Positions 1 through 64,000 of a stretch of 64,000 bases of DNA are shown here, piece after piece. Below the pieces are notes generated by a model. That model had not been told where the DNA came from and did no database searches. It saw nothing but the letters and a program-made list of their open reading frames with translations. The translations under genes and the position numbers were made by a program. Position 1 is the first letter of the stretch, and every line of letters begins with the position of its first letter. Origin of the DNA: a virus; the IMG/VR virus record IMGVR_UViG_3300031521_000025, positions 47,458-111,457 of that record; one strand, given 5' to 3'.

Positions 1-2
1 GT

Positions 3-728
3 AATGATAATTCGTTATCAGAATCAGATGGTCTTGCTATGTGGTTTAATACAAACACACCATCTTTAATTATGCGAAATAATGGTGTTAATAATGATAC
101 TAATTGGGGTCTTACAGTATCTAATAATACTTGGTATTTATATACTGTTACTATATCATCAACTACAGGATTACATTTATATCTAAATGGTGTAAATGTT
201 GCAAATAATGCAAATGCGAAAGCATATTCAAGATCAAATAACACTTATTTTTATATAGGATCGGCAGGTAACCCCAATTACTATTTCACTGGTAAAATGG
301 ATGAAATACGTTTTTATAACAGAGTGTTATCTGATATAGATGTTTCGACATTATATTTTTCAACAAAGGATGGAAAAGAAAACCTAAATTCAGTATCAAT
401 AATACAAAACATAGATATATCTCAATCTTTTGATGAAAAAGTTGGATTAATTAGTCCGGTTTTAAACCTTGACGTAGCTCAATCTTTAGAAGAAAAAGTA
501 GGTTTAGTAAGTCCAGTAGTTAATCTTGATATAGCTGCAACATTAGAAGAAAGAACATTAGCTTTTACTCTTATATTAGGGCAAGAAAACGAAAATCAAA
601 GAAATGTAATTCATCATTGTGGAACATCTTCTCAAAATCAATCAAATTCAAACAAAATTTGGATAGATAAAGGTTTTGTGAAAATAATAGCTCAAAGTAA
701 TATAGAACACAGTCAAATTGTTGTTTAA
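3..728 (+). CDS. LamG/concanavalin-A-like domain virion protein (5' truncated by window edge)
   Basis: Frame is open from base 3. WYLYTVT...LYLNG...YIG...FTGKMDEIRFYNRVLS is a LamG-like signature, followed by three ~19-aa repeats (LDVAQSLEEKVGLVSPVVN-like). Confidence 0.75.
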   Translation, partial: NDNSLSESDGLAMWFNTNTPSLIMRNNGVNNDTNWGLTVSNNTWYLYTVTISSTTGLHLYLNGVNVANNANAKAYSRSNNTYFYIGSAGNPNYYFTGKMDEIRFYNRVLSDIDVSTLYFSTKDGKENLNSVSIIQNIDISQSFDEKVGLISPVLNLDVAQSLEEKVGLVSPVVNLDIAATLEERTLAFTLILGQENENQRNVIHHCGTSSQNQSNSNKIWIDKGFVKIIAQSNIEHSQIVV

Positions 729-808
729 AAAAAATAAAAGATTTATTTACTTTTTTGTTTGTTTTTTTTTATATTTAAAATAAAAATAATTACCATATTT
801 TTTAGAAA

Positions 809-970
809 ATGACTTTTAAATATTACATATTACTTTTTGTAATTATAAGTTTTCTTATAATAATTATAGGTTTAGAAAAACAAACTAAAAGTGAATATAA
901 AAGATATTTAAAAAAAGGAGGAGTTTTATCTTTCAAAGAATTCAAAAAAAAATACTATACTGAAGATTGA
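809..970 (+). CDS. small membrane protein (53 aa, not in ORF track)
   Basis: Manual translation MTFKYYILLFVIISFLIIIIGLEKQ...YTED*. It has a hydrophobic N-terminal helix, and its stop abuts the next ATG at 971. Confidence 0.55.
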   Translation: MTFKYYILLFVIISFLIIIIGLEKQTKSEYKRYLKKGGVLSFKEFKKKYYTED

Positions 971-1330
971 ATGAAAATACTTATTGTAGACGACTCTAAA
1001 ACATCCGTAAAACTCATAGAAGAGCTCATTAAACACGCTTTTAGAGATTTTGTATACCAAAGTGCATTTAATGGAAAAGAAGGTTTAGAATGCTATAATA
1101 AAACAAAAGATTTTGACTTAATTATTACAGATTATCAAATGCCTTGCATAAACGGTAATTGTTTAATCAAACAAATAAAACAAATAAACTCTAATATTTT
1201 AAGTATTTGTATATCTTCTGAAAGTTTTATAAAAGATGATGATATATTTGATTTTATTTTACAAAAGCCAATCCATAAAGAAGAATTTATCTCTATTTTA
1301 CAAAAAATAAAAAACAACTATAATGTTTAA
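971..1330 (+). CDS. stand-alone response-regulator receiver (CheY-like) protein
   Basis: MKILIVDD, DLIITDYQMP.NG (phospho-Asp), conserved S and KP. Confidence 0.9.
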   Translation: MKILIVDDSKTSVKLIEELIKHAFRDFVYQSAFNGKEGLECYNKTKDFDLIITDYQMPCINGNCLIKQIKQINSNILSICISSESFIKDDDIFDFILQKPIHKEEFISILQKIKNNYNV

Positions 1331-2363
1331 TACTCATATTCATGTTTTCACAAAAGAAGATGTTCCTTCAAATTTTCTTCCTTTTAAATTAGTAAGAATT
1401 TTAGCAGACAAAGAAGGATACGAAATAATTGCAAGAGTTTTACATAATTTAAATCCTTGGACAAAAAATGATGTATTTGATAGATATTTAGAGTTTGTAA
1501 AAGAGGGAAGACTCGGTAGTCAAACTAACATTTTTGAAGATGTAGCAAAGTTTTATCCAATAGATACAAAGTTTTTTGTTTTACCTATGGATATGGAATA
1601 TATGGGTGCAGGAACTACAGCAAGAGTATATAGAGATCAACTTAAAGAATTAATAGAATTATCTAAAGTTGATAAAAGAGTTGTTCCTTTTGTAATGGTT
1701 GACCCAAGAAGACCAGAAATAGAAGGTTTTGTTTTAAACAATAATTTTGCAGGTATAAAACTATATCCAAATTTAGGATACTTTCCTTATGATAAAGATT
1801 TAATGTGGATATATAATTATTGCAGTAAATTTAATAAACCAATTGTTGCGCATTGCACTCCTGATAATCCAGTACATTTTAAAGGATCAAAACAAGAATT
1901 AAAAGAATTATTGTTAAAATCTAAAGGTGTAGTAAATTTAAAAGGATCTAATCAAAAATTATGTGCTCAATTTATGGATCCTTATAATTATGTTTCTATT
2001 TTAAATAACTATAAAGATGTAAATATTTGTTTAGCTCATATGGGCGGAGAACAAGAAGTTTTAAAATATTTAAAAGGAGAAAAAAACACAATTACAGAAA
2101 AAATTTTAAATTTAATTGTAATGTATCCTAATCTTTATACAGATATTAGTTATACATTATCAAACAAAAAACTATATTCTTTCCTTGATAAATTATTAGA
2201 TGATGATAGATATAAAAACCGTATTCTTTTTGGAAGCGATTTTTATATGAATAAAACCAAAGGAGATGAAACTCTATTTAGCAAAAATATTAAAGAAATG
2301 TTAGGAGATAAAAAATTTGAATTAATTAGTAACACAAATGTTAATAGTTTTTTGAAATCTTAA
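1323..2363 (+). CDS. amidohydrolase_2 family metal-dependent hydrolase
   Basis: N-terminal HIH, GIKLYP, AHC, LAHMGG, YTDIS and ILFGSDF motifs. Confidence 0.85.
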   Translation: MFNTHIHVFTKEDVPSNFLPFKLVRILADKEGYEIIARVLHNLNPWTKNDVFDRYLEFVKEGRLGSQTNIFEDVAKFYPIDTKFFVLPMDMEYMGAGTTARVYRDQLKELIELSKVDKRVVPFVMVDPRRPEIEGFVLNNNFAGIKLYPNLGYFPYDKDLMWIYNYCSKFNKPIVAHCTPDNPVHFKGSKQELKELLLKSKGVVNLKGSNQKLCAQFMDPYNYVSILNNYKDVNICLAHMGGEQEVLKYLKGEKNTITEKILNLIVMYPNLYTDISYTLSNKKLYSFLDKLLDDDRYKNRILFGSDFYMNKTKGDETLFSKNIKEMLGDKKFELISNTNVNSFLKS

Positions 2364-2866
2364 ATTTGTGATTCTAAATATTTCTCTTTGTTAAATTTAT
2401 CTAGCAAGTTATTTAAATTTCTTTTAGAATTTACACCTACTTCATCATGCACAGTAGGTTTTAAATAAGGAACAATAGCAGGTGTCGTTATCATATTTGC
2501 TTTTTCTCCTTTATAGTTATAGTTTACCCATTCTATTTGAGGAACTAAAGTATCTTTATTTATTTTTTCTAAAATTTTAGGAAACAATTTCAAAAAAGTA
2601 GGTAAATCTTGTTTTAAGTTAGAAATTATTTCGTTTATCAACTCTTTATATTCTTTTGAAGTAGCATTATTGTTTGGTTGCTTACAAAGACGAGATAATT
2701 GCAAATTTCTTATTTCTATTCTTGCTTTAAGTATTTTTCTTTCTAAAATTCTTTTTTTTTGTGTTTTATTTAAAGTAATTTCATTTTCTATTAAAATAAC
2801 TTTAGTTTTTGAAAGACTTTGGAGTTGTTCTACTAAAAAGTCTAATTTGTTTTTAACTTTATTCAT
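2360..2866 (-). CDS. hypothetical protein, paralog of the C-terminal domain of 2871..4256
   Basis: Shares LPTFLKLFPKI and LD.FNK..YL with its neighbour. Confidence 0.7.
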   Translation of the reverse strand: MNKVKNKLDFLVEQLQSLSKTKVILIENEITLNKTQKKRILERKILKARIEIRNLQLSRLCKQPNNNATSKEYKELINEIISNLKQDLPTFLKLFPKILEKINKDTLVPQIEWVNYNYKGEKANMITTPAIVPYLKPTVHDEVGVNSKRNLNNLLDKFNKEKYLESQI

Positions 2867-2870
2867 TTTT

Positions 2871-4256
2871 TTAAGCTAAATTTCGGTTTAAATAAGTTTT
2901 TTTGTTAAAATTGTCTAAAACACTTTGCATATGTGACTTAAAATCTTCGCTTATTGTGTCCGTACCTTTTCTTATTCCTAAATACCAAGCAATTGCATAA
3001 GGAATAATTACATCTTTATTATTTAATTGAGTTTTAAACACAAGAGGTTTAGATTTATTTAATTCTTCATTTATTTTAGGGAATAATTTTAAAAATGTAG
3101 GTAAATATTCATTTATATTGTTTTTTATTTCTTTTACAAAATCAATATAATTCGAATGTGTTTCATTATTTTTAATTTCTTTATAAATAGAGTTTAGTTT
3201 TAAACCATCAACTTCTTTTTTTGCGTTTAAAATATCTTGATTTAATTGTTTTTCAAGTTTTTCTTTTTTTGATAGCCCAAAGATTTCTACCAACAAAACT
3301 TCTTTTCCTGTAGTTCTTTCTAATTGTTCTATTAAAATTTTAAGAACAACTTCTTCTTTTTTTAAACTTTTTTGATCACTAAAGTATTTAGAATAATAAA
3401 TATTATAAAGAGTAATTCCTTTACTTGTTAATTTAGATGTTATTCCATAAGAGTTTAATTGCCCTTGAACAACTTTTGCCATCATTGTATCACAAATAAG
3501 ATTAACTTCTTTGTATTTTCCTACATTTACTAAATCAATAGATCCAGAGCATTTAAAAGAAACAGGTTTTACTCCACTTGGAGTTTTAAGATTTATTTCA
3601 AAAGGAGAGCGGTTTGAATATTCTCCTTTTACTACATAAGGAAGATCTTCTTTTTTTACAATATTTTTTTGAACATCTCCAGATAAGTTTTTAATTATAG
3701 CATCTATGTTAATTTCGGTTGTTTTAGGTTCATAGATTTGAACCTTTGCCGTGTGATATTTAATATATTCGTTAGAAACAGCAGATCCTCCTTTTGTTAT
3801 TCCAATTTCTTCATGAGACTTCATATATTTCTCCATACTACCTGTATCATTAGATAGTAAAATTGTTTTAGCAATATCATTATAAACAGGACTCCAAAAT
3901 ATATTTCCTGTTTTTGAATTACCCACTTCACTATCTTTTGAAGAAACTGCAATCGCAGCAGGGTAAATGTTATTATTATATTTACAAGTAAATATCCCAA
4001 AGATAAAAGCACCATATTCAAATTTACTATGTTCAGCTTCAATAATTTTACTTGATATAGTGTCAACAATTTTACTTTTTATATCTTGTTCTATTTCTTT
4101 TTTGTATTTCAAATGTTCTGAATTTAAAAAATCAACAGATACAGAACAGTTATCTATTCTTGTTTTTTTTCTTTCCCAAAAATGTGTATCTTTTTCTTTA
4201 GTTCGAGCTTCTCTCGATGCATCGCGATATTTTAATTCTTTTAAAAGAAGTTTCAT
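2871..4256 (-). CDS. hypothetical (possible internal virion) protein
   Basis: 461-aa ORF starting MKLLLKE; its C-terminal ~160 aa is duplicated in the adjacent gene. Confidence 0.65.
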   Translation of the reverse strand: MKLLLKELKYRDASREARTKEKDTHFWERKKTRIDNCSVSVDFLNSEHLKYKKEIEQDIKSKIVDTISSKIIEAEHSKFEYGAFIFGIFTCKYNNNIYPAAIAVSSKDSEVGNSKTGNIFWSPVYNDIAKTILLSNDTGSMEKYMKSHEEIGITKGGSAVSNEYIKYHTAKVQIYEPKTTEINIDAIIKNLSGDVQKNIVKKEDLPYVVKGEYSNRSPFEINLKTPSGVKPVSFKCSGSIDLVNVGKYKEVNLICDTMMAKVVQGQLNSYGITSKLTSKGITLYNIYYSKYFSDQKSLKKEEVVLKILIEQLERTTGKEVLLVEIFGLSKKEKLEKQLNQDILNAKKEVDGLKLNSIYKEIKNNETHSNYIDFVKEIKNNINEYLPTFLKLFPKINEELNKSKPLVFKTQLNNKDVIIPYAIAWYLGIRKGTDTISEDFKSHMQSVLDNFNKKTYLNRNLA

Positions 4257-4355
4257 TATATTCTTTATTTGTGTTTTTAAATATGATATTTTTAATTATC
4301 TCACAAAAAGTAAGCTAATCATCAAGGTTGAAATAATAAGCTTAAATTAATAGGT

Positions 4356-4907
4356 TTAAATAAGTTTGAAATCTAAATTTGTTTGTTTAAAATGTTTTAA
4401 CATTTTAATTAAAGCTGCGTAAACAAAAGGATCTTGTGCTTTAAGAAAGTTATCTGTCCAAAAACATTTAGCTTCTTTTTCTAGCTTACTTCCATCAGTA
4501 GTAGCTTTTCCTTTTTCTTTGTTTGTTAAATCAACAGTAAACAAATAATAAACAGTATCTGAACTTTTAATTCCAAACATTTCTCCTAATTCAACAATAT
4601 CTTCTTTAGTTATAGAGTAACCAGCTTCTTCTTTAAGTTCTATAATGGCAGTTTCTAAAGGACTATTATTTTTTTCAACACTTCCTGTTAAAGAAGAAAT
4701 AATTTTTTTATTTAAATCCCAACAAGGAGTTAATTCATCTCTTAAAAGAATTTCAAATTTACCTTTTTGATTTCTATATGGTAAAATTACAATTTTTTTT
4801 CCATCACAACTTTTCTCATGACTATAAACGTAACCATTTATTCCTTTTTTTTCATCAACAAGTTCTCTTAACTCTATCCATTTATTGGTTTTAAGGATGT
4901 TTATCAT
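4356..4907 (-). CDS. Nudix hydrolase
   Basis: Nudix box GSVEKNNSPLETAIIELKEEAGY. Confidence 0.85.
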   Translation of the reverse strand: MINILKTNKWIELRELVDEKKGINGYVYSHEKSCDGKKIVILPYRNQKGKFEILLRDELTPCWDLNKKIISSLTGSVEKNNSPLETAIIELKEEAGYSITKEDIVELGEMFGIKSSDTVYYLFTVDLTNKEKGKATTDGSKLEKEAKCFWTDNFLKAQDPFVYAALIKMLKHFKQTNLDFKLI

Positions 4908-5143
4908 TTTTTTATTTTTATTGTTAAACTTTGATTAAAACTATTTTCTTTGCTAAAAAAAACTAATTCGCAAAAATTGTTTATTTTTTTGCAAATTTGG
5001 TAAAGTTCATTGAACTCGTTGCTACTAAAACAACTTGTTGTTAGTTCAACTTCAATAACTTCTTTTTCTAAAAAACAATAATTAAATAAAACTAAATTGT
5101 TTTTGTTTAACCATTCTAAAATAAAATCTAGATTTTTATCCAT
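4904..5143 (-). CDS. hypothetical protein
   Basis: ATGA-coupled to the Nudix gene; TATTTAAA motif upstream. Confidence 0.55.
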   Translation of the reverse strand: MDKNLDFILEWLNKNNLVLFNYCFLEKEVIEVELTTSCFSSNEFNELYQICKKINNFCELVFFSKENSFNQSLTIKIKK

Positions 5144-5255
5144 AATATTTAATGTTTTGTTTTAAATATCAAAAAAAACACATATTGCTGGAAAATAACT
5201 ATAGATTTTTAAAAAAAGTTATAAAAAAAAACTTATTTTAAAATAAAAAAGATAA

Positions 5256-5933
5256 ATGGAAATAAATTATTTTAATTACATTGGACAAGCAGCTGTTTTT
5301 GTAATAACAACTAAAGTTTTAGTTACTTTTTATAAAAACCAAGCAAGTAAAATAAAAGAGAAGAAAGCAAAAAAGCTTCAGGAAGTAGAAAAAGACAAAG
5401 AAATAGAAGATTGGGAAATAGGGGATTTAATTCAAGTATCTCCAGAAAAGTTCGGAAAAGAATTTGTCGAAATTAATTCAAACAGACCAGGTGTTTTGTT
5501 TGCAACATTATCAAAATGGAATAAAGAGAAATGCGAAGCTGTTTTTAATAATGGATTATCAGTTATTTTTTTAATTAACGAAATAGTAGCTAATCATTCT
5601 TTTCTTGCAAGAAAAGATAAAAACCAAATGACAAGTTTTATGGAAAAAACAAAAAACAAACCATTTGATCAATTATTACAAGAATATCAAAAAGAATCCA
5701 AAAATACTGACAAGTTTTCTACAATTAGTGGAGAAATTAAAAGTTTAAACCCAGAAGTGATTCAAAATTGCTCGTTTAATTTTGAAGAAATCGAAGTTTT
5801 AGGAGTTCCTCTTATTGAAATGCATAAAAATGAATTAGATCTAGTAATGGATTTAGCTATTTCTTTTGAAAACTACGAACTCGCAGGCGCTATAAAAAAC
5901 TTTATTGAAGAAAGATTTCCTGAAGTAAAATAA
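5256..5933 (+). CDS. membrane-anchored protein with C-terminal UvrB/UvrC-like (UVR) motif
   Basis: N-terminal hydrophobic helix; C-terminal AISFENYELAGAIKN. Confidence 0.6.
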   Translation: MEINYFNYIGQAAVFVITTKVLVTFYKNQASKIKEKKAKKLQEVEKDKEIEDWEIGDLIQVSPEKFGKEFVEINSNRPGVLFATLSKWNKEKCEAVFNNGLSVIFLINEIVANHSFLARKDKNQMTSFMEKTKNKPFDQLLQEYQKESKNTDKFSTISGEIKSLNPEVIQNCSFNFEEIEVLGVPLIEMHKNELDLVMDLAISFENYELAGAIKNFIEERFPEVK

Positions 5934-5968
5934 TTTTTTTTGTTAAATTTTATATTTAAAGTAAAAAA

Positions 5969-6199
5969 ATGATACTTAAAGAATATAGTTTAAAAGAAAA
6001 ATCCAAATTAGTTAAACTCATTAACTATTTACAACCTTTAGTTCCAGAAGATAGTATGGAAAAAGTTTTAGATTTTTACGAATATTTCGATGAAAGTTTT
6101 TATGAAATTGAAAATATAGCTGTTTATGATGAATTTATGGACAGTTTAAAACAACTAGCTGAGAAAAATACAATTAAATTACCAGAAGAATTATTATAA
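5969..6199 (+). CDS. hypothetical protein
   Basis: ORF with promoter-like TATATTTAAA at 5951. Confidence 0.6.
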   Translation: MILKEYSLKEKSKLVKLINYLQPLVPEDSMEKVLDFYEYFDESFYEIENIAVYDEFMDSLKQLAEKNTIKLPEELL

Positions 6200-6200
6200 A

Positions 6201-6362
6201 ATGTCAAAAATTATAGATTTAGATTCTCTTTCTTTAGAAGAAAAAGAATCTATTATTGTTTTATTACAAAAAGAAATTCAAGAAGAAAAAGAAAAAAAAG
6301 AAGCTGCTAAAAACGTAGCAGCTTACAAAGAACTAATGAGTTGTATAACTAAAAAAAGTTAA
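6201..6362 (+). CDS. small hypothetical protein (53 aa, not in track)
   Basis: MSKIIDLDSLSLEEKES...TKKS*, starting 2 nt after the previous stop. Confidence 0.55.
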   Translation: MSKIIDLDSLSLEEKESIIVLLQKEIQEEKEKKEAAKNVAAYKELMSCITKKS

Positions 6363-6539
6363 TCAACTTTCAGTTTTTATACAAAAAATTAAATAACTAG
6401 TAGCAACAGGTGCTCCAATAGGAACAAGCTTGTCTACATAATAGTTTTGTTCAACTAAATCATCTACAAAAGATTTTAAACCATTAACAGTAATTGTAAT
6501 TGGTTGGTAAATAAATGTTTCTTGTTTTGGTACTGCCAT
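6363..6539 (-). CDS. small hypothetical protein (58 aa, not in track)
   Basis: MAVPKQETFIYQP...CIKTES*; fills the gap downstream of the PolA-like gene. Confidence 0.55.
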   Translation of the reverse strand: MAVPKQETFIYQPITITVNGLKSFVDDLVEQNYYVDKLVPIGAPVATSYLIFCIKTES

Positions 6540-6560
6540 TTTTTATGTTTTAAAGTTAAA

Positions 6561-8093
6561 TTATTCTAAATCTTTCCAATTCTTTCCGAACTTTAAAGAA
6601 GTTTTTGCAATTAATTGCTTTTCAGGTTCTTCTAATATTTTTATTATATCTTCAACAATTTCAGTATTATTTATTAGACTAACACTAAGGTTAAATAAAA
6701 TTGAATCATGTTTTTGTAATAATATTCTATTTGTAGAAGGGTATTGTTGTAAATATTTTTTTAATTTATCTATTTTTGTTATTAAAAAGTCTGCAGCTGT
6801 AGATTGAATAAAGTTATTTAAATAAGCCCATTCTTTTTCTGGATATATATTCCTACCAAAATAATTAATTATTTTATTTGAATTCTTAAACTCTAATTCT
6901 AGTGCCATCTTCGTTTCTTCAAAAGGCTTTACAAACTCTTCTAATTGTTCTTGAAGTTTTTCTTCGTTTAAATTAAAATTTGGAAATTCTCCTTTTAAAG
7001 ATTTTATTGAATTCGAAATAGATTGTCCGTATAAAATACTATAATTGATTCTTTTAGCAACATCTCTATAACTTTCATCATTAAACAACTCTTTAGCTAA
7101 CTTTAAATGAGGATCTTCTGAAAAATCTAAACCACAAAGTTGTCTTAATAAAGAATATTCAAAATAATCATAATCAAATTCTAATAACATACATTTTTTT
7201 TCTGCGATTACTATATCTCTATTGTTTTTAGATAAGTTTTGGATATTAAAATTCTTTTTTGAAGAATATATTCTACCTGTAATTTTATCAGTGCCTTTAT
7301 AAGCTTGTTTTAAATATTCTTCATTTTCTAAGTTATTTAATATACTAAAATAAATATTATCTTCTAAGTTTAAAATTTTTTCTTTATCAATTCTAACTTT
7401 TAAAGAAGATAAATAACTTTCAACTTCATAAGCTTTATTCCAAATGGCTAATGTTTCTTGAGATAAACCAAGATTGTTAAATTTATCAACCCATTCTAAA
7501 CAAGCAACTCCTATATGTAAATCTATTTTATCATCAAATAAATGTAATTTTTTGAAATCTTTTAAAGAAATATAATAGTTTGTGGTTTTTAAATAAGATT
7601 GAAAATAAAAATAATTATCCCAAGAATAAAAAACACAATCTGGAAATAATTCTTTTAGTTGCTTAATTAATTTTTTTGTATTTAAAGTTTTAGCATAAAA
7701 AAAGTTATAAATTTTCTTATCTATATAATAAACTTTATCACCAGATGTTATAGTTAAAAAAAGATCAGTTTCAAAAACAAATACTGATTTTGATAAAGTT
7801 ATGTTTTCAAATTCTAAATAATTTTTTACAATAGTAAATTTTTTTATTAAGTTTTTGTAACAATGATAAAGAAAATTGTTTAAAGATTCTTCATATTTAT
7901 CAGATTCTGTTTCAGAAAATATATAATATACATTTTCTTTTATTTTTTTATTAGAAACATTTAATTCTGGATATAAACCAATAGCTCTATTCATACCTAC
8001 AATTAATACAGGCTTATCTCTATTTTCTATAGAAGTAGAACTAATTGTTTCTAATAAAGGGTGTTCATCACCAACTATATATCCTAAATACAT
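6561..8093 (-). CDS. family A DNA polymerase-like protein (short, no obvious exonuclease domains)
   Basis: TGRI...NIQN, motif A EFDYDYFE, motif B RDVAKRINYSILYG, NNFIQSTAAD, motif C HDS. Confidence 0.8.
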   Translation of the reverse strand: MYLGYIVGDEHPLLETISSTSIENRDKPVLIVGMNRAIGLYPELNVSNKKIKENVYYIFSETESDKYEESLNNFLYHCYKNLIKKFTIVKNYLEFENITLSKSVFVFETDLFLTITSGDKVYYIDKKIYNFFYAKTLNTKKLIKQLKELFPDCVFYSWDNYFYFQSYLKTTNYYISLKDFKKLHLFDDKIDLHIGVACLEWVDKFNNLGLSQETLAIWNKAYEVESYLSSLKVRIDKEKILNLEDNIYFSILNNLENEEYLKQAYKGTDKITGRIYSSKKNFNIQNLSKNNRDIVIAEKKCMLLEFDYDYFEYSLLRQLCGLDFSEDPHLKLAKELFNDESYRDVAKRINYSILYGQSISNSIKSLKGEFPNFNLNEEKLQEQLEEFVKPFEETKMALELEFKNSNKIINYFGRNIYPEKEWAYLNNFIQSTAADFLITKIDKLKKYLQQYPSTNRILLQKHDSILFNLSVSLINNTEIVEDIIKILEEPEKQLIAKTSLKFGKNWKDLE

Positions 8094-8146
8094 TTGCTTT
8101 TTTACTAGTAAAATAAGTAAAAAAAAGCAAAATAGGTAATTATTAC

Positions 8147-11100
8147 TTAAGTATAAGCACTATTTAATCCAGGTATTAATTTACCGCTTTGAGATGTTAC
8201 ATTTACATTATCTTTTTGAGGAATATCATACGAAGGTTTTGTAAAACTCATTTCTTTTTGAATATTTAATACGGCTTGTGCTTGTCTAACAGTTTTTTTA
8301 TACTGTCTGGCTTTAGAAGCATCATTTAAATCAGTATTTTGTTGTTTTAAACCATCAACATTAATTTTTAAATCTTCAACAGCTGTAAACATTAAAGCTT
8401 CATCTTCAGGATCAGGATCCATTCCAGAGTCGGTAGTTTGACTATCTGTTCTAATACAATCAGGAATATAATAAATATCTTCAATATCATAATCTTTTCT
8501 ATGATAAAATCTACAATATTCAGAAGACGGTTCATCTTCATGTATAATATCAATATTTAGAGAAACTTGAACACCCATTGGCATTGCTCCTACCTTTGAT
8601 GCATTTAAATCTACAGCCATGTTTTCGTAATCATCTACATTTAACCCTGTTATTCTTCCTGTAGCGTCTATAAAATCACCAATTCTTATTCTTATAATTG
8701 GTTGTTCTTTCATTTTTCCATCGTTTCTATACCAAGGATAACAACATTGAGCTAAAAATGTTAATTTACTCCATAACATTTCTGGAGTTCCTGTCATTTG
8801 TCCAGGAACAATTCCTGAATACATTCCTCTTGTAAAAGAAGGAAACCCTAAAGTTCCAGAACCCCATTCAGGTAAATACTTTCTTAACTCTTCCAATCTT
8901 TCTTTGTCAGTTAATTGATTTTCATATATATCTTTTGCTTCTGCTTTATTTTTTTTTGCAATTTTAGCTAACTCAGGATCTTTATTTATTTCTTTTTGTT
9001 CAGCCATATCTTTAGCAGCTTTTATTCCCGCTAAAAGAACTTCTGTTGAAAAATCAGAAGCCATATAAAAAGATATTGTTAATTGTCTTGATGTTGATTT
9101 ATATATTCCAACCTTTTCACTTCTACCGTAAAACTCTTGAGTACTCCATTCAGGTGTGTAACTATCATTATAGCTTTGAATGTAAGCAGGAAAAACCATT
9201 CTATTTGGAATTTCAGATCTTAATTGTCCGTTTTTAATAGGGTTTTTTGTGTAAAAATCGCCATTAGTATGTCTACCATGTAGTTTTTCAATAAAAAATT
9301 TATATGAACCAGGTGTGTAATTTCTATATTGGTTCAACATTTCTTCTAATTTCTTAGTAGTAGGGACATCAGGTGTTCCATATGTATAAGGGTTTTGCCC
9401 TTCAGGTACAGAAAATCCTTTATTTATTGTTCCGCCTGAAAATTTATACGATGTTAAGTTTGCAATTTTTCTTCCATTCGCTGAATCTTGAGTAGAAATA
9501 TTTTCTCCATGTTTTGGAAAAGTAGAAGCATTTGAAGTCAACCCAGAAGATTCGTAAGAAGTTCTAGGATCAGTACTAGTTGCTGAATCTTTAGAGTTTG
9601 AAGAATTATCTCCTATGTTTGTAGAAGTAGGATGATGTTGAGCAAAAAGTTTTTTTGCTTTTTGCGATTTTGCTTCGTTAATTTCTAAAGTTGTCTTTTT
9701 TTCGTTTTCTTTAGCTGATTTATCAGAAGAAGTTGTGCTGAATCCTTCACTTGTTGAAGATTTTTGTGATAAAATATCTCTTACATAGTTGATTTTTTTT
9801 TCATATGTTTTATCATTTGAATTAATTAAAGGATCTTTTGAGAAATCAATACCACTTTCTGAAGCATTTTGAGACTCTACCGCAGATGAAAAATATTTAT
9901 TTGTTGCGTCTAAAAAATCTGTATTATTTGTAGCATTTTTTTCGCTTTTTGATTTGTCAAGAGATGCGCTTTGTGTTAATTCTTTCCCTGTATCTCCAGT
10001 AGCAGATACTAATCCAGGATTAGGGTTATTATTTACGAAACCTTTATCTAAAATTTCTTTTTGTTGTTTTATTATTTTTTCTGGATTGTTTTCTGTAACA
10101 TTATTAGGGTTAACGATTTTTTTGTCTATTTTTTTTTCAACAGTTAAATCATCTAAAGAATATCTAGTTTTAATATTATTTTTTCTTGCAAAATCTTTAG
10201 CTTGTTTATCTAAGCCACCGTAATATTTTTGAATACTCAAATCAAATTGAATTCCTTTATATTCTACTCCAAGACCTCCTCCAAAACTTAAAGTACTTGG
10301 ATCAAGATGAAATCCCCAATCAGCATATAATTTATTATCTTTTAGTTTGTCAATAATTGTATTAAAAGATATTTTTTGTGCAATAGCATGTTTTGCAACA
10401 TCTTTATAATAATTAGCGGTTGACTTTAAACCATAGTTGTTGTCAATAATGTTTTTGTTTTGATTAGCTTTCCCTAAAAGAGTATTTTGCATTATATACA
10501 AATCTTTTTTTGTATCACTAAAAGTTTTTACATTTTTTGCATCTAATTGATTTTCATCGCTAATATTTTCAACATCTTTATAATATTTAGAAGTATCTTT
10601 ATTTTCTTCAGTTATAATAACTTTTTCTTCTAATTGATTAGAGTTACTTAATTGACTTATTTCTTTATTGTAATAAAGCTCAGTTTCTTTATCAGCTTCG
10701 CTATTTTGTTGAACTTCACTTAATTGGTTTAAATTACTTAAATTTTCAACATCTTTATAATATTTAGAAGTATCTTTATTTTCTTCAACCACAATAACTT
10801 TTTCTTCAAGTTGGTTTAAGTTGCTTAAAGGGATAACTTCATCTTTATAATACTTAGAAGTGTCTTTATTCTCCTCAATTATAATAGCCTGTTCTTCTAA
10901 TTGATTAGAATCACTTAAAGGTGTAACAACATCTTTATAATATACAGAAGTGTCTTTGTTTTCCTCGATTACAATAACTTGCTCTTCAAGTTGATTTGAG
11001 TTACTTAAAGGAGTAACAAGATCTTTGTAATACTTAGAAGTATCTTTATCTTCCTCAACTACAATAACTTTTTCTTCCAACTGGTTTGAATTGCTTAATT

Positions 11101-11404
11101 CAGATAATTGAGAATAATATTCTTTGGTTATTTTACCGTAATCAGTTTGAGGCGCAAAAGTTAATCCAAGCTCTTTTATTTTTTCATAATAAGCTATAAT
11201 ATTATCATCTGTTGTCTTATGAGTTTCTTGTTGTTGTTTTAAATATATTAAACCTAAGTTAGCAACATTTTTATAATAAGATGTTAATTCAAGTTCAGTA
11301 AATTTTTCTGAAGAAATAATTTTACCTTTTAGTGCTTCTTGTAAAAAAACAACTTCTTTTAAGCTGTTTTTAATACTTTCTTCTATATTTTTTAAATCTG
11401 CCAT
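8147..11404 (-). CDS. large baseplate/tail-tube-initiator-like structural protein with N-terminal tandem repeats
   Basis: C-terminal FPAYIQSYNDSY..W....YGRSE....Y..T.RQLTISF ... PIIRIRIGD tube-like domain, directly downstream of the tape measure gene. Likely start is M19 (11404), which avoids overlap. Confidence 0.65.
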   Translation of the reverse strand: MADLKNIEESIKNSLKEVVFLQEALKGKIISSEKFTELELTSYYKNVANLGLIYLKQQQETHKTTDDNIIAYYEKIKELGLTFAPQTDYGKITKEYYSQLSELSNSNQLEEKVIVVEEDKDTSKYYKDLVTPLSNSNQLEEQVIVIEENKDTSVYYKDVVTPLSDSNQLEEQAIIIEENKDTSKYYKDEVIPLSNLNQLEEKVIVVEENKDTSKYYKDVENLSNLNQLSEVQQNSEADKETELYYNKEISQLSNSNQLEEKVIITEENKDTSKYYKDVENISDENQLDAKNVKTFSDTKKDLYIMQNTLLGKANQNKNIIDNNYGLKSTANYYKDVAKHAIAQKISFNTIIDKLKDNKLYADWGFHLDPSTLSFGGGLGVEYKGIQFDLSIQKYYGGLDKQAKDFARKNNIKTRYSLDDLTVEKKIDKKIVNPNNVTENNPEKIIKQQKEILDKGFVNNNPNPGLVSATGDTGKELTQSASLDKSKSEKNATNNTDFLDATNKYFSSAVESQNASESGIDFSKDPLINSNDKTYEKKINYVRDILSQKSSTSEGFSTTSSDKSAKENEKKTTLEINEAKSQKAKKLFAQHHPTSTNIGDNSSNSKDSATSTDPRTSYESSGLTSNASTFPKHGENISTQDSANGRKIANLTSYKFSGGTINKGFSVPEGQNPYTYGTPDVPTTKKLEEMLNQYRNYTPGSYKFFIEKLHGRHTNGDFYTKNPIKNGQLRSEIPNRMVFPAYIQSYNDSYTPEWSTQEFYGRSEKVGIYKSTSRQLTISFYMASDFSTEVLLAGIKAAKDMAEQKEINKDPELAKIAKKNKAEAKDIYENQLTDKERLEELRKYLPEWGSGTLGFPSFTRGMYSGIVPGQMTGTPEMLWSKLTFLAQCCYPWYRNDGKMKEQPIIRIRIGDFIDATGRITGLNVDDYENMAVDLNASKVGAMPMGVQVSLNIDIIHEDEPSSEYCRFYHRKDYDIEDIYYIPDCIRTDSQTTDSGMDPDPEDEALMFTAVEDLKINVDGLKQQNTDLNDASKARQYKKTVRQAQAVLNIQKEMSFTKPSYDIPQKDNVNVTSQSGKLIPGLNSAYT
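10540..11100 (-). repeat. six-plus coding tandem repeats of 29-30 aa (87-90 bp)
   Basis: LSNSNQLEEKVIVVEENKDTSKYYKD-like units repeated in frame. Confidence 0.9.
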
Positions 11405-11411
11405 TTTTATA

Positions 11412-14273
11412 TTACTTTTGTTGAACTGATATTTTACCTCCACCGAATAAAGGATCACTACTTGAATTAACTATTACTGTGTTATTGTTGTTATTTGTAT
11501 TATTATTTGCTACTGAAGCGCTTGTACCTCTTGCGTTTTGATCTGATCTTTCACCAGTTGCTCTTGTAGGGACAATATCTTTAACTGAACTAAGAGCCAT
11601 TGAATATTCTCCTTTATCTCCTTTAATATTTGCTTCAGGAGTAACAGGAGAAGCATTAGATGCTACACCAAACATTTCATCCCATGAATTTGCACTAATA
11701 TCTTTTTTTGCTGGTTCTGAATCAAAAAAGTTTAAATATTTTACTAAAGAGTTAAATCCGTCTATTAATTCATCTAAACCATTAGAGAACCACCCTAAAA
11801 TATCATTTATAGGTAAAAAATAATTAATAAAATCAAGTATAGTACTTCCAACTTTATTAAATATATTAGAAAACCAATTAGAAGTGTTTTGCCATATATT
11901 AGAAAACCAACTTGCCGTGTTTTGCCATATATTAGAAAACCAATTAGAAATATCTTTCCACATGTCAGAAAACCAATCTCCAATTTTATCTGCAACCCAA
12001 GAAATACCTTTCCATAGTAATTCAAAAGATTTATAAACTAAATATCCAACTGCAATTAAAGGTAAAAAAGCTATTTTAATAATATCCCATATAACATCTT
12101 TAAATTCGTAAATAACATATCCTAATAAAGCTATTGCTGCAACGACTGCTATTACAGGCCATGATATAGTTAAAAGCGCAAAACCGGCTGCTAAAGCTTC
12201 TGCAGCTAATAAACCTAAAGGAATAACGTTTGCTAAAGCTGCAAAAGCCATAGCTGTTAAAGAAGGTAAATAAGCAATAGCTATAATACCAATAACATAC
12301 CCTAAATATTCTCCTAAAGTTTGCAAAGTGCTTGAAACTACTTCAACGACTGGCATGATGTAAGAACTTATACTATCCCAAATAGAAGAAAGAGCTCCAA
12401 AAACATATGTAAACGTTTCACCTACTCCTGTTATAACACCTATAAGAAAATCTAATCCAGTAATTATAAAAGCAATTGAAATTGCAAAATCAAGAATAGG
12501 TTTAACAAATGACCAAATTGCAGAAGTAATATCAATAAATGCTTTTATTAAAGGGCCAAAAACTTTAGCTAATGGGTCAACTATTGTACTCCGTAAACTT
12601 CCTGATAGCATAGAAAGTGATTCTAGTATTGTTCTGTTTTTAACTTCTTCGTTTTTTATCTGTAATTTTTGAAAGAAATTAGCCTTTTCTGGACTCATTA
12701 GTTTTTCAAGAGCAATACCTGTCTCTTCTGACATTTTTCCTAAACGACTAACAGCTTGAATAGCTTCTTGATCTATTCCTGCTCCTTTTAGGGTTGCTAT
12801 ACCAGCGTTAGTAACTCCATGCTCTCCCATCATACCTTTAGCTTTTAAATCTTTAGCTAAATTTCCAACCATTATTCCTATTGCTTTATCGCCTTGGCCT
12901 GTTTGTTTTAAAGCATATATTTTAGCCATATTGTTTGCTGTATTCCCTAATTCTAACGCAGCAAATGATTGTTGTTTGGTAAATAAATCTGTAACTGATT
13001 CTAATCCACCGATTGAACCCATTAAAGTGTTTACATTTGAACCTAAGAGTGTAGCATATAAAGCTAAGTTTTTCATACCTTGAAGTTGAGTGAAATAATA
13101 ACTTCCTGCTAATGCTGCTACTTGTTGTAAATTTTTAACTGCTGCTTCCATACTTAATCCTGCGTCTTTTGCAGCATCTGCAGTTTCTGTAGCTAAAAGT
13201 GTTGATTCTTTTAACCCAGTATTGTAATTCATTGTTAATTCTCTTACAGCTTCTGATAAATTAACACCCCAAAGTTTGCTATACTTTGCAGCTTCTTTTC
13301 CGAAATATAACATTTCGTCTCCAGCTTCTTTCAAGTTTGTTTTCATTCCAGCTATTTGGCCAAACCCATCTGTAAATAACCCACCCATTGCTTTTGAAAA
13401 ATCTTCCATAGAAAGATTACTCATTAATAGTTGTGTTTTTAAACTTTCAGCAGAGCCAGTCATGTTACCCATTGCATCAGAATTTATCATAAATGCATTA
13501 AATAAACCGCTAGAATTTCTAGTCATTTCAATTAAGACACTGTTTAGCTCGGTTATCTGTTTCCAAACCATTTCTGCAACATCTTTAAGGATATCAAAAG
13601 CTACTTTTACTAACATTAACTCTTCGGCTGTATATCCAGCTTCAACTCCTGCAGTAATAATAGAGTTTTCGAAAGAAGTCATAAAGTTATCTTTTAACGC
13701 ATTTTGCACGTTGTTAATACCTCCTTGAAAAGTTTTTAAATTATCCATAGCAAATCCTTTATCTAAAAGACTTTTCATTTTGTCTTCAAATTCAGCTCCA
13801 GATATTGCACCAAAATCAAGTTCGTCTTTTAATTTATCTATTTGTAAAGATAAATCTTTTGCTGCTTTTTCAGCAACATCTATTTTAGAAAACTTTGATT
13901 GATAATTGTCAAATGATTTAATAAGTTTTTCGTTAGCTTTTTCTGTAGCTTTTTCTTGACTTTCTATTTGTTTGTTTATTATTAAAGCTTTTGCTCTTTG
14001 TTTGTCTAAATTTTTCTCTAAAGCTTCAATTTTTTCAAGATTTTCAGGCTCTTTTCTCCTAACATCATCAAGTTTTTTTTGAGCTTTTACTATTCTTTCT
14101 GTTATAGTATTAGCTGTAACTTCTAATTCTTCTAAATTTTTAGTAGCTTTATCAAAATTTAAAGCAGCACCTTCAGGAGTACTAGCTTTATTTGTTACAG
14201 ACGATTTTCCTGAGGTTTTAATTATAGAACTAAAACCTTGCCCCATAAGATCAAATAATTGGCCGAATTTCAT
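11412..14273 (-). CDS. tail tape measure protein
   Basis: 953 aa, helical and Ala/Gly-rich, with hydrophobic segments and 11-aa W/F periodic repeats (WFSNIWQNTAS). Confidence 0.85.
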   Translation of the reverse strand: MKFGQLFDLMGQGFSSIIKTSGKSSVTNKASTPEGAALNFDKATKNLEELEVTANTITERIVKAQKKLDDVRRKEPENLEKIEALEKNLDKQRAKALIINKQIESQEKATEKANEKLIKSFDNYQSKFSKIDVAEKAAKDLSLQIDKLKDELDFGAISGAEFEDKMKSLLDKGFAMDNLKTFQGGINNVQNALKDNFMTSFENSIITAGVEAGYTAEELMLVKVAFDILKDVAEMVWKQITELNSVLIEMTRNSSGLFNAFMINSDAMGNMTGSAESLKTQLLMSNLSMEDFSKAMGGLFTDGFGQIAGMKTNLKEAGDEMLYFGKEAAKYSKLWGVNLSEAVRELTMNYNTGLKESTLLATETADAAKDAGLSMEAAVKNLQQVAALAGSYYFTQLQGMKNLALYATLLGSNVNTLMGSIGGLESVTDLFTKQQSFAALELGNTANNMAKIYALKQTGQGDKAIGIMVGNLAKDLKAKGMMGEHGVTNAGIATLKGAGIDQEAIQAVSRLGKMSEETGIALEKLMSPEKANFFQKLQIKNEEVKNRTILESLSMLSGSLRSTIVDPLAKVFGPLIKAFIDITSAIWSFVKPILDFAISIAFIITGLDFLIGVITGVGETFTYVFGALSSIWDSISSYIMPVVEVVSSTLQTLGEYLGYVIGIIAIAYLPSLTAMAFAALANVIPLGLLAAEALAAGFALLTISWPVIAVVAAIALLGYVIYEFKDVIWDIIKIAFLPLIAVGYLVYKSFELLWKGISWVADKIGDWFSDMWKDISNWFSNIWQNTASWFSNIWQNTSNWFSNIFNKVGSTILDFINYFLPINDILGWFSNGLDELIDGFNSLVKYLNFFDSEPAKKDISANSWDEMFGVASNASPVTPEANIKGDKGEYSMALSSVKDIVPTRATGERSDQNARGTSASVANNNTNNNNNTVIVNSSSDPLFGGGKISVQQK
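11862..11980 (-). repeat. 33-bp coding repeats in tape measure gene
   Basis: AGAAAACCAA core recurs four times at 33-bp spacing and encodes WFSxxW units. Confidence 0.85.
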
Positions 14274-14344
14274 TTTTGTTTTAGTTTAAATATAAAGAAG
14301 TTAATCTGTTTTTGAGTAATTGTTAATAAAAGATAAAAAAAAAT

Positions 14345-14356
14345 CTTATATTTAAA
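14345..14356 (+). promoter_or_regulatory. recurrent phage promoter-like motif CTTATATTTAAA
   Basis: Identical 12-mer at 14345, 17619 and 25986. Variants CTTATTTTAAA (5232, 32651, 36866, 44529, 54138) and TGTATTTAAA (27371, 44355, 58372) all lie shortly upstream of starts. Confidence 0.6.
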
Positions 14357-14378
14357 TTAAAAAAGTAAATTTAAAAAT

Positions 14379-15299
14379 ATGGATGAAATTTTAGAAAAAG
14401 CAGAAGATAGAGGATCAACTGTTAGTACCTCTAACATTAATAACGCAGATGGAGAAGCAGAATATGTTTATTTGCCATCTAAAGGTGTTTTTTATAAAGG
14501 TAAGTTTAAAGGTCTAGATAAATTAAAAGTTAGAAAATTAGATTACACAGATGAAGATATTCTTACAACAAAATCTTATTATGACAATAATACTTTGTTT
14601 GATGAAATACTAAAAAACACTATTGTTGACGAAAATGGATTTAAAGCAGAAGATTTAGTTCCAATCGATCGTGATACTATTATTTGGTGGTTAAGAATAG
14701 GTTCGTTTGGTTCTGAATACCAAATACCTTATACTTGTACTAACCCTAAATGTAAAGTGAAAACTAATATTATTTGGGATTTGTCTGATTTCGACATGCC
14801 TGATTTACCTATTGAAGTTGAAGAAGAAATAGTTGAAACAGGTGGAATTCTTATTACTTTACCTCTTTCTAAATTAAAGTGTAAAATAACTGTTGCGTCT
14901 ATAGGAAAAGAGCTTAAAGTTCATAAGTTTTTAACAAAAAGAAAAGAAACCGTTAATAAAAAGAACCCAAGTTTAAATATTACAAAAGAATTTACAATAA
15001 CTGGTCGTCTTTTAGCTGCTATTGAAAAAGTTTATGATATTTCAGGTAAAGAATATTCAGGGATTGATGAAACTATAAATTGGTTAAATTCAGCATATAA
15101 CGGAAAACCACTTCCTATTATAGATTCTCGCTATATAATTAAAAAAATTAAAGAAATCACAATGGAAGTTAATACAAAGAAAGATATAGAATGTCCTTCT
15201 TGTAACCACATTGAGGAGGGTGTGAGAATGCCAATGAGCATTTACTTTTTTTGGCCTGAATTTGAAGAGTTATCGGGAGTATCTAATAAAATCAATTAA
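14379..15299 (+). CDS. T4 gp26-like baseplate hub assembly / tail assembly chaperone
   Basis: LPSKG.FY, DEDILT, D...I...LRI.SFG.EY, two Cys pairs (CTNPKC, CPSC), ends with FFWP. Confidence 0.75.
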   Translation: MDEILEKAEDRGSTVSTSNINNADGEAEYVYLPSKGVFYKGKFKGLDKLKVRKLDYTDEDILTTKSYYDNNTLFDEILKNTIVDENGFKAEDLVPIDRDTIIWWLRIGSFGSEYQIPYTCTNPKCKVKTNIIWDLSDFDMPDLPIEVEEEIVETGGILITLPLSKLKCKITVASIGKELKVHKFLTKRKETVNKKNPSLNITKEFTITGRLLAAIEKVYDISGKEYSGIDETINWLNSAYNGKPLPIIDSRYIIKKIKEITMEVNTKKDIECPSCNHIEEGVRMPMSIYFFWPEFEELSGVSNKIN

Positions 15300-15420
15300 T
15301 TTTTTAGTCTTCTGGGGGAGAATAGATTACCAATCAACTTTAAGAATGCCAATAAAAAAAAGAAGAGATTGGTTAAAATTAACCCAAGAGAATTTAAAAA
15401 TATTATATGGAAAAAAATAA
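15238..15420 (+). CDS. gp51-like small ORF overlapping the gp26-like gene in the +1 frame; probable frameshift extension
   Basis: FFGLNLKSYREYLIKSINFLVFWGRIDYQSTLRMPIKKRRDWLKL...GKK*. No ATG until the internal MP; a T7 run lies at 15246-15252. Confidence 0.55.
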   Translation, partial: AFTFFGLNLKSYREYLIKSINFLVFWGRIDYQSTLRMPIKKRRDWLKLTQENLKILYGKK

Positions 15421-15519
15421 CAAAAAAGGTGAAACAATAAAATTTCACCTTTTTTGTTGAAATAATTTGGTTTGAATAAAAAAAAATAATAAATTTAACA
15501 AATTTTAAAAACAAAAAAA

Positions 15520-16014
15520 ATGAATAGACCAATAGAAAGAATAGATTATTTTCTTGATAATATTGATTGGGTAAACCTAATTAGAAATATTTGGAAAATT
15601 GAAGGCGATTTAATTTTTCAACTTGAGGGGTTTGAATTGGAAAAATTCGCGAAAGAATTATCTCTTTGTAAAGAAGATATAAGAAAAAAATGGAGACAAG
15701 AAAGTGATTTAAGAATATCACAAGTGTTAATTACCAATAACTACCTTCCTTACATACCAGGGTTTTGGTATGGACTTGAAGATTGGCAAATTTTATTAAA
15801 ACAAGGAATAAATCCAAGAAATTTTTTACTTTGGGGAACTTTTGGAGTTAACAGAGATACATTTAAATGGATTTTAGTTAAAAACATGAGTTTTTCTCAT
15901 ATTAAAAACATTTTAAATGATTTTCAAAGCAAAAATCAACTACTACATCCAGAATTTTTAAAAGCTTTCAAAGATGAATTAAAATATGACTTTAAAACCA
16001 TTGAAAATGAATAA
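15520..16014 (+). CDS. hypothetical protein
   Basis: 164-aa ORF with typical codon usage. Confidence 0.65.
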   Translation: MNRPIERIDYFLDNIDWVNLIRNIWKIEGDLIFQLEGFELEKFAKELSLCKEDIRKKWRQESDLRISQVLITNNYLPYIPGFWYGLEDWQILLKQGINPRNFLLWGTFGVNRDTFKWILVKNMSFSHIKNILNDFQSKNQLLHPEFLKAFKDELKYDFKTIENE

Positions 16015-16546
16015 AAAAGTCACATTACATGATAAAAATTTTGTCTTATTTAAGACACAAGATCAAATAAACAATACAATAAAGAAAATTGCAACAAGTA
16101 TAAACAGTATGAACCCTATTAATTCAGTGTTTATCCCTGTTTTAAACGGTTCTTTTATGTTTACAAGTGATTTGTGTAAAGAACTAAAAATACTTCCGGA
16201 AATTCAATTTATTAAAGTCAAATCTTATGAAGATTTTGAATCATCTGGCAAGGTTACTGAATTAATAGGCTTAAAAGATTCTTTAGAAGGAAAAACTGTT
16301 TTTATTATTGAAGATATAGTTGATACTGGTATAACAATATCAAATCTTTATAATAAAATTAAACTTATGAATCCTAAAGAAATTTATGTAGTTACTTTAT
16401 TGTTTAAACCAGATAAATATAATGGAGGTCTTGATATAAACATTTTATATGGTTTTTCAATTGCAAATGATTTTGTGGTTGGTTATGGAATGGATTATAA
16501 TGAACTCGGTAGAAATCTTAAAGAAATTTATGTTTTAAAAGAATAA
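15986..16546 (+). CDS. hpt: hypoxanthine/guanine phosphoribosyltransferase
   Basis: VLNGSFMF..DL, VKSY, PRPP motif IIEDIVDTG.T, FVVGYGMDY...GRNL; the start may be 16007. Confidence 0.92.
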   Translation: MTLKPLKMNKKVTLHDKNFVLFKTQDQINNTIKKIATSINSMNPINSVFIPVLNGSFMFTSDLCKELKILPEIQFIKVKSYEDFESSGKVTELIGLKDSLEGKTVFIIEDIVDTGITISNLYNKIKLMNPKEIYVVTLLFKPDKYNGGLDINILYGFSIANDFVVGYGMDYNELGRNLKEIYVLKE

Positions 16547-16551
16547 AACAT

Positions 16552-16587
16552 AAAAAAAGAGTTAAATTTGATTTTAACTCTTTTTTT
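16552..16587. terminator. bidirectional intrinsic terminator
   Basis: A7-GAGTTAAA-loop-TTTAACTC-T7 between convergent genes. Confidence 0.8.
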
Positions 16588-16592
16588 ATGTT

Positions 16593-17174
16593 TTATCTTA
16601 CTCTTTTTGTTTTTTTAATGGTTTTATTAATGTAGCCTTTGCCTGTAATATATGCGTCAGAACAGTCTAAAACAAAATCTTCATATACTGTTTTTCCTTT
16701 ATCTTTTCCTCTAGTTACTACCCTAGTTGGAAAATAGCTTTCTCCTAATTCAGCCAAAACATAAGCAAACATCTGCTCTTTTTGTTTCACTCCTGTGTTT
16801 TTTTTCATTATAGCGGTAGGAAATGCATATTTTCTTGAATCAGTTACAGTCATTGTATCAATCTTTAATCCAAGCTTATAACAGATTAATTGATAGCCAA
16901 AATTAGCTTGACTTAATGTAGTGGTAGTTTTAGAAGAACTATTCCCTCCAAACATCGCAACAAAAGCTTCTTCAATTACAACTTCGTCAATTTCGCTATG
17001 TCTTACAAGAATATCTTCTTTCAACCACTTTTCAAACTCTAATACTTTTTCTAATAAAGTATCTTTTTGAGGAACAGACCAGTGACTAATTTCAATTAAT
17101 TCACATGTTTCTTTACTCCATATACAAAACCCCACAGTTTTCGTAGAAGCATCCAGACTCAATAATTTTTTCAT
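16593..17174 (-). CDS. RuvC-like Holliday junction resolvase
   Basis: LLSLDASTKTVG, VVIEE, C-terminal D..DA acidic triad. Confidence 0.8.
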   Translation of the reverse strand: MKKLLSLDASTKTVGFCIWSKETCELIEISHWSVPQKDTLLEKVLEFEKWLKEDILVRHSEIDEVVIEEAFVAMFGGNSSSKTTTTLSQANFGYQLICYKLGLKIDTMTVTDSRKYAFPTAIMKKNTGVKQKEQMFAYVLAELGESYFPTRVVTRGKDKGKTVYEDFVLDCSDAYITGKGYINKTIKKTKRVR

Positions 17175-17241
17175 AATTTTAATGTTTTATCTATAAAATA
17201 AGAAAAAATAAGTGTATTTAGAAATAAATAACTAATATCTA

Positions 17242-17490
17242 ATGAACCTTAAAGGAAGTTATATCAATTTAGGAGAAACACCTACAGAAAGATTAAGAAA
17301 TAAACTTAATCCAATTTTACATATAATAGATATGCTTCAAAGTGGGGATACAGACACTGAAGATGTTAAATTTATGATAACTCAAGCAAAGAGAGTTGAT
17401 ATAGATGAAATTGTAACATATATTGAAGATTGCGAAACTTTAATATACGATGATGTTAAAAAACCTTGGGAAGACCTTATAAAAAAATAA
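17242..17490 (+). CDS. hypothetical protein
   Basis: 82-aa ORF. Confidence 0.55.
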   Translation: MNLKGSYINLGETPTERLRNKLNPILHIIDMLQSGDTDTEDVKFMITQAKRVDIDEIVTYIEDCETLIYDDVKKPWEDLIKK

Positions 17491-17659
17491 TTCATTTTTC
17501 TTTTTTGCAATAATTTTATTACCACATTGTTATAAACTTTTGTGTTTGTATTTACATGCTTTAGTTATAAATTAAAAAGTTTTTTACTATTTATTTTTAC
17601 TTTATTTAGAAAAAAAAACTTATATTTAAAACATAATTATTATAAACCAATAAATAAAA

Positions 17660-18820
17660 ATGTATAGTCATAACAATGTATTAAAAAATGCGATTCAATA
17701 CTTCAATGGAGATGAATTAGCAGCTACTGTTTGGATGAACAAATATTGTTTGAAAAACAACAATGGAGATTTTTTAGAAAAGTCCCCAGAGGATATGCAC
17801 AAAAGACTTGCTAAAGAATTTGCAAGAATTGAAAAGAAATATCCAAACCCTATGTCAGAGGAAAAAATATTTGAATTAATTAATCGTTTTGATTATATTG
17901 TTCCTCAAGGCAGTCCAATGTCTGGTATAGGAAATAATCATAAAATTCAATCTATTTCAAATTGTTTTGTTATCAAAAACCCTTATGATTCTTATGCAGG
18001 GATATTTAAAACAGAGCAAGAAATGGTTCAATTAATGAAACGTAGAGGCGGAGTTGGGTTTAGTATACATTCTTTAAGACCTAAAGAAATGCCGACAAGC
18101 TCTGTTTCAGAAAAAAGTTCAGGAATTGTATTATTTTCAGAAAGATTTAGTAATGGAACAAGAGAAGTTGCTCAAGATGGAAGAAGAGGAGCTCTAATGT
18201 TAAGTTGTAGAGTTGATCATCCAGATATTGAAAGTTTTATAGATGCTAAATTAGATTTAAAGAAAATTACAGGAGCAAATGTATCTATAATGATTACGGA
18301 TGCTTTTATGGAAGCTGTAAAAGTTGATGGAGAATACGAATTAACTTTCATAGGAGAAAAAGGATCAATCTCAAAGAAAATTAAAGCAAAGAAAGTTTGG
18401 GATAAAATAATGTTTAATGCGCATAAAAGTGCAGAACCAGGAATTCTTTTTATGGATACTATTCATAATGAATCTCCTGTTAAAAATTACGGAGAAGAAT
18501 GGGTAGAAACTTCCACTAACCCCTGTGTTACTGGAGATACAATTGTAAAGACTTTAAATGGTGACTTAACTATAAAAGAAATTTTTGATAATAAAATTTT
18601 AGCAGATATTTATTCTTATAACACAGAAACTGAAAAAATAGAAGTTGATAAAATAGAAAATGTTTATTTAACTAGAAAAAACGCTAATGTTATAGAATTA
18701 GAATTAGATAATGGAGAAAGTATAAAATTAACCCCAGATCACAAAGTTTATACAAAAAACAGAGGCTGGACCCCTGCAGGTGTTTTAACAACAGAAGATA
18801 TTTTATTAAAAATTGAGTAG
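17660..18820 (+). CDS. nrdJ: class II (B12-dependent) ribonucleotide reductase, N-terminal half fused to split-intein N-fragment
   Basis: PQGSP, SNCFV, RGGVG, QDGRRGALM, GANVS, AEPGILF, ETSTNP then intein CVTGDT... Confidence 0.9.
   Translation: MYSHNNVLKNAIQYFNGDELAATVWMNKYCLKNNNGDFLEKSPEDMHKRLAKEFARIEKKYPNPMSEEKIFELINRFDYIVPQGSPMSGIGNNHKIQSISNCFVIKNPYDSYAGIFKTEQEMVQLMKRRGGVGFSIHSLRPKEMPTSSVSEKSSGIVLFSERFSNGTREVAQDGRRGALMLSCRVDHPDIESFIDAKLDLKKITGANVSIMITDAFMEAVKVDGEYELTFIGEKGSISKKIKAKKVWDKIMFNAHKSAEPGILFMDTIHNESPVKNYGEEWVETSTNPCVTGDTIVKTLNGDLTIKEIFDNKILADIYSYNTETEKIEVDKIENVYLTRKNANVIELELDNGESIKLTPDHKVYTKNRGWTPAGVLTTEDILLKIE
18524..18820 (+). mobile_element. split intein N-fragment (98 aa) in nrdJ
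   Basis: Block A CVTGDTIV, block B LTPDHKV, then stop. Confidence 0.9.
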
Positions 18821-18858
18821 AAATCCGTGCCGATTCTATATTTAAATAAAAAGAAAAT

Positions 18859-19656
18859 ATGGAAAATATAGAATCGGTAAAATCTTTATTAGAAGAAATT
18901 CAAAAAAGAGTTTTTTTAACAACAAGTACTTTAGTAAGGGTAGATAAAAACGGAAAAACAGTTAGAGTGGGTTGTGTAGCTCACGATGAAAAGAAAATAA
19001 AAGAAGATCCTCGTTACAAAACAACAAAAGATTGGTTATATTACAAATATATAAAAGAAGAATATAGTAGAAATTATTTAATTAAAGAATATAACTTAAA
19101 AGTTTCTTTATCTGTTTTTAAAAAAATATTTGAAATATTTGAAATTCCTGCAAGATGTTTAGGTACTGTTACTAATAGAACAAAAAGCCTAAGAAGTGAA
19201 AAGTCAAAAAAAGAATATGAAAAAAAAACTGGTTGGTGGGATAAAAAAGTATTTAGAGTTAATAAAGAATATAGCGGTAGAGGAATTCAAGGTTATTATT
19301 TTAACAAATCACTTCAAAAATTTGTATGGCTGCGAAGCTCTTACGAATATATTTACGCTAAGTGGTTAGATAATAATAACTGGGAGTGGGATGTAGAATT
19401 TAAAAGATACGAAGTAAAAGATAAAATTTATAGACCTGATTTTTTTATTTTCAACAATGGTGTTTTAAAAAAAATAGTTGAAATAAAAGGTTATTGGAAT
19501 AATACAAGTTGGAAAGTAGAAGAATTAAATAAAATATTAAAAATTGATGTTGCAATTATCAACAAAGAGGAAATTAAAAATTATACAATTAATGTTAGAA
19601 AAGATATAAAAGAATGGAAGGAAATAAGATTAAAGAAATTAGAATTAAAAAAATAA
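18859..19656 (+). CDS. free-standing putative homing endonuclease, PD-(D/E)xK fold
   Basis: LRSSYE...YRPDFFI...IVEIKGY; sits between the two intein halves. Confidence 0.75.
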   Translation: MENIESVKSLLEEIQKRVFLTTSTLVRVDKNGKTVRVGCVAHDEKKIKEDPRYKTTKDWLYYKYIKEEYSRNYLIKEYNLKVSLSVFKKIFEIFEIPARCLGTVTNRTKSLRSEKSKKEYEKKTGWWDKKVFRVNKEYSGRGIQGYYFNKSLQKFVWLRSSYEYIYAKWLDNNNWEWDVEFKRYEVKDKIYRPDFFIFNNGVLKKIVEIKGYWNNTSWKVEELNKILKIDVAIINKEEIKNYTINVRKDIKEWKEIRLKKLELKK

Positions 19657-19739
19657 ACATAATTCAAAACGAAGATGTTTATGATATTACAGTTAAAAAA
19701 AATCATAATTTTTTTGCAAATGGTTTGTTAATTCATAAT
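19614..19739 (+). mobile_element. split intein C-fragment (42 aa) in nrdJ
   Basis: Blocks F/G ending HN, followed by +1 Cys. Confidence 0.9.
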
Positions 19740-21356
19740 TGCGGAGAAATCCCACTGTGTGAGTTTGATTCTTGCAGGTTATTATCTCTTAATTTATTTG
19801 GATACGTAGTTAATCCTTTTACACCTGAAGCATATTTTGATTTTGAATTATTCAAAGAACATGTTAATTATGGTCAAAGAATGATGGATGATATTGTTGA
19901 TCTTGAGTTAGAAAAAATAGATATCATTTTAAATAAAATTGAAAACGACAAAGATGATGAAATTCTAAAACAAGTCGAAAGAGATTTATGGACAAATATT
20001 AAAAGAAAAGCAATATTAGGCAGAAGAACAGGTTTTGGGATAACAGCCGAAGGTGATATGCTTGCTGCTTTAAATATTCGTTATGGAACTCCAGCCGCTA
20101 CAATTTTTTCAATTGAAGTACATAAAACTTTAGCAATTTATAGTTACAAAACTAGTATAGATCTTGCAGAAGAAAGAGGTTGTTTTCCTATTTGGGATAA
20201 AGAAGTAGATGTAAAAAGTAATTACATTCAAAGAATTTTGCCAGAATTAAAACAAATAGGATATGAAGAAAAATATTTTAAATTTGGTAGAAGAAATGTA
20301 GCAAATCTTACAATTGCTCCTGCAGGATCTGTATCTTTATTAACAAGAACTACTTCTGGAGTAGAACCTGCGTTTATGATTTCTTATAAAAGAAGAAAAA
20401 AAATAAACCCTGAAGATGAAGGTGTAAAAGTTAATTTTGTTGATGTAAACGGTGACGCTTGGGAAGAGTATAATGTTTTTCATCCTAAATTTAGTTTATG
20501 GGCTAAAGTAAATGGATATGATACAGATTATATTAAAACATTACCTCAGAGCGAATTAGATAAAATTATTGAAAAATCTCCTTATTATAAAGCAACTTCT
20601 GCTGATGTTGATTGGGTAGAAAAAGTTAAGATGCAAGGAGCTATTCAAAAATGGATAGATCATTCAATTAGTGTTACTGTAAATATCCCAAAAGAAACTA
20701 CTGTTGAAACTGTAAATAAAATTTACACTGCAGCTTGGGAATCTGGCTGTAAAGGAATGACTATTTATAGAGATGGAAGTAGAAGTGGAGTAATGATTTC
20801 AAATGACGAACAAGATAGTAAATTTGAATATGTTGATTCTGCTAAAAGACCTAAAGAATTAGAATGCGACATTCATCACTTATCAGCATTAGGCAGCAAA
20901 TGGATTGTATTAATTGGATTACATGAAAATAAACCTTATGAAATTTTTGCACTTAAAGATGTCCAAGATAATGTTGAATTTGCAAAAAACTATACTAAAG
21001 GTAAAATTGTAAGAAGAAAAAAAGGTGTTTATGATTTAGTAAGTATAAAAGATCAAGTTTTACTAAAAGATATTGCTTCTTATTTTGAAACTGATGACGA
21101 AAGAGCTTCAACCAGAAGATATTCTTTAATGTTAAGACATAGAATACATCCTAAATATATTGTTTTTCAAGCAGAAGAAGAACCAGGATCTATTGTAGCT
21201 TTCAACAAAGCAATTGCTAGAACTTTAAAAAAATATTTAACTGAAGAAGATTTAAAATCTGTAGGAAAAGTATGTAAAGAATGTGGTTCTGAAAACTTAG
21301 CTATACAAGAAGGTTGTTTAGTTTGCTTAAATTGTGGAAGCTCTAAATGCGGATGA
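19614..21356 (+). CDS. nrdJ: class II RNR C-terminal half with N-terminal split-intein C-fragment
   Basis: VYDITV..NHNFFANGLLIHN|CGEIPL, then RRTGFG, TIAPAGS, TSGVEP, DHSISVTVN, GCKGMTIYRDGSR and a C-terminal Zn ribbon. Confidence 0.9.
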   Translation: MEGNKIKEIRIKKINIIQNEDVYDITVKKNHNFFANGLLIHNCGEIPLCEFDSCRLLSLNLFGYVVNPFTPEAYFDFELFKEHVNYGQRMMDDIVDLELEKIDIILNKIENDKDDEILKQVERDLWTNIKRKAILGRRTGFGITAEGDMLAALNIRYGTPAATIFSIEVHKTLAIYSYKTSIDLAEERGCFPIWDKEVDVKSNYIQRILPELKQIGYEEKYFKFGRRNVANLTIAPAGSVSLLTRTTSGVEPAFMISYKRRKKINPEDEGVKVNFVDVNGDAWEEYNVFHPKFSLWAKVNGYDTDYIKTLPQSELDKIIEKSPYYKATSADVDWVEKVKMQGAIQKWIDHSISVTVNIPKETTVETVNKIYTAAWESGCKGMTIYRDGSRSGVMISNDEQDSKFEYVDSAKRPKELECDIHHLSALGSKWIVLIGLHENKPYEIFALKDVQDNVEFAKNYTKGKIVRRKKGVYDLVSIKDQVLLKDIASYFETDDERASTRRYSLMLRHRIHPKYIVFQAEEEPGSIVAFNKAIARTLKKYLTEEDLKSVGKVCKECGSENLAIQEGCLVCLNCGSSKCG

Positions 21357-21378
21357 TAATTTTCAAATTACAATAAAG

Positions 21379-21417
21379 AAAACCCTTAAATAAAATAAAA
21401 ATATTTAAGGGTTTTTT
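21379..21417 (+). terminator. intrinsic terminator
   Basis: AAAACCCTTAAATA...TATTTAAGGGTTTT hairpin plus T tract. Confidence 0.75.
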
Positions 21418-21444
21418 GTTTTATTTCTTATATTAATAATAAAA

Positions 21445-21633
21445 ATGAAAAAGATAAATGTTGCAAGATTAGAACTTTGTTTAGAGTCGAAAAGTGTATC
21501 TCCTGAAATGAAAAATATTATTACAATAGCTGTAACTAATTTTATTTCTGTAAATTGTGGCGATGTAGCTCAAACGTCACATATTCAAAATTATATGCTT
21601 TTAGACGATTTAGGTTTATTAATAGAATATTAA
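21445..21633 (+). CDS. hypothetical protein
   Basis: 62-aa ORF after a promoter-like motif. Confidence 0.55.
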   Translation: MKKINVARLELCLESKSVSPEMKNIITIAVTNFISVNCGDVAQTSHIQNYMLLDDLGLLIEY

Positions 21634-21638
21634 AAAAA

Positions 21639-21818
21639 ATGAAAATGAAAAAGAAAAATACACTTTGGTTGCATAATCATGCTGGAGACGAAGCTTTTTT
21701 AGGTTTAGGTAAAGATCATGTTATTGTTGACAGAGAAGATTGGGAACAAGCACTTTCTTATAGAAAAATAATTGAAGAAATTGAAGAAATAATGGAAGAA
21801 AAGTTAAAAAAAGTGTAA
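21639..21818 (+). CDS. hypothetical protein
   Basis: Track ORF 21555..21818; likely ATG start at 21639 after the previous stop. Confidence 0.55.
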   Translation: MKMKKKNTLWLHNHAGDEAFLGLGKDHVIVDREDWEQALSYRKIIEEIEEIMEEKLKKV

Positions 21819-21871
21819 AAAAAAACTTATATTAATATTAGAAAAAAGTAATTAATAAAAAAAATAAAAAA

Positions 21872-22669
21872 ATGAAAACATTTGGAATTTTAAGCATTAG
21901 TGGAGGGATGGATTCTACCGCACTACTAATAAACATGTTGGAGAAAAACATGGATGTTAGATGTCTTTCGTTCAATTATGGACAAAAACATAAAGTTGAA
22001 CTTGAAAGAATTAAAAAAAATATTGAATATCTTAAATCTAAAGGATTTAATGTTGAACATAATGTTGTTGATATTTCTATTTTAGGTAAACTTTACAATT
22101 CTGCTTTAACAACAGAAGGTGTTGCTGTACCTGAAGGTCACTATGCTGAAGAAAATATGAAAGCAACAGTAGTTCCTAACAGAAATGCAATTTTTAGTTC
22201 TATGGTTTACGGTTACGCTTTATCTCTTGTAAAAGATGAAGACGGAGGTCAAGCATATATAGCTTTAGGTATTCATTCAGGTGATCATGATATTTATCCA
22301 GATTGTAGAGCAGAATTTAGAGATGCTTTAGAATATGCATTTAAAATTGGCAACTGGGATTCAGAAAAAGTAGAATACTATACACCGTATATCGATGGAG
22401 ATAAATTTAGCATTCTTCAAGAAGCTGAAGTAAATTGCAAAAAACTAGGACTTGATTTTCAAGTAATTTTCGGAAATACAAATACTTGTTATAACCCTAA
22501 TAGCAATGGAGAATCATGCGGAAAATGTGGTTCTTGTCAAGAGCGTTTATTAGCTTTCAACAAACTAGGATATAAAGATCCTGTAACATATTCTTCTGAT
22601 TATAACGAGTTAATTACAAACGTTTTAAAGTCGGAAGAAAATTTTAAAAATTCACAAAAAAAAGCATAA
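21872..22669 (+). CDS. queC: 7-cyano-7-deazaguanine synthase
   Basis: SGGMDS, FNYGQKH, VVPNRNAIF, YPDCR, TCY...CGKCGSC.ER. Confidence 0.93.
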   Translation: MKTFGILSISGGMDSTALLINMLEKNMDVRCLSFNYGQKHKVELERIKKNIEYLKSKGFNVEHNVVDISILGKLYNSALTTEGVAVPEGHYAEENMKATVVPNRNAIFSSMVYGYALSLVKDEDGGQAYIALGIHSGDHDIYPDCRAEFRDALEYAFKIGNWDSEKVEYYTPYIDGDKFSILQEAEVNCKKLGLDFQVIFGNTNTCYNPNSNGESCGKCGSCQERLLAFNKLGYKDPVTYSSDYNELITNVLKSEENFKNSQKKA

Positions 22670-22765
22670 ATTTTCGAGAGTTTTCTGAAAATTCTCATAT
22701 TTATAATAAATAAAGTAATGGTTCCGGGTAACCTATTTAGTATTAATTAAAAAACAAAAAAAACA

Positions 22766-23605
22766 ATGACAAACGCAGCAACAAAATTGCAAGAGACGTT
22801 ATCACGTCTAAACAAAATGACCAGTCAAAAAAAAGGTAGTGGAACTGGCAAAAAAATCAATTATTGGAAACCAAAACAAGGTAAAAATGAATTAATCGTT
22901 TTACCGTTCGCAGCTTTAGGTGATCCGTTTTTCGAATGGGGAGAACACAAAGGTCTTTTAGAGCCTTCTTATTTATCAATCCCTTGTGCACAACATTTTG
23001 ATGGTAGTCCATGTCCAATTTGTGAGGTTGTAAAAGATCTTAAAAAAGCGGATTGGAAAGGAAATAAAGAAATGTGGGCTCCAATCGAAACAAAAGTTCG
23101 CTATTATTCACCTGTAGTTGATTTAGCTAATATTGAAGCAGGTATTCAATGGTTTAGTTACGGAAAAACAGTGTTAAGTCAATTCCAAACTTGGCTTGTA
23201 AATCTTGAAGAAGATGAACTTCCTTTTTACAGTGTTGAAAATCCTGAAAAAATTATTGTTAACTATGATAAAGAAGCTGATGCTGCTTTAAAATATAAGT
23301 TAGACAAAAAAGCTATCAAAAAACTTCCTGAAGGTTTAGATCTTGAAGAACTAGTTGAAGGTATGGAAGATTTAGGTGCACTTTTAAATCAATACAAAAG
23401 AGATGATAATGCATTAGCTCAAATTGTTGATGATTATTTAAAAGTATTTGCTGAATCTCTTTCTGATGATGATGAAGAAGAAGAAAAAACAACTGAAACT
23501 CCTGAAGTAAAAGAAACATCAGAAAGTAATGATGATGACGATGATGACGACGATAAAGATGTTGATGACACTCCAAAGTTGAAATCTCTTAAGAAAAAAC
23601 AATAA
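22766..23605 (+). CDS. single-stranded DNA-binding protein (T4 gp32-like)
   Basis: YWKP..G, H...C...CPIC Zn site, acidic C-terminal tail, directly upstream of recA. Confidence 0.8.
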   Translation: MTNAATKLQETLSRLNKMTSQKKGSGTGKKINYWKPKQGKNELIVLPFAALGDPFFEWGEHKGLLEPSYLSIPCAQHFDGSPCPICEVVKDLKKADWKGNKEMWAPIETKVRYYSPVVDLANIEAGIQWFSYGKTVLSQFQTWLVNLEEDELPFYSVENPEKIIVNYDKEADAALKYKLDKKAIKKLPEGLDLEELVEGMEDLGALLNQYKRDDNALAQIVDDYLKVFAESLSDDDEEEEKTTETPEVKETSESNDDDDDDDDKDVDDTPKLKSLKKKQ

Positions 23606-23614
23606 CAACTCTTT

Positions 23615-23648
23615 AAAAAAGAGAGAATTTACTTCTCTCTTTTTTTTT
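23615..23648 (+). terminator. intrinsic terminator
   Basis: GAGAGAA-loop-TTCTCTC followed by a T tract. Confidence 0.75.
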
Positions 23649-23684
23649 ACAATTCAAACAAATTTTAATCTAATATAATTAAAA

Positions 23685-24944
23685 ATGGCAAAAGAAAATA
23701 AAGTTGTCGTAGACGATATCTTTGCAAAATTAATAGCTGAACAAAACAGTATTTCTCCAGGAGCAGCTGTTGCAGGCGATGAAATGTTCGCTGCAGTAAA
23801 AATTTGGATCCCAACAGGTTCTACAATTTTGGATACTATTATAGCTAACAAACCAGGTGGTGGTTGGCCTGCTGGAAGAACTGTTGAAATATATGGACAA
23901 GAATCTATTGGAAAATCTACATTAGTTTTTTCAGGATTAGCAAACGTTCAAAAAATGGGAGGTATTGCTATGTATTTTGATGTTGAGCAAGCAGGTTCTC
24001 AAGAAATGATGGAAAATAATGGAGTAGATTTAAGTAGGTTAATTGTTTCTAAATTAACTTCTATTGAAGAGATTTTTAAAGTTTTAGAAAAAAACCTTCA
24101 AACAATTATTAACACTAAATCATATAAAGATAAACCTGTTCTTGTTTGTATGGATTCATTAGCTCAAATGACTACGGATGCAGAATTGGAAGCGGATTAT
24201 GATTTTAATATGAATATTAATCTTAAAAAAGCAGTTCAAATTGGAAAAGCTTTAAGAAAGATAACTCCATATTTAAATGAAGCAAATGCTTGTTTAATCA
24301 TTATCAACCAGTTACGCGATATGCCTGGGACGACATATGGAGATCCTACCACCACGCCAGGGGGTAAAGCCCTCAAGTTTGCTGCGTCTGTTCGCATAAA
24401 ATTAATGGGAAAAACCCCCGTTCGTGTTTTAGATCCTATTACACAAGAGATTTATGACAATGCTGTAGAAGAATGGTATAATGAATGTGAAATTTGGAAA
24501 GAAAATGGCGGAGGGAAAACTGGAGCGAAAAAACCAGCAAAACCAAAGAAAACAGATTTTAAAGGAAGTGAAGTAACTGTTGGAAATGATGTTACAGCAA
24601 CTCTTGTTAAGAATAAAGTAGGACCTCCAAATAGAGAAGCAGAGTTTAGAATTATCTTTACTGAAGGTATTATTGAAGAAGAAGCATGGTTTGATTATGC
24701 TACAAAATTCAAAATTATTGAAAATGAAAATGCTTTTACTTATAAGTTTTCTGAAAAAAGTAAAATTGTTTTTGAAAATGAATTAGGCCCAATTCTTTTT
24801 AAAAGAGATGAATGGTTGGAGAACGTAATGGTGGATGTTGACATTAGAGAACAAGTAAAAAACCAAATTGTTAAAATGTTAACACAATCAACTAAAGGAG
24901 CTAAAGCAGCACCTGCTAAATTAGGCGAAGAAGACGAGGAATAA
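23685..24944 (+). CDS. recA: RecA/UvsX recombinase
   Basis: IPTGS..LD, Walker A GQESIGKS, MDS, INQLR, PGGKALKFAASVRI, KNKVGPP. Confidence 0.93.
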   Translation: MAKENKVVVDDIFAKLIAEQNSISPGAAVAGDEMFAAVKIWIPTGSTILDTIIANKPGGGWPAGRTVEIYGQESIGKSTLVFSGLANVQKMGGIAMYFDVEQAGSQEMMENNGVDLSRLIVSKLTSIEEIFKVLEKNLQTIINTKSYKDKPVLVCMDSLAQMTTDAELEADYDFNMNINLKKAVQIGKALRKITPYLNEANACLIIINQLRDMPGTTYGDPTTTPGGKALKFAASVRIKLMGKTPVRVLDPITQEIYDNAVEEWYNECEIWKENGGGKTGAKKPAKPKKTDFKGSEVTVGNDVTATLVKNKVGPPNREAEFRIIFTEGIIEEEAWFDYATKFKIIENENAFTYKFSEKSKIVFENELGPILFKRDEWLENVMVDVDIREQVKNQIVKMLTQSTKGAKAAPAKLGEEDEE

Positions 24945-24947
24945 GCT

Positions 24948-25922
24948 ATGCAAAGTAGAATTCTGTACATAGATGGCTTTAATTTGTTTCAAGCGAATTA
25001 TCGCTCTAATATAGCGCTAGATACAAATGGAGAACCTATAGGAGGGTTTATTGGAGTACTACAACAATTGAGGGGGTTAATTTACAAATTTTCCCCTCAA
25101 AAAGTACTTATGGTATTCGATGGACCAGATGCAGGTTTAAGAAGAAGAAGTTTGTATAGTGGATATAAATCAAAAAGAAGAGCAAAAAAACGATGTGCTA
25201 CAGTAAAATTAGGAGATGATTTGATCCAAACAGATAATGAATCAGAGCAATTAGAAAAATTGTTTAATGCTTTAAGAGTTTTGCCTGTACAATTGATTTC
25301 AGTTCCTTTTTACGAAGCCGATGATGTAATTTCTTATTTAGTTGCTAGAAACCCTGAATATAACAATATAATTGTATCTAACGATAAAGATTATTTACAA
25401 AGAATAACTGAAACTACACATGTTTATCAATTTACGAAAAAAAAATTGATGGATTTGAAAAAAGTAGAAGAAGAATTTGAAATTAATCCTAAAAATATTC
25501 TTTATTATAGATCAATAGTTGGAGATAGTTCGGATGAATTAATAGGGATTAAAGGATTAGGTAAAGATATTATAAATAAAATATCTGCGTTTAAAGAAAG
25601 AGCTTTTGATTCTTTTGGAGATTTTTGGAGTGAAATAGAAAGTCTTGAAGAAGGGAAAAGTAAAAAAATAAAACTACTTAAAGAAAATCAACAGCAAGCT
25701 TTGTTAATGTATCAATTAATGAGATTGGATGAAACTAGTTTAAATCAAAGAGCTATTAATTTAGTAAGATCTCAATTAGATGAACAATTAGATAAGCCTT
25801 TTTCCAGTATTGGGTTTAAAATCTTTTGCACAAAAAACAAGCTTAATATTCAGTTAAAAGATCCTGATAGTTTTTTAAGTGGGTTTTTTGCACTTAAAAG
25901 AAAAATAGAAATAAATACTTAA
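24948..25922 (+). CDS. 5'-3' exonuclease / T4 RNase H-like flap nuclease
   Basis: IDGFN, VFDG, YKSKR, EADDVI, SNDKDYLQ, GDSSD.L.GIKGLG. Confidence 0.9.
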   Translation: MQSRILYIDGFNLFQANYRSNIALDTNGEPIGGFIGVLQQLRGLIYKFSPQKVLMVFDGPDAGLRRRSLYSGYKSKRRAKKRCATVKLGDDLIQTDNESEQLEKLFNALRVLPVQLISVPFYEADDVISYLVARNPEYNNIIVSNDKDYLQRITETTHVYQFTKKKLMDLKKVEEEFEINPKNILYYRSIVGDSSDELIGIKGLGKDIINKISAFKERAFDSFGDFWSEIESLEEGKSKKIKLLKENQQQALLMYQLMRLDETSLNQRAINLVRSQLDEQLDKPFSSIGFKIFCTKNKLNIQLKDPDSFLSGFFALKRKIEINT

Positions 25923-25965
25923 AATAAAACAAGCTAAAATTAAAACATTTTAGCTTGTTTTATTT
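25921..25965 (+). terminator. hairpin/terminator
   Basis: AAATAAAACAAGCTAAAAT...ATTTTAGCTTGTTTTATTT inverted repeat. Confidence 0.7.
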
Positions 25966-26021
25966 ATAAAACTGAGAAAAAAATTCTTATATTTAAAATG
26001 TAATTAGTTATATAAAAAAAC

Positions 26022-27353
26022 ATGCAAGAAAATAATTTAAAAAAGTTCGGTCAAGATTTTCAATTATCAGTGCTTTCTCTTTTTTTTCAAGATAAATCTT
26101 TTACAAACAAAATTAAAGATATTTTAGAACCTGACTATTTTGATAATAAGTATTCTAAATGGTTTTGTGAAAAAGGTTTAGAATACTTAGAAAAATATAT
26201 GAACTTTCCATCTTCTGTAAAGGTTTTTAATATTTTAAAAACAATAATTGAAAAAGAAGTTGAAGAAAAAATGGCTAAAACATATCTTAGTGTTTTAGAA
26301 AAAATTTCAGAAGTTGAGTTAAGCGATAGAGAATATGTAGAAGCAGAAGTTTTTAATTTTTGTTTTACTAAATTTGCGTTAAAACAATTAGAAGAACAAA
26401 AAAATCAAATATTGTTAAACAATTTTGATGATGCAAGAAGGGTTGCTTTTAGTACATATACACCTATAGCAAAAAACAGTCAAGAGTTTTCTTTAAAAAA
26501 AGATTATAAGATTGCTTCAAAAGCCAAAGAACATTTAAATCCAATTCCTTTTCCGTTTAAAACTTTTACAGAAAACACAAGTGGAGGTCCTGGTGCTGGA
26601 GATTTAGCTATCATTATGGCTCAATCTAACTTTGGAAAAAGTAACTTTTTAGTTGCTTGGGCAAGACACGCGGCTGAAGTTGGACATAACGTTATTTATT
26701 TTACTTTAGAAACCAAAGGAGAGCAATTAATTGATAGAGCAATTGCAGGGTTAACAAGAATTAACCAAGCGGAGTTAATAAACCATGAAAAATTAATTGA
26801 ATCTAGGGTTAATAAAGTTTTAGGTGATGTTAAGTTTATTAAAATAAAATCTACCTTAGCTCGAATAGAAGTAGTTAAACAAAAAATTGAAGAAGAAAAA
26901 GCAAACGGCTTCTTTCCTGATTTTGTTATAATTGATGGACTAAATCAATTAAAAGCTTCTAAAGGTATGAATTTCAATGGAAATTCAAATGATAAATTTG
27001 AATATCTTTCTGAAGAACTTAGAGACATGGGAGAAGAATATGGAATCCCTATAGCAACCGCCTTTCAGAGTAACAGATGTTTAGCTTTAAACACTTTAGT
27101 GGATTTAAAAGATAAAGGTAAAGTTAAAATAATATCTTTAAAAGAAGGCGATGAAATTTTAACACATAAAGGGTATAAGAAAGTTACTAAAATATACCCA
27201 ACAGAAAAACAGCCTGTTTATAAAATCAAGTTAAAATCTGGTAAAGAAATAATATGCTCGGGAAAACATGAGTTTCCTTTAGAAAATGGAGAATTATTAA
27301 GCATAGAAGAAGGGTTGCAGCAAGGTTTCAAACTATTGACAAAAAAAATATAG
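26022..27353 (+). CDS. replicative helicase (gp41/DnaB), N-terminal half fused to split-intein N-fragment
   Basis: Walker A AQSNFGKS, FTLE, VIIDG, AFQSNR then CLALNT... Confidence 0.88.
   Translation: MQENNLKKFGQDFQLSVLSLFFQDKSFTNKIKDILEPDYFDNKYSKWFCEKGLEYLEKYMNFPSSVKVFNILKTIIEKEVEEKMAKTYLSVLEKISEVELSDREYVEAEVFNFCFTKFALKQLEEQKNQILLNNFDDARRVAFSTYTPIAKNSQEFSLKKDYKIASKAKEHLNPIPFPFKTFTENTSGGPGAGDLAIIMAQSNFGKSNFLVAWARHAAEVGHNVIYFTLETKGEQLIDRAIAGLTRINQAELINHEKLIESRVNKVLGDVKFIKIKSTLARIEVVKQKIEEEKANGFFPDFVIIDGLNQLKASKGMNFNGNSNDKFEYLSEELRDMGEEYGIPIATAFQSNRCLALNTLVDLKDKGKVKIISLKEGDEILTHKGYKKVTKIYPTEKQPVYKIKLKSGKEIICSGKHEFPLENGELLSIEEGLQQGFKLLTKKI
27078..27353 (+). mobile_element. split intein N-fragment (91 aa) in helicase
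   Basis: CLALNTLV block A; IICSGKHEFP block B, gp41-1-like. Confidence 0.9.
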
Positions 27354-27386
27354 TTGTTTGAAAAGAAAGTTGTATTTAAATATAAA

Positions 27387-28610
27387 ATGGAAAATAAATT
27401 AAAAAAATACAACTTTCTTTGTTGTAAAAAATACAAAGATCTTGTTTTGACTAACGATCAAATTGAAGAAATAAAAAAAATTCAAGATTTTTACGGCAAG
27501 AAAAAATTCAACGATCAATGGGGTAAAATAAAACATTTAGTAAAGGCAAAATATTCTCCTGATTGGGTTGAGAAAATTATTTCTTTAAAAAAAACAAATA
27601 ACTCTTCTTTAAAGTGGTTTATTGTGTTATATGGAGAAGAGGAAGGAAAATTAAAATACCAAGAAAAAAACATCAAAGTAGGAGGATCTTTAAATTCTTA
27701 TATTTTAAAATATGGAAAAGAAGAAGGTTCTGAAAGATATAAAAAAGCTTGTGAAAGTAAAAAAGGTCAATCTACAGAACAATGGTATATAAATAGATAT
27801 GGAGAGGAAGAAGGAAAACTAAAATGGAAAAAAATAAAATCTTCATGGAAGGAAGCTAATTTAAAAACAATAAAAGAAGGAAAAAGAAAAGGAAATGGAA
27901 GAAGTTTAAAAGAATATGTTTTAAGATATGGAGAAAAAGAAGGAGAAAGTTTATGGAGTAAAAGAAACTTGAAGCAAAGTCAAAGGTTTAGTTTGCAATA
28001 TTATACAGATAAATACGGAATAAAAGATGGAAAAAATAAATGGCAAGAATATTGTAAAAAAATGGATAAAGGATCTTTACAATATTTTACGAAAAAATAC
28101 GGAGAAGAAGGGTTAAACAGATATAAAGAAAGAAGTAAAGTCTGTAATTTTGGAGGCATGGGTTTAGAAAACTTAATTTTAAAATACGGAGAAGAAGAAG
28201 GGAGAAATAAATACCAAATATGGGTAAATAAAACCATGATTAATAAAAACAAAAGTATTAATTATAGTAAAATTTCTCAAGAATTATTTTGGAACATTTA
28301 CAATGAACTACCTGTAAGTTTAAAAGAAAAAGTGAAATTTGCAGAATTAAACGAAGAGCAAATGTTTAAAGTTTGGAAAAATGGAATGACTGTAATATTT
28401 GTAGATTTTAAACTTAATAAATGTATAATTGAATTTCAAGGAACTTATTGGCATAGTTTTTTAGAAGTTCAAGAAAAAGATAAAAAAAGAATTGATTTTT
28501 TAGAAAACTATGGTTATAAAGTCTTATGTTTAAAACAAAAAGATTATTTAAAAAATAAAATTAGCGTTACTAAAAATTGTATAGAGTTTTTACTTAAAGA
28601 AAGCAAATAA
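27387..28610 (+). CDS. free-standing Vsr-like putative homing endonuclease with seven YGEEEG repeats
   Basis: C-terminal SKISQELF...VDF....IIEFQGTYWH...D..R...L...GYKVL. Likely ATG is 27387, downstream of TGTATTTAAA (track start 27354). Confidence 0.8.
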   Translation: MENKLKKYNFLCCKKYKDLVLTNDQIEEIKKIQDFYGKKKFNDQWGKIKHLVKAKYSPDWVEKIISLKKTNNSSLKWFIVLYGEEEGKLKYQEKNIKVGGSLNSYILKYGKEEGSERYKKACESKKGQSTEQWYINRYGEEEGKLKWKKIKSSWKEANLKTIKEGKRKGNGRSLKEYVLRYGEKEGESLWSKRNLKQSQRFSLQYYTDKYGIKDGKNKWQEYCKKMDKGSLQYFTKKYGEEGLNRYKERSKVCNFGGMGLENLILKYGEEEGRNKYQIWVNKTMINKNKSINYSKISQELFWNIYNELPVSLKEKVKFAELNEEQMFKVWKNGMTVIFVDFKLNKCIIEFQGTYWHSFLEVQEKDKKRIDFLENYGYKVLCLKQKDYLKNKISVTKNCIEFLLKESK

Positions 28611-28611
28611 A

Positions 28612-29061
28612 ATGATTAAAGAATTAGAGCTATTAGAATTAGATGAAATAGAAAGTATAGAGTTTTTGGGAGAAGAAGAAACTATTGATATTTGTGTAGA
28701 AGATACTCATATGTTTTTTGCAAACGACATATATACCCACAATTCGGGTTTCAACACAGAATACGCAGATGAACAAAGTATTGGTAAAGCAATTGAAGTA
28801 TATCAAGTATGTGATTTAATGATTTTCTTTACACAATCCATAGGGATGCAAGATCAAGAAGAATGTTATGGTCAATTAATGAAAAACCGCTTAGGTAAGA
28901 AAGGGATAGCTTTAAAAATTGGATATAACCCAAATCATGCTACTTTTGAAGAATTGGAAGTCGTTAGTAGATTAAGTTTAATGGATAAAGGAGAAAAAGG
29001 TTCTGTTTTAAGAGGAATTGATAAAATAAGAAAGCAAAATTTAGAAAGAGCTCAAAAATAA
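28612..29061 (+). CDS. helicase C-terminal half with N-terminal split-intein C-fragment (44 aa, 28612-28743)
   Basis: TIDICVEDTHMFFANDIYTHN|SGFN...QVCD...MKNRLG. Confidence 0.88.
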   Translation: MIKELELLELDEIESIEFLGEEETIDICVEDTHMFFANDIYTHNSGFNTEYADEQSIGKAIEVYQVCDLMIFFTQSIGMQDQEECYGQLMKNRLGKKGIALKIGYNPNHATFEELEVVSRLSLMDKGEKGSVLRGIDKIRKQNLERAQK

Positions 29062-29077
29062 TTAATAAAATAAAAAA

Positions 29078-29449
29078 ATGATAAGAAAAAGAATAATAGC
29101 TATTGATTTTGATGGTACAATTTTTGAAAATGCATGGCCTGAAGTGGGAACAATAAGAGAAGATGCGGTAGAAGTTATACAAGCTTTACATGAAAATGGA
29201 AATAAAATCATTATTTGGACATGTAGAGGCGGAGAAAATTTAAAAGATGCATTAAATGCTTTAGGAAAATATCAAATCCCTTATGATGCTGTAAATGAAA
29301 ACATAGTTGAGGTGAAAACTGATTTTAATCCATATCCTAAAATATATTATGATATTTTAATTGATGATCGAAATTTAGGTGGAGTGTTAAGCTGGAAAGA
29401 AATAGGGGAAATACTATTAAAAGAAAAAAACCCAATTAGTTTAATTTAG
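29078..29449 (+). CDS. HAD-superfamily hydrolase
   Basis: IAIDFDGTI, IIIWTCR, K...D.LIDDRN. Confidence 0.85.
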   Translation: MIRKRIIAIDFDGTIFENAWPEVGTIREDAVEVIQALHENGNKIIIWTCRGGENLKDALNALGKYQIPYDAVNENIVEVKTDFNPYPKIYYDILIDDRNLGGVLSWKEIGEILLKEKNPISLI

Positions 29450-29452
29450 AAT

Positions 29453-30208
29453 ATGAAAAATGTATTAATTTTATCAAGTAGTGGTTTAGATTCTACTTAT
29501 TTAGTCTATGATAATTTAAAAAAAGGAAATAGAGTAACTTCAATTTATGTTGAAGTTACAAATAATTCTTGTAAAGTTGAAGTGGAAAAAAAAGCTTTAG
29601 TAAACCAAGAATTATTTTTTCAAAAAAACTTTCCAAATTTAGATTATTATCTTAAATTAGATAATACAAGTGTTTCTTTAAGAGATGTCGATTATGATTT
29701 GATTTTTACTCAAATACCAATCTGGGTTTTTGCAGTTATTTTTAACACAAGAAATATCGATGAAGTTCAAATTGGTTACGTTATGAATGATGATGCAATA
29801 TCTTATTTACAAGACATTAAAGACATATATAATCAATTTAGTTCGATAAGTACTAGAGAACTGCCTGAATTAACTTTTCCTTTAGCTAAGTTAAAAAAAC
29901 ACGATTTTATTTCTAAATTACCAAAAGAGTTGTTGGAAAATGTTACTTTTTGTGAATGGCCTTCCGTGGTTGAAGGGATAATGAAACCATGCGGAGATTG
30001 TCCTGCTTGCAGAAGATATAAAAACGAAGGACTGTATAATAAAATAATTAAAGAAAGCCACCAAGTTTATACTATTAATTCAAAAGATTTTGCAGTATTA
30101 AGTGATGAAATAAAAACAGAAAACTATGGAAGTATTAACCCGCCAGAACAGTTGCAAGTTATAACTCCTTATCAATATAAACTTGAATTTCCAAGTGATA
30201 ATAATTAA
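29453..30208 (+). CDS. QueC-like PP-loop ATPase (second, divergent)
   Basis: LSSSGLDST PP-loop; C-terminal FCE.P...PCGDCPAC; lacks the YGQ, VP.RN and YPDC motifs of true QueC. Confidence 0.75.
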   Translation: MKNVLILSSSGLDSTYLVYDNLKKGNRVTSIYVEVTNNSCKVEVEKKALVNQELFFQKNFPNLDYYLKLDNTSVSLRDVDYDLIFTQIPIWVFAVIFNTRNIDEVQIGYVMNDDAISYLQDIKDIYNQFSSISTRELPELTFPLAKLKKHDFISKLPKELLENVTFCEWPSVVEGIMKPCGDCPACRRYKNEGLYNKIIKESHQVYTINSKDFAVLSDEIKTENYGSINPPEQLQVITPYQYKLEFPSDNN

Positions 30209-30223
30209 TAAAAAACAAATAAA

Positions 30224-30784
30224 ATGAAATATTTTTACCTACAACCAAGACAATCTGGAAAGACAGATAAAGCAGTTTACGAATACTTAAAAGATAAAGA
30301 CAATACTTTACTTGTTGTTCATAACAATGAAAACACAAAAAGATTTAAATCGATAAACTCTAATATTAAAAATGTTATATTAGAAAAAGATTTAAAAGAA
30401 AGTATTGAAAAAAAACAATTCAAAACTATCATTCTTGACGAATATTTATCTTATAAAAACAAAAAGAAAGTTTACGAAATTGTAAATTCTACTTCAGTAT
30501 CAAATATCTATATAATTTCATCTCCAAATAAAGTTTACAAAAAAGAACTATTTGAGATTGTAAAAGATTGCAAAAAACATGATTTTATTTCTGTATCACC
30601 AGAAGAATTATTTAAATTTCCAAAAGAAGATTTTGAGGAATTATATTATAATTTCATTACTGACAAAGATACTATTCTTATAGATAAAAGGTTATCTTCT
30701 ATTTCTTTAAAAGAAGAAGAAATGAAAAACAAAATAGGAGAGGAATTGTTTAATTTAGAAGTTTCAATTCAATACTTAAAGTAA
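30224..30784 (+). CDS. small P-loop protein resembling a terminase ATPase N-terminal fragment
   Basis: PRQSGKT, IILDE, ISSP. Confidence 0.55.
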   Translation: MKYFYLQPRQSGKTDKAVYEYLKDKDNTLLVVHNNENTKRFKSINSNIKNVILEKDLKESIEKKQFKTIILDEYLSYKNKKKVYEIVNSTSVSNIYIISSPNKVYKKELFEIVKDCKKHDFISVSPEELFKFPKEDFEELYYNFITDKDTILIDKRLSSISLKEEEMKNKIGEELFNLEVSIQYLK

Positions 30785-30785
30785 A

Positions 30786-31043
30786 ATGTTTCAAAGAAAA
30801 GCAAAAAAAGACCCTGAAGTAATATATTACTTTGATAAAAGCCAACTAGATAGAGAAGTTGGAGGATATAACTTATTGTTTATTTTAGAACAATTATTTC
30901 CAAAATCTAATAAAGATTTTTTAATTGTTAGTTTTAGAAAACATATAAATATTCCTAACGTCCCTTACGCAGGATTAATTCAAATGTTTTTACAACATAT
31001 TGCAAATTCTGGTCATACAATGTTATTAATAAATTACAAATAA
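30786..31043 (+). CDS. hypothetical protein
   Basis: Tightly packed ORF in an operon. Confidence 0.6.
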   Translation: MFQRKAKKDPEVIYYFDKSQLDREVGGYNLLFILEQLFPKSNKDFLIVSFRKHINIPNVPYAGLIQMFLQHIANSGHTMLLINYK

Positions 31044-31046
31044 AAA

Positions 31047-32048
31047 ATGAATATAAAAAAAATAACTTCTTATTTTTCTAAAAAAAAATTAGATCAATCG
31101 ATAAGTGACAAAAAAGTAACATGTGTTTATCATTCAGTAGATTTTGATGGGTTTGCATCTGCAGCAATAGTTAAAAAGAAATTTCCTAATGCAGAATTAA
31201 TTGGATGGAATCATTATGAAAAAATACCTAAAATAGATTTAGAAAGTTATGTTATAATATGTGATATTGCTTTTCCTCCTCAAAAGATGAAAGAATTAGC
31301 AATGGAAAGAAATGGTCGTTTATTATGGATAGATCACCATATATCTTCTATCAAAAAAATGGATGATTATTTTAAAGATATGTATCCATTTGAATGTTAT
31401 ACTAAACTAGGAAAAGCAGCTTGTGAATTAACATGGGAATCAATGTTTCCTAATAAACCTTTACCGAAAAGTATAAAATTGTTGAGTGATTATGATGTTT
31501 GGAATAATCAAGATTCAAGAAATTGGAATGAATCAGTTTTACCTTTTCAATATGGATTAAAAGTAATCTGTGATAGTGTTGAAGAGTTTCCTTATGAAAT
31601 TTTAGAAAAAAACGATAAACTTATAAACAATATTATTTCATCAGGAAAAAGTGTTTTATCTTATCAAAAGAAACAAGATTTTAGAATGAGCAAAAGAAGT
31701 TTTGTCTGTCAATTTATGGGATATAATACAGTTTGTTTGAATATAAGAGGTAGTTCTAATTCATTTGATAATTGCTATGATCCTGAAGTTAATGATTTAA
31801 TGTTAACTTTTATTTATAATGGAAAAGAATATGATTGTTCTTTATATACTCAAAAAGATAACATCGATTGTTCTGAAATAGCAAAACAACTTGGGGGTGG
31901 TGGTCATAAAAAAGCTGCAGGTTTTTCAATTAAAGACATAATGATAAATTTAAAAAGTCTACCATTAACATCTTTAACTGAAGCTCCTATAGTTAAGAAA
32001 AAGAAAAAATATAAAAAGAAAAAAAAGAAAGTTGTTGAGAAAGACTAA
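31047..32048 (+). CDS. DHH/DHHA1 phosphoesterase
   Basis: YH..D.DG, CD, WIDHH, GGGGHKKAAGF. Confidence 0.9.
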   Translation: MNIKKITSYFSKKKLDQSISDKKVTCVYHSVDFDGFASAAIVKKKFPNAELIGWNHYEKIPKIDLESYVIICDIAFPPQKMKELAMERNGRLLWIDHHISSIKKMDDYFKDMYPFECYTKLGKAACELTWESMFPNKPLPKSIKLLSDYDVWNNQDSRNWNESVLPFQYGLKVICDSVEEFPYEILEKNDKLINNIISSGKSVLSYQKKQDFRMSKRSFVCQFMGYNTVCLNIRGSSNSFDNCYDPEVNDLMLTFIYNGKEYDCSLYTQKDNIDCSEIAKQLGGGGHKKAAGFSIKDIMINLKSLPLTSLTEAPIVKKKKKYKKKKKKVVEKD

Positions 32049-32599
32049 GTTAAAAACTTTCCTAATCTTGAATCTCTGCCTAATAAACTATTGGCAGAGA
32101 TTTTTTGGTCTATAATAGGAAAACAAAGTGCTTCTTCATCGATTTGTGTGCAAGTAAATACTATTGACATTGCTTCATTATCAGTATTTATTGAATATTT
32201 ATTTGCATCTAAAAGAGTTTTATCATGAATATAATAAAATTCACGTTTTGTTGCAAAATAATTTCCAATTTGAGGCATTATACCTATTTCTTTTAATTGA
32301 TCAATAAAACAACTAAATTTTAAATTTAAAAATTTTTGAGGAATCCTTTCTAATTCGGATTGGCTACTTTCTGTTATTTCAATAGTTCCGTATATTTGTA
32401 TACCATTAGGGTTTACCCATTCTTTCATTAAAAGTTCACCATAAAGGTTTTTTTTGCTTTTATTATAATCAATTTCAAAATACAACAAAGAAGTATCTGT
32501 ATAATTTTCTATAGCTTGTCTTGATTTCTTTTTTAAAAAACTTTCAGATTTATTTCCAAAACCTATTTTTTCTCCATGAGCATCGTGTCTTAAATCCAT
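32045..32599 (-). CDS. neck/head-closure protein (T4 gp14-like)
   Basis: NLYGE and L.E..I.P.IG.Y pattern typical of myovirus head-closure proteins. Confidence 0.55.
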   Translation of the reverse strand: MDLRHDAHGEKIGFGNKSESFLKKKSRQAIENYTDTSLLYFEIDYNKSKKNLYGELLMKEWVNPNGIQIYGTIEITESSQSELERIPQKFLNLKFSCFIDQLKEIGIMPQIGNYFATKREFYYIHDKTLLDANKYSINTDNEAMSIVFTCTQIDEEALCFPIIDQKISANSLLGRDSRLGKFLT

Positions 32600-32669
32600 T
32601 TTAGTATTTTTTTATTAAATACAAATTATTTAAACTTTAAAGAAAAAAAACTTATTTTAAAGAAAAAAA

Positions 32670-33263
32670 ATGAAAGAAAAGAAGGAAAAAAAAACAAAAA
32701 AAGATAAAAAGAAAGAAGTGAAGGAAGAAAAGCCTCTTTCTAAAACAATTGAAAATAGAATTAAAGCTTTAGAAAATAATTTTGATGAAGAAATACAAGA
32801 TCTTTATAAAGCTTTAAACATCACAAAAGTGAATGGAGATAAATCAATTGAAGTTACTGGCGATGTTAATTTTAGCGGTCTAGGGTTGAAAAAAATCCCT
32901 TTTTCTTTTAGGAAAATAATAGGAGATTTTGATTTTTCAGACAATGAACTAGAAAGTTTAGAAGGATGTCCTGAGGTTGTAATAGGTAGTGCTTATTTTA
33001 ACAATAATAAATTAACATCTCTTAAACATAGTCCTGAAAAAGTTAGTGGTTTATTTGATTGCTCTAATAACCAGTTGATAAATTTAAAAGGCGGACCTTT
33101 AAAAGTTGAATGTTCGTTTTTTTGCGAAAGTAATAAACTAGAATCATTAGATGGAATACCTAAATTAATAGGAGAAGATTTTATAGCAACAGAAAACCCT
33201 ACTGTTTTTGTGAAAAAAGAAGTAAAAGGGTTAAGTAAAATAAAAGGAGAAATTTTTGTATAA
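32670..33263 (+). CDS. leucine-rich-repeat protein
   Basis: ~22-aa repeats F.CS.N.L.SL.G.P..V.G. Confidence 0.75.
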   Translation: MKEKKEKKTKKDKKKEVKEEKPLSKTIENRIKALENNFDEEIQDLYKALNITKVNGDKSIEVTGDVNFSGLGLKKIPFSFRKIIGDFDFSDNELESLEGCPEVVIGSAYFNNNKLTSLKHSPEKVSGLFDCSNNQLINLKGGPLKVECSFFCESNKLESLDGIPKLIGEDFIATENPTVFVKKEVKGLSKIKGEIFV

Positions 33264-33280
33264 CAAAATAATTATAAAAA

Positions 33281-36200
33281 ATGATTAAAGAAAAATTACC
33301 ACTTAAAATTGCACACATTTCAGATTTGCATATTTTTAACGAAAAAAGACATAGTGAACATATACATGTTATAGATAATTTAAAAAAACAGTTAATATTA
33401 GATAAACCAGATATAATTTATTTAGGAGGAGACATTGTTGATTCTAAATCAAGAATTAGCCCTGAACAATTAGATATTGTCAACTATTTCTTTTATTCAA
33501 TGACTGACATATCTCCTGTTATATGCATTATTGGGAATCATGATGCTAATTTGTACGTAAAAGAAAAATTAGACGCTTTAACACCGATTATTAACGAATT
33601 AAAGCCGGTTAATCCAATATATTTGTTAAGAAATTCTGGAGTTTACAATTTGTTCAATATAGATTGGATAGTTTGGAGTAGATTAGATGATAAAAACCCA
33701 CTAGAAGGTTATAAATTTGGAGAAAATTACACTATTGGCTGTTATCACGGTCCAGTAGAAGGTTCTATAACAGATTCAGGGTGGAATAAGTTTTCTAAAA
33801 CAAAAAAAATTGGAGATTTTGAAGATTGTGATACTATTATGTTAGGAGATATTCACAAATTACAATTTTTCAAAAGTAAAAGCGCTACAAATTACTTTAA
33901 TTGCGCGTATAGTGGTAGTACTCACCAAATTACAGTTGACGAAAGTGAAATAAAAGGATATTTGTTATGGCAACTTGATAGTTCTTTGAATACCTTCATT
34001 CCAGAGTTTAAGCAAATTGAAAATGATTATTCTGTAAAAACTATTCATGTAAAAGATATTGCAACTACAAAATTTAAACCTAGTCAAGTTTTAAGATTAG
34101 TAGTTCCTTCAGATATAACAGCTGCCGATACTATTTCTTTGCAAAATAACATTTCTAACAACATTATTTTCAAAAGAGAAAAAAAAGATTCGATAGTTAT
34201 TAATGATATTAAATCGGAAGAAAAAAACAAAACTGTTTTAAGCGAAAAAGAATATTTTTATAAATATTTTAAAAACTTAGGATTAGACGATGATGTGATA
34301 AAACAATTAGAAGTTTTAGATGACAAATATAATTTAGCAATAAATAACAAATCTTACAATTCTAATGAATATTTTCTTAAAGAATTAGAAATTAAAAACT
34401 TTCTTTGTTTTAAAGGAGTGAATAATGTCAATTTTGAAGAAATAAATGGACTAGTTGGTTTATTTGGAGAAAATGGAATTGGAAAAAGTTCTTTAATGTT
34501 ATCAATAATGTTTTGTCTTTTCAATAAAACATTAAAAGATTCTAATAAATTTATAAAGCTTGTTAACGACCAATTAAATGAAGCTGAAGAAGTTTATGTA
34601 ATGTTAAAGTTAATTATTAGTGGAGCATTATGGGAAATTAAAAGAAGTTTAGTAATAAATAGCAAATTTACTTCAGCAACTCCTAAATTAGAAGTATATG
34701 AATATGTAAATGGAAAGAAAGCTCCAAGACATAAAGAGGATAGAATTGCAACAGATAGAGATGTATTATCTTTATTAGTGGGAAATGAAAATATATTTTC
34801 TACAACAGTTTTAAGTTCGCAAAACCAACAAGTAGAATTTACTGATAAAGAAAACGCAGAAAGATTAGAATTAACAAATCAATTTTTAGGGTTAGATGCA
34901 AATGCATTAAAACACAAATTAAGCAATCAAGAGTTATTAAAATTGAAAGTTGAAAATGAAAATTTAGAAAAAAACATTTTAAACTTAGAACAACCTAACT
35001 CTATAGAAGAAAAAAAAGAAAATTCTGAAGAAATTATAAAACTTCAAGGAGAAATAATTAATAATGAAAGAAAATATATTGATTTAAAAAACAAAGAAAA
35101 AGATGTTCTTCAAAATCAATTAAGTAAAATCCCTTTAATTACTTTTGAAAAAACTTATGAAGAAATGTTGTTATGCGAAGAAGATGAAAATAACAAAATT
35201 AAAATTATTGAAACTACAATTAAAACTTTAGAAGAAGAAAATGAAGAAAAAAAACTAGACTTAATTAAAAACGGAGAAGAGTTAATAACAGCTAATTCTC
35301 AAAGTGTTTTAATTTTAAAAGAATGGAAAAAGTTTTCTAAATTAGATCATTATAGTTGGAATGCAGAAAAAATAGATAATAAAGATATTATTACTTCTTT
35401 TAATCTTCAAATAACTTCTATTAAGGAAGATATAAACAAAATAAGCAAAGAATATGATTTAGTGAAGAAAGAATTAGATGAAAATGAAAATTATTTAATT
35501 GAAGAAAAAAAACAAAAAGGAAAAATTTTAAAACTATGGAAAGAAGAAAAAGATTATTTAGATTGGAATCCAGTTTTAATAAATTATAATGATTTAATAG
35601 AATCATACGAAGAACAAATTGTAATAAAAAAAGATTTACTTGAAAAAGAAATTTGTCCTACGTGCGGCCATAAACAAACTGATATAAAAAAAATTGAAAA
35701 TGAAATTTTAACGTTACAATTATCGATTAAATCAAAACAAACAGAAGAAAAGGAATATAACGAAAAAATAGAAGAGTTAAAAAAAATAAAAAAACAACTT
35801 TTAGATAAAGATAAAATAATTGATTCTTATAACAATAAAAAAGAAAACAAAAAAAGTTTATTTGAACAAATAGAAAAAAATAACAACAAAAAAGAAGAAA
35901 AATTACAAAAAATAACTGATTGTGAAAACAAAATAGTTAATTTAACAAAGCAACAAACTGAATCAAACTCGAATAATAACAAAGGGTTAGAAATAATAAA
36001 AAAAATTAAAGATAATGCATATTGTATTTCTAATTTTGAAACTATTGCAAATAATTTAAATCTTTTTATAGAAAGAAACAACAATAAAATACAAAAACAT
36101 AAAAATGAAATTGAAACTCATATATTTGAAATAAAAAAAATCAATAATGATAAGGAAAAATATTTAGATAACAAGGAAAAAATTAAAGAAAGGAACGAAA

Positions 36201-36856
36201 TTGAAGTTGAACTAAGTAAACTTATTTCTTTGATTCAAGAAAAAGAAAATAATTTAACTCCTATTATAAAAATAATTGAAAAAGAAAAAATAAATATTGA
36301 AATTTTCAATGATCAATTAAAAAAATACGAAGATAAACTTATTGAATTAAGAAACCATTCAGATAAGTTAAATTTATATTCTTATTATGTAAATAGTATG
36401 AGTAAAAAAGGAATATCTTTATTGATTTTAAAAGATTTTATTCCTTTTATTAATGATGAATTAAATAACACTTTAACTGATTTGTTTGATTTTAGTATTG
36501 AATTTGAAATTTCAGACAAAAATACTTTAGAAATAAGTTTTTGTTATGATAATTTACCAAAAAAATCAAAAAGGGATATAAATCAAGCTTGCGGAAAAGA
36601 AAGTACTATAGTTAATTTAATTATTAGAGCTGCATTGACGAAAATAAGTAAATTACCTAAACCTTCTTTGTTGTTGTTAGATGAAAAATTTGCTATGTTA
36701 GATAAAAATAATTTATTGAAGCTGCCAAAGTTGCTTGAAAAACTAAAAGAACAATATAGTGTTATAATTATGATTACTCATGATGATAATATTAAAGAAT
36801 GGCCAGATAATTACATTATTTTAAAAAATAATTTAGGTGTTACTACCATTGTTTAA
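33281..36856 (+). CDS. fused SbcD(Mre11)-SbcC(Rad50) nuclease/ATPase
   Basis: Phosphoesterase motifs DLH, GGD, GNHD, HG, GDIH; then Walker A GENGIGKS, coiled coil, CPTCG hook, LLLDE, ITH. Confidence 0.9.
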   Translation: MIKEKLPLKIAHISDLHIFNEKRHSEHIHVIDNLKKQLILDKPDIIYLGGDIVDSKSRISPEQLDIVNYFFYSMTDISPVICIIGNHDANLYVKEKLDALTPIINELKPVNPIYLLRNSGVYNLFNIDWIVWSRLDDKNPLEGYKFGENYTIGCYHGPVEGSITDSGWNKFSKTKKIGDFEDCDTIMLGDIHKLQFFKSKSATNYFNCAYSGSTHQITVDESEIKGYLLWQLDSSLNTFIPEFKQIENDYSVKTIHVKDIATTKFKPSQVLRLVVPSDITAADTISLQNNISNNIIFKREKKDSIVINDIKSEEKNKTVLSEKEYFYKYFKNLGLDDDVIKQLEVLDDKYNLAINNKSYNSNEYFLKELEIKNFLCFKGVNNVNFEEINGLVGLFGENGIGKSSLMLSIMFCLFNKTLKDSNKFIKLVNDQLNEAEEVYVMLKLIISGALWEIKRSLVINSKFTSATPKLEVYEYVNGKKAPRHKEDRIATDRDVLSLLVGNENIFSTTVLSSQNQQVEFTDKENAERLELTNQFLGLDANALKHKLSNQELLKLKVENENLEKNILNLEQPNSIEEKKENSEEIIKLQGEIINNERKYIDLKNKEKDVLQNQLSKIPLITFEKTYEEMLLCEEDENNKIKIIETTIKTLEEENEEKKLDLIKNGEELITANSQSVLILKEWKKFSKLDHYSWNAEKIDNKDIITSFNLQITSIKEDINKISKEYDLVKKELDENENYLIEEKKQKGKILKLWKEEKDYLDWNPVLINYNDLIESYEEQIVIKKDLLEKEICPTCGHKQTDIKKIENEILTLQLSIKSKQTEEKEYNEKIEELKKIKKQLLDKDKIIDSYNNKKENKKSLFEQIEKNNNKKEEKLQKITDCENKIVNLTKQQTESNSNNNKGLEIIKKIKDNAYCISNFETIANNLNLFIERNNNKIQKHKNEIETHIFEIKKINNDKEKYLDNKEKIKERNEIEVELSKLISLIQEKENNLTPIIKIIEKEKINIEIFNDQLKKYEDKLIELRNHSDKLNLYSYYVNSMSKKGISLLILKDFIPFINDELNNTLTDLFDFSIEFEISDKNTLEISFCYDNLPKKSKRDINQACGKESTIVNLIIRAALTKISKLPKPSLLLLDEKFAMLDKNNLLKLPKLLEKLKEQYSVIIMITHDDNIKEWPDNYIILKNNLGVTTIV

Positions 36857-36897
36857 TTTTTTTTTCTTATTTTAAATACATAAATATCACATTTAGA

Positions 36898-37512
36898 ATG
36901 GCCTATAGTAAAAATATAAAAGGAATAGCTGGAGAAGTTTTCGTAAAAAAATATTGCAAAGAAAACAATATTAATTACACAGCAACAAGTGAAACACAAA
37001 ACAGAGAAGAAGGTATTGATTGCTATATAGATAATATAGCAATTGATATAAAAAATACAGATTGTATTTATTTTCTTCAAATTGATTTTAATGGGACTTT
37101 TTTAGCTAGACACCCTTTTAGAGATTCAAGCAAAGCTACTCATTATTGTTTTGTAGATGTAAACGAGAAAGGTGACGGAAAATTTAAAAGTTTTGTTCCT
37201 ATAACAAATTATTTGTTAGATAATTATTTTAACAATGCACAAGATTTGGAAAGTTTCAAAGAAGCTTTACAAGCAATGAATAACAAAAGTTGTTTTGAAT
37301 ATGGTTCAAGCATAGAGCAGGCAGCTTTTGTTGTTAAAAAAACTTTAACTCCTTATTTGAAAAATTCTTATATTTTTTATAATATAAACCGAGACACATT
37401 ACAATTAGCAGATTTTAAGATAATAATAAAAAAAGAAGAAATAAAGAAGGTTATGAAAAAAGAAGAGAAGAAAATTAAACCAAAAAGAGAAGTTATTGAA
37501 ATAAATTTATAA
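36898..37512 (+). CDS. putative PD-(D/E)xK nuclease
   Basis: G..GE...Y ... GIDCYI....IDIK. Confidence 0.55.
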   Translation: MAYSKNIKGIAGEVFVKKYCKENNINYTATSETQNREEGIDCYIDNIAIDIKNTDCIYFLQIDFNGTFLARHPFRDSSKATHYCFVDVNEKGDGKFKSFVPITNYLLDNYFNNAQDLESFKEALQAMNNKSCFEYGSSIEQAAFVVKKTLTPYLKNSYIFYNINRDTLQLADFKIIIKKEEIKKVMKKEEKKIKPKREVIEINL

Positions 37513-37517
37513 TTAAG

Positions 37518-37844
37518 ATGTTAAACAATTATTTTTTTGTATTTAAAATATCTAATTTTGCTGAAAAAGTTTTATTAGATGAAAAAACTTCAAGTTATAT
37601 AAAGTTTTTCTTGAAGCTAAGGTTAAAAAAAGTTAAATATTTTGAAACCTTTGATGTTGATGATAGTTCTTATGTTGTAATAGGTTCAGCTTATGTTGAA
37701 AAAAATGTTAAGTTGAAAGTTTTTTTTCTTGAATTATATGCACACTTAAAAGATGAAAAAATAAAACCTTCTTTTAAAATGAAAGAGAAAGTAATAAATA
37801 ATGTTAATTTGAAAATGTTTAAAATATCTAAATTTAAATGGTAA
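37518..37844 (+). CDS. hypothetical protein
   Basis: Operonic ORF. Confidence 0.55.
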   Translation: MLNNYFFVFKISNFAEKVLLDEKTSSYIKFFLKLRLKKVKYFETFDVDDSSYVVIGSAYVEKNVKLKVFFLELYAHLKDEKIKPSFKMKEKVINNVNLKMFKISKFKW

Positions 37845-38386
37845 AAATAATAATGCTTTTAGGTGTTTCCAAAAGCGGAAAAGACACAACAGGAGAAGAG
37901 CTGGTAAAAAATAATTATATTAGAATAGCCGCTGCAGATAAAGCAAAACAAGAGTTTTGTGAAATAAATAATATTCCTCTTGAATATCTAATGGTTCAAG
38001 GCCCTTTAAAGGAAAAATATAGAGGTGCTTTAATTGAATATGCAGAAGATAAAAGAAAAATAGATAAATGTTATTGGATAAATAAAGCATTTGAACCATA
38101 TTTAGATAATGAATCTGTTTTAAAACCAGGTAGATATGTAATAACAGACTTTAGAAGAATAGATGAAATAGATTGGTTTTATTCAATGAAAGAAAAAGGA
38201 GTTGATGTTAAAATTATTTTAATTGAAAGACCAGGAACTATAGAAAATGATGTTTTAACTTTAAAAACATTAGCTAGAGCAGCAAGAGAAGCTATTATAT
38301 ATGATAAAATAGTAAATGATTCTTCGTTAGAAGATTTAAAAATAAAAATAAATAATCAAATAATTAAAATAAAAGACAATGAGTAA
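37838..38386 (+). CDS. deoxynucleoside monophosphate kinase-like P-loop protein
   Basis: GVSKSGKDT, AD..K, YWI, VITDFR..DE, I.ND. Confidence 0.75.
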   Translation: MVKIIMLLGVSKSGKDTTGEELVKNNYIRIAAADKAKQEFCEINNIPLEYLMVQGPLKEKYRGALIEYAEDKRKIDKCYWINKAFEPYLDNESVLKPGRYVITDFRRIDEIDWFYSMKEKGVDVKIILIERPGTIENDVLTLKTLARAAREAIIYDKIVNDSSLEDLKIKINNQIIKIKDNE

Positions 38387-38576
38387 TTTTTATGTAACTT
38401 TTAAAAAAAATGGGATTTTAAAAAGAGGTGTATTATCAGAATCGCAATACAAAGTGTATTCAAGTGATAATTCTGTTTCTAACCTTGAGGTACACCCGTC
38501 TCAAAAAACAATGGAAGAATATTATAATATTTCTATTGGAAAATCTGGGTCTAGTAAAAGTTTATTGTTAGGGTAA
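38379..38576 (+). CDS. hypothetical protein
   Basis: Operonic ORF. Confidence 0.55.
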   Translation: MSNFYVTFKKNGILKRGVLSESQYKVYSSDNSVSNLEVHPSQKTMEEYYNISIGKSGSSKSLLLG

Positions 38577-38990
38577 ATGAGCTATACTGAACAAATAAAA
38601 AATGCTTATCTTTTTAAAAAAGGATTAAAGCAAAGTTTAACTGAAAGTGAAGCTAATTTATCTCTTTTATATTCTGAAGAGGAATTAAAAAACATTTTTT
38701 ACGAAAAAACAGAAAATGTTAAACCTGAAGTTGTAAATAAAATGATATTCTTAGCAAAAGAAGCTTTAGATAAACTAAAAGGAGAAGAATATGAAAAACT
38801 AAACACAAGTTTCAACAACATCTTAAACGGATGGGAGTTAGGGCATGGTGAAAAAGTTAAAATTTCAAAACTTAATCAAGAAGAAATTAGAATTCTTTAT
38901 AAAGATTTGTTAGAATTGTTTAATAAAAATAAAATAAAACTTTCTTTAGAAGAAATAAATTTAAATTTAATAGATACACTAAATAAATAA
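38577..38990 (+). CDS. hypothetical protein
   Basis: Operonic ORF. Confidence 0.6.
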   Translation: MSYTEQIKNAYLFKKGLKQSLTESEANLSLLYSEEELKNIFYEKTENVKPEVVNKMIFLAKEALDKLKGEEYEKLNTSFNNILNGWELGHGEKVKISKLNQEEIRILYKDLLELFNKNKIKLSLEEINLNLIDTLNK

Positions 38991-38994
38991 ACAA

Positions 38995-39498
38995 ATGATA
39001 TATAATCCAAAAAAAGCATTAGAAAATGGGTTTTTAATTGCACCAGAGCAAGTTGATTTAGAAAAAAACATACAACAAAATGGAGTAGATGTAGATTGTG
39101 ACAAAGTTTTTTTGATACAATCTGAACCTTTAATCATAAGTGAAGATTTTAAATCTGGAACTGGTTCTATAGAAATTCTTCCAGAAAAAGTATACGGTTT
39201 GGATGAATCAAAAGAATGGTTTTTTTTAAAAGCAGGGCGTGCATATACTTTTGATTCAAGTTTTAATGTAAATGTTCCTAGTTTTTTAGGAGCAAAACTA
39301 ATAGGAAGGTCAACTTTCAACAGAAATGGAATTTTAATTAGAAGCTCTTGGTATGATTCAGGTTTTAAAGGAAACGCTGGTGCAACTATATACTGTTTTA
39401 GAGATCTTATAATTGAAAAAGGAACTAGAATTGCTCAAATAATTTTCGAAGAAGCAGATTCTTCAAGTATGTATAACGGTCAATATCAAAGCAAATAA
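38995..39498 (+). CDS. dCTP deaminase / trimeric dUTPase family protein
   Basis: QQNGVD, GRSTFNRNG, YDSGFKG, RIAQI, YNGQYQ. Confidence 0.85.
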   Translation: MIYNPKKALENGFLIAPEQVDLEKNIQQNGVDVDCDKVFLIQSEPLIISEDFKSGTGSIEILPEKVYGLDESKEWFFLKAGRAYTFDSSFNVNVPSFLGAKLIGRSTFNRNGILIRSSWYDSGFKGNAGATIYCFRDLIIEKGTRIAQIIFEEADSSSMYNGQYQSK

Positions 39499-39499
39499 T

Positions 39500-39721
39500 A
39501 TGATTGTAACAGCGTTAATTATTTCAATTATTTCTTTATTAGTTGGTATATTTTCAATTTATTCATGCATTCAGTTTGTAAAAAATCTTAAAACTACAGA
39601 TGATACAATAATAGCTTTAGATAAAAAAGATGATGAAACTAGGCAAATAATTATGAAAGCTATTAAAAAAGAATTAATTGACACAGATGGTAGTTTAAGA
39701 AAAAGTTATGAAATGGAATAA
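39500..39721 (+). CDS. small membrane protein
   Basis: N-terminal hydrophobic helix. Confidence 0.6.
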   Translation: MIVTALIISIISLLVGIFSIYSCIQFVKNLKTTDDTIIALDKKDDETRQIIMKAIKKELIDTDGSLRKSYEME

Positions 39722-39723
39722 AA

Positions 39724-40152
39724 ATGAGTATAGATTTTAAAAAAAACAAAAAAGTTGAATTGCTTTTAATAGCACAAACTTTAAACCTAGAAGTAGATAG
39801 TGAAACAACAAGAAATGATTTGATTGCTAAAATTGAAGAATATGTTTTAATTAACGATACTTCTGAAGAGCAAATTAAAGAAATTTTGTTTCCTTCAATT
39901 GAAAAAAACATTACAGATGTTGATTCATCAATTGATCAAAAAGAACAGTCATTAGAAAATGTTATTAAAATTGATAACCTTGATTCAGAAGTTCTTACAG
40001 AAAAAACCCCATTTTCAAAACTAAGTAAAATGGAAAAAGAATGGGCTACTTTTTTGAAAGATAGAAATATGTCTGCAAGAGAGTTTTTAACCTATAGACC
40101 AAAAATACTTCAAAAAGAAATTATTGAATCTTTAGAAAAATATGGATATTAA
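39724..40152 (+). CDS. hypothetical protein with Rho-N/HeH-like N-terminal motif
   Basis: KKVELLLIA..LNLEV....TRNDLIAKI. Confidence 0.5.
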   Translation: MSIDFKKNKKVELLLIAQTLNLEVDSETTRNDLIAKIEEYVLINDTSEEQIKEILFPSIEKNITDVDSSIDQKEQSLENVIKIDNLDSEVLTEKTPFSKLSKMEKEWATFLKDRNMSAREFLTYRPKILQKEIIESLEKYGY

Positions 40153-40678
40153 TAAATTTAAATTATTAGAAGATGGCGTTGATATCGACAACGCCAGCAT
40201 TTACTTTTCTGGGCCTATCGAAAGTGATTTTCTATTCTTATTAAGAACAAGAATAGAAATGTTAAAAATTTACAACAAAGAAAGAAGTAGAGGTAATTCT
40301 AGTTTTACTATTAAATTATTTATTGATTCTATTGGAGGTGATTTAATTTCAACCTTTTGCGCAATAGAATATTTTGAAAGATTAAAAAAAGATAATGTTT
40401 TATTAGATATTATTGCAGAGGGTCGGTGTTACTCTTCTGCTTTAGTATTACTTTTAGGGGCAACAGGAAAGCGCTTTGCAGTTCCTAGTACAATTTTTAT
40501 GTATCATAAATTTACAAATTACTTACCAGCAAAAGAGTTAAATGATTTTATTTCTTTGAAGTTTGAAAAAACTTTAAAGAATTGCGATATTAAAACAATT
40601 GAGTTTACTGAAAAGGATTATTATTTTGGAATTAGTGATGCATTAAAATATAATGTAATTAATAATATTTTTGTTTAA
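40142..40678 (+). CDS. ClpP-like serine protease subunit
   Basis: IYFSGPI, IDSIGGD, CYSSA (Ser), FMYH (His), DALKYNVI. Confidence 0.75.
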   Translation: MDINKFKLLEDGVDIDNASIYFSGPIESDFLFLLRTRIEMLKIYNKERSRGNSSFTIKLFIDSIGGDLISTFCAIEYFERLKKDNVLLDIIAEGRCYSSALVLLLGATGKRFAVPSTIFMYHKFTNYLPAKELNDFISLKFEKTLKNCDIKTIEFTEKDYYFGISDALKYNVINNIFV

Positions 40679-40693
40679 AAAAAAATTTAAAGT

Positions 40694-41533
40694 ATGAGAT
40701 CACCCGTAAAATTAAGCGAATCAAAAAAAAGACTCTTTTTAGAACCAGAAGTCGTAACTTATTTAAAAAACGTTGAAAAGCTTAAAAAGAATTTTACAAA
40801 AGATGAAGAAAGAGAGTTAATTATTAGAGCTCAAAAAGGAGATATTGAAGCTAGAAATGCTTTAGTAGAAGATAATTTAAAGTTTGTAGTAGCTTGTGCG
40901 AAAGAATTTCATAATCACAAAACAAACATTAGAGATTTAATTAGTAGCGGTAATTTAGGGTTAATAAATGCAATTAATAAATATGATCTTACAAAAGATT
41001 CAAAATTAATATCTTGCGCAGTTTGGTGGATTAAAGCCGAGTTGCAAAATTACATTTACGACAATACTTTAGTTCACATTCCTCTTAATAAAATTAAAGA
41101 AGTTGAAAAAGTTAATGCTAGAATTAAAAGTACAGAAGAAAAAGGTGATTTTTTAAACGCTGAAGATACATTTTCTTCTTCTAAAGTAAGTTATTCTCAA
41201 GCATCAAGTGGAATGGAAAATCTTGTAAGTTTAGACATTTCAAATAGTTTAGAAAACGAAGACGCTTACGAAATCCCTTCAAACAATACTATTGATTCTT
41301 ATAGTATTTTTAAATCTAAAGATAATCTATATAACGTAAATAAAGTTTTAAAAGTATTAACACCACTTGAAAAAGAATTATTCGTTGAAAAATATGGAAT
41401 TTATGGAGAAGAAGCTAGAACAGACGAAGTTTTGTGTACAAAGTTTGGAATAAGTAGTTTTGTTGTAAAAAAAACAATTAAAAGTTCTATTGAAAAAATT
41501 AATAAAGTTATTAAAATTGAAGAATTAGTATAA
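40694..41533 (+). CDS. sigma-70 family RNA polymerase sigma factor
   Basis: EERELI.RAQ.GD..ARNALVE.NLKFVV..AK, DLIS.GNLGLI.A..KYD, AVWWIK. Confidence 0.92.
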   Translation: MRSPVKLSESKKRLFLEPEVVTYLKNVEKLKKNFTKDEERELIIRAQKGDIEARNALVEDNLKFVVACAKEFHNHKTNIRDLISSGNLGLINAINKYDLTKDSKLISCAVWWIKAELQNYIYDNTLVHIPLNKIKEVEKVNARIKSTEEKGDFLNAEDTFSSSKVSYSQASSGMENLVSLDISNSLENEDAYEIPSNNTIDSYSIFKSKDNLYNVNKVLKVLTPLEKELFVEKYGIYGEEARTDEVLCTKFGISSFVVKKTIKSSIEKINKVIKIEELV

Positions 41534-41535
41534 TT

Positions 41536-41967
41536 ATGATAATCAAGAAAAAATATAAATTTGAAGCTGCATATGTAGATGAAGACGGTGTTCAAGGAGG
41601 TAGTTTTGAAATGCATGTAAGTTTTAAACTAAAAACTTCAAAAGAAGTTTTAGAATCGGTAGAAAAAATTGCAGATAATTTTGATCATTCTATAATGTTT
41701 TCTACCACAAACAATAATGTTCTTTTTTTAAAAGATTCATCTGAAAGAAAAATTATTTTAGAAAATATTCATACAAAAAACATAACTCCGCTTTTATATG
41801 CTTATTTAACATTATATAGCATCCCAACTGAAGTTAGAAAGCTTATTAAACAAATAGAAGTTGATGATACTAAAGATACTTCTTATGTAATAAAACAAAG
41901 TGATTTAAAAAAAGAAGAAAAAAAAGATTTTATTCCTTTATTTAGTATAGAAAATTTAAAAAAATAA
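41536..41967 (+). CDS. QueD-like T-fold protein lacking catalytic His/Cys
   Basis: I.KKYKFEAA, FDHS and IEV.DT pattern, but no HGH or Cys. Confidence 0.55.
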   Translation: MIIKKKYKFEAAYVDEDGVQGGSFEMHVSFKLKTSKEVLESVEKIADNFDHSIMFSTTNNNVLFLKDSSERKIILENIHTKNITPLLYAYLTLYSIPTEVRKLIKQIEVDDTKDTSYVIKQSDLKKEEKKDFIPLFSIENLKK

Positions 41968-41969
41968 AA

Positions 41970-42572
41970 ATGGAAATTAGAAAAGAGTTTACTTTTAAAG
42001 GAGCGCATCGTGTATGTAATTGTAGTTCAGATAGATGCAAATATTCTATTCATGGTCATAAATATGTAGTCGAAATTTTTATTTCGTCAGAACCAGATGA
42101 AAATAATCAAATTTTAGATAACGGCCAAATGGTTTATGATTTTGGTTTAACAAAAACATCTTTAAAAGATTTTGTAAAATCGTTTGATAACACATATGAG
42201 TTATGGAATAAAGAATCTGAAGAATTTAAAAGCAACATCAAAAAAATAAACAAAAGATGGGTTGAGTTGCCTTTTTCTCCTAGTGCAGAATCATTGTCAA
42301 TTATGTTTTTAAAAGTTGCAAATACAATTTTAGCTAATACTACAACAAACAACGGAGAAAAAAGAATATTTGTTACTAGAGTTAAAGTACACGAAACAAG
42401 AACAGGTTATGCAGAAGCAACCATTGAAGATTTGAAATCAATTAATTATGAAATTAAAGATATTATTTTCTCTCAAGGTGTTTTAGATGCATTTTCTCAA
42501 GAATTTAAAGATGTTGTATTTAATAACATAGGTGTTTTTATTAATCCTATAGTAGAACAACAAATTTTTTAA
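41970..42572 (+). CDS. queD: 6-carboxy-5,6,7,8-tetrahydropterin synthase
   Basis: F.GAH...C..SIHGH.Y, MVYDFG, PSAE, V.VHET. Confidence 0.88.
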   Translation: MEIRKEFTFKGAHRVCNCSSDRCKYSIHGHKYVVEIFISSEPDENNQILDNGQMVYDFGLTKTSLKDFVKSFDNTYELWNKESEEFKSNIKKINKRWVELPFSPSAESLSIMFLKVANTILANTTTNNGEKRIFVTRVKVHETRTGYAEATIEDLKSINYEIKDIIFSQGVLDAFSQEFKDVVFNNIGVFINPIVEQQIF

Positions 42573-42603
42573 AAAAAGTAATATTTAAGAATAAACTTTT
42601 ATT

Positions 42604-43242
42604 ATGATTGCAATATCAGCACGAGAAAGAATGGCAATGGTTGAAAATGGATATAATCCATTAATTGATCAGGACGTAATTAACTTTAGAGAAGGTACAA
42701 AGCCACAAGTTGGAGTTAAACATTTTGTAGAAGGAAATGGAGAATTTTCTTTTAATAGTTTAGGAGAAAAGCATATGACTTCTATACAAGATCAATATTA
42801 TGATGAAGATTTTACATCTTCTGTAGCAGAAGAAATTAAAGCAGAAGTTCCTGAGTTTTTTACTCAAACAAAAGCTTCCAATTCAAGAGAAAGTTTAAAA
42901 AACTCTATGGATAATTATAAATCTAAACCAGTTGATTTAAATGCTAAACTTCAATCTGTAATACAAAACAAAATTGCTCCTCAAACTGTAAAAAAAGAAG
43001 GTGTTACTTTAGATGTTGTTAAAAAAGCAGGATATAGTTCAGGTGCAAAATATTTAAATGCGTTTCATGCATTAATAAAGAGTCCTAGCGAACAAAATAG
43101 AAATTTTTTGCTTGAAAAAATTGGAGAAATGTTGCAAGAAGAAGAAAAATATAAAAATTCTACAGGATATAAGTCTTTCCAAGCAGGATTAGCAGATGCA
43201 GAAGCAAAATTGTATAAACTTTTAACAGAAAAAAGAAAATAA
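42604..43242 (+). CDS. hypothetical protein
   Basis: 212-aa ORF. Confidence 0.65.
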   Translation: MIAISARERMAMVENGYNPLIDQDVINFREGTKPQVGVKHFVEGNGEFSFNSLGEKHMTSIQDQYYDEDFTSSVAEEIKAEVPEFFTQTKASNSRESLKNSMDNYKSKPVDLNAKLQSVIQNKIAPQTVKKEGVTLDVVKKAGYSSGAKYLNAFHALIKSPSEQNRNFLLEKIGEMLQEEEKYKNSTGYKSFQAGLADAEAKLYKLLTEKRK

Positions 43243-44321
43243 TGAGTATAGATTCAAAAATAGGTTATGAAATTATCGATAATTATGTAGATTCCTTAAA
43301 AAAAGAGGAATTAATTCCTTTGGTAACTAAATTACTTAAAGAATCTGATAGTCAAAAAACTTTATTGTCTAATTTAGTTGATTCTTTTATTAAAGTTAAT
43401 AATGATGACCAAATTATAGAAGAAAACTGGGATTGGTTTGTTGAAACTTTAAATCAAGTAGAAAAAGAGAAAGAGTTTATTCAATTTTGTAGAAAAATTA
43501 ACATAAAACTATATGTTTTAAGACATTTTACTAAAATTAAATTTGGTGATGCTAAATTTATTGAAAATGAATTAAAGTTTAAATTAAAAACATATTTTAA
43601 TTTACTTAAAGCAAACACTAAATCAAAATTTATTCAAAATTTATATGATTTGCCTTTCGAATTTTCTTCTTTATTAGTTAGATATTACACAAATATTTTA
43701 ATTGAAGAAGAAGAAAAAAGAGATGCTTTTAAAGCTTCAAAAAAAATTGCTGATACTTGCTTAAAAGATGTTTTAGAAAAGAAAAATGATTTTTTAAAAC
43801 AAATTAATGATATTTCATTAGGATTATATACAAATATTTCTTATGGAGTTATTAAAGAATTGCTTGATATGAGGGTCTTTTTTAACTATAATGCTTTAAA
43901 TGCAGGAGCTCTTGAGTTTATTGTAAGATTTATCAACTCTAAAGAAAAAGAATTAGAAGAAAAATATGGAAAAAATTCTTCAGAATTAACAAAAGAGTTA
44001 ATTTTTTCATACCCATGTTATATTTTTCATATAAAAAGAATTAAAGAAGGAAAAGATGCTCCTTTTTTCTTGGAAAATGGAACACAAAACGAAAAAAAGG
44101 AATTTACATATGATGATTATGTTAAAAAGATTTTAGAACCTAAGAATTATTCTCCTACAACAAGAGAATTTGGAGATACTGTTGATATAGATTCAGAAAT
44201 GGAAAACTCTGAACTTTCTTCCGATGATGAAGGTGGTAGTTTAGAAATGGGTAGTGAAGAACCTATTGAAAGTGTTGAAACTGAAGAACCTACAGAAGAA
44301 GATTTAATGTCTCAAATTTAA
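43242..44321 (+). CDS. hypothetical protein with acidic C-terminus
   Basis: 359-aa ORF, TAATG-coupled. Confidence 0.65.
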   Translation: MSIDSKIGYEIIDNYVDSLKKEELIPLVTKLLKESDSQKTLLSNLVDSFIKVNNDDQIIEENWDWFVETLNQVEKEKEFIQFCRKINIKLYVLRHFTKIKFGDAKFIENELKFKLKTYFNLLKANTKSKFIQNLYDLPFEFSSLLVRYYTNILIEEEEKRDAFKASKKIADTCLKDVLEKKNDFLKQINDISLGLYTNISYGVIKELLDMRVFFNYNALNAGALEFIVRFINSKEKELEEKYGKNSSELTKELIFSYPCYIFHIKRIKEGKDAPFFLENGTQNEKKEFTYDDYVKKILEPKNYSPTTREFGDTVDIDSEMENSELSSDDEGGSLEMGSEEPIESVETEEPTEEDLMSQI

Positions 44322-44372
44322 AATTTACTTTTTTTAGTTTTTTTTAAAATTTGTTGTATTTAAAACATATAT

Positions 44373-44444
44373 TGCGGGGTATATCAAGGGTGGATTAGCT
44401 GACTCATTATCAGCCGGTTGTCGGTTCGAGTCCGACCCCCGCTA
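44373..44444 (+). tRNA. tRNA-Met (CAU), initiator-like, CCA not encoded
   Basis: TGCGGGG/CCCCGCT acceptor; GCTGA-CTCATTA-TCAGC anticodon arm; GTCGG-TTCGAGT-CCGAC T arm. Confidence 0.88.
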
Positions 44445-44453
44445 CTAAATTTG

Positions 44454-44483
44454 AAAGAGTTAATTATTTAACTCTTTTTTTTT
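44454..44483 (+). terminator. intrinsic terminator after tRNA
   Basis: AAAGAGTTAA-loop-TTAACTCTTT followed by a T tract. Confidence 0.8.
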
Positions 44484-44556
44484 GCTTTATTATTAATTGA
44501 TTTTGGTTGCTATTTTTAGTTTTTATTTCTTATTTTAAATACAAAACAAAGTTATT

Positions 44557-45303
44557 ATGGCAAATGAAAATTTAGAAGAAGAAGATTTAATTTCGTTAGA
44601 TGAAAATTCTAAAAACGAAGATTTTTTACAATCTCTTGTAGAAAAAATGGATGTTAAATATGAAAAGAAAAGTGAAAAGAAAAAAAACAAAAAACCTATG
44701 AAGTTAGAGAAAGAGTTTGAAGAAGAACCTAAAAAAGAAGTTGAAGAAAAACAAGAATCAACTTTAATATCAAACAATATTGAAGAACAAGTAATTATTC
44801 TTGATACACTTGAAAAAAAAGAACCTGAAAAAGAAATAATTGAAAGTATTGTTTTAAAAACTAAACCTGATAATGTTTTTGTTTATTCTTGTGTAGTTGG
44901 AGACTTTAAACACGAATATTATTCTTATTATGTTGCAGCTTACACTCCAAATAATTCTATTGAAATTATTGAGCCATTTCAAGCTGGTATAATGTCAGAA
45001 ACTATTCTAAACAAAAAAACTGTAACTACAAAATATAAAAAAGAGTTAAAAGAATCTATATTTTTAAGTTTAGAAATAGGTGTTAATATTCAAACAGTAA
45101 AATATGACAAATGGATGAATTTAGAAAAAGAAAGAGTAGTAGATCTTTTTGAAAAAACTGTTTTAAATGAATATAGAAAACTTAATAGAGAAATAAAAGT
45201 AAAAAAAGTTGATGTTGACAAAACAATTAACTATCACAATGTTTCTTATGAAGAAACTCCAGATCAAGTAAGACAAAGATTAGCAGGGCAAGTAGGCGGA
45301 TGA
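44557..45303 (+). CDS. hypothetical protein
   Basis: 248-aa ORF with a charged N-terminus. Confidence 0.65.
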   Translation: MANENLEEEDLISLDENSKNEDFLQSLVEKMDVKYEKKSEKKKNKKPMKLEKEFEEEPKKEVEEKQESTLISNNIEEQVIILDTLEKKEPEKEIIESIVLKTKPDNVFVYSCVVGDFKHEYYSYYVAAYTPNNSIEIIEPFQAGIMSETILNKKTVTTKYKKELKESIFLSLEIGVNIQTVKYDKWMNLEKERVVDLFEKTVLNEYRKLNREIKVKKVDVDKTINYHNVSYEETPDQVRQRLAGQVGG

Positions 45304-45827
45304 AAATAATTTCTAAAGAAGGGTTTTCTCTTTTAGAGAGAAAATTTAAAGTTAAAATTAGTAAAGGGTATTTAAAACCTATTGTGTGTTTACATTTTTA
45401 CGAAAAAGAAGATAGTTTAATAAAACAATTTAGAGATTATTTATCTGATAGTGATGTAAGGTATAGTTTTAATTTTTACGATGTTGAAGTTTCTCAAACA
45501 GAGTTAATAAAAATTTTTGCAGACAAATATTTAGAAGATGGTAGATTTTGGTATTCTTATGATAAAATACATAATTGCAAAACTATGGATCACCAACAAC
45601 TTTCAAATTGTGTAAATAATTTAGATATTTTATTGACTTTAAACAAAATATCTTCTCAAAACGCGGAAGAGTATTTAAAAAACTTAAATGAATCTATAAT
45701 CCCTGAATTAAAAGAAAGGTTTGGAGAAAATATTCTAGAATATAAACCTTCAGGAGATTATGAGAAAACATTATTTAACGAATATTTAAAAATTATAAAA
45801 AAAGAAAAAAAAGATGTTAAAGAATAA
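45300..45827 (+). CDS. hypothetical protein
   Basis: ATGA-coupled ORF. Confidence 0.65.
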   Translation: MKIISKEGFSLLERKFKVKISKGYLKPIVCLHFYEKEDSLIKQFRDYLSDSDVRYSFNFYDVEVSQTELIKIFADKYLEDGRFWYSYDKIHNCKTMDHQQLSNCVNNLDILLTLNKISSQNAEEYLKNLNESIIPELKERFGENILEYKPSGDYEKTLFNEYLKIIKKEKKDVKE

Positions 45828-46221
45828 TTGCTTTTATAAATTGTTTGGTCATACAATTTATGTTTATGATTACAAACCATGGGGTGGAGATTATAAAGTT
45901 TTTTATAGAACTATAGATGGTAAAGAAGATTCTTATGTTGGAAGTATTTACGACATAAGAGAAGATTTTTCTGAAACTGAAGATGAATTTACTCTAAAAC
46001 CTAAAGTAGATATAGAAAAACACTTACAAGTTCCTGAAAAAACTAATATAGAACAAAAAAAAACAACTAATTATTATAAAATAGTTAAATATTATGATAA
46101 TAGCAAAACAAAAGGTGTTGTTTTAAAAAAAGATATCTTTGGGAAAGATTTAGCTTATGCATTATTAGGTAATATAAAAAAAACAAACAAAAAAGACATT
46201 TTAGGTGTAGAAATACAGTAA
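45814..46221 (+). CDS. hypothetical protein
   Basis: Operonic ORF. Confidence 0.6.
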   Translation: MLKNNCFYKLFGHTIYVYDYKPWGGDYKVFYRTIDGKEDSYVGSIYDIREDFSETEDEFTLKPKVDIEKHLQVPEKTNIEQKKTTNYYKIVKYYDNSKTKGVVLKKDIFGKDLAYALLGNIKKTNKKDILGVEIQ

Positions 46222-46247
46222 AATAATTTAAAAAAAATTTGTTTCGT

Positions 46248-46299
46248 AAGGTTTTTAATTGTATTTTTACTCGTTATTTAAAATACAATTAAAAACCTT
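46248..46299. repeat. perfect 20-bp inverted repeat upstream of dnaE
   Basis: AAGGTTTTTAATTGTATTTT / AAAATACAATTAAAAACCTT with a 12-nt spacer. Confidence 0.85.
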
Positions 46300-46317
46300 T
46301 TTAATTTTAAAAAAAAT

Positions 46318-47904
46318 ATGAATTATTTACCCCTTGTTCAAGTCCACATGCACACCAGTGGTTCTTTATTAGATGGTGTTGGAAGTATTAAAAGATATAT
46401 TCAAAAAGCTAAAGAATATAATCACCCAGCAATTTGTTGCACAGATCATGGAAATGCTATTTCTTTATATCAATTTTACAAAGAATGTAAAGAAGAAAAA
46501 ATTAAACCTATTTTAGGTTGCGAGTTTTATGTTACTCCTAATTTAGATGTTAAATTGCAAAACAAAAAAAGAGAAGTTATTGATAGAGATAAACATCTTA
46601 TCGTTTTAATAAAAAACGAACAAGGTTATAAAAACTTTTGTAAATTAATACATTTTTCTTTTGTAGATGGTTATTATTATAAGCCGAGAATAACTTTTGA
46701 TAAATTATGGGAAAACAAAGAAGGATTAGTTGTTTGTTCTGCTTGTGCCGCAGGTCCTATAAGTCAATTGATAACTAATGAAATGTTTAACGAAGCAGAT
46801 GAATGGTTTAAGAAATTTAAATCTGAATTTGGGGAAGATTTTTATGCAGAAATTCAATTAAATGAATTGGTTGGAAAAAAAGAAGAATTAGGTATTGATC
46901 AAAAAGAAATTAATGATTATATAATTAAATTAGCAAAAAAATATAAAGTTAAAACTATTGTTTCTGGAGATATTCATTACGCAGATCAAGAAGATTCTAA
47001 ATTGCAAGATATTGTAATTAATTGTATGCAAAGAAAAGATGGAGCTGCAACTGAAATGGGCCAATCTTTTATTCATGCAAGACGTTTATATTATCAATCA
47101 TCAGAAGATTTTTTTCTTTTTAATAAAGAATTTGAATATCATTATGATGAAGAGTTTTTGAAAGAATGTTTTGAAAATTCTTTAGAAATTGTAGATAAAT
47201 GTAATTTTGATTTTAAAACGAATGTAAATAATTACCCAAAATTTCCTTTACCTGAAGGCACAGATTTAAAAAAACATGTTACTAAGTTGGCTTTTAAAGG
47301 GTTGGAAAAATTATTAGAGATTCGTATTGAAAAAGGAGAAGAATTTAGTGATGAGTTTTTAGAACAATATGAAAAAAGAATAGAATACGAAATAAAAATA
47401 ATTGCAGATAAAGGATATTTGGATTACTTTCTCGTTTATCATGATATGATTAAATGGGCAAAAGAAAACGGACTTCAGGTAGGAATAGGGCGTGGTAGTG
47501 CTGCAGGATCTTTGTTGTCTTATTCATTGGGTATTATATCTCTTGATCCTATAGAACACGGGCTTTATTTCGAAAGATTTATGAACCCTGATAGAAATAG
47601 CCCCCCAGATATTGACTGTTTATTAGAAGACAGTTTAGTCTTATTACCAGATAATTCTTTTAAAAAAATTATTGACTTACAAATTGGAGATGAAGTACAA
47701 ACTAATGAAGGTGTTGCAATTGTTTTGTTGAAACAAAAAAGAAGCAAAAAAACAAAAGAAAAAATATTTGAAATTGAATCAGAAAAAGGGGGAATTTTAA
47801 GATTAAGTGAAGATCACATTATTCCTGTATTAAGAGAAAACGAAGGTTATAAAGAAATCAAAGTAAAAGATTTAAAAATTACTGATTTTTTAATAGGGAT
47901 TTAA
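46318..47904 (+). CDS. dnaE: DNA polymerase III alpha, N-terminal half (PHP + palm) fused to split-intein N-fragment (47617-47904, 95 aa)
   Basis: H.HT..SLLDG, TDHG, KPILGCE, YYKPRI, GRGSAAGSL, FERFMNP.R..PPDID then CLLEDS...LSEDH. Confidence 0.92.
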   Translation: MNYLPLVQVHMHTSGSLLDGVGSIKRYIQKAKEYNHPAICCTDHGNAISLYQFYKECKEEKIKPILGCEFYVTPNLDVKLQNKKREVIDRDKHLIVLIKNEQGYKNFCKLIHFSFVDGYYYKPRITFDKLWENKEGLVVCSACAAGPISQLITNEMFNEADEWFKKFKSEFGEDFYAEIQLNELVGKKEELGIDQKEINDYIIKLAKKYKVKTIVSGDIHYADQEDSKLQDIVINCMQRKDGAATEMGQSFIHARRLYYQSSEDFFLFNKEFEYHYDEEFLKECFENSLEIVDKCNFDFKTNVNNYPKFPLPEGTDLKKHVTKLAFKGLEKLLEIRIEKGEEFSDEFLEQYEKRIEYEIKIIADKGYLDYFLVYHDMIKWAKENGLQVGIGRGSAAGSLLSYSLGIISLDPIEHGLYFERFMNPDRNSPPDIDCLLEDSLVLLPDNSFKKIIDLQIGDEVQTNEGVAIVLLKQKRSKKTKEKIFEIESEKGGILRLSEDHIIPVLRENEGYKEIKVKDLKITDFLIGI

Positions 47905-48147
47905 CGTCATAATCTATAAATATACCAAAAAGATGATGTTAACGTAAGAACACTAAGGTCAGCAAAAGATGTATGGGAAAAAGATAGAAAAAGAAAAGTT
48001 GATATAATTAATGCTTTAAATTCAGAAGTAATTGTTATATGGGAAAATGATTGGAAAACAAAAAAAGAAGAAATAATAAATTATATAAAATATGTTGTAC
48101 AAAATAAAATCGATAAAGGAAATACAATCAGAAAAAAAACTTGTTGA
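47905..48147 (+). pseudogene. remnant of a Vsr-like homing endonuclease (C-terminal fragment, no start)
   Basis: Manual translation RHNL*IYQKDD...SAKDVWEKDRKRK...EVIVIWENDWK...* resembles the WH.NP..Y...A.EIW..D..R.....V.VIWE.DW tail of Vsr-like HENs. Confidence 0.75.
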
Positions 48148-50572
48148 TATTACTTTAAATAAAACTAATTTATTCTATGCAAAAAGTAAAGAAAGCAATC
48201 ATTGCTTTCTTGTACATAATTGCGATGTGTCTGAAAGAGAGCCAATCAGAAAATATTTTGAAGAAAAATATGGCAAAGAATCTGTATATGGTGTAATGAC
48301 TCAAACAGTATATCAAGTTAAATCTTCTTTACAAGACGCAAGTAGAGGTTTAGAAAAAGACACTTCTTTTCAGTCTACTTTAATGAGAGAAATTACTAAA
48401 TTACCTGAACTTGATGACGCTAAAAACATTAAAGAATATTTTGATAACTTAGCAAAGAATAATTCTTTATCAGATGCTTGTTATGATTGGTATACAGATA
48501 ATCAAGATACTATTTATTGGGCGGACAAATTAATGGGGCTAACAAAAAATGTTGGAACACATGCTGGAGGTATTGTTATTTCTCCAGGGCCAATATATGA
48601 TTATATTCCTGTTACAAAAGCTGGAAAAGAAATTGTAACAGCTTTTAGAGAGTCAGATGGTAGTGGTCATGATTTATCTGATTTAGGTTTATTAAAATGT
48701 GACATTCTTGGTCTTAAAACATTAAAAGTAATTAGAAGTTGTATAGATGATGTAAAAAAAGATTTAGATATTGATATTTCAGATTCTTTAAATTTTTTAG
48801 ATCTTAAAGATAAAAAACTTTATGAGAAATTTAATAAAGGAAACAATGTTGGTATTTTTCAAATGGATGGAGCTGCTCCTTCTTTTTTAATTAAAACAAT
48901 TAACCCTGATTGTTTTGAAGATATTAATGCTATTAACGCTATTAACAGACCTGGACCTTTAGAAACTTTCGGAAAAGTTTATGGACAATGGAAAAGATGG
49001 GAAAAAGAAGGAAATGAAGTTGAGTTAGCTAAAATTGAAAACGAAAGATATCCTTTTGAATTTATGAAAAGCTCTTTGTCTGATACTTACGGATGTTTAC
49101 TTTATCAAGAAAGTCTGATGTTAATGGTGTGTGAAATAGCTGGTTTTAATATGGGAGAAGCTGATACTTTAAGAAGAGCAATTGGTTGGCCAAAATCACA
49201 TCCTAAATATTATACTGTAGAAAAGTTATTTACTAAGCTAGAAGAAGGGATATTAAAAAAAGGATATTCACAAGATGACTCTGAGTTGTTTTTAGAATAT
49301 TGTCGCAAGTTTTCAGGCTATTCTTTTAACAAATCACATTGTGCTTGCTATTCTTATACTGCTATGCAAACATTGTGGTTGAAAGTTTATTATCCTGAAT
49401 ATTTTTATGCTAACTTACTAAACGTTGAACCATTTGAAAATTATCAAAATATAGTAGCTGACGCAATTTCAAATGGAATTAAAATTTTATTCCCAGCCAT
49501 CAACAAAGCTTCTTATAACTTCAAAGCAGAAAAAGGAGCAGTAAGAATAGGATTTAAAGCTTTAAAAGGATTTGGTGATGCAGCCCAGGAAGAATTGTTG
49601 TCAATGAATCTTACTCAATATGAAAATATATATGATATATTAGCATTACCTTTCAAGAAAGTAAATTCTGCAGCGTTTCAATGCCTTATTGATTGCGGAG
49701 CATTTGATGAATTTGGAATAGAAAGAGAAAAGATTGAAGTTGTAAGAAATCTTTATAAAGACCCACAAGTTCAAAAATGGTTTACTAGAGAAAAAGGATA
49801 TTTAGATATTGCAACTATACCTGAAATGTTACTTCAAGTTAAAGAAGAAAAACTATTAGAGGTAATTGAAGAATTAAAACCTTTAGAAGTAAAAAGAAGA
49901 CGAATGATTCAAGATTTACAAATTGAAAACGCTATAAATCTTTTATATGATAAATATTCTGAAATTGCAACAAAAGAGCAAATTAAAACTGCAGTAGATA
50001 CTTTAGAAGATGTTAAAATTACTGCAAAAAAGGCGTTTAAATTGATTGGAATTGAATTAAGTAATATTGGAGTAGATACGCAAGAGTTAATTGATTATTT
50101 AACGTCTATGAAAGATTCTATTGAAGAAATAGATGAAGACCTTTTACCAAAACCTTGGATTGAAATGGTAAATAGAATAATTCCTTATGTTACCTTCAAG
50201 CCATTAACAGAAAAACAAAAGGACGACAAACTTGAAAAAATATTAGGGTTTTCTTTAACATTAGTAAATAACTTAAGTAAACTTATTTTTCTATCTGAAC
50301 AATATCCAGATTTAAACCTTAAAAGTTTATCAAGTCACTCAGACGAAAATGATTTATGCTATTGGTATTTAATGGATAAAACCACTTTAAAAACTAAAAC
50401 AGGTAAAGACTATTGGGTGTTAAAAATTACAGATGGTGTATCAACAGTTAACGCTAAATGTTGGGAAAAGATAGATTTTAAAAAAGATGAAGCTTATGTT
50501 TCTCATTTAAAAAAAGACCAATGGGGTCATATGATTAAAATAGATGAATATTTAAATCAAATAGAGATGTAA
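48092..50572 (+). CDS. dnaE: DNA polymerase III alpha, C-terminal half with split-intein C-fragment (48092-48220, 43 aa)
   Basis: LVDITL...LFYA...FLVHN|CD; HAGG, LLK.DILGL, GIFQ, RPGP, YQE, GYSFNKSH and OB-fold end. Confidence 0.92.
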   Translation: MLYKIKSIKEIQSEKKLVDITLNKTNLFYAKSKESNHCFLVHNCDVSEREPIRKYFEEKYGKESVYGVMTQTVYQVKSSLQDASRGLEKDTSFQSTLMREITKLPELDDAKNIKEYFDNLAKNNSLSDACYDWYTDNQDTIYWADKLMGLTKNVGTHAGGIVISPGPIYDYIPVTKAGKEIVTAFRESDGSGHDLSDLGLLKCDILGLKTLKVIRSCIDDVKKDLDIDISDSLNFLDLKDKKLYEKFNKGNNVGIFQMDGAAPSFLIKTINPDCFEDINAINAINRPGPLETFGKVYGQWKRWEKEGNEVELAKIENERYPFEFMKSSLSDTYGCLLYQESLMLMVCEIAGFNMGEADTLRRAIGWPKSHPKYYTVEKLFTKLEEGILKKGYSQDDSELFLEYCRKFSGYSFNKSHCACYSYTAMQTLWLKVYYPEYFYANLLNVEPFENYQNIVADAISNGIKILFPAINKASYNFKAEKGAVRIGFKALKGFGDAAQEELLSMNLTQYENIYDILALPFKKVNSAAFQCLIDCGAFDEFGIEREKIEVVRNLYKDPQVQKWFTREKGYLDIATIPEMLLQVKEEKLLEVIEELKPLEVKRRRMIQDLQIENAINLLYDKYSEIATKEQIKTAVDTLEDVKITAKKAFKLIGIELSNIGVDTQELIDYLTSMKDSIEEIDEDLLPKPWIEMVNRIIPYVTFKPLTEKQKDDKLEKILGFSLTLVNNLSKLIFLSEQYPDLNLKSLSSHSDENDLCYWYLMDKTTLKTKTGKDYWVLKITDGVSTVNAKCWEKIDFKKDEAYVSHLKKDQWGHMIKIDEYLNQIEM

Positions 50573-50588
50573 TCAAAAACATATAACT

Positions 50589-50625
50589 AAAAAAGGAAGT
50601 AATTAATTTTATTTCCTTTTTTTTT
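50589..50625 (+). terminator. intrinsic terminator
   Basis: AAAAAAGGAAGTAA...TTATTTCCTTTTTTTTT. Confidence 0.7.
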
Positions 50626-50693
50626 GCTTTTTTAGTTGGTTTGTATTAATATAGTTTGTATATTTAGATGTAAATTAGAAATAAACTTGTTGT

Positions 50694-51212
50694 ATGGAAA
50701 TTGAGATTATAAATAAAGTAGCTTATTATAAAGCTTTAGCTGAAAAAGCATATAACATTTATTTTTCGATAAAAGAAATTAAATTTAATTTATCAGGAAA
50801 AATTGCAGGGCAAGCTATATGTGAATTTGGAAATTATTTTTTAAAATTCAATTCTTCAATTTATAACAATCCAATTAACAGTAATAACTTTCTTGAAACT
50901 ACTATACCTCATGAAATTGCTCATTTAGTAGTTTTTGAATTAACTAAAAGAAAAATATTTATTAACCCAGCGCCTCACAGAAAAGAATGGAAACAAGTAA
51001 TGGAGGTTTTAAAAGCTCCAATTAAAATTACTCATAATTTCAATTTAGAGTTATCTAACGCTACTGAAAAAATGTTTGTTTACAAATGTGCATGCAAAAC
51101 ACATTATTTATCTAAAATAAGGCACAATAAAATAGAAAGAGGGTATGACTATTTTTGTAAAGATTGTCGTACAAAAATTTCTTTTATGAATAAAACAGAA
51201 ACCCATATATAA
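50694..51212 (+). CDS. SprT-like zinc metalloprotease
   Basis: AG.A, TIPHEIAH, PH..EWK.VM, Y.C.C...Y.C..C. Confidence 0.88.
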   Translation: MEIEIINKVAYYKALAEKAYNIYFSIKEIKFNLSGKIAGQAICEFGNYFLKFNSSIYNNPINSNNFLETTIPHEIAHLVVFELTKRKIFINPAPHRKEWKQVMEVLKAPIKITHNFNLELSNATEKMFVYKCACKTHYLSKIRHNKIERGYDYFCKDCRTKISFMNKTETHI

Positions 51213-51240
51213 AAAAAGGAATCTAAAAAAGATTCCTTTA
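51211..51240. terminator. bidirectional terminator
   Basis: AAAGGAATC-loop-GATTCCTTT between convergent units. Confidence 0.75.
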
Positions 51241-51243
51241 AAT

Positions 51244-51438
51244 ATTAATTAACTTTACCCTTAAATCAAGTTCCGAGGGATTCCAACCCTCATCTTCCTT
51301 AAACTAAAGGTGCTTTGTCATTAAGCTATAAACGAAAGCTTGAAGTTTGAATAATAGCATCCCCATCCTAGGGTGAACACGTAGTTCTCATATTGTAGGT
51401 CTCGACTCTACTATACTTTATCAGGTTTTTAATTAATT
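51244..51438 (-). ncRNA. putative structured ncRNA containing a degenerate tRNA-like cloverleaf (about 51266-51343)
   Basis: Minus strand reads TA-GCTT-AATGACA-AAGC (D arm), CCTT-TAGTTT-AAGG, AAGAT, GAGGG-TTGGAAT-CCCTC (T arm), preceded by three further hairpins. It is a GC-enriched non-coding island. Confidence 0.55.
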
Positions 51439-51441
51439 TTT

Positions 51442-52299
51442 TCAATATCCAGGTTTATAATCTAAAACTTCATAATCTTCGTCTTTTTGAGTAGGATGAA
51501 ATACATTATTTGTTTTTTGTTCGCTAAGATCAACAGTTGCTTCTTCAATTAAAATTGCAGAATCTCTAGATTTTTCAACAATAGAAAATGTAAATTTATT
51601 AGGTCTTTCTCTTTTTTGAACATCTTTTGAATCACGAATATAAGCCCATAATTCAAGGTCAGAAGTTAATGTATAATAATTTTTTCCAGTATCTCCTCTT
51701 TTGGTTACTTCTAAAGTGCAAATTTTTAAAGGATCGGCTGCTTGTAAATGAAACTTTTCTCTATCTAAAGTAACTACAACTCTTTTGTTTTCAAAATATT
51801 TTAACATCTGCTCTTCGTATTGATTAGCATATTCTCTTAAAGTTGTTATAAATTTTATAGTGTAAAAAACTTTTAAAAACTTAGGAGCTTTAGTAACATA
51901 TTCATTATAAACTACACCTTGCGCTTTTTGAACAGGTTCTACATAAATAACTTTTTTATAAGAAGGGTTTGTTCTAAAAAGCATTTCATCATTAGTTCTC
52001 CAACAAGTAAAATATGGTAATTTTAAATATTCAGTAAAATCATCAAATTTATCAGGATGGTCGTTTCTTAAAGAAGCTATTTCTGCATCTAACAGAATCA
52101 ATTCAACAGGTTCATTTGCAACAGTAAATTTATTGTGAAAAGTTCTATAAATACATTCATCTAAATTTTCTAATGTAATAGTTCTTAACACAAAATTAGT
52201 ATGTTCATCTACGTTATGTGATGGGTTGTTAGGTGCAGAAAGGTTATCACTAATATCTGTATTTACACGACCATATTTATCTTTTTTTCTTAAACTCAT
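51442..52299 (-). CDS. tail terminator / sheath-stabiliser-like protein (T4 gp15-like)
   Basis: ITLENLDECI...PV...LP pattern; directly downstream of the neck gene. Confidence 0.55.
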   Translation of the reverse strand: MSLRKKDKYGRVNTDISDNLSAPNNPSHNVDEHTNFVLRTITLENLDECIYRTFHNKFTVANEPVELILLDAEIASLRNDHPDKFDDFTEYLKLPYFTCWRTNDEMLFRTNPSYKKVIYVEPVQKAQGVVYNEYVTKAPKFLKVFYTIKFITTLREYANQYEEQMLKYFENKRVVVTLDREKFHLQAADPLKICTLEVTKRGDTGKNYYTLTSDLELWAYIRDSKDVQKRERPNKFTFSIVEKSRDSAILIEEATVDLSEQKTNNVFHPTQKDEDYEVLDYKPGY

Positions 52300-52318
52300 T
52301 TTAAGTATATTTATTTAA

Positions 52319-53419
52319 CTATCCAACAAAAATCAGACGAGGTGACAGTGAGTTAATCTTAGCTCCATTTTCAGCAATATTTTTTTTACTTTCCATAATA
52401 CTCTCATAATCAATAGCTTTTAACAAGGCATCCAGTTCTTCATATAATTTTTCAATTTCCTCTTTTGATTCGTCCAATAAAGATTGATAATCAAATTCAA
52501 CTTGATAATCTGAATCAGGAGATGCAATTTTTTTTACAGCCCTTAATTTAGAACCAAACATGTATTTAGCTAATGCAACTGTATAATCTAATAACCAATC
52601 TTTAGAAACTGTATTTAAAGAAGAATAAGGAACTACTTGAGTTTGAACTTGAGTAGGGTTACTAATTAAAACATGATCTGCATCTTGGCCTTCTAATCCT
52701 AAAAAATCTATTTCATCAAAATAATAATAATAAATTCTTGTTCCAGCAGGAGCTAAACTAAAAGGTCTTCCAGGCATTGGTGTTAACTCAACCATATCTC
52801 CTGAAATATTATAGAAAAATTCGCTTTTTAAAACTTTATTTCTCATTTCTATAGATTGTCCTAATAAAACTACATCAAAGATGTTTCCTAAATAAGACAT
52901 CATACTATTTCCATACATTAGTCCATTTAAAGAAAAAGTTGTAAGCCCACCATCTATTTGACCTGGTTCTAAACCTGGCATTCCCATGATTTCTGGTTTA
53001 GCAACCCACATTATTTTATGAATTCTTCTTGTTCCAGGACGATAAGGGATATTTGAATCTACAGATAAGTCATAAACTTGTCTCATTTCTGTAATTGTAA
53101 AAAAATCTTGCTTCCATTTAGTTTTTCCACCAACTCTTGCCATAGAAGCAAACCAATCACTTACTTTTTGAGCTAGCCCAAAGTTTTCAGTTATAAATTT
53201 TCTTGTAAAATCAATATTAGCTGGTTGACCTAATATGTTTCCAAAGTCATTTCTAATTTGCCAGTTGTCAATATAACGTAAAAATTTAGTTAAAGCTCTT
53301 CTTAAAAGAATTTTAATTTCCTTTTCTTCAATATTTACATCTACTTCTTCTCCTCCGAGCAATACAACAACATATTCGTAAATTTCCTTAATCTCTTCAT
53401 TTGTAGCATCTACTAACAT
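52319..53419 (-). CDS. neck / head-tail adaptor protein (T4 gp13-like)
   Basis: YV...LGG..VDVNI, QVYDL, W..DY..ALAK...G..R...K, L..E.K.E...L..EL. Confidence 0.7.
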   Translation of the reverse strand: MLVDATNEEIKEIYEYVVVLLGGEEVDVNIEEKEIKILLRRALTKFLRYIDNWQIRNDFGNILGQPANIDFTRKFITENFGLAQKVSDWFASMARVGGKTKWKQDFFTITEMRQVYDLSVDSNIPYRPGTRRIHKIMWVAKPEIMGMPGLEPGQIDGGLTTFSLNGLMYGNSMMSYLGNIFDVVLLGQSIEMRNKVLKSEFFYNISGDMVELTPMPGRPFSLAPAGTRIYYYYFDEIDFLGLEGQDADHVLISNPTQVQTQVVPYSSLNTVSKDWLLDYTVALAKYMFGSKLRAVKKIASPDSDYQVEFDYQSLLDESKEEIEKLYEELDALLKAIDYESIMESKKNIAENGAKINSLSPRLIFVG

Positions 53420-53529
53420 TTTATTTTGTTTTAAAGTTATTGTTTTTTTTATAAATACAAAAAAACATATTTATTATTTTGTTTTGTGTTTATATTTTAT
53501 GTATTTTTATTTTTTAAATAACATAAGAG

Positions 53530-54057
53530 ATGAAAAAATCGGCAGATGTAACAAAATACGAACCACAATGGCAAATTATTAGGTCTATTGTTAAAGGGAA
53601 ATACAATAATAATTTAGATGAAAAGTTTTCTTTAGTTGAAAATTATTTCAAACAAACTTATTCTTATGATAGATGGGAAAGAGTATATAATTGGTCTGAA
53701 GGTTTGCAAAGAGGTTTTAGAAATAAAAATGAAGAAAAAGTAGGCTATATACAAGAAAAATTAGATTACTTAATGTCTTTGAAACCAGACGAAAGTAATA
53801 TTTGTCATAATCTTAATTATGAAATTTTAAATAATTACAGCAATGATGTTTTGATAAATTTATTTAAAGATTTGTTAAAAAGAAATATTACTTGGTTACA
53901 AGGAGGATATTTAAACAAAGAATTAAATGAATTTATTGATATTGTTTTATATTATATTAAAGATAAAAATAAAATAGAAAAACAAATAATTTCTTTAAAT
54001 GAATTTAGAGAATACTCTAAGACAGTAAAATGTACTTATAAATTTGTTTTTTATTAA
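53530..54057 (+). CDS. hypothetical protein
   Basis: 175-aa ORF preceding the kinase/dpdA cluster. Confidence 0.65.
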   Translation: MKKSADVTKYEPQWQIIRSIVKGKYNNNLDEKFSLVENYFKQTYSYDRWERVYNWSEGLQRGFRNKNEEKVGYIQEKLDYLMSLKPDESNICHNLNYEILNNYSNDVLINLFKDLLKRNITWLQGGYLNKELNEFIDIVLYYIKDKNKIEKQIISLNEFREYSKTVKCTYKFVFY

Positions 54058-54157
54058 TAAGTGAATATTTATCTTCTTTTTTTTGTTTTATATAATTATT
54101 TTAAGTATCTTTATCTTATCAAGTTACAAATAAATTTCTTATTTTAAATATAAAAAG

Positions 54158-54694
54158 ATGAAAGAAACAAAAATAGCTATTATTGGATCGCATTCATGTG
54201 GAAAAACAACCGTAACTAATGCATTAAAACAAAAAGAAGAGTTAAAAGATTACGTTTTTATTGATGAAATTGTAAGAACTTTAGCTAAACAAGGTGTAAA
54301 AATAAATAAAGGAGCAGATCATGCATCGCAAACTCGCATTTTAGAGGAACATTACAAAAATATATTTAAATATTCAAATTTTGTAACAGATCGAAGTGCA
54401 ATAGATGCTTTTACATATGCAACCTGGGATTATTTACATGGAAATTTTACATATGAAGAGCATAAAACCCATGAAAGAATATTTTTAGATTGTATTAATT
54501 CATATAGTTATGTTTTTTACATTCCTATTGAGTTTGATATTGTTCCAGATGGGTTTAGAAATACAGAAAAAGACTACCAAAAAGAAATTGATGAATTATT
54601 TGTAAAAATTATTCAAAAATATAATATTAAAACAACAAGATTGACAGGAACTTGTGAAAATAGAGTTAGACAATTTTGCGAAAACTTAAAATAA
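54158..54694 (+). CDS. AAA_28 / NadR-like nucleotide kinase
   Basis: IAIIGSHSCGKTT, E..R, VTDRS.ID, DG.R. Confidence 0.82.
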   Translation: MKETKIAIIGSHSCGKTTVTNALKQKEELKDYVFIDEIVRTLAKQGVKINKGADHASQTRILEEHYKNIFKYSNFVTDRSAIDAFTYATWDYLHGNFTYEEHKTHERIFLDCINSYSYVFYIPIEFDIVPDGFRNTEKDYQKEIDELFVKIIQKYNIKTTRLTGTCENRVRQFCENLK

Positions 54695-54695
54695 G

Positions 54696-54785
54696 ATGAA
54701 AAAAATAATAAAAAGCATTAAAGGTTATTTTAAATCATTCAAGAAAGTAAAAACCACTAAACATTTTAGAGAAGTAAGAATATGA
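54696..54785 (+). CDS. 29-aa basic peptide (not in track)
   Basis: MKKIIKSIKGYFKSFKKVKTTKHFREVRI*; exactly fills the gap and overlaps the dpdA start by ATGA. Confidence 0.4.
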   Translation: MKKIIKSIKGYFKSFKKVKTTKHFREVRI

Positions 54786-55582
54786 GTATTAAACTATCCC
54801 ACGAAGTTCCATTATGTATGTTAAAAGAAAGTAAATCTTTTAACGATTATGATTATGCATTAGTACATTTATTTGAAGAATGTCCTGATTATTATCAATT
54901 TTATAAAGATTCTGTAGAAGAAGGTCGTCATGTACTATTAGATAATAGTTTATTTGAGTTAGGAAAAGCTTTTGAAGAAGAAAGATTCTCGGAATGGGTA
55001 AAAAAATTAAAACCTACCGAATATATTATTCCAGATTCAATGAATAATGCAAAAGAAACAATTGACAATTTACATTCTTGGATGGCTAAATATAATAATT
55101 TACCAGGAAAGAAAATTGGAGTAGTTCAAGGCGCAGATTTTGAAGAAATGGTCATGTGTTATAAAGAATTAGCAAAACATGTAGATAAAATAGCAATTTC
55201 TTTTGGTTATAAATATTTTTCTCAAAACAATTTCAATATTGAAGGAAATAAATGGAAAATAATGTGTGATAATAGACAAAAGTTTATTGATACATTAATT
55301 GATTATGATATTATTGATAAATCGAAGCCACATCACCTCTTAGGTAATGCATTACCTATAGAATTTAAACATTATTCTTCTAAAAGATATAGTTTTATAG
55401 AAACAATTGATACAAGTAACCCTATTATACATGGAATTTTAAATATCAGGTATAAAGAAGATGGTCTTCAAGAAAAAGAATCTATAAAAATGGTAGAATT
55501 ATTTAATGCACAAATAACACCAGAACAAAAAGAAGTTATTAACTACAATATTAATAAATTTAGAGAAATAAACCATATCTAA
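54782..55582 (+). CDS. dpdA: TGT-fold DNA transglycosylase (DpdA-like)
   Basis: TIM-barrel motifs LLDNS.FE, IIPD, GVVQG, HHLLG, IDTS; queC and queD are in the same window. Confidence 0.72.
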   Translation: MSIKLSHEVPLCMLKESKSFNDYDYALVHLFEECPDYYQFYKDSVEEGRHVLLDNSLFELGKAFEEERFSEWVKKLKPTEYIIPDSMNNAKETIDNLHSWMAKYNNLPGKKIGVVQGADFEEMVMCYKELAKHVDKIAISFGYKYFSQNNFNIEGNKWKIMCDNRQKFIDTLIDYDIIDKSKPHHLLGNALPIEFKHYSSKRYSFIETIDTSNPIIHGILNIRYKEDGLQEKESIKMVELFNAQITPEQKEVINYNINKFREINHI

Positions 55583-55592
55583 AACCACATTT

Positions 55593-56075
55593 ATGAAATA
55601 TGTTTTTTTATTCGCTTTTCTTACAGCATCAGTATGCTTAAAAGCTCAAGATTGTGTAGACTATTGGAATTATTGTCATAATGATACAGTAAACAACTAC
55701 CATGATAGTTATAAATTAGTCGTTGACGGAAAAGGAAGAGGAGTAAGTGTTAGTGGTTTTGTGCTTGATACAGAAACAGTAGAAACAGAGTTTACTCTTT
55801 CGCCTGGAAGGGATTACAGAATGAGTGTTTGTAGTGGCTCTAAAAACAAACCAATTATTAAGTTATATGAATTTGGAACTCAAAATGTAATTTATAGTAA
55901 TGTTGAAAATGATACTATAAGTGTTTTTGAGTTTGAACAAAGATTTGTTGTTAAAGTAAAAGCGGTAGTTAGTTTACCTGCTCAAAAAAGAAAATCTACC
56001 GCAGGAATGTTGAAACTTAAAACTCAAAGATATTGTTTAGGCTTCAAACTTGAATCAATGATAACTCGCAAATAA
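55593..56075 (+). CDS. secreted/periplasmic protein with signal peptide
   Basis: MKYVFLFAFLTASVCLKA|Q signal peptide and paired Cys residues. Confidence 0.65.
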   Translation: MKYVFLFAFLTASVCLKAQDCVDYWNYCHNDTVNNYHDSYKLVVDGKGRGVSVSGFVLDTETVETEFTLSPGRDYRMSVCSGSKNKPIIKLYEFGTQNVIYSNVENDTISVFEFEQRFVVKVKAVVSLPAQKRKSTAGMLKLKTQRYCLGFKLESMITRK

Positions 56076-56092
56076 CAAAGTATTTTTTTAAG

Positions 56093-57229
56093 ATGAATAA
56101 CAAGAGACATATACATATAATAAGCCAAGAAAATGCAAGTATAGGCGAAGTAACAAAGGATATTGTTGATGGGTTGAAAAATGATTTTGTAATTACAGAA
56201 GAGTTCTTAGGAGAAATTCCAAAAACTAAAGAAATATTGTTATGTCATTATATTTCACCTGCAATAGTAGAACATGAATGCTTTAAAGATTTTAGATATA
56301 AAGTTTTAATATTTCCAATAGATGGAACAAAGTTAATTCAAAAATATATTGATTGTCTTAATCAATTTGATTTAATAATTACTCCAGCTCATGCAGGTCT
56401 TAGAATTTTAAAGAATAATGGTGTTACAACTCATATAAAAGTTATACCTAATTTTTGGAAAAGGGAACATTTAGAAGCTCCTTTAAAAATAAAGCAAAAA
56501 AGTTTAGATAAAGAAATAAAAGATAAATTTGTTTTCTATTATGAAGCAAATTTATACCCAAGAAAAGGATATGAAGAATTATTGTATAATTTTACCAAAG
56601 AGTTTTCTAGCAATTCTTTTGAAAGCGAAGCAGTTCTTCTTATTAAAACAGATAATTCTTTAAAAACATATGAATATTTTGAAAAGTTAAAAGAAAAAAT
56701 AATTGAAATACAAAATCAATATGTTTTCCCTGCTAAAATTGTAAAAATATCACAAAATTTAAAATTTGATGATTTAAAAAAAATTTGGCATAAGATAGAT
56801 TGTTATGTACATCCTGCAAGAATAGAAGGGTTTGGTATTCCTTTATTAAGAATGTCTGTTTTAAATAAGCCAATTATTGTTTTAGATAACATTAATAGCG
56901 GATATAATGATTATCTTAATTTTTATCCTTGTTGTTTTAAAATATTTTCTCATAACGTTATTGCTTTAAACGAAGTAAATAAAGTGTACTCTGAATCTTC
57001 TCAATGGAAAATTGCAGAAGAAGCTTCTTTTAGAGAAACTTTAAGGCTTGTGTATCAAAAATATAAAGCAAAAGAATATAATTGTGAAGAAAAAATACAA
57101 TTTTTTAACTTTCATTATTACATTAAAGATTATTTATACGAAAATATCATGAAAGAATATAAAAAGACTTTTGAAAGTTTTGAATCTAAAAACCTTTTTG
57201 TAGAATCTAAATTTATAAGTAATGAATAG
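56093..57229 (+). CDS. GT-B (GT4-like) glycosyltransferase
   Basis: RKGYEELL, L.IKT, DCYVHP.R.EGFGIP. Confidence 0.82.
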   Translation: MNNKRHIHIISQENASIGEVTKDIVDGLKNDFVITEEFLGEIPKTKEILLCHYISPAIVEHECFKDFRYKVLIFPIDGTKLIQKYIDCLNQFDLIITPAHAGLRILKNNGVTTHIKVIPNFWKREHLEAPLKIKQKSLDKEIKDKFVFYYEANLYPRKGYEELLYNFTKEFSSNSFESEAVLLIKTDNSLKTYEYFEKLKEKIIEIQNQYVFPAKIVKISQNLKFDDLKKIWHKIDCYVHPARIEGFGIPLLRMSVLNKPIIVLDNINSGYNDYLNFYPCCFKIFSHNVIALNEVNKVYSESSQWKIAEEASFRETLRLVYQKYKAKEYNCEEKIQFFNFHYYIKDYLYENIMKEYKKTFESFESKNLFVESKFISNE

Positions 57230-58337
57230 TAAAACAATTGGAATAAAATATATTTGTCCTAGTGGAAACTCAGGATATGCAGAGGCTGCAAAAGATTACA
57301 TAATAGGTTTATCTCAAACCGATATTCCTTTAACAGTTTCTTTAATGAAAATGGATAATTCAAACTATTTGCAAGGCGAAAGAAATCAAATTGTTAATAA
57401 ATTTGTCAATAAAGTTATTAATTACAATAAAGTTATTATACATTCTACACCTGAGTTTTGGAATAAAATTTATATTGAAGAAAAAACAAAAAACAAAGAT
57501 GTAGAAGTAATTGGAATGGTTGTATGGGAAACCAGTAAAATTGATGATAGATGGATTGAATGGATTAACGAAGTTGATAGGGTAGTTGTTCCTTGTTTTC
57601 ATAATAAAGAAGTTTTTTTAAATTGCAACATTATTAAACCAATTGAAGTTGTTCCTCATATTTTTAAACCTTTAGTTGAAACAACTTTAAAATTAAGTGA
57701 AGTTAACAATAATGATTTTGTTTTTTACACTATAGGTCAATGGTCTGTCAGAAAAGGAGTAGAAGATACAATTAAAACTTATTTAAATACTTTTAATGAT
57801 AATGATAAAGTTTGTTTAATAGTTAAAACTTTTAAAAGTAATTATGCAGAAGAAGAAAAGCAGAAAATAAAAAATAGAGTTAATTCTTTAATTTCGCAAT
57901 TTCAACATCCTGCTAAAGTTGTTTTAATTACTGATGAATGTACAGATGAAGAAATTTCTGCAATCCACAAAACAGGAAGTTGTTATGTAAGTTTATGCAA
58001 ATCTGAAGGTTGGGGTTTAGGGGCTTTTGATGCAGCAGGGTTAGGTAAATCAGTTATTATTACTGGTTACGGAGGTCCTGTAGATTTTTTACTTCAAGAA
58101 ACTGTTAAAAATGAATTAATTTCTGTAGAAGGTATGGAATGGATTCCTTGGTATAATAATACTCAAAAATGGGGAAACCCTGATTTGAAACATGCAAGTG
58201 AATTAATGTTGCTTGCAAAAGAAAATCAAAACAATGATAACTGCAAATCTGTTTTAAAACAACAATCTGAAAAAATACAAAAAGAATATTCTTATAGTTT
58301 TATTACTCAAAAATTAATATCCTTTTTAAACAGATAA
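57222..58337 (+). CDS. GT-B (GT4-like) glycosyltransferase
   Basis: SGYA, VWET, RKG, CYVSL..SEGWGLGAFDA, TGYGG..DF. Confidence 0.88.
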   Translation: MNSKTIGIKYICPSGNSGYAEAAKDYIIGLSQTDIPLTVSLMKMDNSNYLQGERNQIVNKFVNKVINYNKVIIHSTPEFWNKIYIEEKTKNKDVEVIGMVVWETSKIDDRWIEWINEVDRVVVPCFHNKEVFLNCNIIKPIEVVPHIFKPLVETTLKLSEVNNNDFVFYTIGQWSVRKGVEDTIKTYLNTFNDNDKVCLIVKTFKSNYAEEEKQKIKNRVNSLISQFQHPAKVVLITDECTDEEISAIHKTGSCYVSLCKSEGWGLGAFDAAGLGKSVIITGYGGPVDFLLQETVKNELISVEGMEWIPWYNNTQKWGNPDLKHASELMLLAKENQNNDNCKSVLKQQSEKIQKEYSYSFITQKLISFLNR

Positions 58338-58420
58338 AAATATACTTTTTTTACAAAATTAATTAAAAACTTGTATTTAAAAATAAATTTTAAGTATTAA
58401 TTAAATAAAAATTAGAAAAA

Positions 58421-58594
58421 ATGTTAACTTTAGCAGCAGAAAAATTATTATCATATTTTAATAGATATAAAATATCATCAGGTGATTATTTTTATCATTT
58501 AGCAAAATTCCCAAAAGCAGAAAAAAAAGGTGATTTTGCATCAGCTTTTAATGAATTGCTTGAAACATACGGATATACTCCTTTCTACGCTTAA
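58421..58594 (+). CDS. 57-aa protein, paralog of the N-terminus of 58603..59271 (not in track)
   Basis: MLTLAAEKLL...GDYFYH...PKAEKKGDFASAFNELLETYGY vs MLSNAAQKLL...GSYYYH...PKAERRGLFASAFDELLGIYGY. Confidence 0.8.
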   Translation: MLTLAAEKLLSYFNRYKISSGDYFYHLAKFPKAEKKGDFASAFNELLETYGYTPFYA

Positions 58595-58602
58595 TAAATA
58601 AA

Positions 58603-59271
58603 ATGTTAAGTAATGCAGCTCAAAAACTATTAACATGGCTAGGGGTATACGATTTTACCCCTGGTTCATATTACTATCACTGCATTTATCACCCAAAAGC
58701 AGAAAGAAGAGGTCTTTTTGCATCTGCTTTTGATGAATTATTAGGAATTTATGGATATCAATCTGAATATCCAATTGAGCCGTTAACTCTTGACTATATA
58801 ATTAACCAATCTCCAAATCATGGTGATTTTACTTTAGATATTACAGCGGTAGATGCTTCTTATAAAGCAAAAAGTTTAAATTCAAATGCTACTACTGAAG
58901 TTAAAGCAGGACAAATCATCGTTGATGAAAATGGCGAAGAAATTAGTATATCTGCAAATGATGCAAGTTTAAATAATTTAAGTGTAAACAATACAATTAT
59001 TGATAATGTAGCTGATGCTAAAGAAAATAATCAAGCTACAAACTTAGGTCAAGTAACAGCTATTGTTACTGAAAAAACTTCAACATATGTTTATAATCAA
59101 TTAACACCTTCTACTGATTGGACTATTAATCACAACCTAAATAAATTCCCAACAGTAACGGTAGTAGACTCTGCAGGTACAGAAGTTTGGTGCGAAGTAT
59201 ACTATATTGATTCAAATACAATTAAACTACAATTGTCTGCTCCATTTAGCGGAACTGTTTATTGTAATTAA
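58603..59271 (+). CDS. virion structural / tail-fibre-associated protein
   Basis: C-terminal W.I.HNLNKFP.V.VVD...G module typical of phage fibre proteins. Confidence 0.6.
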   Translation: MLSNAAQKLLTWLGVYDFTPGSYYYHCIYHPKAERRGLFASAFDELLGIYGYQSEYPIEPLTLDYIINQSPNHGDFTLDITAVDASYKAKSLNSNATTEVKAGQIIVDENGEEISISANDASLNNLSVNNTIIDNVADAKENNQATNLGQVTAIVTEKTSTYVYNQLTPSTDWTINHNLNKFPTVTVVDSAGTEVWCEVYYIDSNTIKLQLSAPFSGTVYCN

Positions 59272-59381
59272 AAACCAACATTTACTTTTCATTATTTCAA
59301 TTTAATTGATTTTATATGTATTTAATACAAGAATATTGCTTAAAAGTAATATTTAAATTAAACGTATAAAATCAATTAATA

Positions 59382-60575
59382 ATGAAATTACTTACCAACC
59401 TCGATCTTGGGAAAAACCAAATTCTTAATGTAGCTTTACAAAATTTAGCAGTACATCCAGGATCTCCAGCAAATGGACAAATTTATTATAACACTACAGA
59501 TAAAGCAGTTTATTTTTATGATGGAACTGCTTGGCAATCTGTTTTAGGTGATATAACTTCTGTAAATGCAGGAAATGGTTTAACTGGTGGTGGTGCTTCA
59601 GGAACTGTTTCTTTAGGTGTGTTAATAGATGGTTCTACTCTATCGGTAAGTGCTTCTGGAGTTAAAATTTCAAGCGGTGGTGTATCAGCAACAGAATTGG
59701 CTTCAAATGCTGTTACAACTATTAAACTTACAGATAAAAATGTAACTTTTGCAAAAATTCAAGATGTTGCTACTATGACTGTATTAGGTAGAGTAACAGC
59801 AGGAACAGGAGTTACTGAATCAATTGGAATTGTAACAGATTTAGCAAATGCTTCAGCATCTACGTTAGCAACTTCTACAGCTATTAAAACTTATGTTGAT
59901 AATACTTTAACAGGGTTTGGAAACCTTGAAGGTAGTTTTGATGCTACAAATACAACCTTTCCAGTAGGTTCGGGTGGTGGAACAAAAAAAGGTGATTATT
60001 GGTATGTTTCTACACCTGGCAATATTGGAGGTTTACATCAACTTAATACAGGTGATGTTTTAATTGCAAATAAAGATAATGCTTCTACAACATCAGCTGC
60101 AGATTGGATTTTTCTTGAAAGTAATTTTAACCAAGCAACTACTACTGTTTTAGGTTTAGTAAAATTAGCAACAAATGCTTTAGGTCAAGGATTAACAGAT
60201 ACAACTTCTGTGATTACTCCAGCTGTTTTAGGGACAATTCTTGCTTCTGAAACTCAAAAAGGTATAGCTCAAGTAGCTACACAAGCTCAATCAGATGCAG
60301 GAACTGACGATACAACAATTGTAACTCCTAAAAAATTAAAAGCTACTTTAGATTCTAGAACTGGTGGTTATGCTGTTAGTTTAGGAGATGGAGTAGCAAC
60401 AGCATATTCAATATCACATAACCTTGGAACTTTAGATGTAATAATTGACCTTGTAGAAGTTTCAACTGGAGCTACTGTATATACTGATATTTCAAGAACA
60501 TCTACAACAACCATAAATATATCATTTTCTGTTGCACCTACAACAAACCAATTTCGTGTTGTAATAAAAAAATAA
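59382..60575 (+). CDS. tail-fibre-like structural protein
   Basis: Gly/Thr-rich; ATTT..G.V.LAT and AS....GI...AT repeats; C-terminal HNLGT.DV module. Confidence 0.7.
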   Translation: MKLLTNLDLGKNQILNVALQNLAVHPGSPANGQIYYNTTDKAVYFYDGTAWQSVLGDITSVNAGNGLTGGGASGTVSLGVLIDGSTLSVSASGVKISSGGVSATELASNAVTTIKLTDKNVTFAKIQDVATMTVLGRVTAGTGVTESIGIVTDLANASASTLATSTAIKTYVDNTLTGFGNLEGSFDATNTTFPVGSGGGTKKGDYWYVSTPGNIGGLHQLNTGDVLIANKDNASTTSAADWIFLESNFNQATTTVLGLVKLATNALGQGLTDTTSVITPAVLGTILASETQKGIAQVATQAQSDAGTDDTTIVTPKKLKATLDSRTGGYAVSLGDGVATAYSISHNLGTLDVIIDLVEVSTGATVYTDISRTSTTTINISFSVAPTTNQFRVVIKK

Positions 60576-60605
60576 TTACAAAATTATATAACTGAAAGAT
60601 AAAAA

Positions 60606-63600
60606 ATGAAAATTTTAAATAATTTAATAGTAGCTGGAAATGCATCAGCTAAAAACCTTTCAGGAACAAATACTGGAGATCAAGATTTATCAGGTTTAGT
60701 TTCTTATACTGGAGCAGTCTCAGATATTTCTATTAACAATAAAAGAATAACTGATGTAAAAGAAGTTCAATTTTCAAATAATATTATTTTTACTTCTGAA
60801 CAAAAAGCAGCAATGCCAATTGGCACTAAATTTTGGGATTTTACTAATAGATGTTTAACAACAAAAGTATCTGTTGATGTTTTCGTTCAAGAAAATCAAG
60901 AGCAAAATTTATTGCTTAAAAACAATTCTGCAAGCATATTACTTAACGGTAGATATGTTCGTATTGTTGGGTTTGATGCTGTATCCAATTTGTTTTTAGT
61001 TGAATATTCAGATAACTCTACTTTAGAATCTTCTTATGTAGATTACATGTTGACTGAAGATATTTCAATTGGTGAAGTTGGTATAGGTATTAAAAATGGT
61101 ATTGTACATGACCTAAACACAACTGGAGGGATAAGCAATAACCCTGTATATTTAGGCTTAAACGGTCTGCCTTCTTCAACAAAACCGTTGTTTCCAAACT
61201 ATATAGTAGTAACTGGAGTATATGGAAATATTGACTCTACTAATGGAAATATTTTAGTTGATGTAAACAAACCAGCGCAATACTCTATTAATGATTTGCA
61301 AACACAAGTTGATTTAAAAGCTATGCAAAATCCTGGTGTTTGTCAAAAGTTGCCTGTTAAACCGGTCGATATTGTAATTGATCCTATTGCTTTAACATTA
61401 ACAATTGCTACAATAAATAATGGTCAAACGATCTCTGCATCTAACCCAATCCGTATATTCACAGATGGATCAGGTATCATAAATAAATGGGAGAAAACTA
61501 CTCCTCAAACTGTATCATTTACAAAAACAAATGGTGTATGGTATTTTCATTTTGATAATACAGGAACATTGGTAGCTACTCAAACTCCTTGGTCTGACTT
61601 TAATATAATTGCTGCAATATACAGATTTTACTTGAATGACCAATTAGCTAATGCTGATATGATTACAGTAAGAGCATGGGAAGTCCATTTAAATGATATT
61701 TCAGCATCTGATCATGCATGGAAACACGCACAAGGTACAATTTATGAAAGCGGATTTGATATTGTATGTACACCTTTAGCTACAGGTACTCCAAATACTT
61801 CTGGGATAAACACATGTATATCATTAACTACTGGAAAAAACTCGGATGATGGATTGGAGTATACAGTAACAAATACTCAAACTCCTACTTTAGGATTTCA
61901 ACAAGATTTAGGTATTACAACTGCTGCTAATATAACAGTATCAAATGGTGCTTTATTCAAAGTAAGAACTAACGATGCTCAAGGTAGATTATCGTTTTTA
62001 AATGCTACTCGTTTTCCATTTGCATGGGATACTGTAACAAATAGACCACAATATATAACTTCATTAGGAGTTAGAACTTTAGTAACAGATAATAGATGGT
62101 TCGTTTATTATATCTATGCTTTGCAAGATGACAAAGTAGGTGAAGCTATTAAAATCGTATCAGCCGAATCTGAATTTACATCTTTAGTGTTAGCTCAAGC
62201 TCATGCATGGGAAAATTTACAAGCTTTATATGCTACATTGAATGATAAAGAAATCAGACCTTTATATAAAATTATTTTTTATAATGACAATAGCGGTGAA
62301 GGAGCTTATAGTTCAGCTGTTAAATATACTGTCATTAGAGATTTTACAGATATTAGAAGACAAAAAGTTACATCAACCGCTGCTTCAACTGGAAGTGTAT
62401 TAGCTAGTAATGTAGTTACAATACCTACAGTAAATTTGCTAGGAACAAATGCTGAGACTAAGTTTACGGAAATTGATAATTATATTACTAATCATAGACC
62501 TTGGATAACAAGTGGTCATACAGGTAATGCTAACAAGTTAATGTCAACTGATGCTAGTGGTAATGCTAGTGAGACAGATTCTTTAAATACATATTCTAGC
62601 AAAATAGGATTTAAAGCCTACCATTCAACCGATTGGTTTAATACTGGCACCGTTAGCAGTAATGGGACTACGATTACATTTTCTTCTTCTGTTTTAACTA
62701 CGAATGTTAACAACGACGGACAGCAACCCATAATCAATATAGGAGGTGTATTTAGGGTGATATTAAATAGGATAAGCGGAACGCAAGCAACCATTGACTC
62801 GCCATTGCCTATTGAAGTCGTTAATTCAACCTACTACGCTAGGGCTTTGGCTTACAGCGGAAATCATATTTATTCTGACCTAGGGTATAGTGCTTTTTCA
62901 ATAGCTAATAATGCTCAAATAAATTCAAGATTCTTCTTATCTAATGGACTTGACAGTTATAAAGAAATAAGAATATGGGAAAAGCAGTTACTAGCTTCTA
63001 AAACATCGGGAAATTTCGAAAATGATGGTGCAAAATTACATTTTACAGACTTAACGCTAACACGTAGAGCTTTAGCAACAGAAGATAATTTCGTATCATA
63101 CCAACCAACTGCATTTTACTCAACTGGAACTGTATCAGTTTCGGGAACAACAGTAACGATAGTTGGTGGTACTTTTCAATCTTTATTAGCTAACAATAGT
63201 AAAATAAGATTTTCTAACGGAGAAGAAAGGTTAATTACTGGATATACTGATGTTACTCATATAACTATTGATAGAACAACAGGAGGAACACTTTCCGGAG
63301 CAACTTTCTCAATTTATTTGAAAAGATTATTTGATGATGGAACTAATTTAAAAACTATTTCTAATGCAGGTGTTTTATTAAATGTATTAGATGATTCACA
63401 TAAACCATTATCTACTAGTGGTCACACAGGGACGCCTTTAACAGTATTAGGGTTTGACGGTAGTGGAAACCCAGTTTTTAATAACCCTAACTCTCTTACG
63501 AGTTTAGTAACAATAACTGATAATACATCAAAAACAACAATAACAGATGCGGTTACATACGCAGGGTTACTTTTATCAAATAATACATTAGCAACCGCAA

Positions 63601-64000
63601 CTGTTAACCAAGTTGCTCCAGCTTTAATATTTGCAGGAAGTGGATGGGCTTCAACACCAGCTCAAAGTCAAAATGTTAAATGGGCAATTACAGAAGATAT
63701 AACAACAAGTGGTACAAATCCTACTTCAATGTTAAAATTTAGTGTATCTATAAATGGAGGTACTTTTACAGAAAGATTTAGCATTGGTAGTGATTATGTT
63801 ATAGGTAGTTTTGCATATATGTCTACTAATGGAAATAATCAATTTCAATTAGCAAATGTTGGAACAGGTTACAATCCAGGGTTGACAATGTATAACGCAA
63901 CAGATACAACAGAGGTAGCAACTATACAAAATTCACCAAGTATAAGGTTTACAAATAGAGCTTGGAATACAACAGCATTAGCATCAAAAACAAATACAAT
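60606..64000 (+). CDS. long tail-fibre / receptor-binding-like protein (runs off window end)
   Basis: ATG at 60606 (MKILNNLIVAGNASAKNLSGTNTGDQDLSG...). The frame is open wherever checked, including the final codons; Thr/Gly/Ser-rich. Confidence 0.7.
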   Translation, partial: MKILNNLIVAGNASAKNLSGTNTGDQDLSGLVSYTGAVSDISINNKRITDVKEVQFSNNIIFTSEQKAAMPIGTKFWDFTNRCLTTKVSVDVFVQENQEQNLLLKNNSASILLNGRYVRIVGFDAVSNLFLVEYSDNSTLESSYVDYMLTEDISIGEVGIGIKNGIVHDLNTTGGISNNPVYLGLNGLPSSTKPLFPNYIVVTGVYGNIDSTNGNILVDVNKPAQYSINDLQTQVDLKAMQNPGVCQKLPVKPVDIVIDPIALTLTIATINNGQTISASNPIRIFTDGSGIINKWEKTTPQTVSFTKTNGVWYFHFDNTGTLVATQTPWSDFNIIAAIYRFYLNDQLANADMITVRAWEVHLNDISASDHAWKHAQGTIYESGFDIVCTPLATGTPNTSGINTCISLTTGKNSDDGLEYTVTNTQTPTLGFQQDLGITTAANITVSNGALFKVRTNDAQGRLSFLNATRFPFAWDTVTNRPQYITSLGVRTLVTDNRWFVYYIYALQDDKVGEAIKIVSAESEFTSLVLAQAHAWENLQALYATLNDKEIRPLYKIIFYNDNSGEGAYSSAVKYTVIRDFTDIRRQKVTSTAASTGSVLASNVVTIPTVNLLGTNAETKFTEIDNYITNHRPWITSGHTGNANKLMSTDASGNASETDSLNTYSSKIGFKAYHSTDWFNTGTVSSNGTTITFSSSVLTTNVNNDGQQPIINIGGVFRVILNRISGTQATIDSPLPIEVVNSTYYARALAYSGNHIYSDLGYSAFSIANNAQINSRFFLSNGLDSYKEIRIWEKQLLASKTSGNFENDGAKLHFTDLTLTRRALATEDNFVSYQPTAFYSTGTVSVSGTTVTIVGGTFQSLLANNSKIRFSNGEERLITGYTDVTHITIDRTTGGTLSGATFSIYLKRLFDDGTNLKTISNAGVLLNVLDDSHKPLSTSGHTGTPLTVLGFDGSGNPVFNNPNSLTSLVTITDNTSKTTITDAVTYAGLLLSNNTLATATVNQVAPALIFAGSGWASTPAQSQNVKWAITEDITTSGTNPTSMLKFSVSINGGTFTERFSIGSDYVIGSFAYMSTNGNNQFQLANVGTGYNPGLTMYNATDTTEVATIQNSPSIRFTNRAWNTTALASKTNT

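Follow-up and report, generated by a model that had tools for sequence, protein, structure and literature searches.

The 64-kb stretch of DNA analysed here (the window) comes from an IMG/VR contig of 111 kb, about 41% complete, of an uncultured large T4-like phage. Three of its enzymes, a class II ribonucleotide reductase (RNR; nrdJ, 17660-21356), a DnaB/gp41-type helicase (26022-29061) and the DNA polymerase III alpha subunit (dnaE, 46318-50572), are each encoded by two ORFs on the same strand, the first an N-extein fused in frame to the N-terminal half of an intein (IntN) and the second a C-terminal half (IntC) fused in frame to a C-extein (Table 1). The earlier note on this DNA had claimed three such pairs, the restoration of NP-CGE (nrdJ), QSNR-SG (helicase) and PDID-CD (dnaE) at the junctions (marked by the hyphen), and two intact endonucleases from different sequence families alongside a decayed one, and all of this is borne out. 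Since the N and C halves occupy different reading frames at nrdJ, helicase and dnaE, stop-codon read-through cannot join them. As a separate observation, the terminase upstream on the same 111-kb contig is a fourth split-intein gene.

Table 1. Features of the three fractured genes, in window coordinates
Locus	Feature	Coordinates	Strand	Basis
nrdJ	N-extein, 288 aa, ends ..ETSTNP	17660..18523	+	NrdJ_Z profile 2-281; Pfam RNR lgN and barrel 1-212; 79% identity to sister uninterrupted nrdJ
nrdJ	IntN, 98 aa, starts CVTGD, Cys1, block B LTPDH	18524-18817, TAG stop to 18820	+	PDB NrdJ-1 8UBS E 5e-16; Pfam Intein_splicing
nrdJ	16-bp hairpin around endonuclease start codon	18828..18879	+	RNA fold -18.4 kcal/mol, z -6.2
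nrdJ	Free-standing nuclease ORF, 265 aa, Bax1/DUF790-like	18859..19656	+	Canonical PD..ExK core
nrdJ	IntC, 42 aa, ends ..NFFANGLLIHN	19614..19739	+	Pfam Intein_splicing 121-155; PDB NrdJ-1 E 5e-5
nrdJ	C-extein, 538 aa, starts CGEIPLC	19740-21353, through 21356	+	NrdJ_Z profile 282-605; sister allele
Helicase	N-extein, 352 aa, ends ..FQSNR	26022..27077	+	Pfam DnaB_C 12-185; PHROG 19
Helicase	IntN, 91 aa, Cys1, block B SGKH	27078-27350, TAG stop to 27353	+	PDB gp41-1 6QAZ E 8e-15
Helicase	16-bp hairpin, endonuclease ATG (27387) in loop	27362..27420	+	RNA fold -15.4 kcal/mol, z -5.5
Helicase	Vsr-like (I-Bth0305I type) free-standing homing endonuclease (putative), 407 aa	27387..28610	+	DUF559, 3R3P, alignment A6
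Helicase	IntC, 44 aa, ends ..FFANDIYTHN, net charge -13	28612..28743	+	PDB gp41-1 E 1e-5
Helicase	C-extein, 105 aa, starts SGFNTEY	28744-29058, through 29061	+	68% identity to sister C-extein
dnaE	N-extein, 433 aa, ends ..NSPPDID	46318..47616	+	Pfam PHP, DNA_pol3_alpha 10-106; NF004226 profile 6-405
dnaE	IntN, 95 aa, Cys1, block B SEDH	47617-47901, TAA stop to 47904	+	Pfam Hint/Intein_splicing
dnaE	Gap, 187 nt, endonuclease remnant	47905..48091	+	Frame-0 translation
dnaE	IntC, 43 aa, ends ..CFLVHN	48092..48220	+	Alignment with IntC of 10 related fractured dnaE loci
dnaE	C-extein, 783 aa, starts CDVSERE	48221-50569, through 50572	+	DNA_pol3_alpha 110-260, finger and HHH_6 domains (Pfam)

The class II identity of nrdJ comes from TIGR02504 (NCBIfam NrdJ_Z), which scores 194.7 + 286.8 bits, a simple sum above the cut-off of 399.95. 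Matches continue over the junction both for this profile (2-281, then 282-605) and for Ribonuc_red_lgC (1-212, then 212-523), and the Cys of the NPCGE motif is the +1 residue of the intein, so that NP-CGE is restored. The hairpin around the endonuclease start was equalled in stability by 0 of 200 shuffles, and TATTTAAATA is found in its 5' arm and loop as well as in the 5' arm and loop of the helicase-locus hairpin. IntC and the nuclease ORF, which are in different frames, overlap where the nuclease ORF ends. This nuclease has no Pfam family of its own and at least 380 homologues; E163, D194 and E208 are invariant and K210 nearly so, and its AF2 model (pLDDT 87) finds Bax1 and TnsA as Foldseek matches. 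Among the viral loci that hold homologues, 76 of 80 have IntN and IntC on either side, with RNR genes as hosts, and this family of about 250 aa with a PD..ExK core may be an undescribed third endonuclease family dedicated to split inteins. A Vsr-like identity for the nrdJ-locus nuclease was also considered and rejected, the ExK core being without the His and the hhalign probability 10%.

The helicase predicted after splicing is collinear with the intein-free DnaB-type helicase of a cultured Flavobacterium phage. Its IntN and the N part of a contiguous mini-intein in a sister contig share 74% identity, and the ATG of its IntC lies 1 nt past the endonuclease stop. The endonuclease ORF matches Pfam DUF559 at 23.3 bits (cut-off 20.6) and PDB 3R3P at E 0.003, and D..E..G.YWH (D340, E349, H356), invariant in alignment A6, forms a Vsr-type core. 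This catalytic core is C-terminal, and the N-terminal part consists of seven YG-x-EEG repeats. A homologue with 40% identity occupies the same position, within the same split helicase layout, in L012-L015.

At the third locus, the PHP, NTPase, finger and HhH domains together with the PDxDxD motif identify Pol III alpha; the N-extein holds the PHP domain and the start of the NTPase domain, the DNA_pol3_alpha matches adjoin over the junction (10-106, then 110-260), and the junction restores PDID-CD (PDIDLD in the sister). A relative of IntN, P0132, is 62% identical and sits at the same PDID-C site, and a family about 40% identical is inserted 6 codons upstream. D19, F28, H42 and N43 of IntC are invariant over the 10 related loci aligned. 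Frame 0 of the gap reads ..SAKDVWEKDRKRK..IWENDWK.., matching the C-terminus of intact Vsr-like ORFs of 350-370 aa; the remnant thus corresponds to the last ~45 codons, without a start and with the catalytic core deleted, and the same endonuclease is intact in about 20 related dnaE loci. No hairpin was found in the dnaE gap, where RNA folds have z about -1.

The sister contig, G006, is syntenic with the phage contig, with exteins 70-79% identical (68% for the helicase C-extein) and genomes roughly 75% identical. Its nrdJ (..STNP-CAELPLC..) and dnaE (..SPDID-LDILSGGRE..) are uninterrupted and intein-free, and are collinear across exactly the predicted junctions, while its helicase is interrupted at the site used here by an unsplit mini-intein (junction ..THN-SGYNTEY), and this mini-intein is collinear with IntN plus IntC of the present phage with zero residues lost. 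Together, the three fractured genes and these sister alleles are far beyond chance. Because nrdJ and dnaE of G006 are free of inteins, the inteins are dispensable selfish elements, and because the intein sets of the two phages differ, G006 holding one in uvsX that is absent here, they turn over as expected for such elements. The anatomy, the homologies, the intact catalytic residues and the empty or contiguous sister alleles are established by the analysis.

It is highly likely that this phage carries three independent fractured genes of the type described by Dassa et al. in 2009, as selfish passengers that it tolerates and not as a regulatory device that has evolved. Mini-inteins of different families would have invaded each host gene at a catalytic motif, the nrdJ intein being NrdJ-1-like, the helicase intein gp41-1-like and the dnaE intein from a phage dnaE-specific family, and free-standing homing-endonuclease cassettes would then have split each intein at the canonical split point. 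Both halves would be translated, probably off one transcript, IntN and IntC would dock with the aid of complementary charge, and the exteins would be ligated by the canonical class-1 reaction (Cys1, (T/S)xxH, terminal HN, +1 Cys or Ser) to give full-length NrdJ, helicase and Pol III alpha. The endonucleases would do nothing beyond propagating the element. The start-codon hairpin probably holds back their translation, and the one at dnaE has already decayed. Splicing, co-transcription and endonuclease activity are thus predictions that we infer from sequence. Co-expression of the halves is plausible, because those from nrdJ to helicase lie on one strand without a terminator-like site between them. 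Neither a family-B polymerase nor a second RNR was found on the 111-kb contig, which favours this reading. Against it, the Shine-Dalgarno signals ahead of all three IntC start codons are weak, and intact redundant gene copies may lie in the remaining genome, the contig being only ~41% complete.

The three inteins, or four with the terminase, could instead make splicing conditional, for example redox-gated via Cys1 and Cys+1, and coordinated between the enzymes. They would then form a post-translational checkpoint, which the earlier note had raised as a possibility, and dNTP synthesis, unwinding and polymerisation would be switched on at one time, when conditions inside the cell permit it. All three inteins do sit at catalytic motifs, so that no activity is expected of the halves before splicing. 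Cys occupies both position 1 and position +1 in two of them, and a functional role has been argued from the way inteins cluster in replisome proteins (PMC4760082). Inteins, however, insert at catalytic sites as a general rule, conserved sequence being a safe target for homing (PMC2677866), and here the intein families are unrelated, their endonuclease histories are separate and nothing links their control. G006 also does without the nrdJ and dnaE inteins, two of the three, and has a uvsX intein absent here. The checkpoint proposal is unsupported, and we regard it as quite unlikely.

Splicing residues are complete in all three pairs, comprising Cys1, the block B His, the terminal His-Asn and +1 Cys, Ser and Cys, and the class 1 elements read C1, TPDH, HN-C in nrdJ, C1, SGKH, HN-S in the helicase and C1, SEDH, HN-C in dnaE. 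The Ser that replaces Thr in block B of the dnaE and helicase inteins is probably harmless, since fast-splicing gp41-1 aligns SEEH at that block. This full set of residues argues against the intein halves being a non-covalent clasp that docks the polypeptides without ligation, and so does the very fast splicing of gp41-1 and NrdJ-1, the closest characterised relatives (PMC7090010). Such a clasp, for which Aeh1 nrdA/mobE, working without ligation, offers a precedent (cited in PMC2677866, PMC3045599), is very unlikely here.

It is more improbable still that endonuclease insertion killed the three genes and that the phage is a defective variant or one that depends on its host for these functions. 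The decayed dnaE endonuclease demonstrates that sequence at this locus can degrade, and the contig is incomplete. Dead genes would nevertheless be at odds with exteins that are full-length, free of frameshifts and 70-79% identical to G006 throughout, with a split layout conserved in distant lineages (L012-L015 for the helicase, about 20 loci for dnaE and 76 of 80 for RNR genes) and with the recurrence of the contig sequence in metagenomes from peat, where at least 5 runs contain it, and from wastewater. Finally, there is next to no chance that mis-assembly made the stops or that a group I intron excises the inserts, given that nothing was found in favour of either, that the halves differ in frame and, at nrdJ and helicase, are separated by a complete endonuclease ORF, that intein blocks, continuing the frames of the exteins, form both edges of each insert, that no Rfam family, group I introns included, was matched anywhere within the 64-kb window, that the same layout recurs on many independent contigs, and that 0.93-0.97 of the 31-mers sampled from the dnaE locus are present in each of the runs X1, X2 and X3, which are catalogued as separate samples from separate studies; X1 may be where the contig came from.

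Between loci, the three IntN share 14-29% identity. The dnaE pair may be orthogonal to the others, though it is 24-33% identical to that of nrdJ and the two do not differ in charge polarity. The multiplex toolkit put forward in the earlier note is overstated, since gp41-1 and NrdJ-1, which are homologues, already serve in combination as orthogonal inteins (PMC7090010). The emphasis placed there on three co-resident pairs likewise goes too far: three fractured genes also occur in 2 of 23 other large phage contigs, with three each in G016 (a complete contig of 160 kb) and G017 (131 kb), and in other large phage contigs RNR or dnaE is broken into three pieces. Co-residence of three such genes is not unique among these phages, and the present phage is a further example of the 2009 fractured genes, which leaves our understanding of how such genes work unchanged. 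What it adds is, first, three new natural split-intein pairs, the dnaE-specific one being without a close solved relative. Second, a large nuclease family is brought to light, that of the nrdJ locus, living almost only inside split inteins. Third, the phage and G006 together illustrate, as nature's own before and after, the steps by which split inteins arise in the 2009 model, from the empty site (G006 nrdJ and dnaE) and the contiguous mini-intein (G006 helicase) to the mini-intein split by a cassette with all residues kept (helicase here) and the split intein with a decayed endonuclease (dnaE here); with both alleles in hand, there is a concrete target and donor for homing assays.

The link to the fractured genes of Dassa et al. 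(PMC2677866) made in the earlier note is upheld by the matching layout, with N-extein plus IntN, a short hairpin spacer, a free-standing endonuclease ORF and IntC plus C-extein on a single strand. That work already described these host genes (gp41-type helicase, NrdJ, DnaE, terminase), hairpin-guarded endonuclease starts, Vsr-like endonucleases, a likely phage origin and endonuclease-less loci, of which gp41-7 is comparable to dnaE here with its ~45-codon remnant. Those loci were short GOS fragments with one gene each, whereas here three genes and an upstream terminase share one 111-kb contig and a sister contig shows empty and contiguous alleles; unlike the Vsr-like endonuclease, the nuclease at nrdJ combines a canonical D..ExK core with the absence of the Vsr-type His. 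The helicase intein resembles gp41-1 (PDB 6QAZ) in sequence (IntN E 8e-15 over residues 12-90, IntC E 1e-5), in its positive IntN and strongly negative IntC, in its gp41/DnaB-type helicase host and in its +1 Ser. It is a diverged homologue from a distant T4-like peat phage, not from a cyanophage, and the resemblance extends to both halves and the host family; the insertion codon of gp41-1 corresponds to P-SSM2 gp41 position 356. NrdJ-1 (PDB 8UBS) is likewise close to the nrdJ intein (IntN E 5e-16, IntC motif ..HNFFAN..(I/V)HN), with a class II RNR host and a negative N and positive C half. By the text of Dassa et al., its site is one residue C-terminal of the one here, where NP-C is the NrdA-type site, and the insertion point thus appears shifted by one residue.

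The cyanobacterial Ssp and Npu DnaE inteins, which are naturally split and have Cys at positions 1 and +1, also make Pol III alpha from two polypeptides. Their sequence similarity to the dnaE intein here is weak, the present site follows PDID, and their halves lie far apart in the genome, whereas those here are adjacent, separated by 187 nt with an endonuclease relic. The I-Bth0305I/Vsr-like superfamily (3R3P, PMC3239194) shares the D..E..G.YWH..D..R core with the helicase-locus ORF, and its C-terminus is matched by the dnaE-gap remnant; I-Bth0305I resides in a group I intron, whereas the helicase-locus ORF, of putative activity, resides in a split intein and carries the seven N-terminal repeats. 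Finally, in nrdA-a/mobE/nrdA-b of Aeromonas phage Aeh1, a free-standing endonuclease similarly breaks a phage RNR gene and a hairpin, which there includes a late-promoter-like element, restrains translation. Aeh1, on the other hand, has no intein and assembles its enzyme non-covalently, whereas the split-intein halves here predict covalent ligation.

All three genes under study, nrdJ, a DnaB/gp41-type helicase and dnaE, are each encoded as an N-extein fused to an IntN and, further downstream, an IntC fused to a C-extein (table below). The earlier note had proposed this anatomy, and ORF reading, family profiles and the alleles of a sister contig agree in bearing it out. First of all, the N half and the C half lie in different frames in 3 of 3 genes, and in the dnaE gap every frame is stopped. 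Second, the profiles continue over the points of joining: NrdJ_Z is unbroken over the nrdJ junction (2-281, then 282-605; summed bits above the family cut-off), the RNR barrel profile covers 1-212, then 212-523, and at the dnaE junction DNA_pol3_alpha covers 10-106, then 110-260, and NF004226 covers 6-405, then 411-892. Recoding of TAG is ruled out: long ORFs end at TAA in 73 cases, TAG in 8 and TGA in 5, code 11 leaves the long genes open, and the genetic code is standard. That RNA splicing rejoins the halves is unsupported, since no Rfam family has a match in the window.

Positions of the extein and intein parts in the three fractured genes
Feature	Position	Strand	Reading
nrdJ N-extein	17660-18523	+	ends ..STNP
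nrdJ IntN	18524-18817	+	ORF reading; TAG after
nrdJ IntC	19614-19739	+	ends ..LIHN
nrdJ C-extein	from 19740	+	begins CGEIPLC..
helicase N-extein	26022-27077	+	ends ..FQSNR
helicase IntN	27078-27350	+	ORF reading; TAG after
helicase IntC	28612-28743	+	ends ..THN
helicase C-extein	from 28744	+	begins SGFNTEY..
dnaE N-extein	46318-47616	+	ends ..PPDID
dnaE IntN	47617-47901	+	ORF reading; TAA after
dnaE IntC	48092-48220	+	ends ..VHN
dnaE C-extein	from 48221	+	begins CDVSERE..

The window, with a G+C content of ~26%, is the final 64 kb of a 111,457-bp record that CheckV puts at ~41% complete, the expected full genome being ~270 kb. From 14 to 51 kb its plus strand carries a T4-like replication module: baseplate protein, phosphoribosyltransferase, nrdJ, QueC, gp32, UvsX/RecA, 5'-3' exonuclease and the DnaB/gp41-type helicase, together with a second QueC-like gene, DHH phosphoesterase, a fused SbcD-SbcC, a sigma-70-region-2 protein, dnaE and SprT. 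Neither a second RNR nor a family-B polymerase was found on the 111 kb of this incomplete genome. Cultured phages are not close: the best match of the helicase is 29% identical, and that of dnaE ~36%, to unannotated gut phage contigs. Neither megablast of 17660-29061 nor tblastn of the 105-residue helicase C-extein returned a match among them. The dnaE locus is present in five peat metagenome runs at 0.71-0.97 of sampled 31-mers and in wastewater runs at a smaller share; no RNA datasets are listed among the runs that contain it, the RNA-Seq label on some wastewater runs being a guess. Two further features of the module deserve mention. The paired QueC-like genes (21872-22669 and 29453-30208) hint at a 7-deazaguanine DNA modification pathway. 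A single 1,191-aa ORF (33281-36856) joins an SbcD-like phosphoesterase to an SbcC/SMC-like ATPase, a fusion shared with the sister contig at 53% identity; in T4 the counterparts are separate genes, gp47 and gp46.

Comparison with this sister contig bears on the history of the inteins. When viral contigs were scanned with the N half of dnaE as a single protein, there was no match; an alignment-based dnaE query returned 80 loci, the closest of which lies on IMGVR_UViG_3300014204_000238 (G006, 51 kb). This contig is syntenic with the window (nrdJ, queC, gp32, uvsX, exonuclease, helicase, sbcCD, dnaE; protein identity 53-80%). Its nrdJ (..NSTNP-CAELPLC..) and dnaE (..SPDID-LDILSGGRE..) are unbroken, and its helicase contains a contiguous mini-intein at the identical site (..FQSNR|CLALDT...THN|SGYNTEY..). 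Because the IntN and IntC of the window, placed end to end, line up with this mini-intein without a missing residue, the window locus corresponds to the G006 mini-intein plus a 1,261-nt cassette at the split point (27351-28611), made up of a stop, a hairpin leader, an endonuclease ORF and a new start. Identity between the two phages at the DNA level is 71-74% in the intein and 73-77% in the exteins, a similarity from which we infer that the helicase intein was probably present in their common ancestor; the cassette may have been either gained in the window phage or lost in the sister. Extein identity between them shows neither a dip nor a rise beside the junctions that would suggest a co-conversion tract. 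Furthermore, the spliced window helicase (457 aa) aligns over its whole length with an intein-free counterpart of 450 aa from Flavobacterium phage immuto, ungapped at QxNR|xG.

The sister lacks two of the three window inteins and carries in uvsX an in-frame mini-intein of ~145 aa at GDPT|TTPGG (C...NSN|T; L088:2742-3176, G006 21742-22176), a site at which the window uvsX (23685-24944) is intein-free. On these grounds the suggestion that splicing serves as a post-translational checkpoint on replication is unsupported. Since two close phages carry different sets, intein content turns over quickly, the behaviour expected from selfish elements in conserved sites.

The dnaE insertions are spread over several neighbouring positions. 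In about 20 related viral loci dnaE is fractured by an intein ~40% identical to that of the window, with an intact endonuclease ORF of 350-370 aa, at NPxRN|SPPDIDIDF, a position six codons before the PDID|C of the window. The latter site is not unique to the window, as an exhaustive protein search found it occupied in P0132, whose intein is 62% identical, and in P0142, P0147, P0161 and P0168. Some dnaE genes are cut twice, at GRG|SAAG and at NPxRx|S or PDID|C, leaving a middle extein of ~40 residues between an IntC and an IntN; in L055-L057 (9243-9509 and 12258-12494) dnaE is in three pieces. As the three sites, GRG|SAAG, NPxRx|S and PDID|C, fall within ~45 residues, this stretch of phage DnaE is an intein hot spot, and the three different DnaE insertion sites described in 2009 (PMC2677866) fit this reading. 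Proteins P0132, P0137 and P0168 belong to the same observation.

The earlier note had also recognized two intact endonucleases of different families and one decayed, and this description holds. The helicase-locus ORF has its real start at the ATG at 27387. It scores above cut-off against DUF559 and matches the catalytic domain of I-Bth0305I (3R3P) at E 0.003; together with an invariant D..E..G.YWH..D..R core that is also present in the ORFs at relatives' dnaE loci, this places it with the Vsr-like enzymes. In a distant phage group (L012-L015) a 40% identical ORF occupies the same place in a fractured helicase. As IntN (64%) and IntC (88%) are there far closer to those of the window than are the exteins (34%), the comparison points to horizontal movement of the split-intein element. 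The N-terminal two thirds of the helicase-locus endonuclease (27600-28350) consist of seven tandem repeats of ~25-30 aa with a (K/R/L)YG-x-EEG core, presumably modular DNA-binding units, and its dnaE-locus relatives retain two KYGV copies. IntN and this ORF share a frame, separated by one TAG and 11 codons (27351-27386); amber read-through would yield an IntN-endonuclease fusion, of which there is no sign.

No Pfam family is dedicated to the nrdJ-locus ORF, whose match to DUF790 is weak. Across its homologues (at least 380, each ~250 aa) E163, D194 and E208 do not vary, and K210 hardly does (..PDFF..VEIKGYW..). Its structure model is confident (pLDDT 87), with PD-(D/E)xK nucleases as best structural matches, namely Bax1 (probability 1.0), TnsA and the R2 endonuclease domain. 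When its profile is compared with that of the Vsr-like set, the catalytic strands alone align, at a probability of 10%, and the Vsr-type His is absent. The nrdJ-locus nuclease thus shares a fold class with that set, yet belongs to a different family. In 76 of 80 viral loci encoding a homologue, an IntN is directly upstream and an IntC directly downstream, the other 4 being cut by contig ends. About one third of the hosts are nrdJ orthologues; the remainder do not match the window nrdJ exteins, and many of these have a gp41-type helicase gene just upstream. Some nrdJ relatives (L096-L098, 3873-6733) combine a split intein with a second interruption of ~1.6 kb, ~198 residues into the C-extein. 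The dnaE gap encodes a start-less ..SAKDVWEKDRKRK..IWENDWK.., the last ~45 residues of the relatives' intact Vsr-like ORF, with the catalytic core deleted.

Perfect 16-bp hairpins enclose both intact endonuclease starts (-18.4 and -15.4 kcal/mol; z -6.2 and -5.5), the helicase-locus ATG lying inside the loop. Both carry TATTTAAATA at the 5' arm and loop, a motif marginally enriched in the window (5 against 1.9 expected); TATAAATA is not enriched there (16 matches against 19 expected). Fold analysis gave no comparable hairpin in the dnaE gap. Such hairpins are present in 15 of 16 endonuclease leaders in Dassa et al. (PMC2677866) and are known from Aeh1 mobE. IntC start codons abut or overlap the endonuclease stops, and no plus-strand terminator-like site lies between the nrdJ halves or the helicase halves.

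In terms of families, the nrdJ IntN matches the NrdJ-1 intein (8UBS, E 5e-16), the helicase IntN matches gp41-1 (6QAZ, E 8e-15), and the dnaE IntN matches gp41-1 weakly (E 0.006), with parallel matches for the IntC parts. Cys1, the block B His, the terminal His-Asn and the +1 nucleophile are kept in all three pairs; the block B Thr is replaced by Ser in the dnaE and helicase inteins, where gp41-1 aligns SEEH. Pairwise identity among the three is 14-29% for IntN and 24-35% for IntC. Net charges (IntN, IntC) are +6 and -13 for the helicase, -6 and +2 for nrdJ, and -2 and +4 for dnaE. Given this opposite polarity, the helicase pair is very probably orthogonal to those of nrdJ and dnaE; as these latter pairs share their charge polarity, sequence divergence is the one argument for orthogonality between them. 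The polarities reported for gp41-1 and NrdJ-1 are the same as those of the helicase and nrdJ pairs here (PMC2677866). The idea of a multiplex ligation toolkit is sound, though it has a precedent: one-pot and recursive ligations already combine gp41-1 with NrdJ-1 (PMC7090010).

Finally, the co-residence of three pairs, which had been singled out as notable, is not peculiar to this phage. An IntN-profile search of 23 other large viral contigs, chosen for a dnaE relative or a fractured RNR, gave 0-5 matches per contig. The complete 160-kb contig G016 has a fractured DnaB-type helicase, GyrB-like topoisomerase subunit (ATPase and Toprim domains) and RNR; G017 (131 kb) has a fractured topoisomerase A-type subunit (DNA_topoisoIV domain), SF2 helicase and RNR; and G022 and G023 have a three-piece RNR gene. 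Because these contigs are also multiply fractured, three fractured replication genes per phage are a condition that recurs among large environmental phages. A stretch of ~60 nt, lacking an endonuclease, separates the two helicase halves in G016; the loci are L170-L175 on G017 and G016, with L176-L177 on G024 entered under the same observation. A limited literature search found no paper explicitly stating such recurrence. The structural claims of the earlier note stand.

Upstream of the window, a 794-aa ORF (G000:C1:27513-29894) matches the IntN profile of this analysis weakly at residues 109-176 (E 6e-4) and may be a structural protein with a Hint-like domain. The same record holds a fourth fractured gene, that of the terminase large subunit (G000:C1:4941-9496, L006), so that the whole contig has four inteins that are split and one that is contiguous. 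The terminase N part breaks after ..LLCIDE with a 33-residue tail whose first residue is Ser, and is followed by an unrelated 225-aa ORF; a later 993-aa ORF has a long intein C-part (..VSSN|C) at its start and contains in addition a contiguous LAGLIDADG intein (C...SHN). This arrangement is the same as that of the oddly split terminase intein described in 2009 (PMC2677866).
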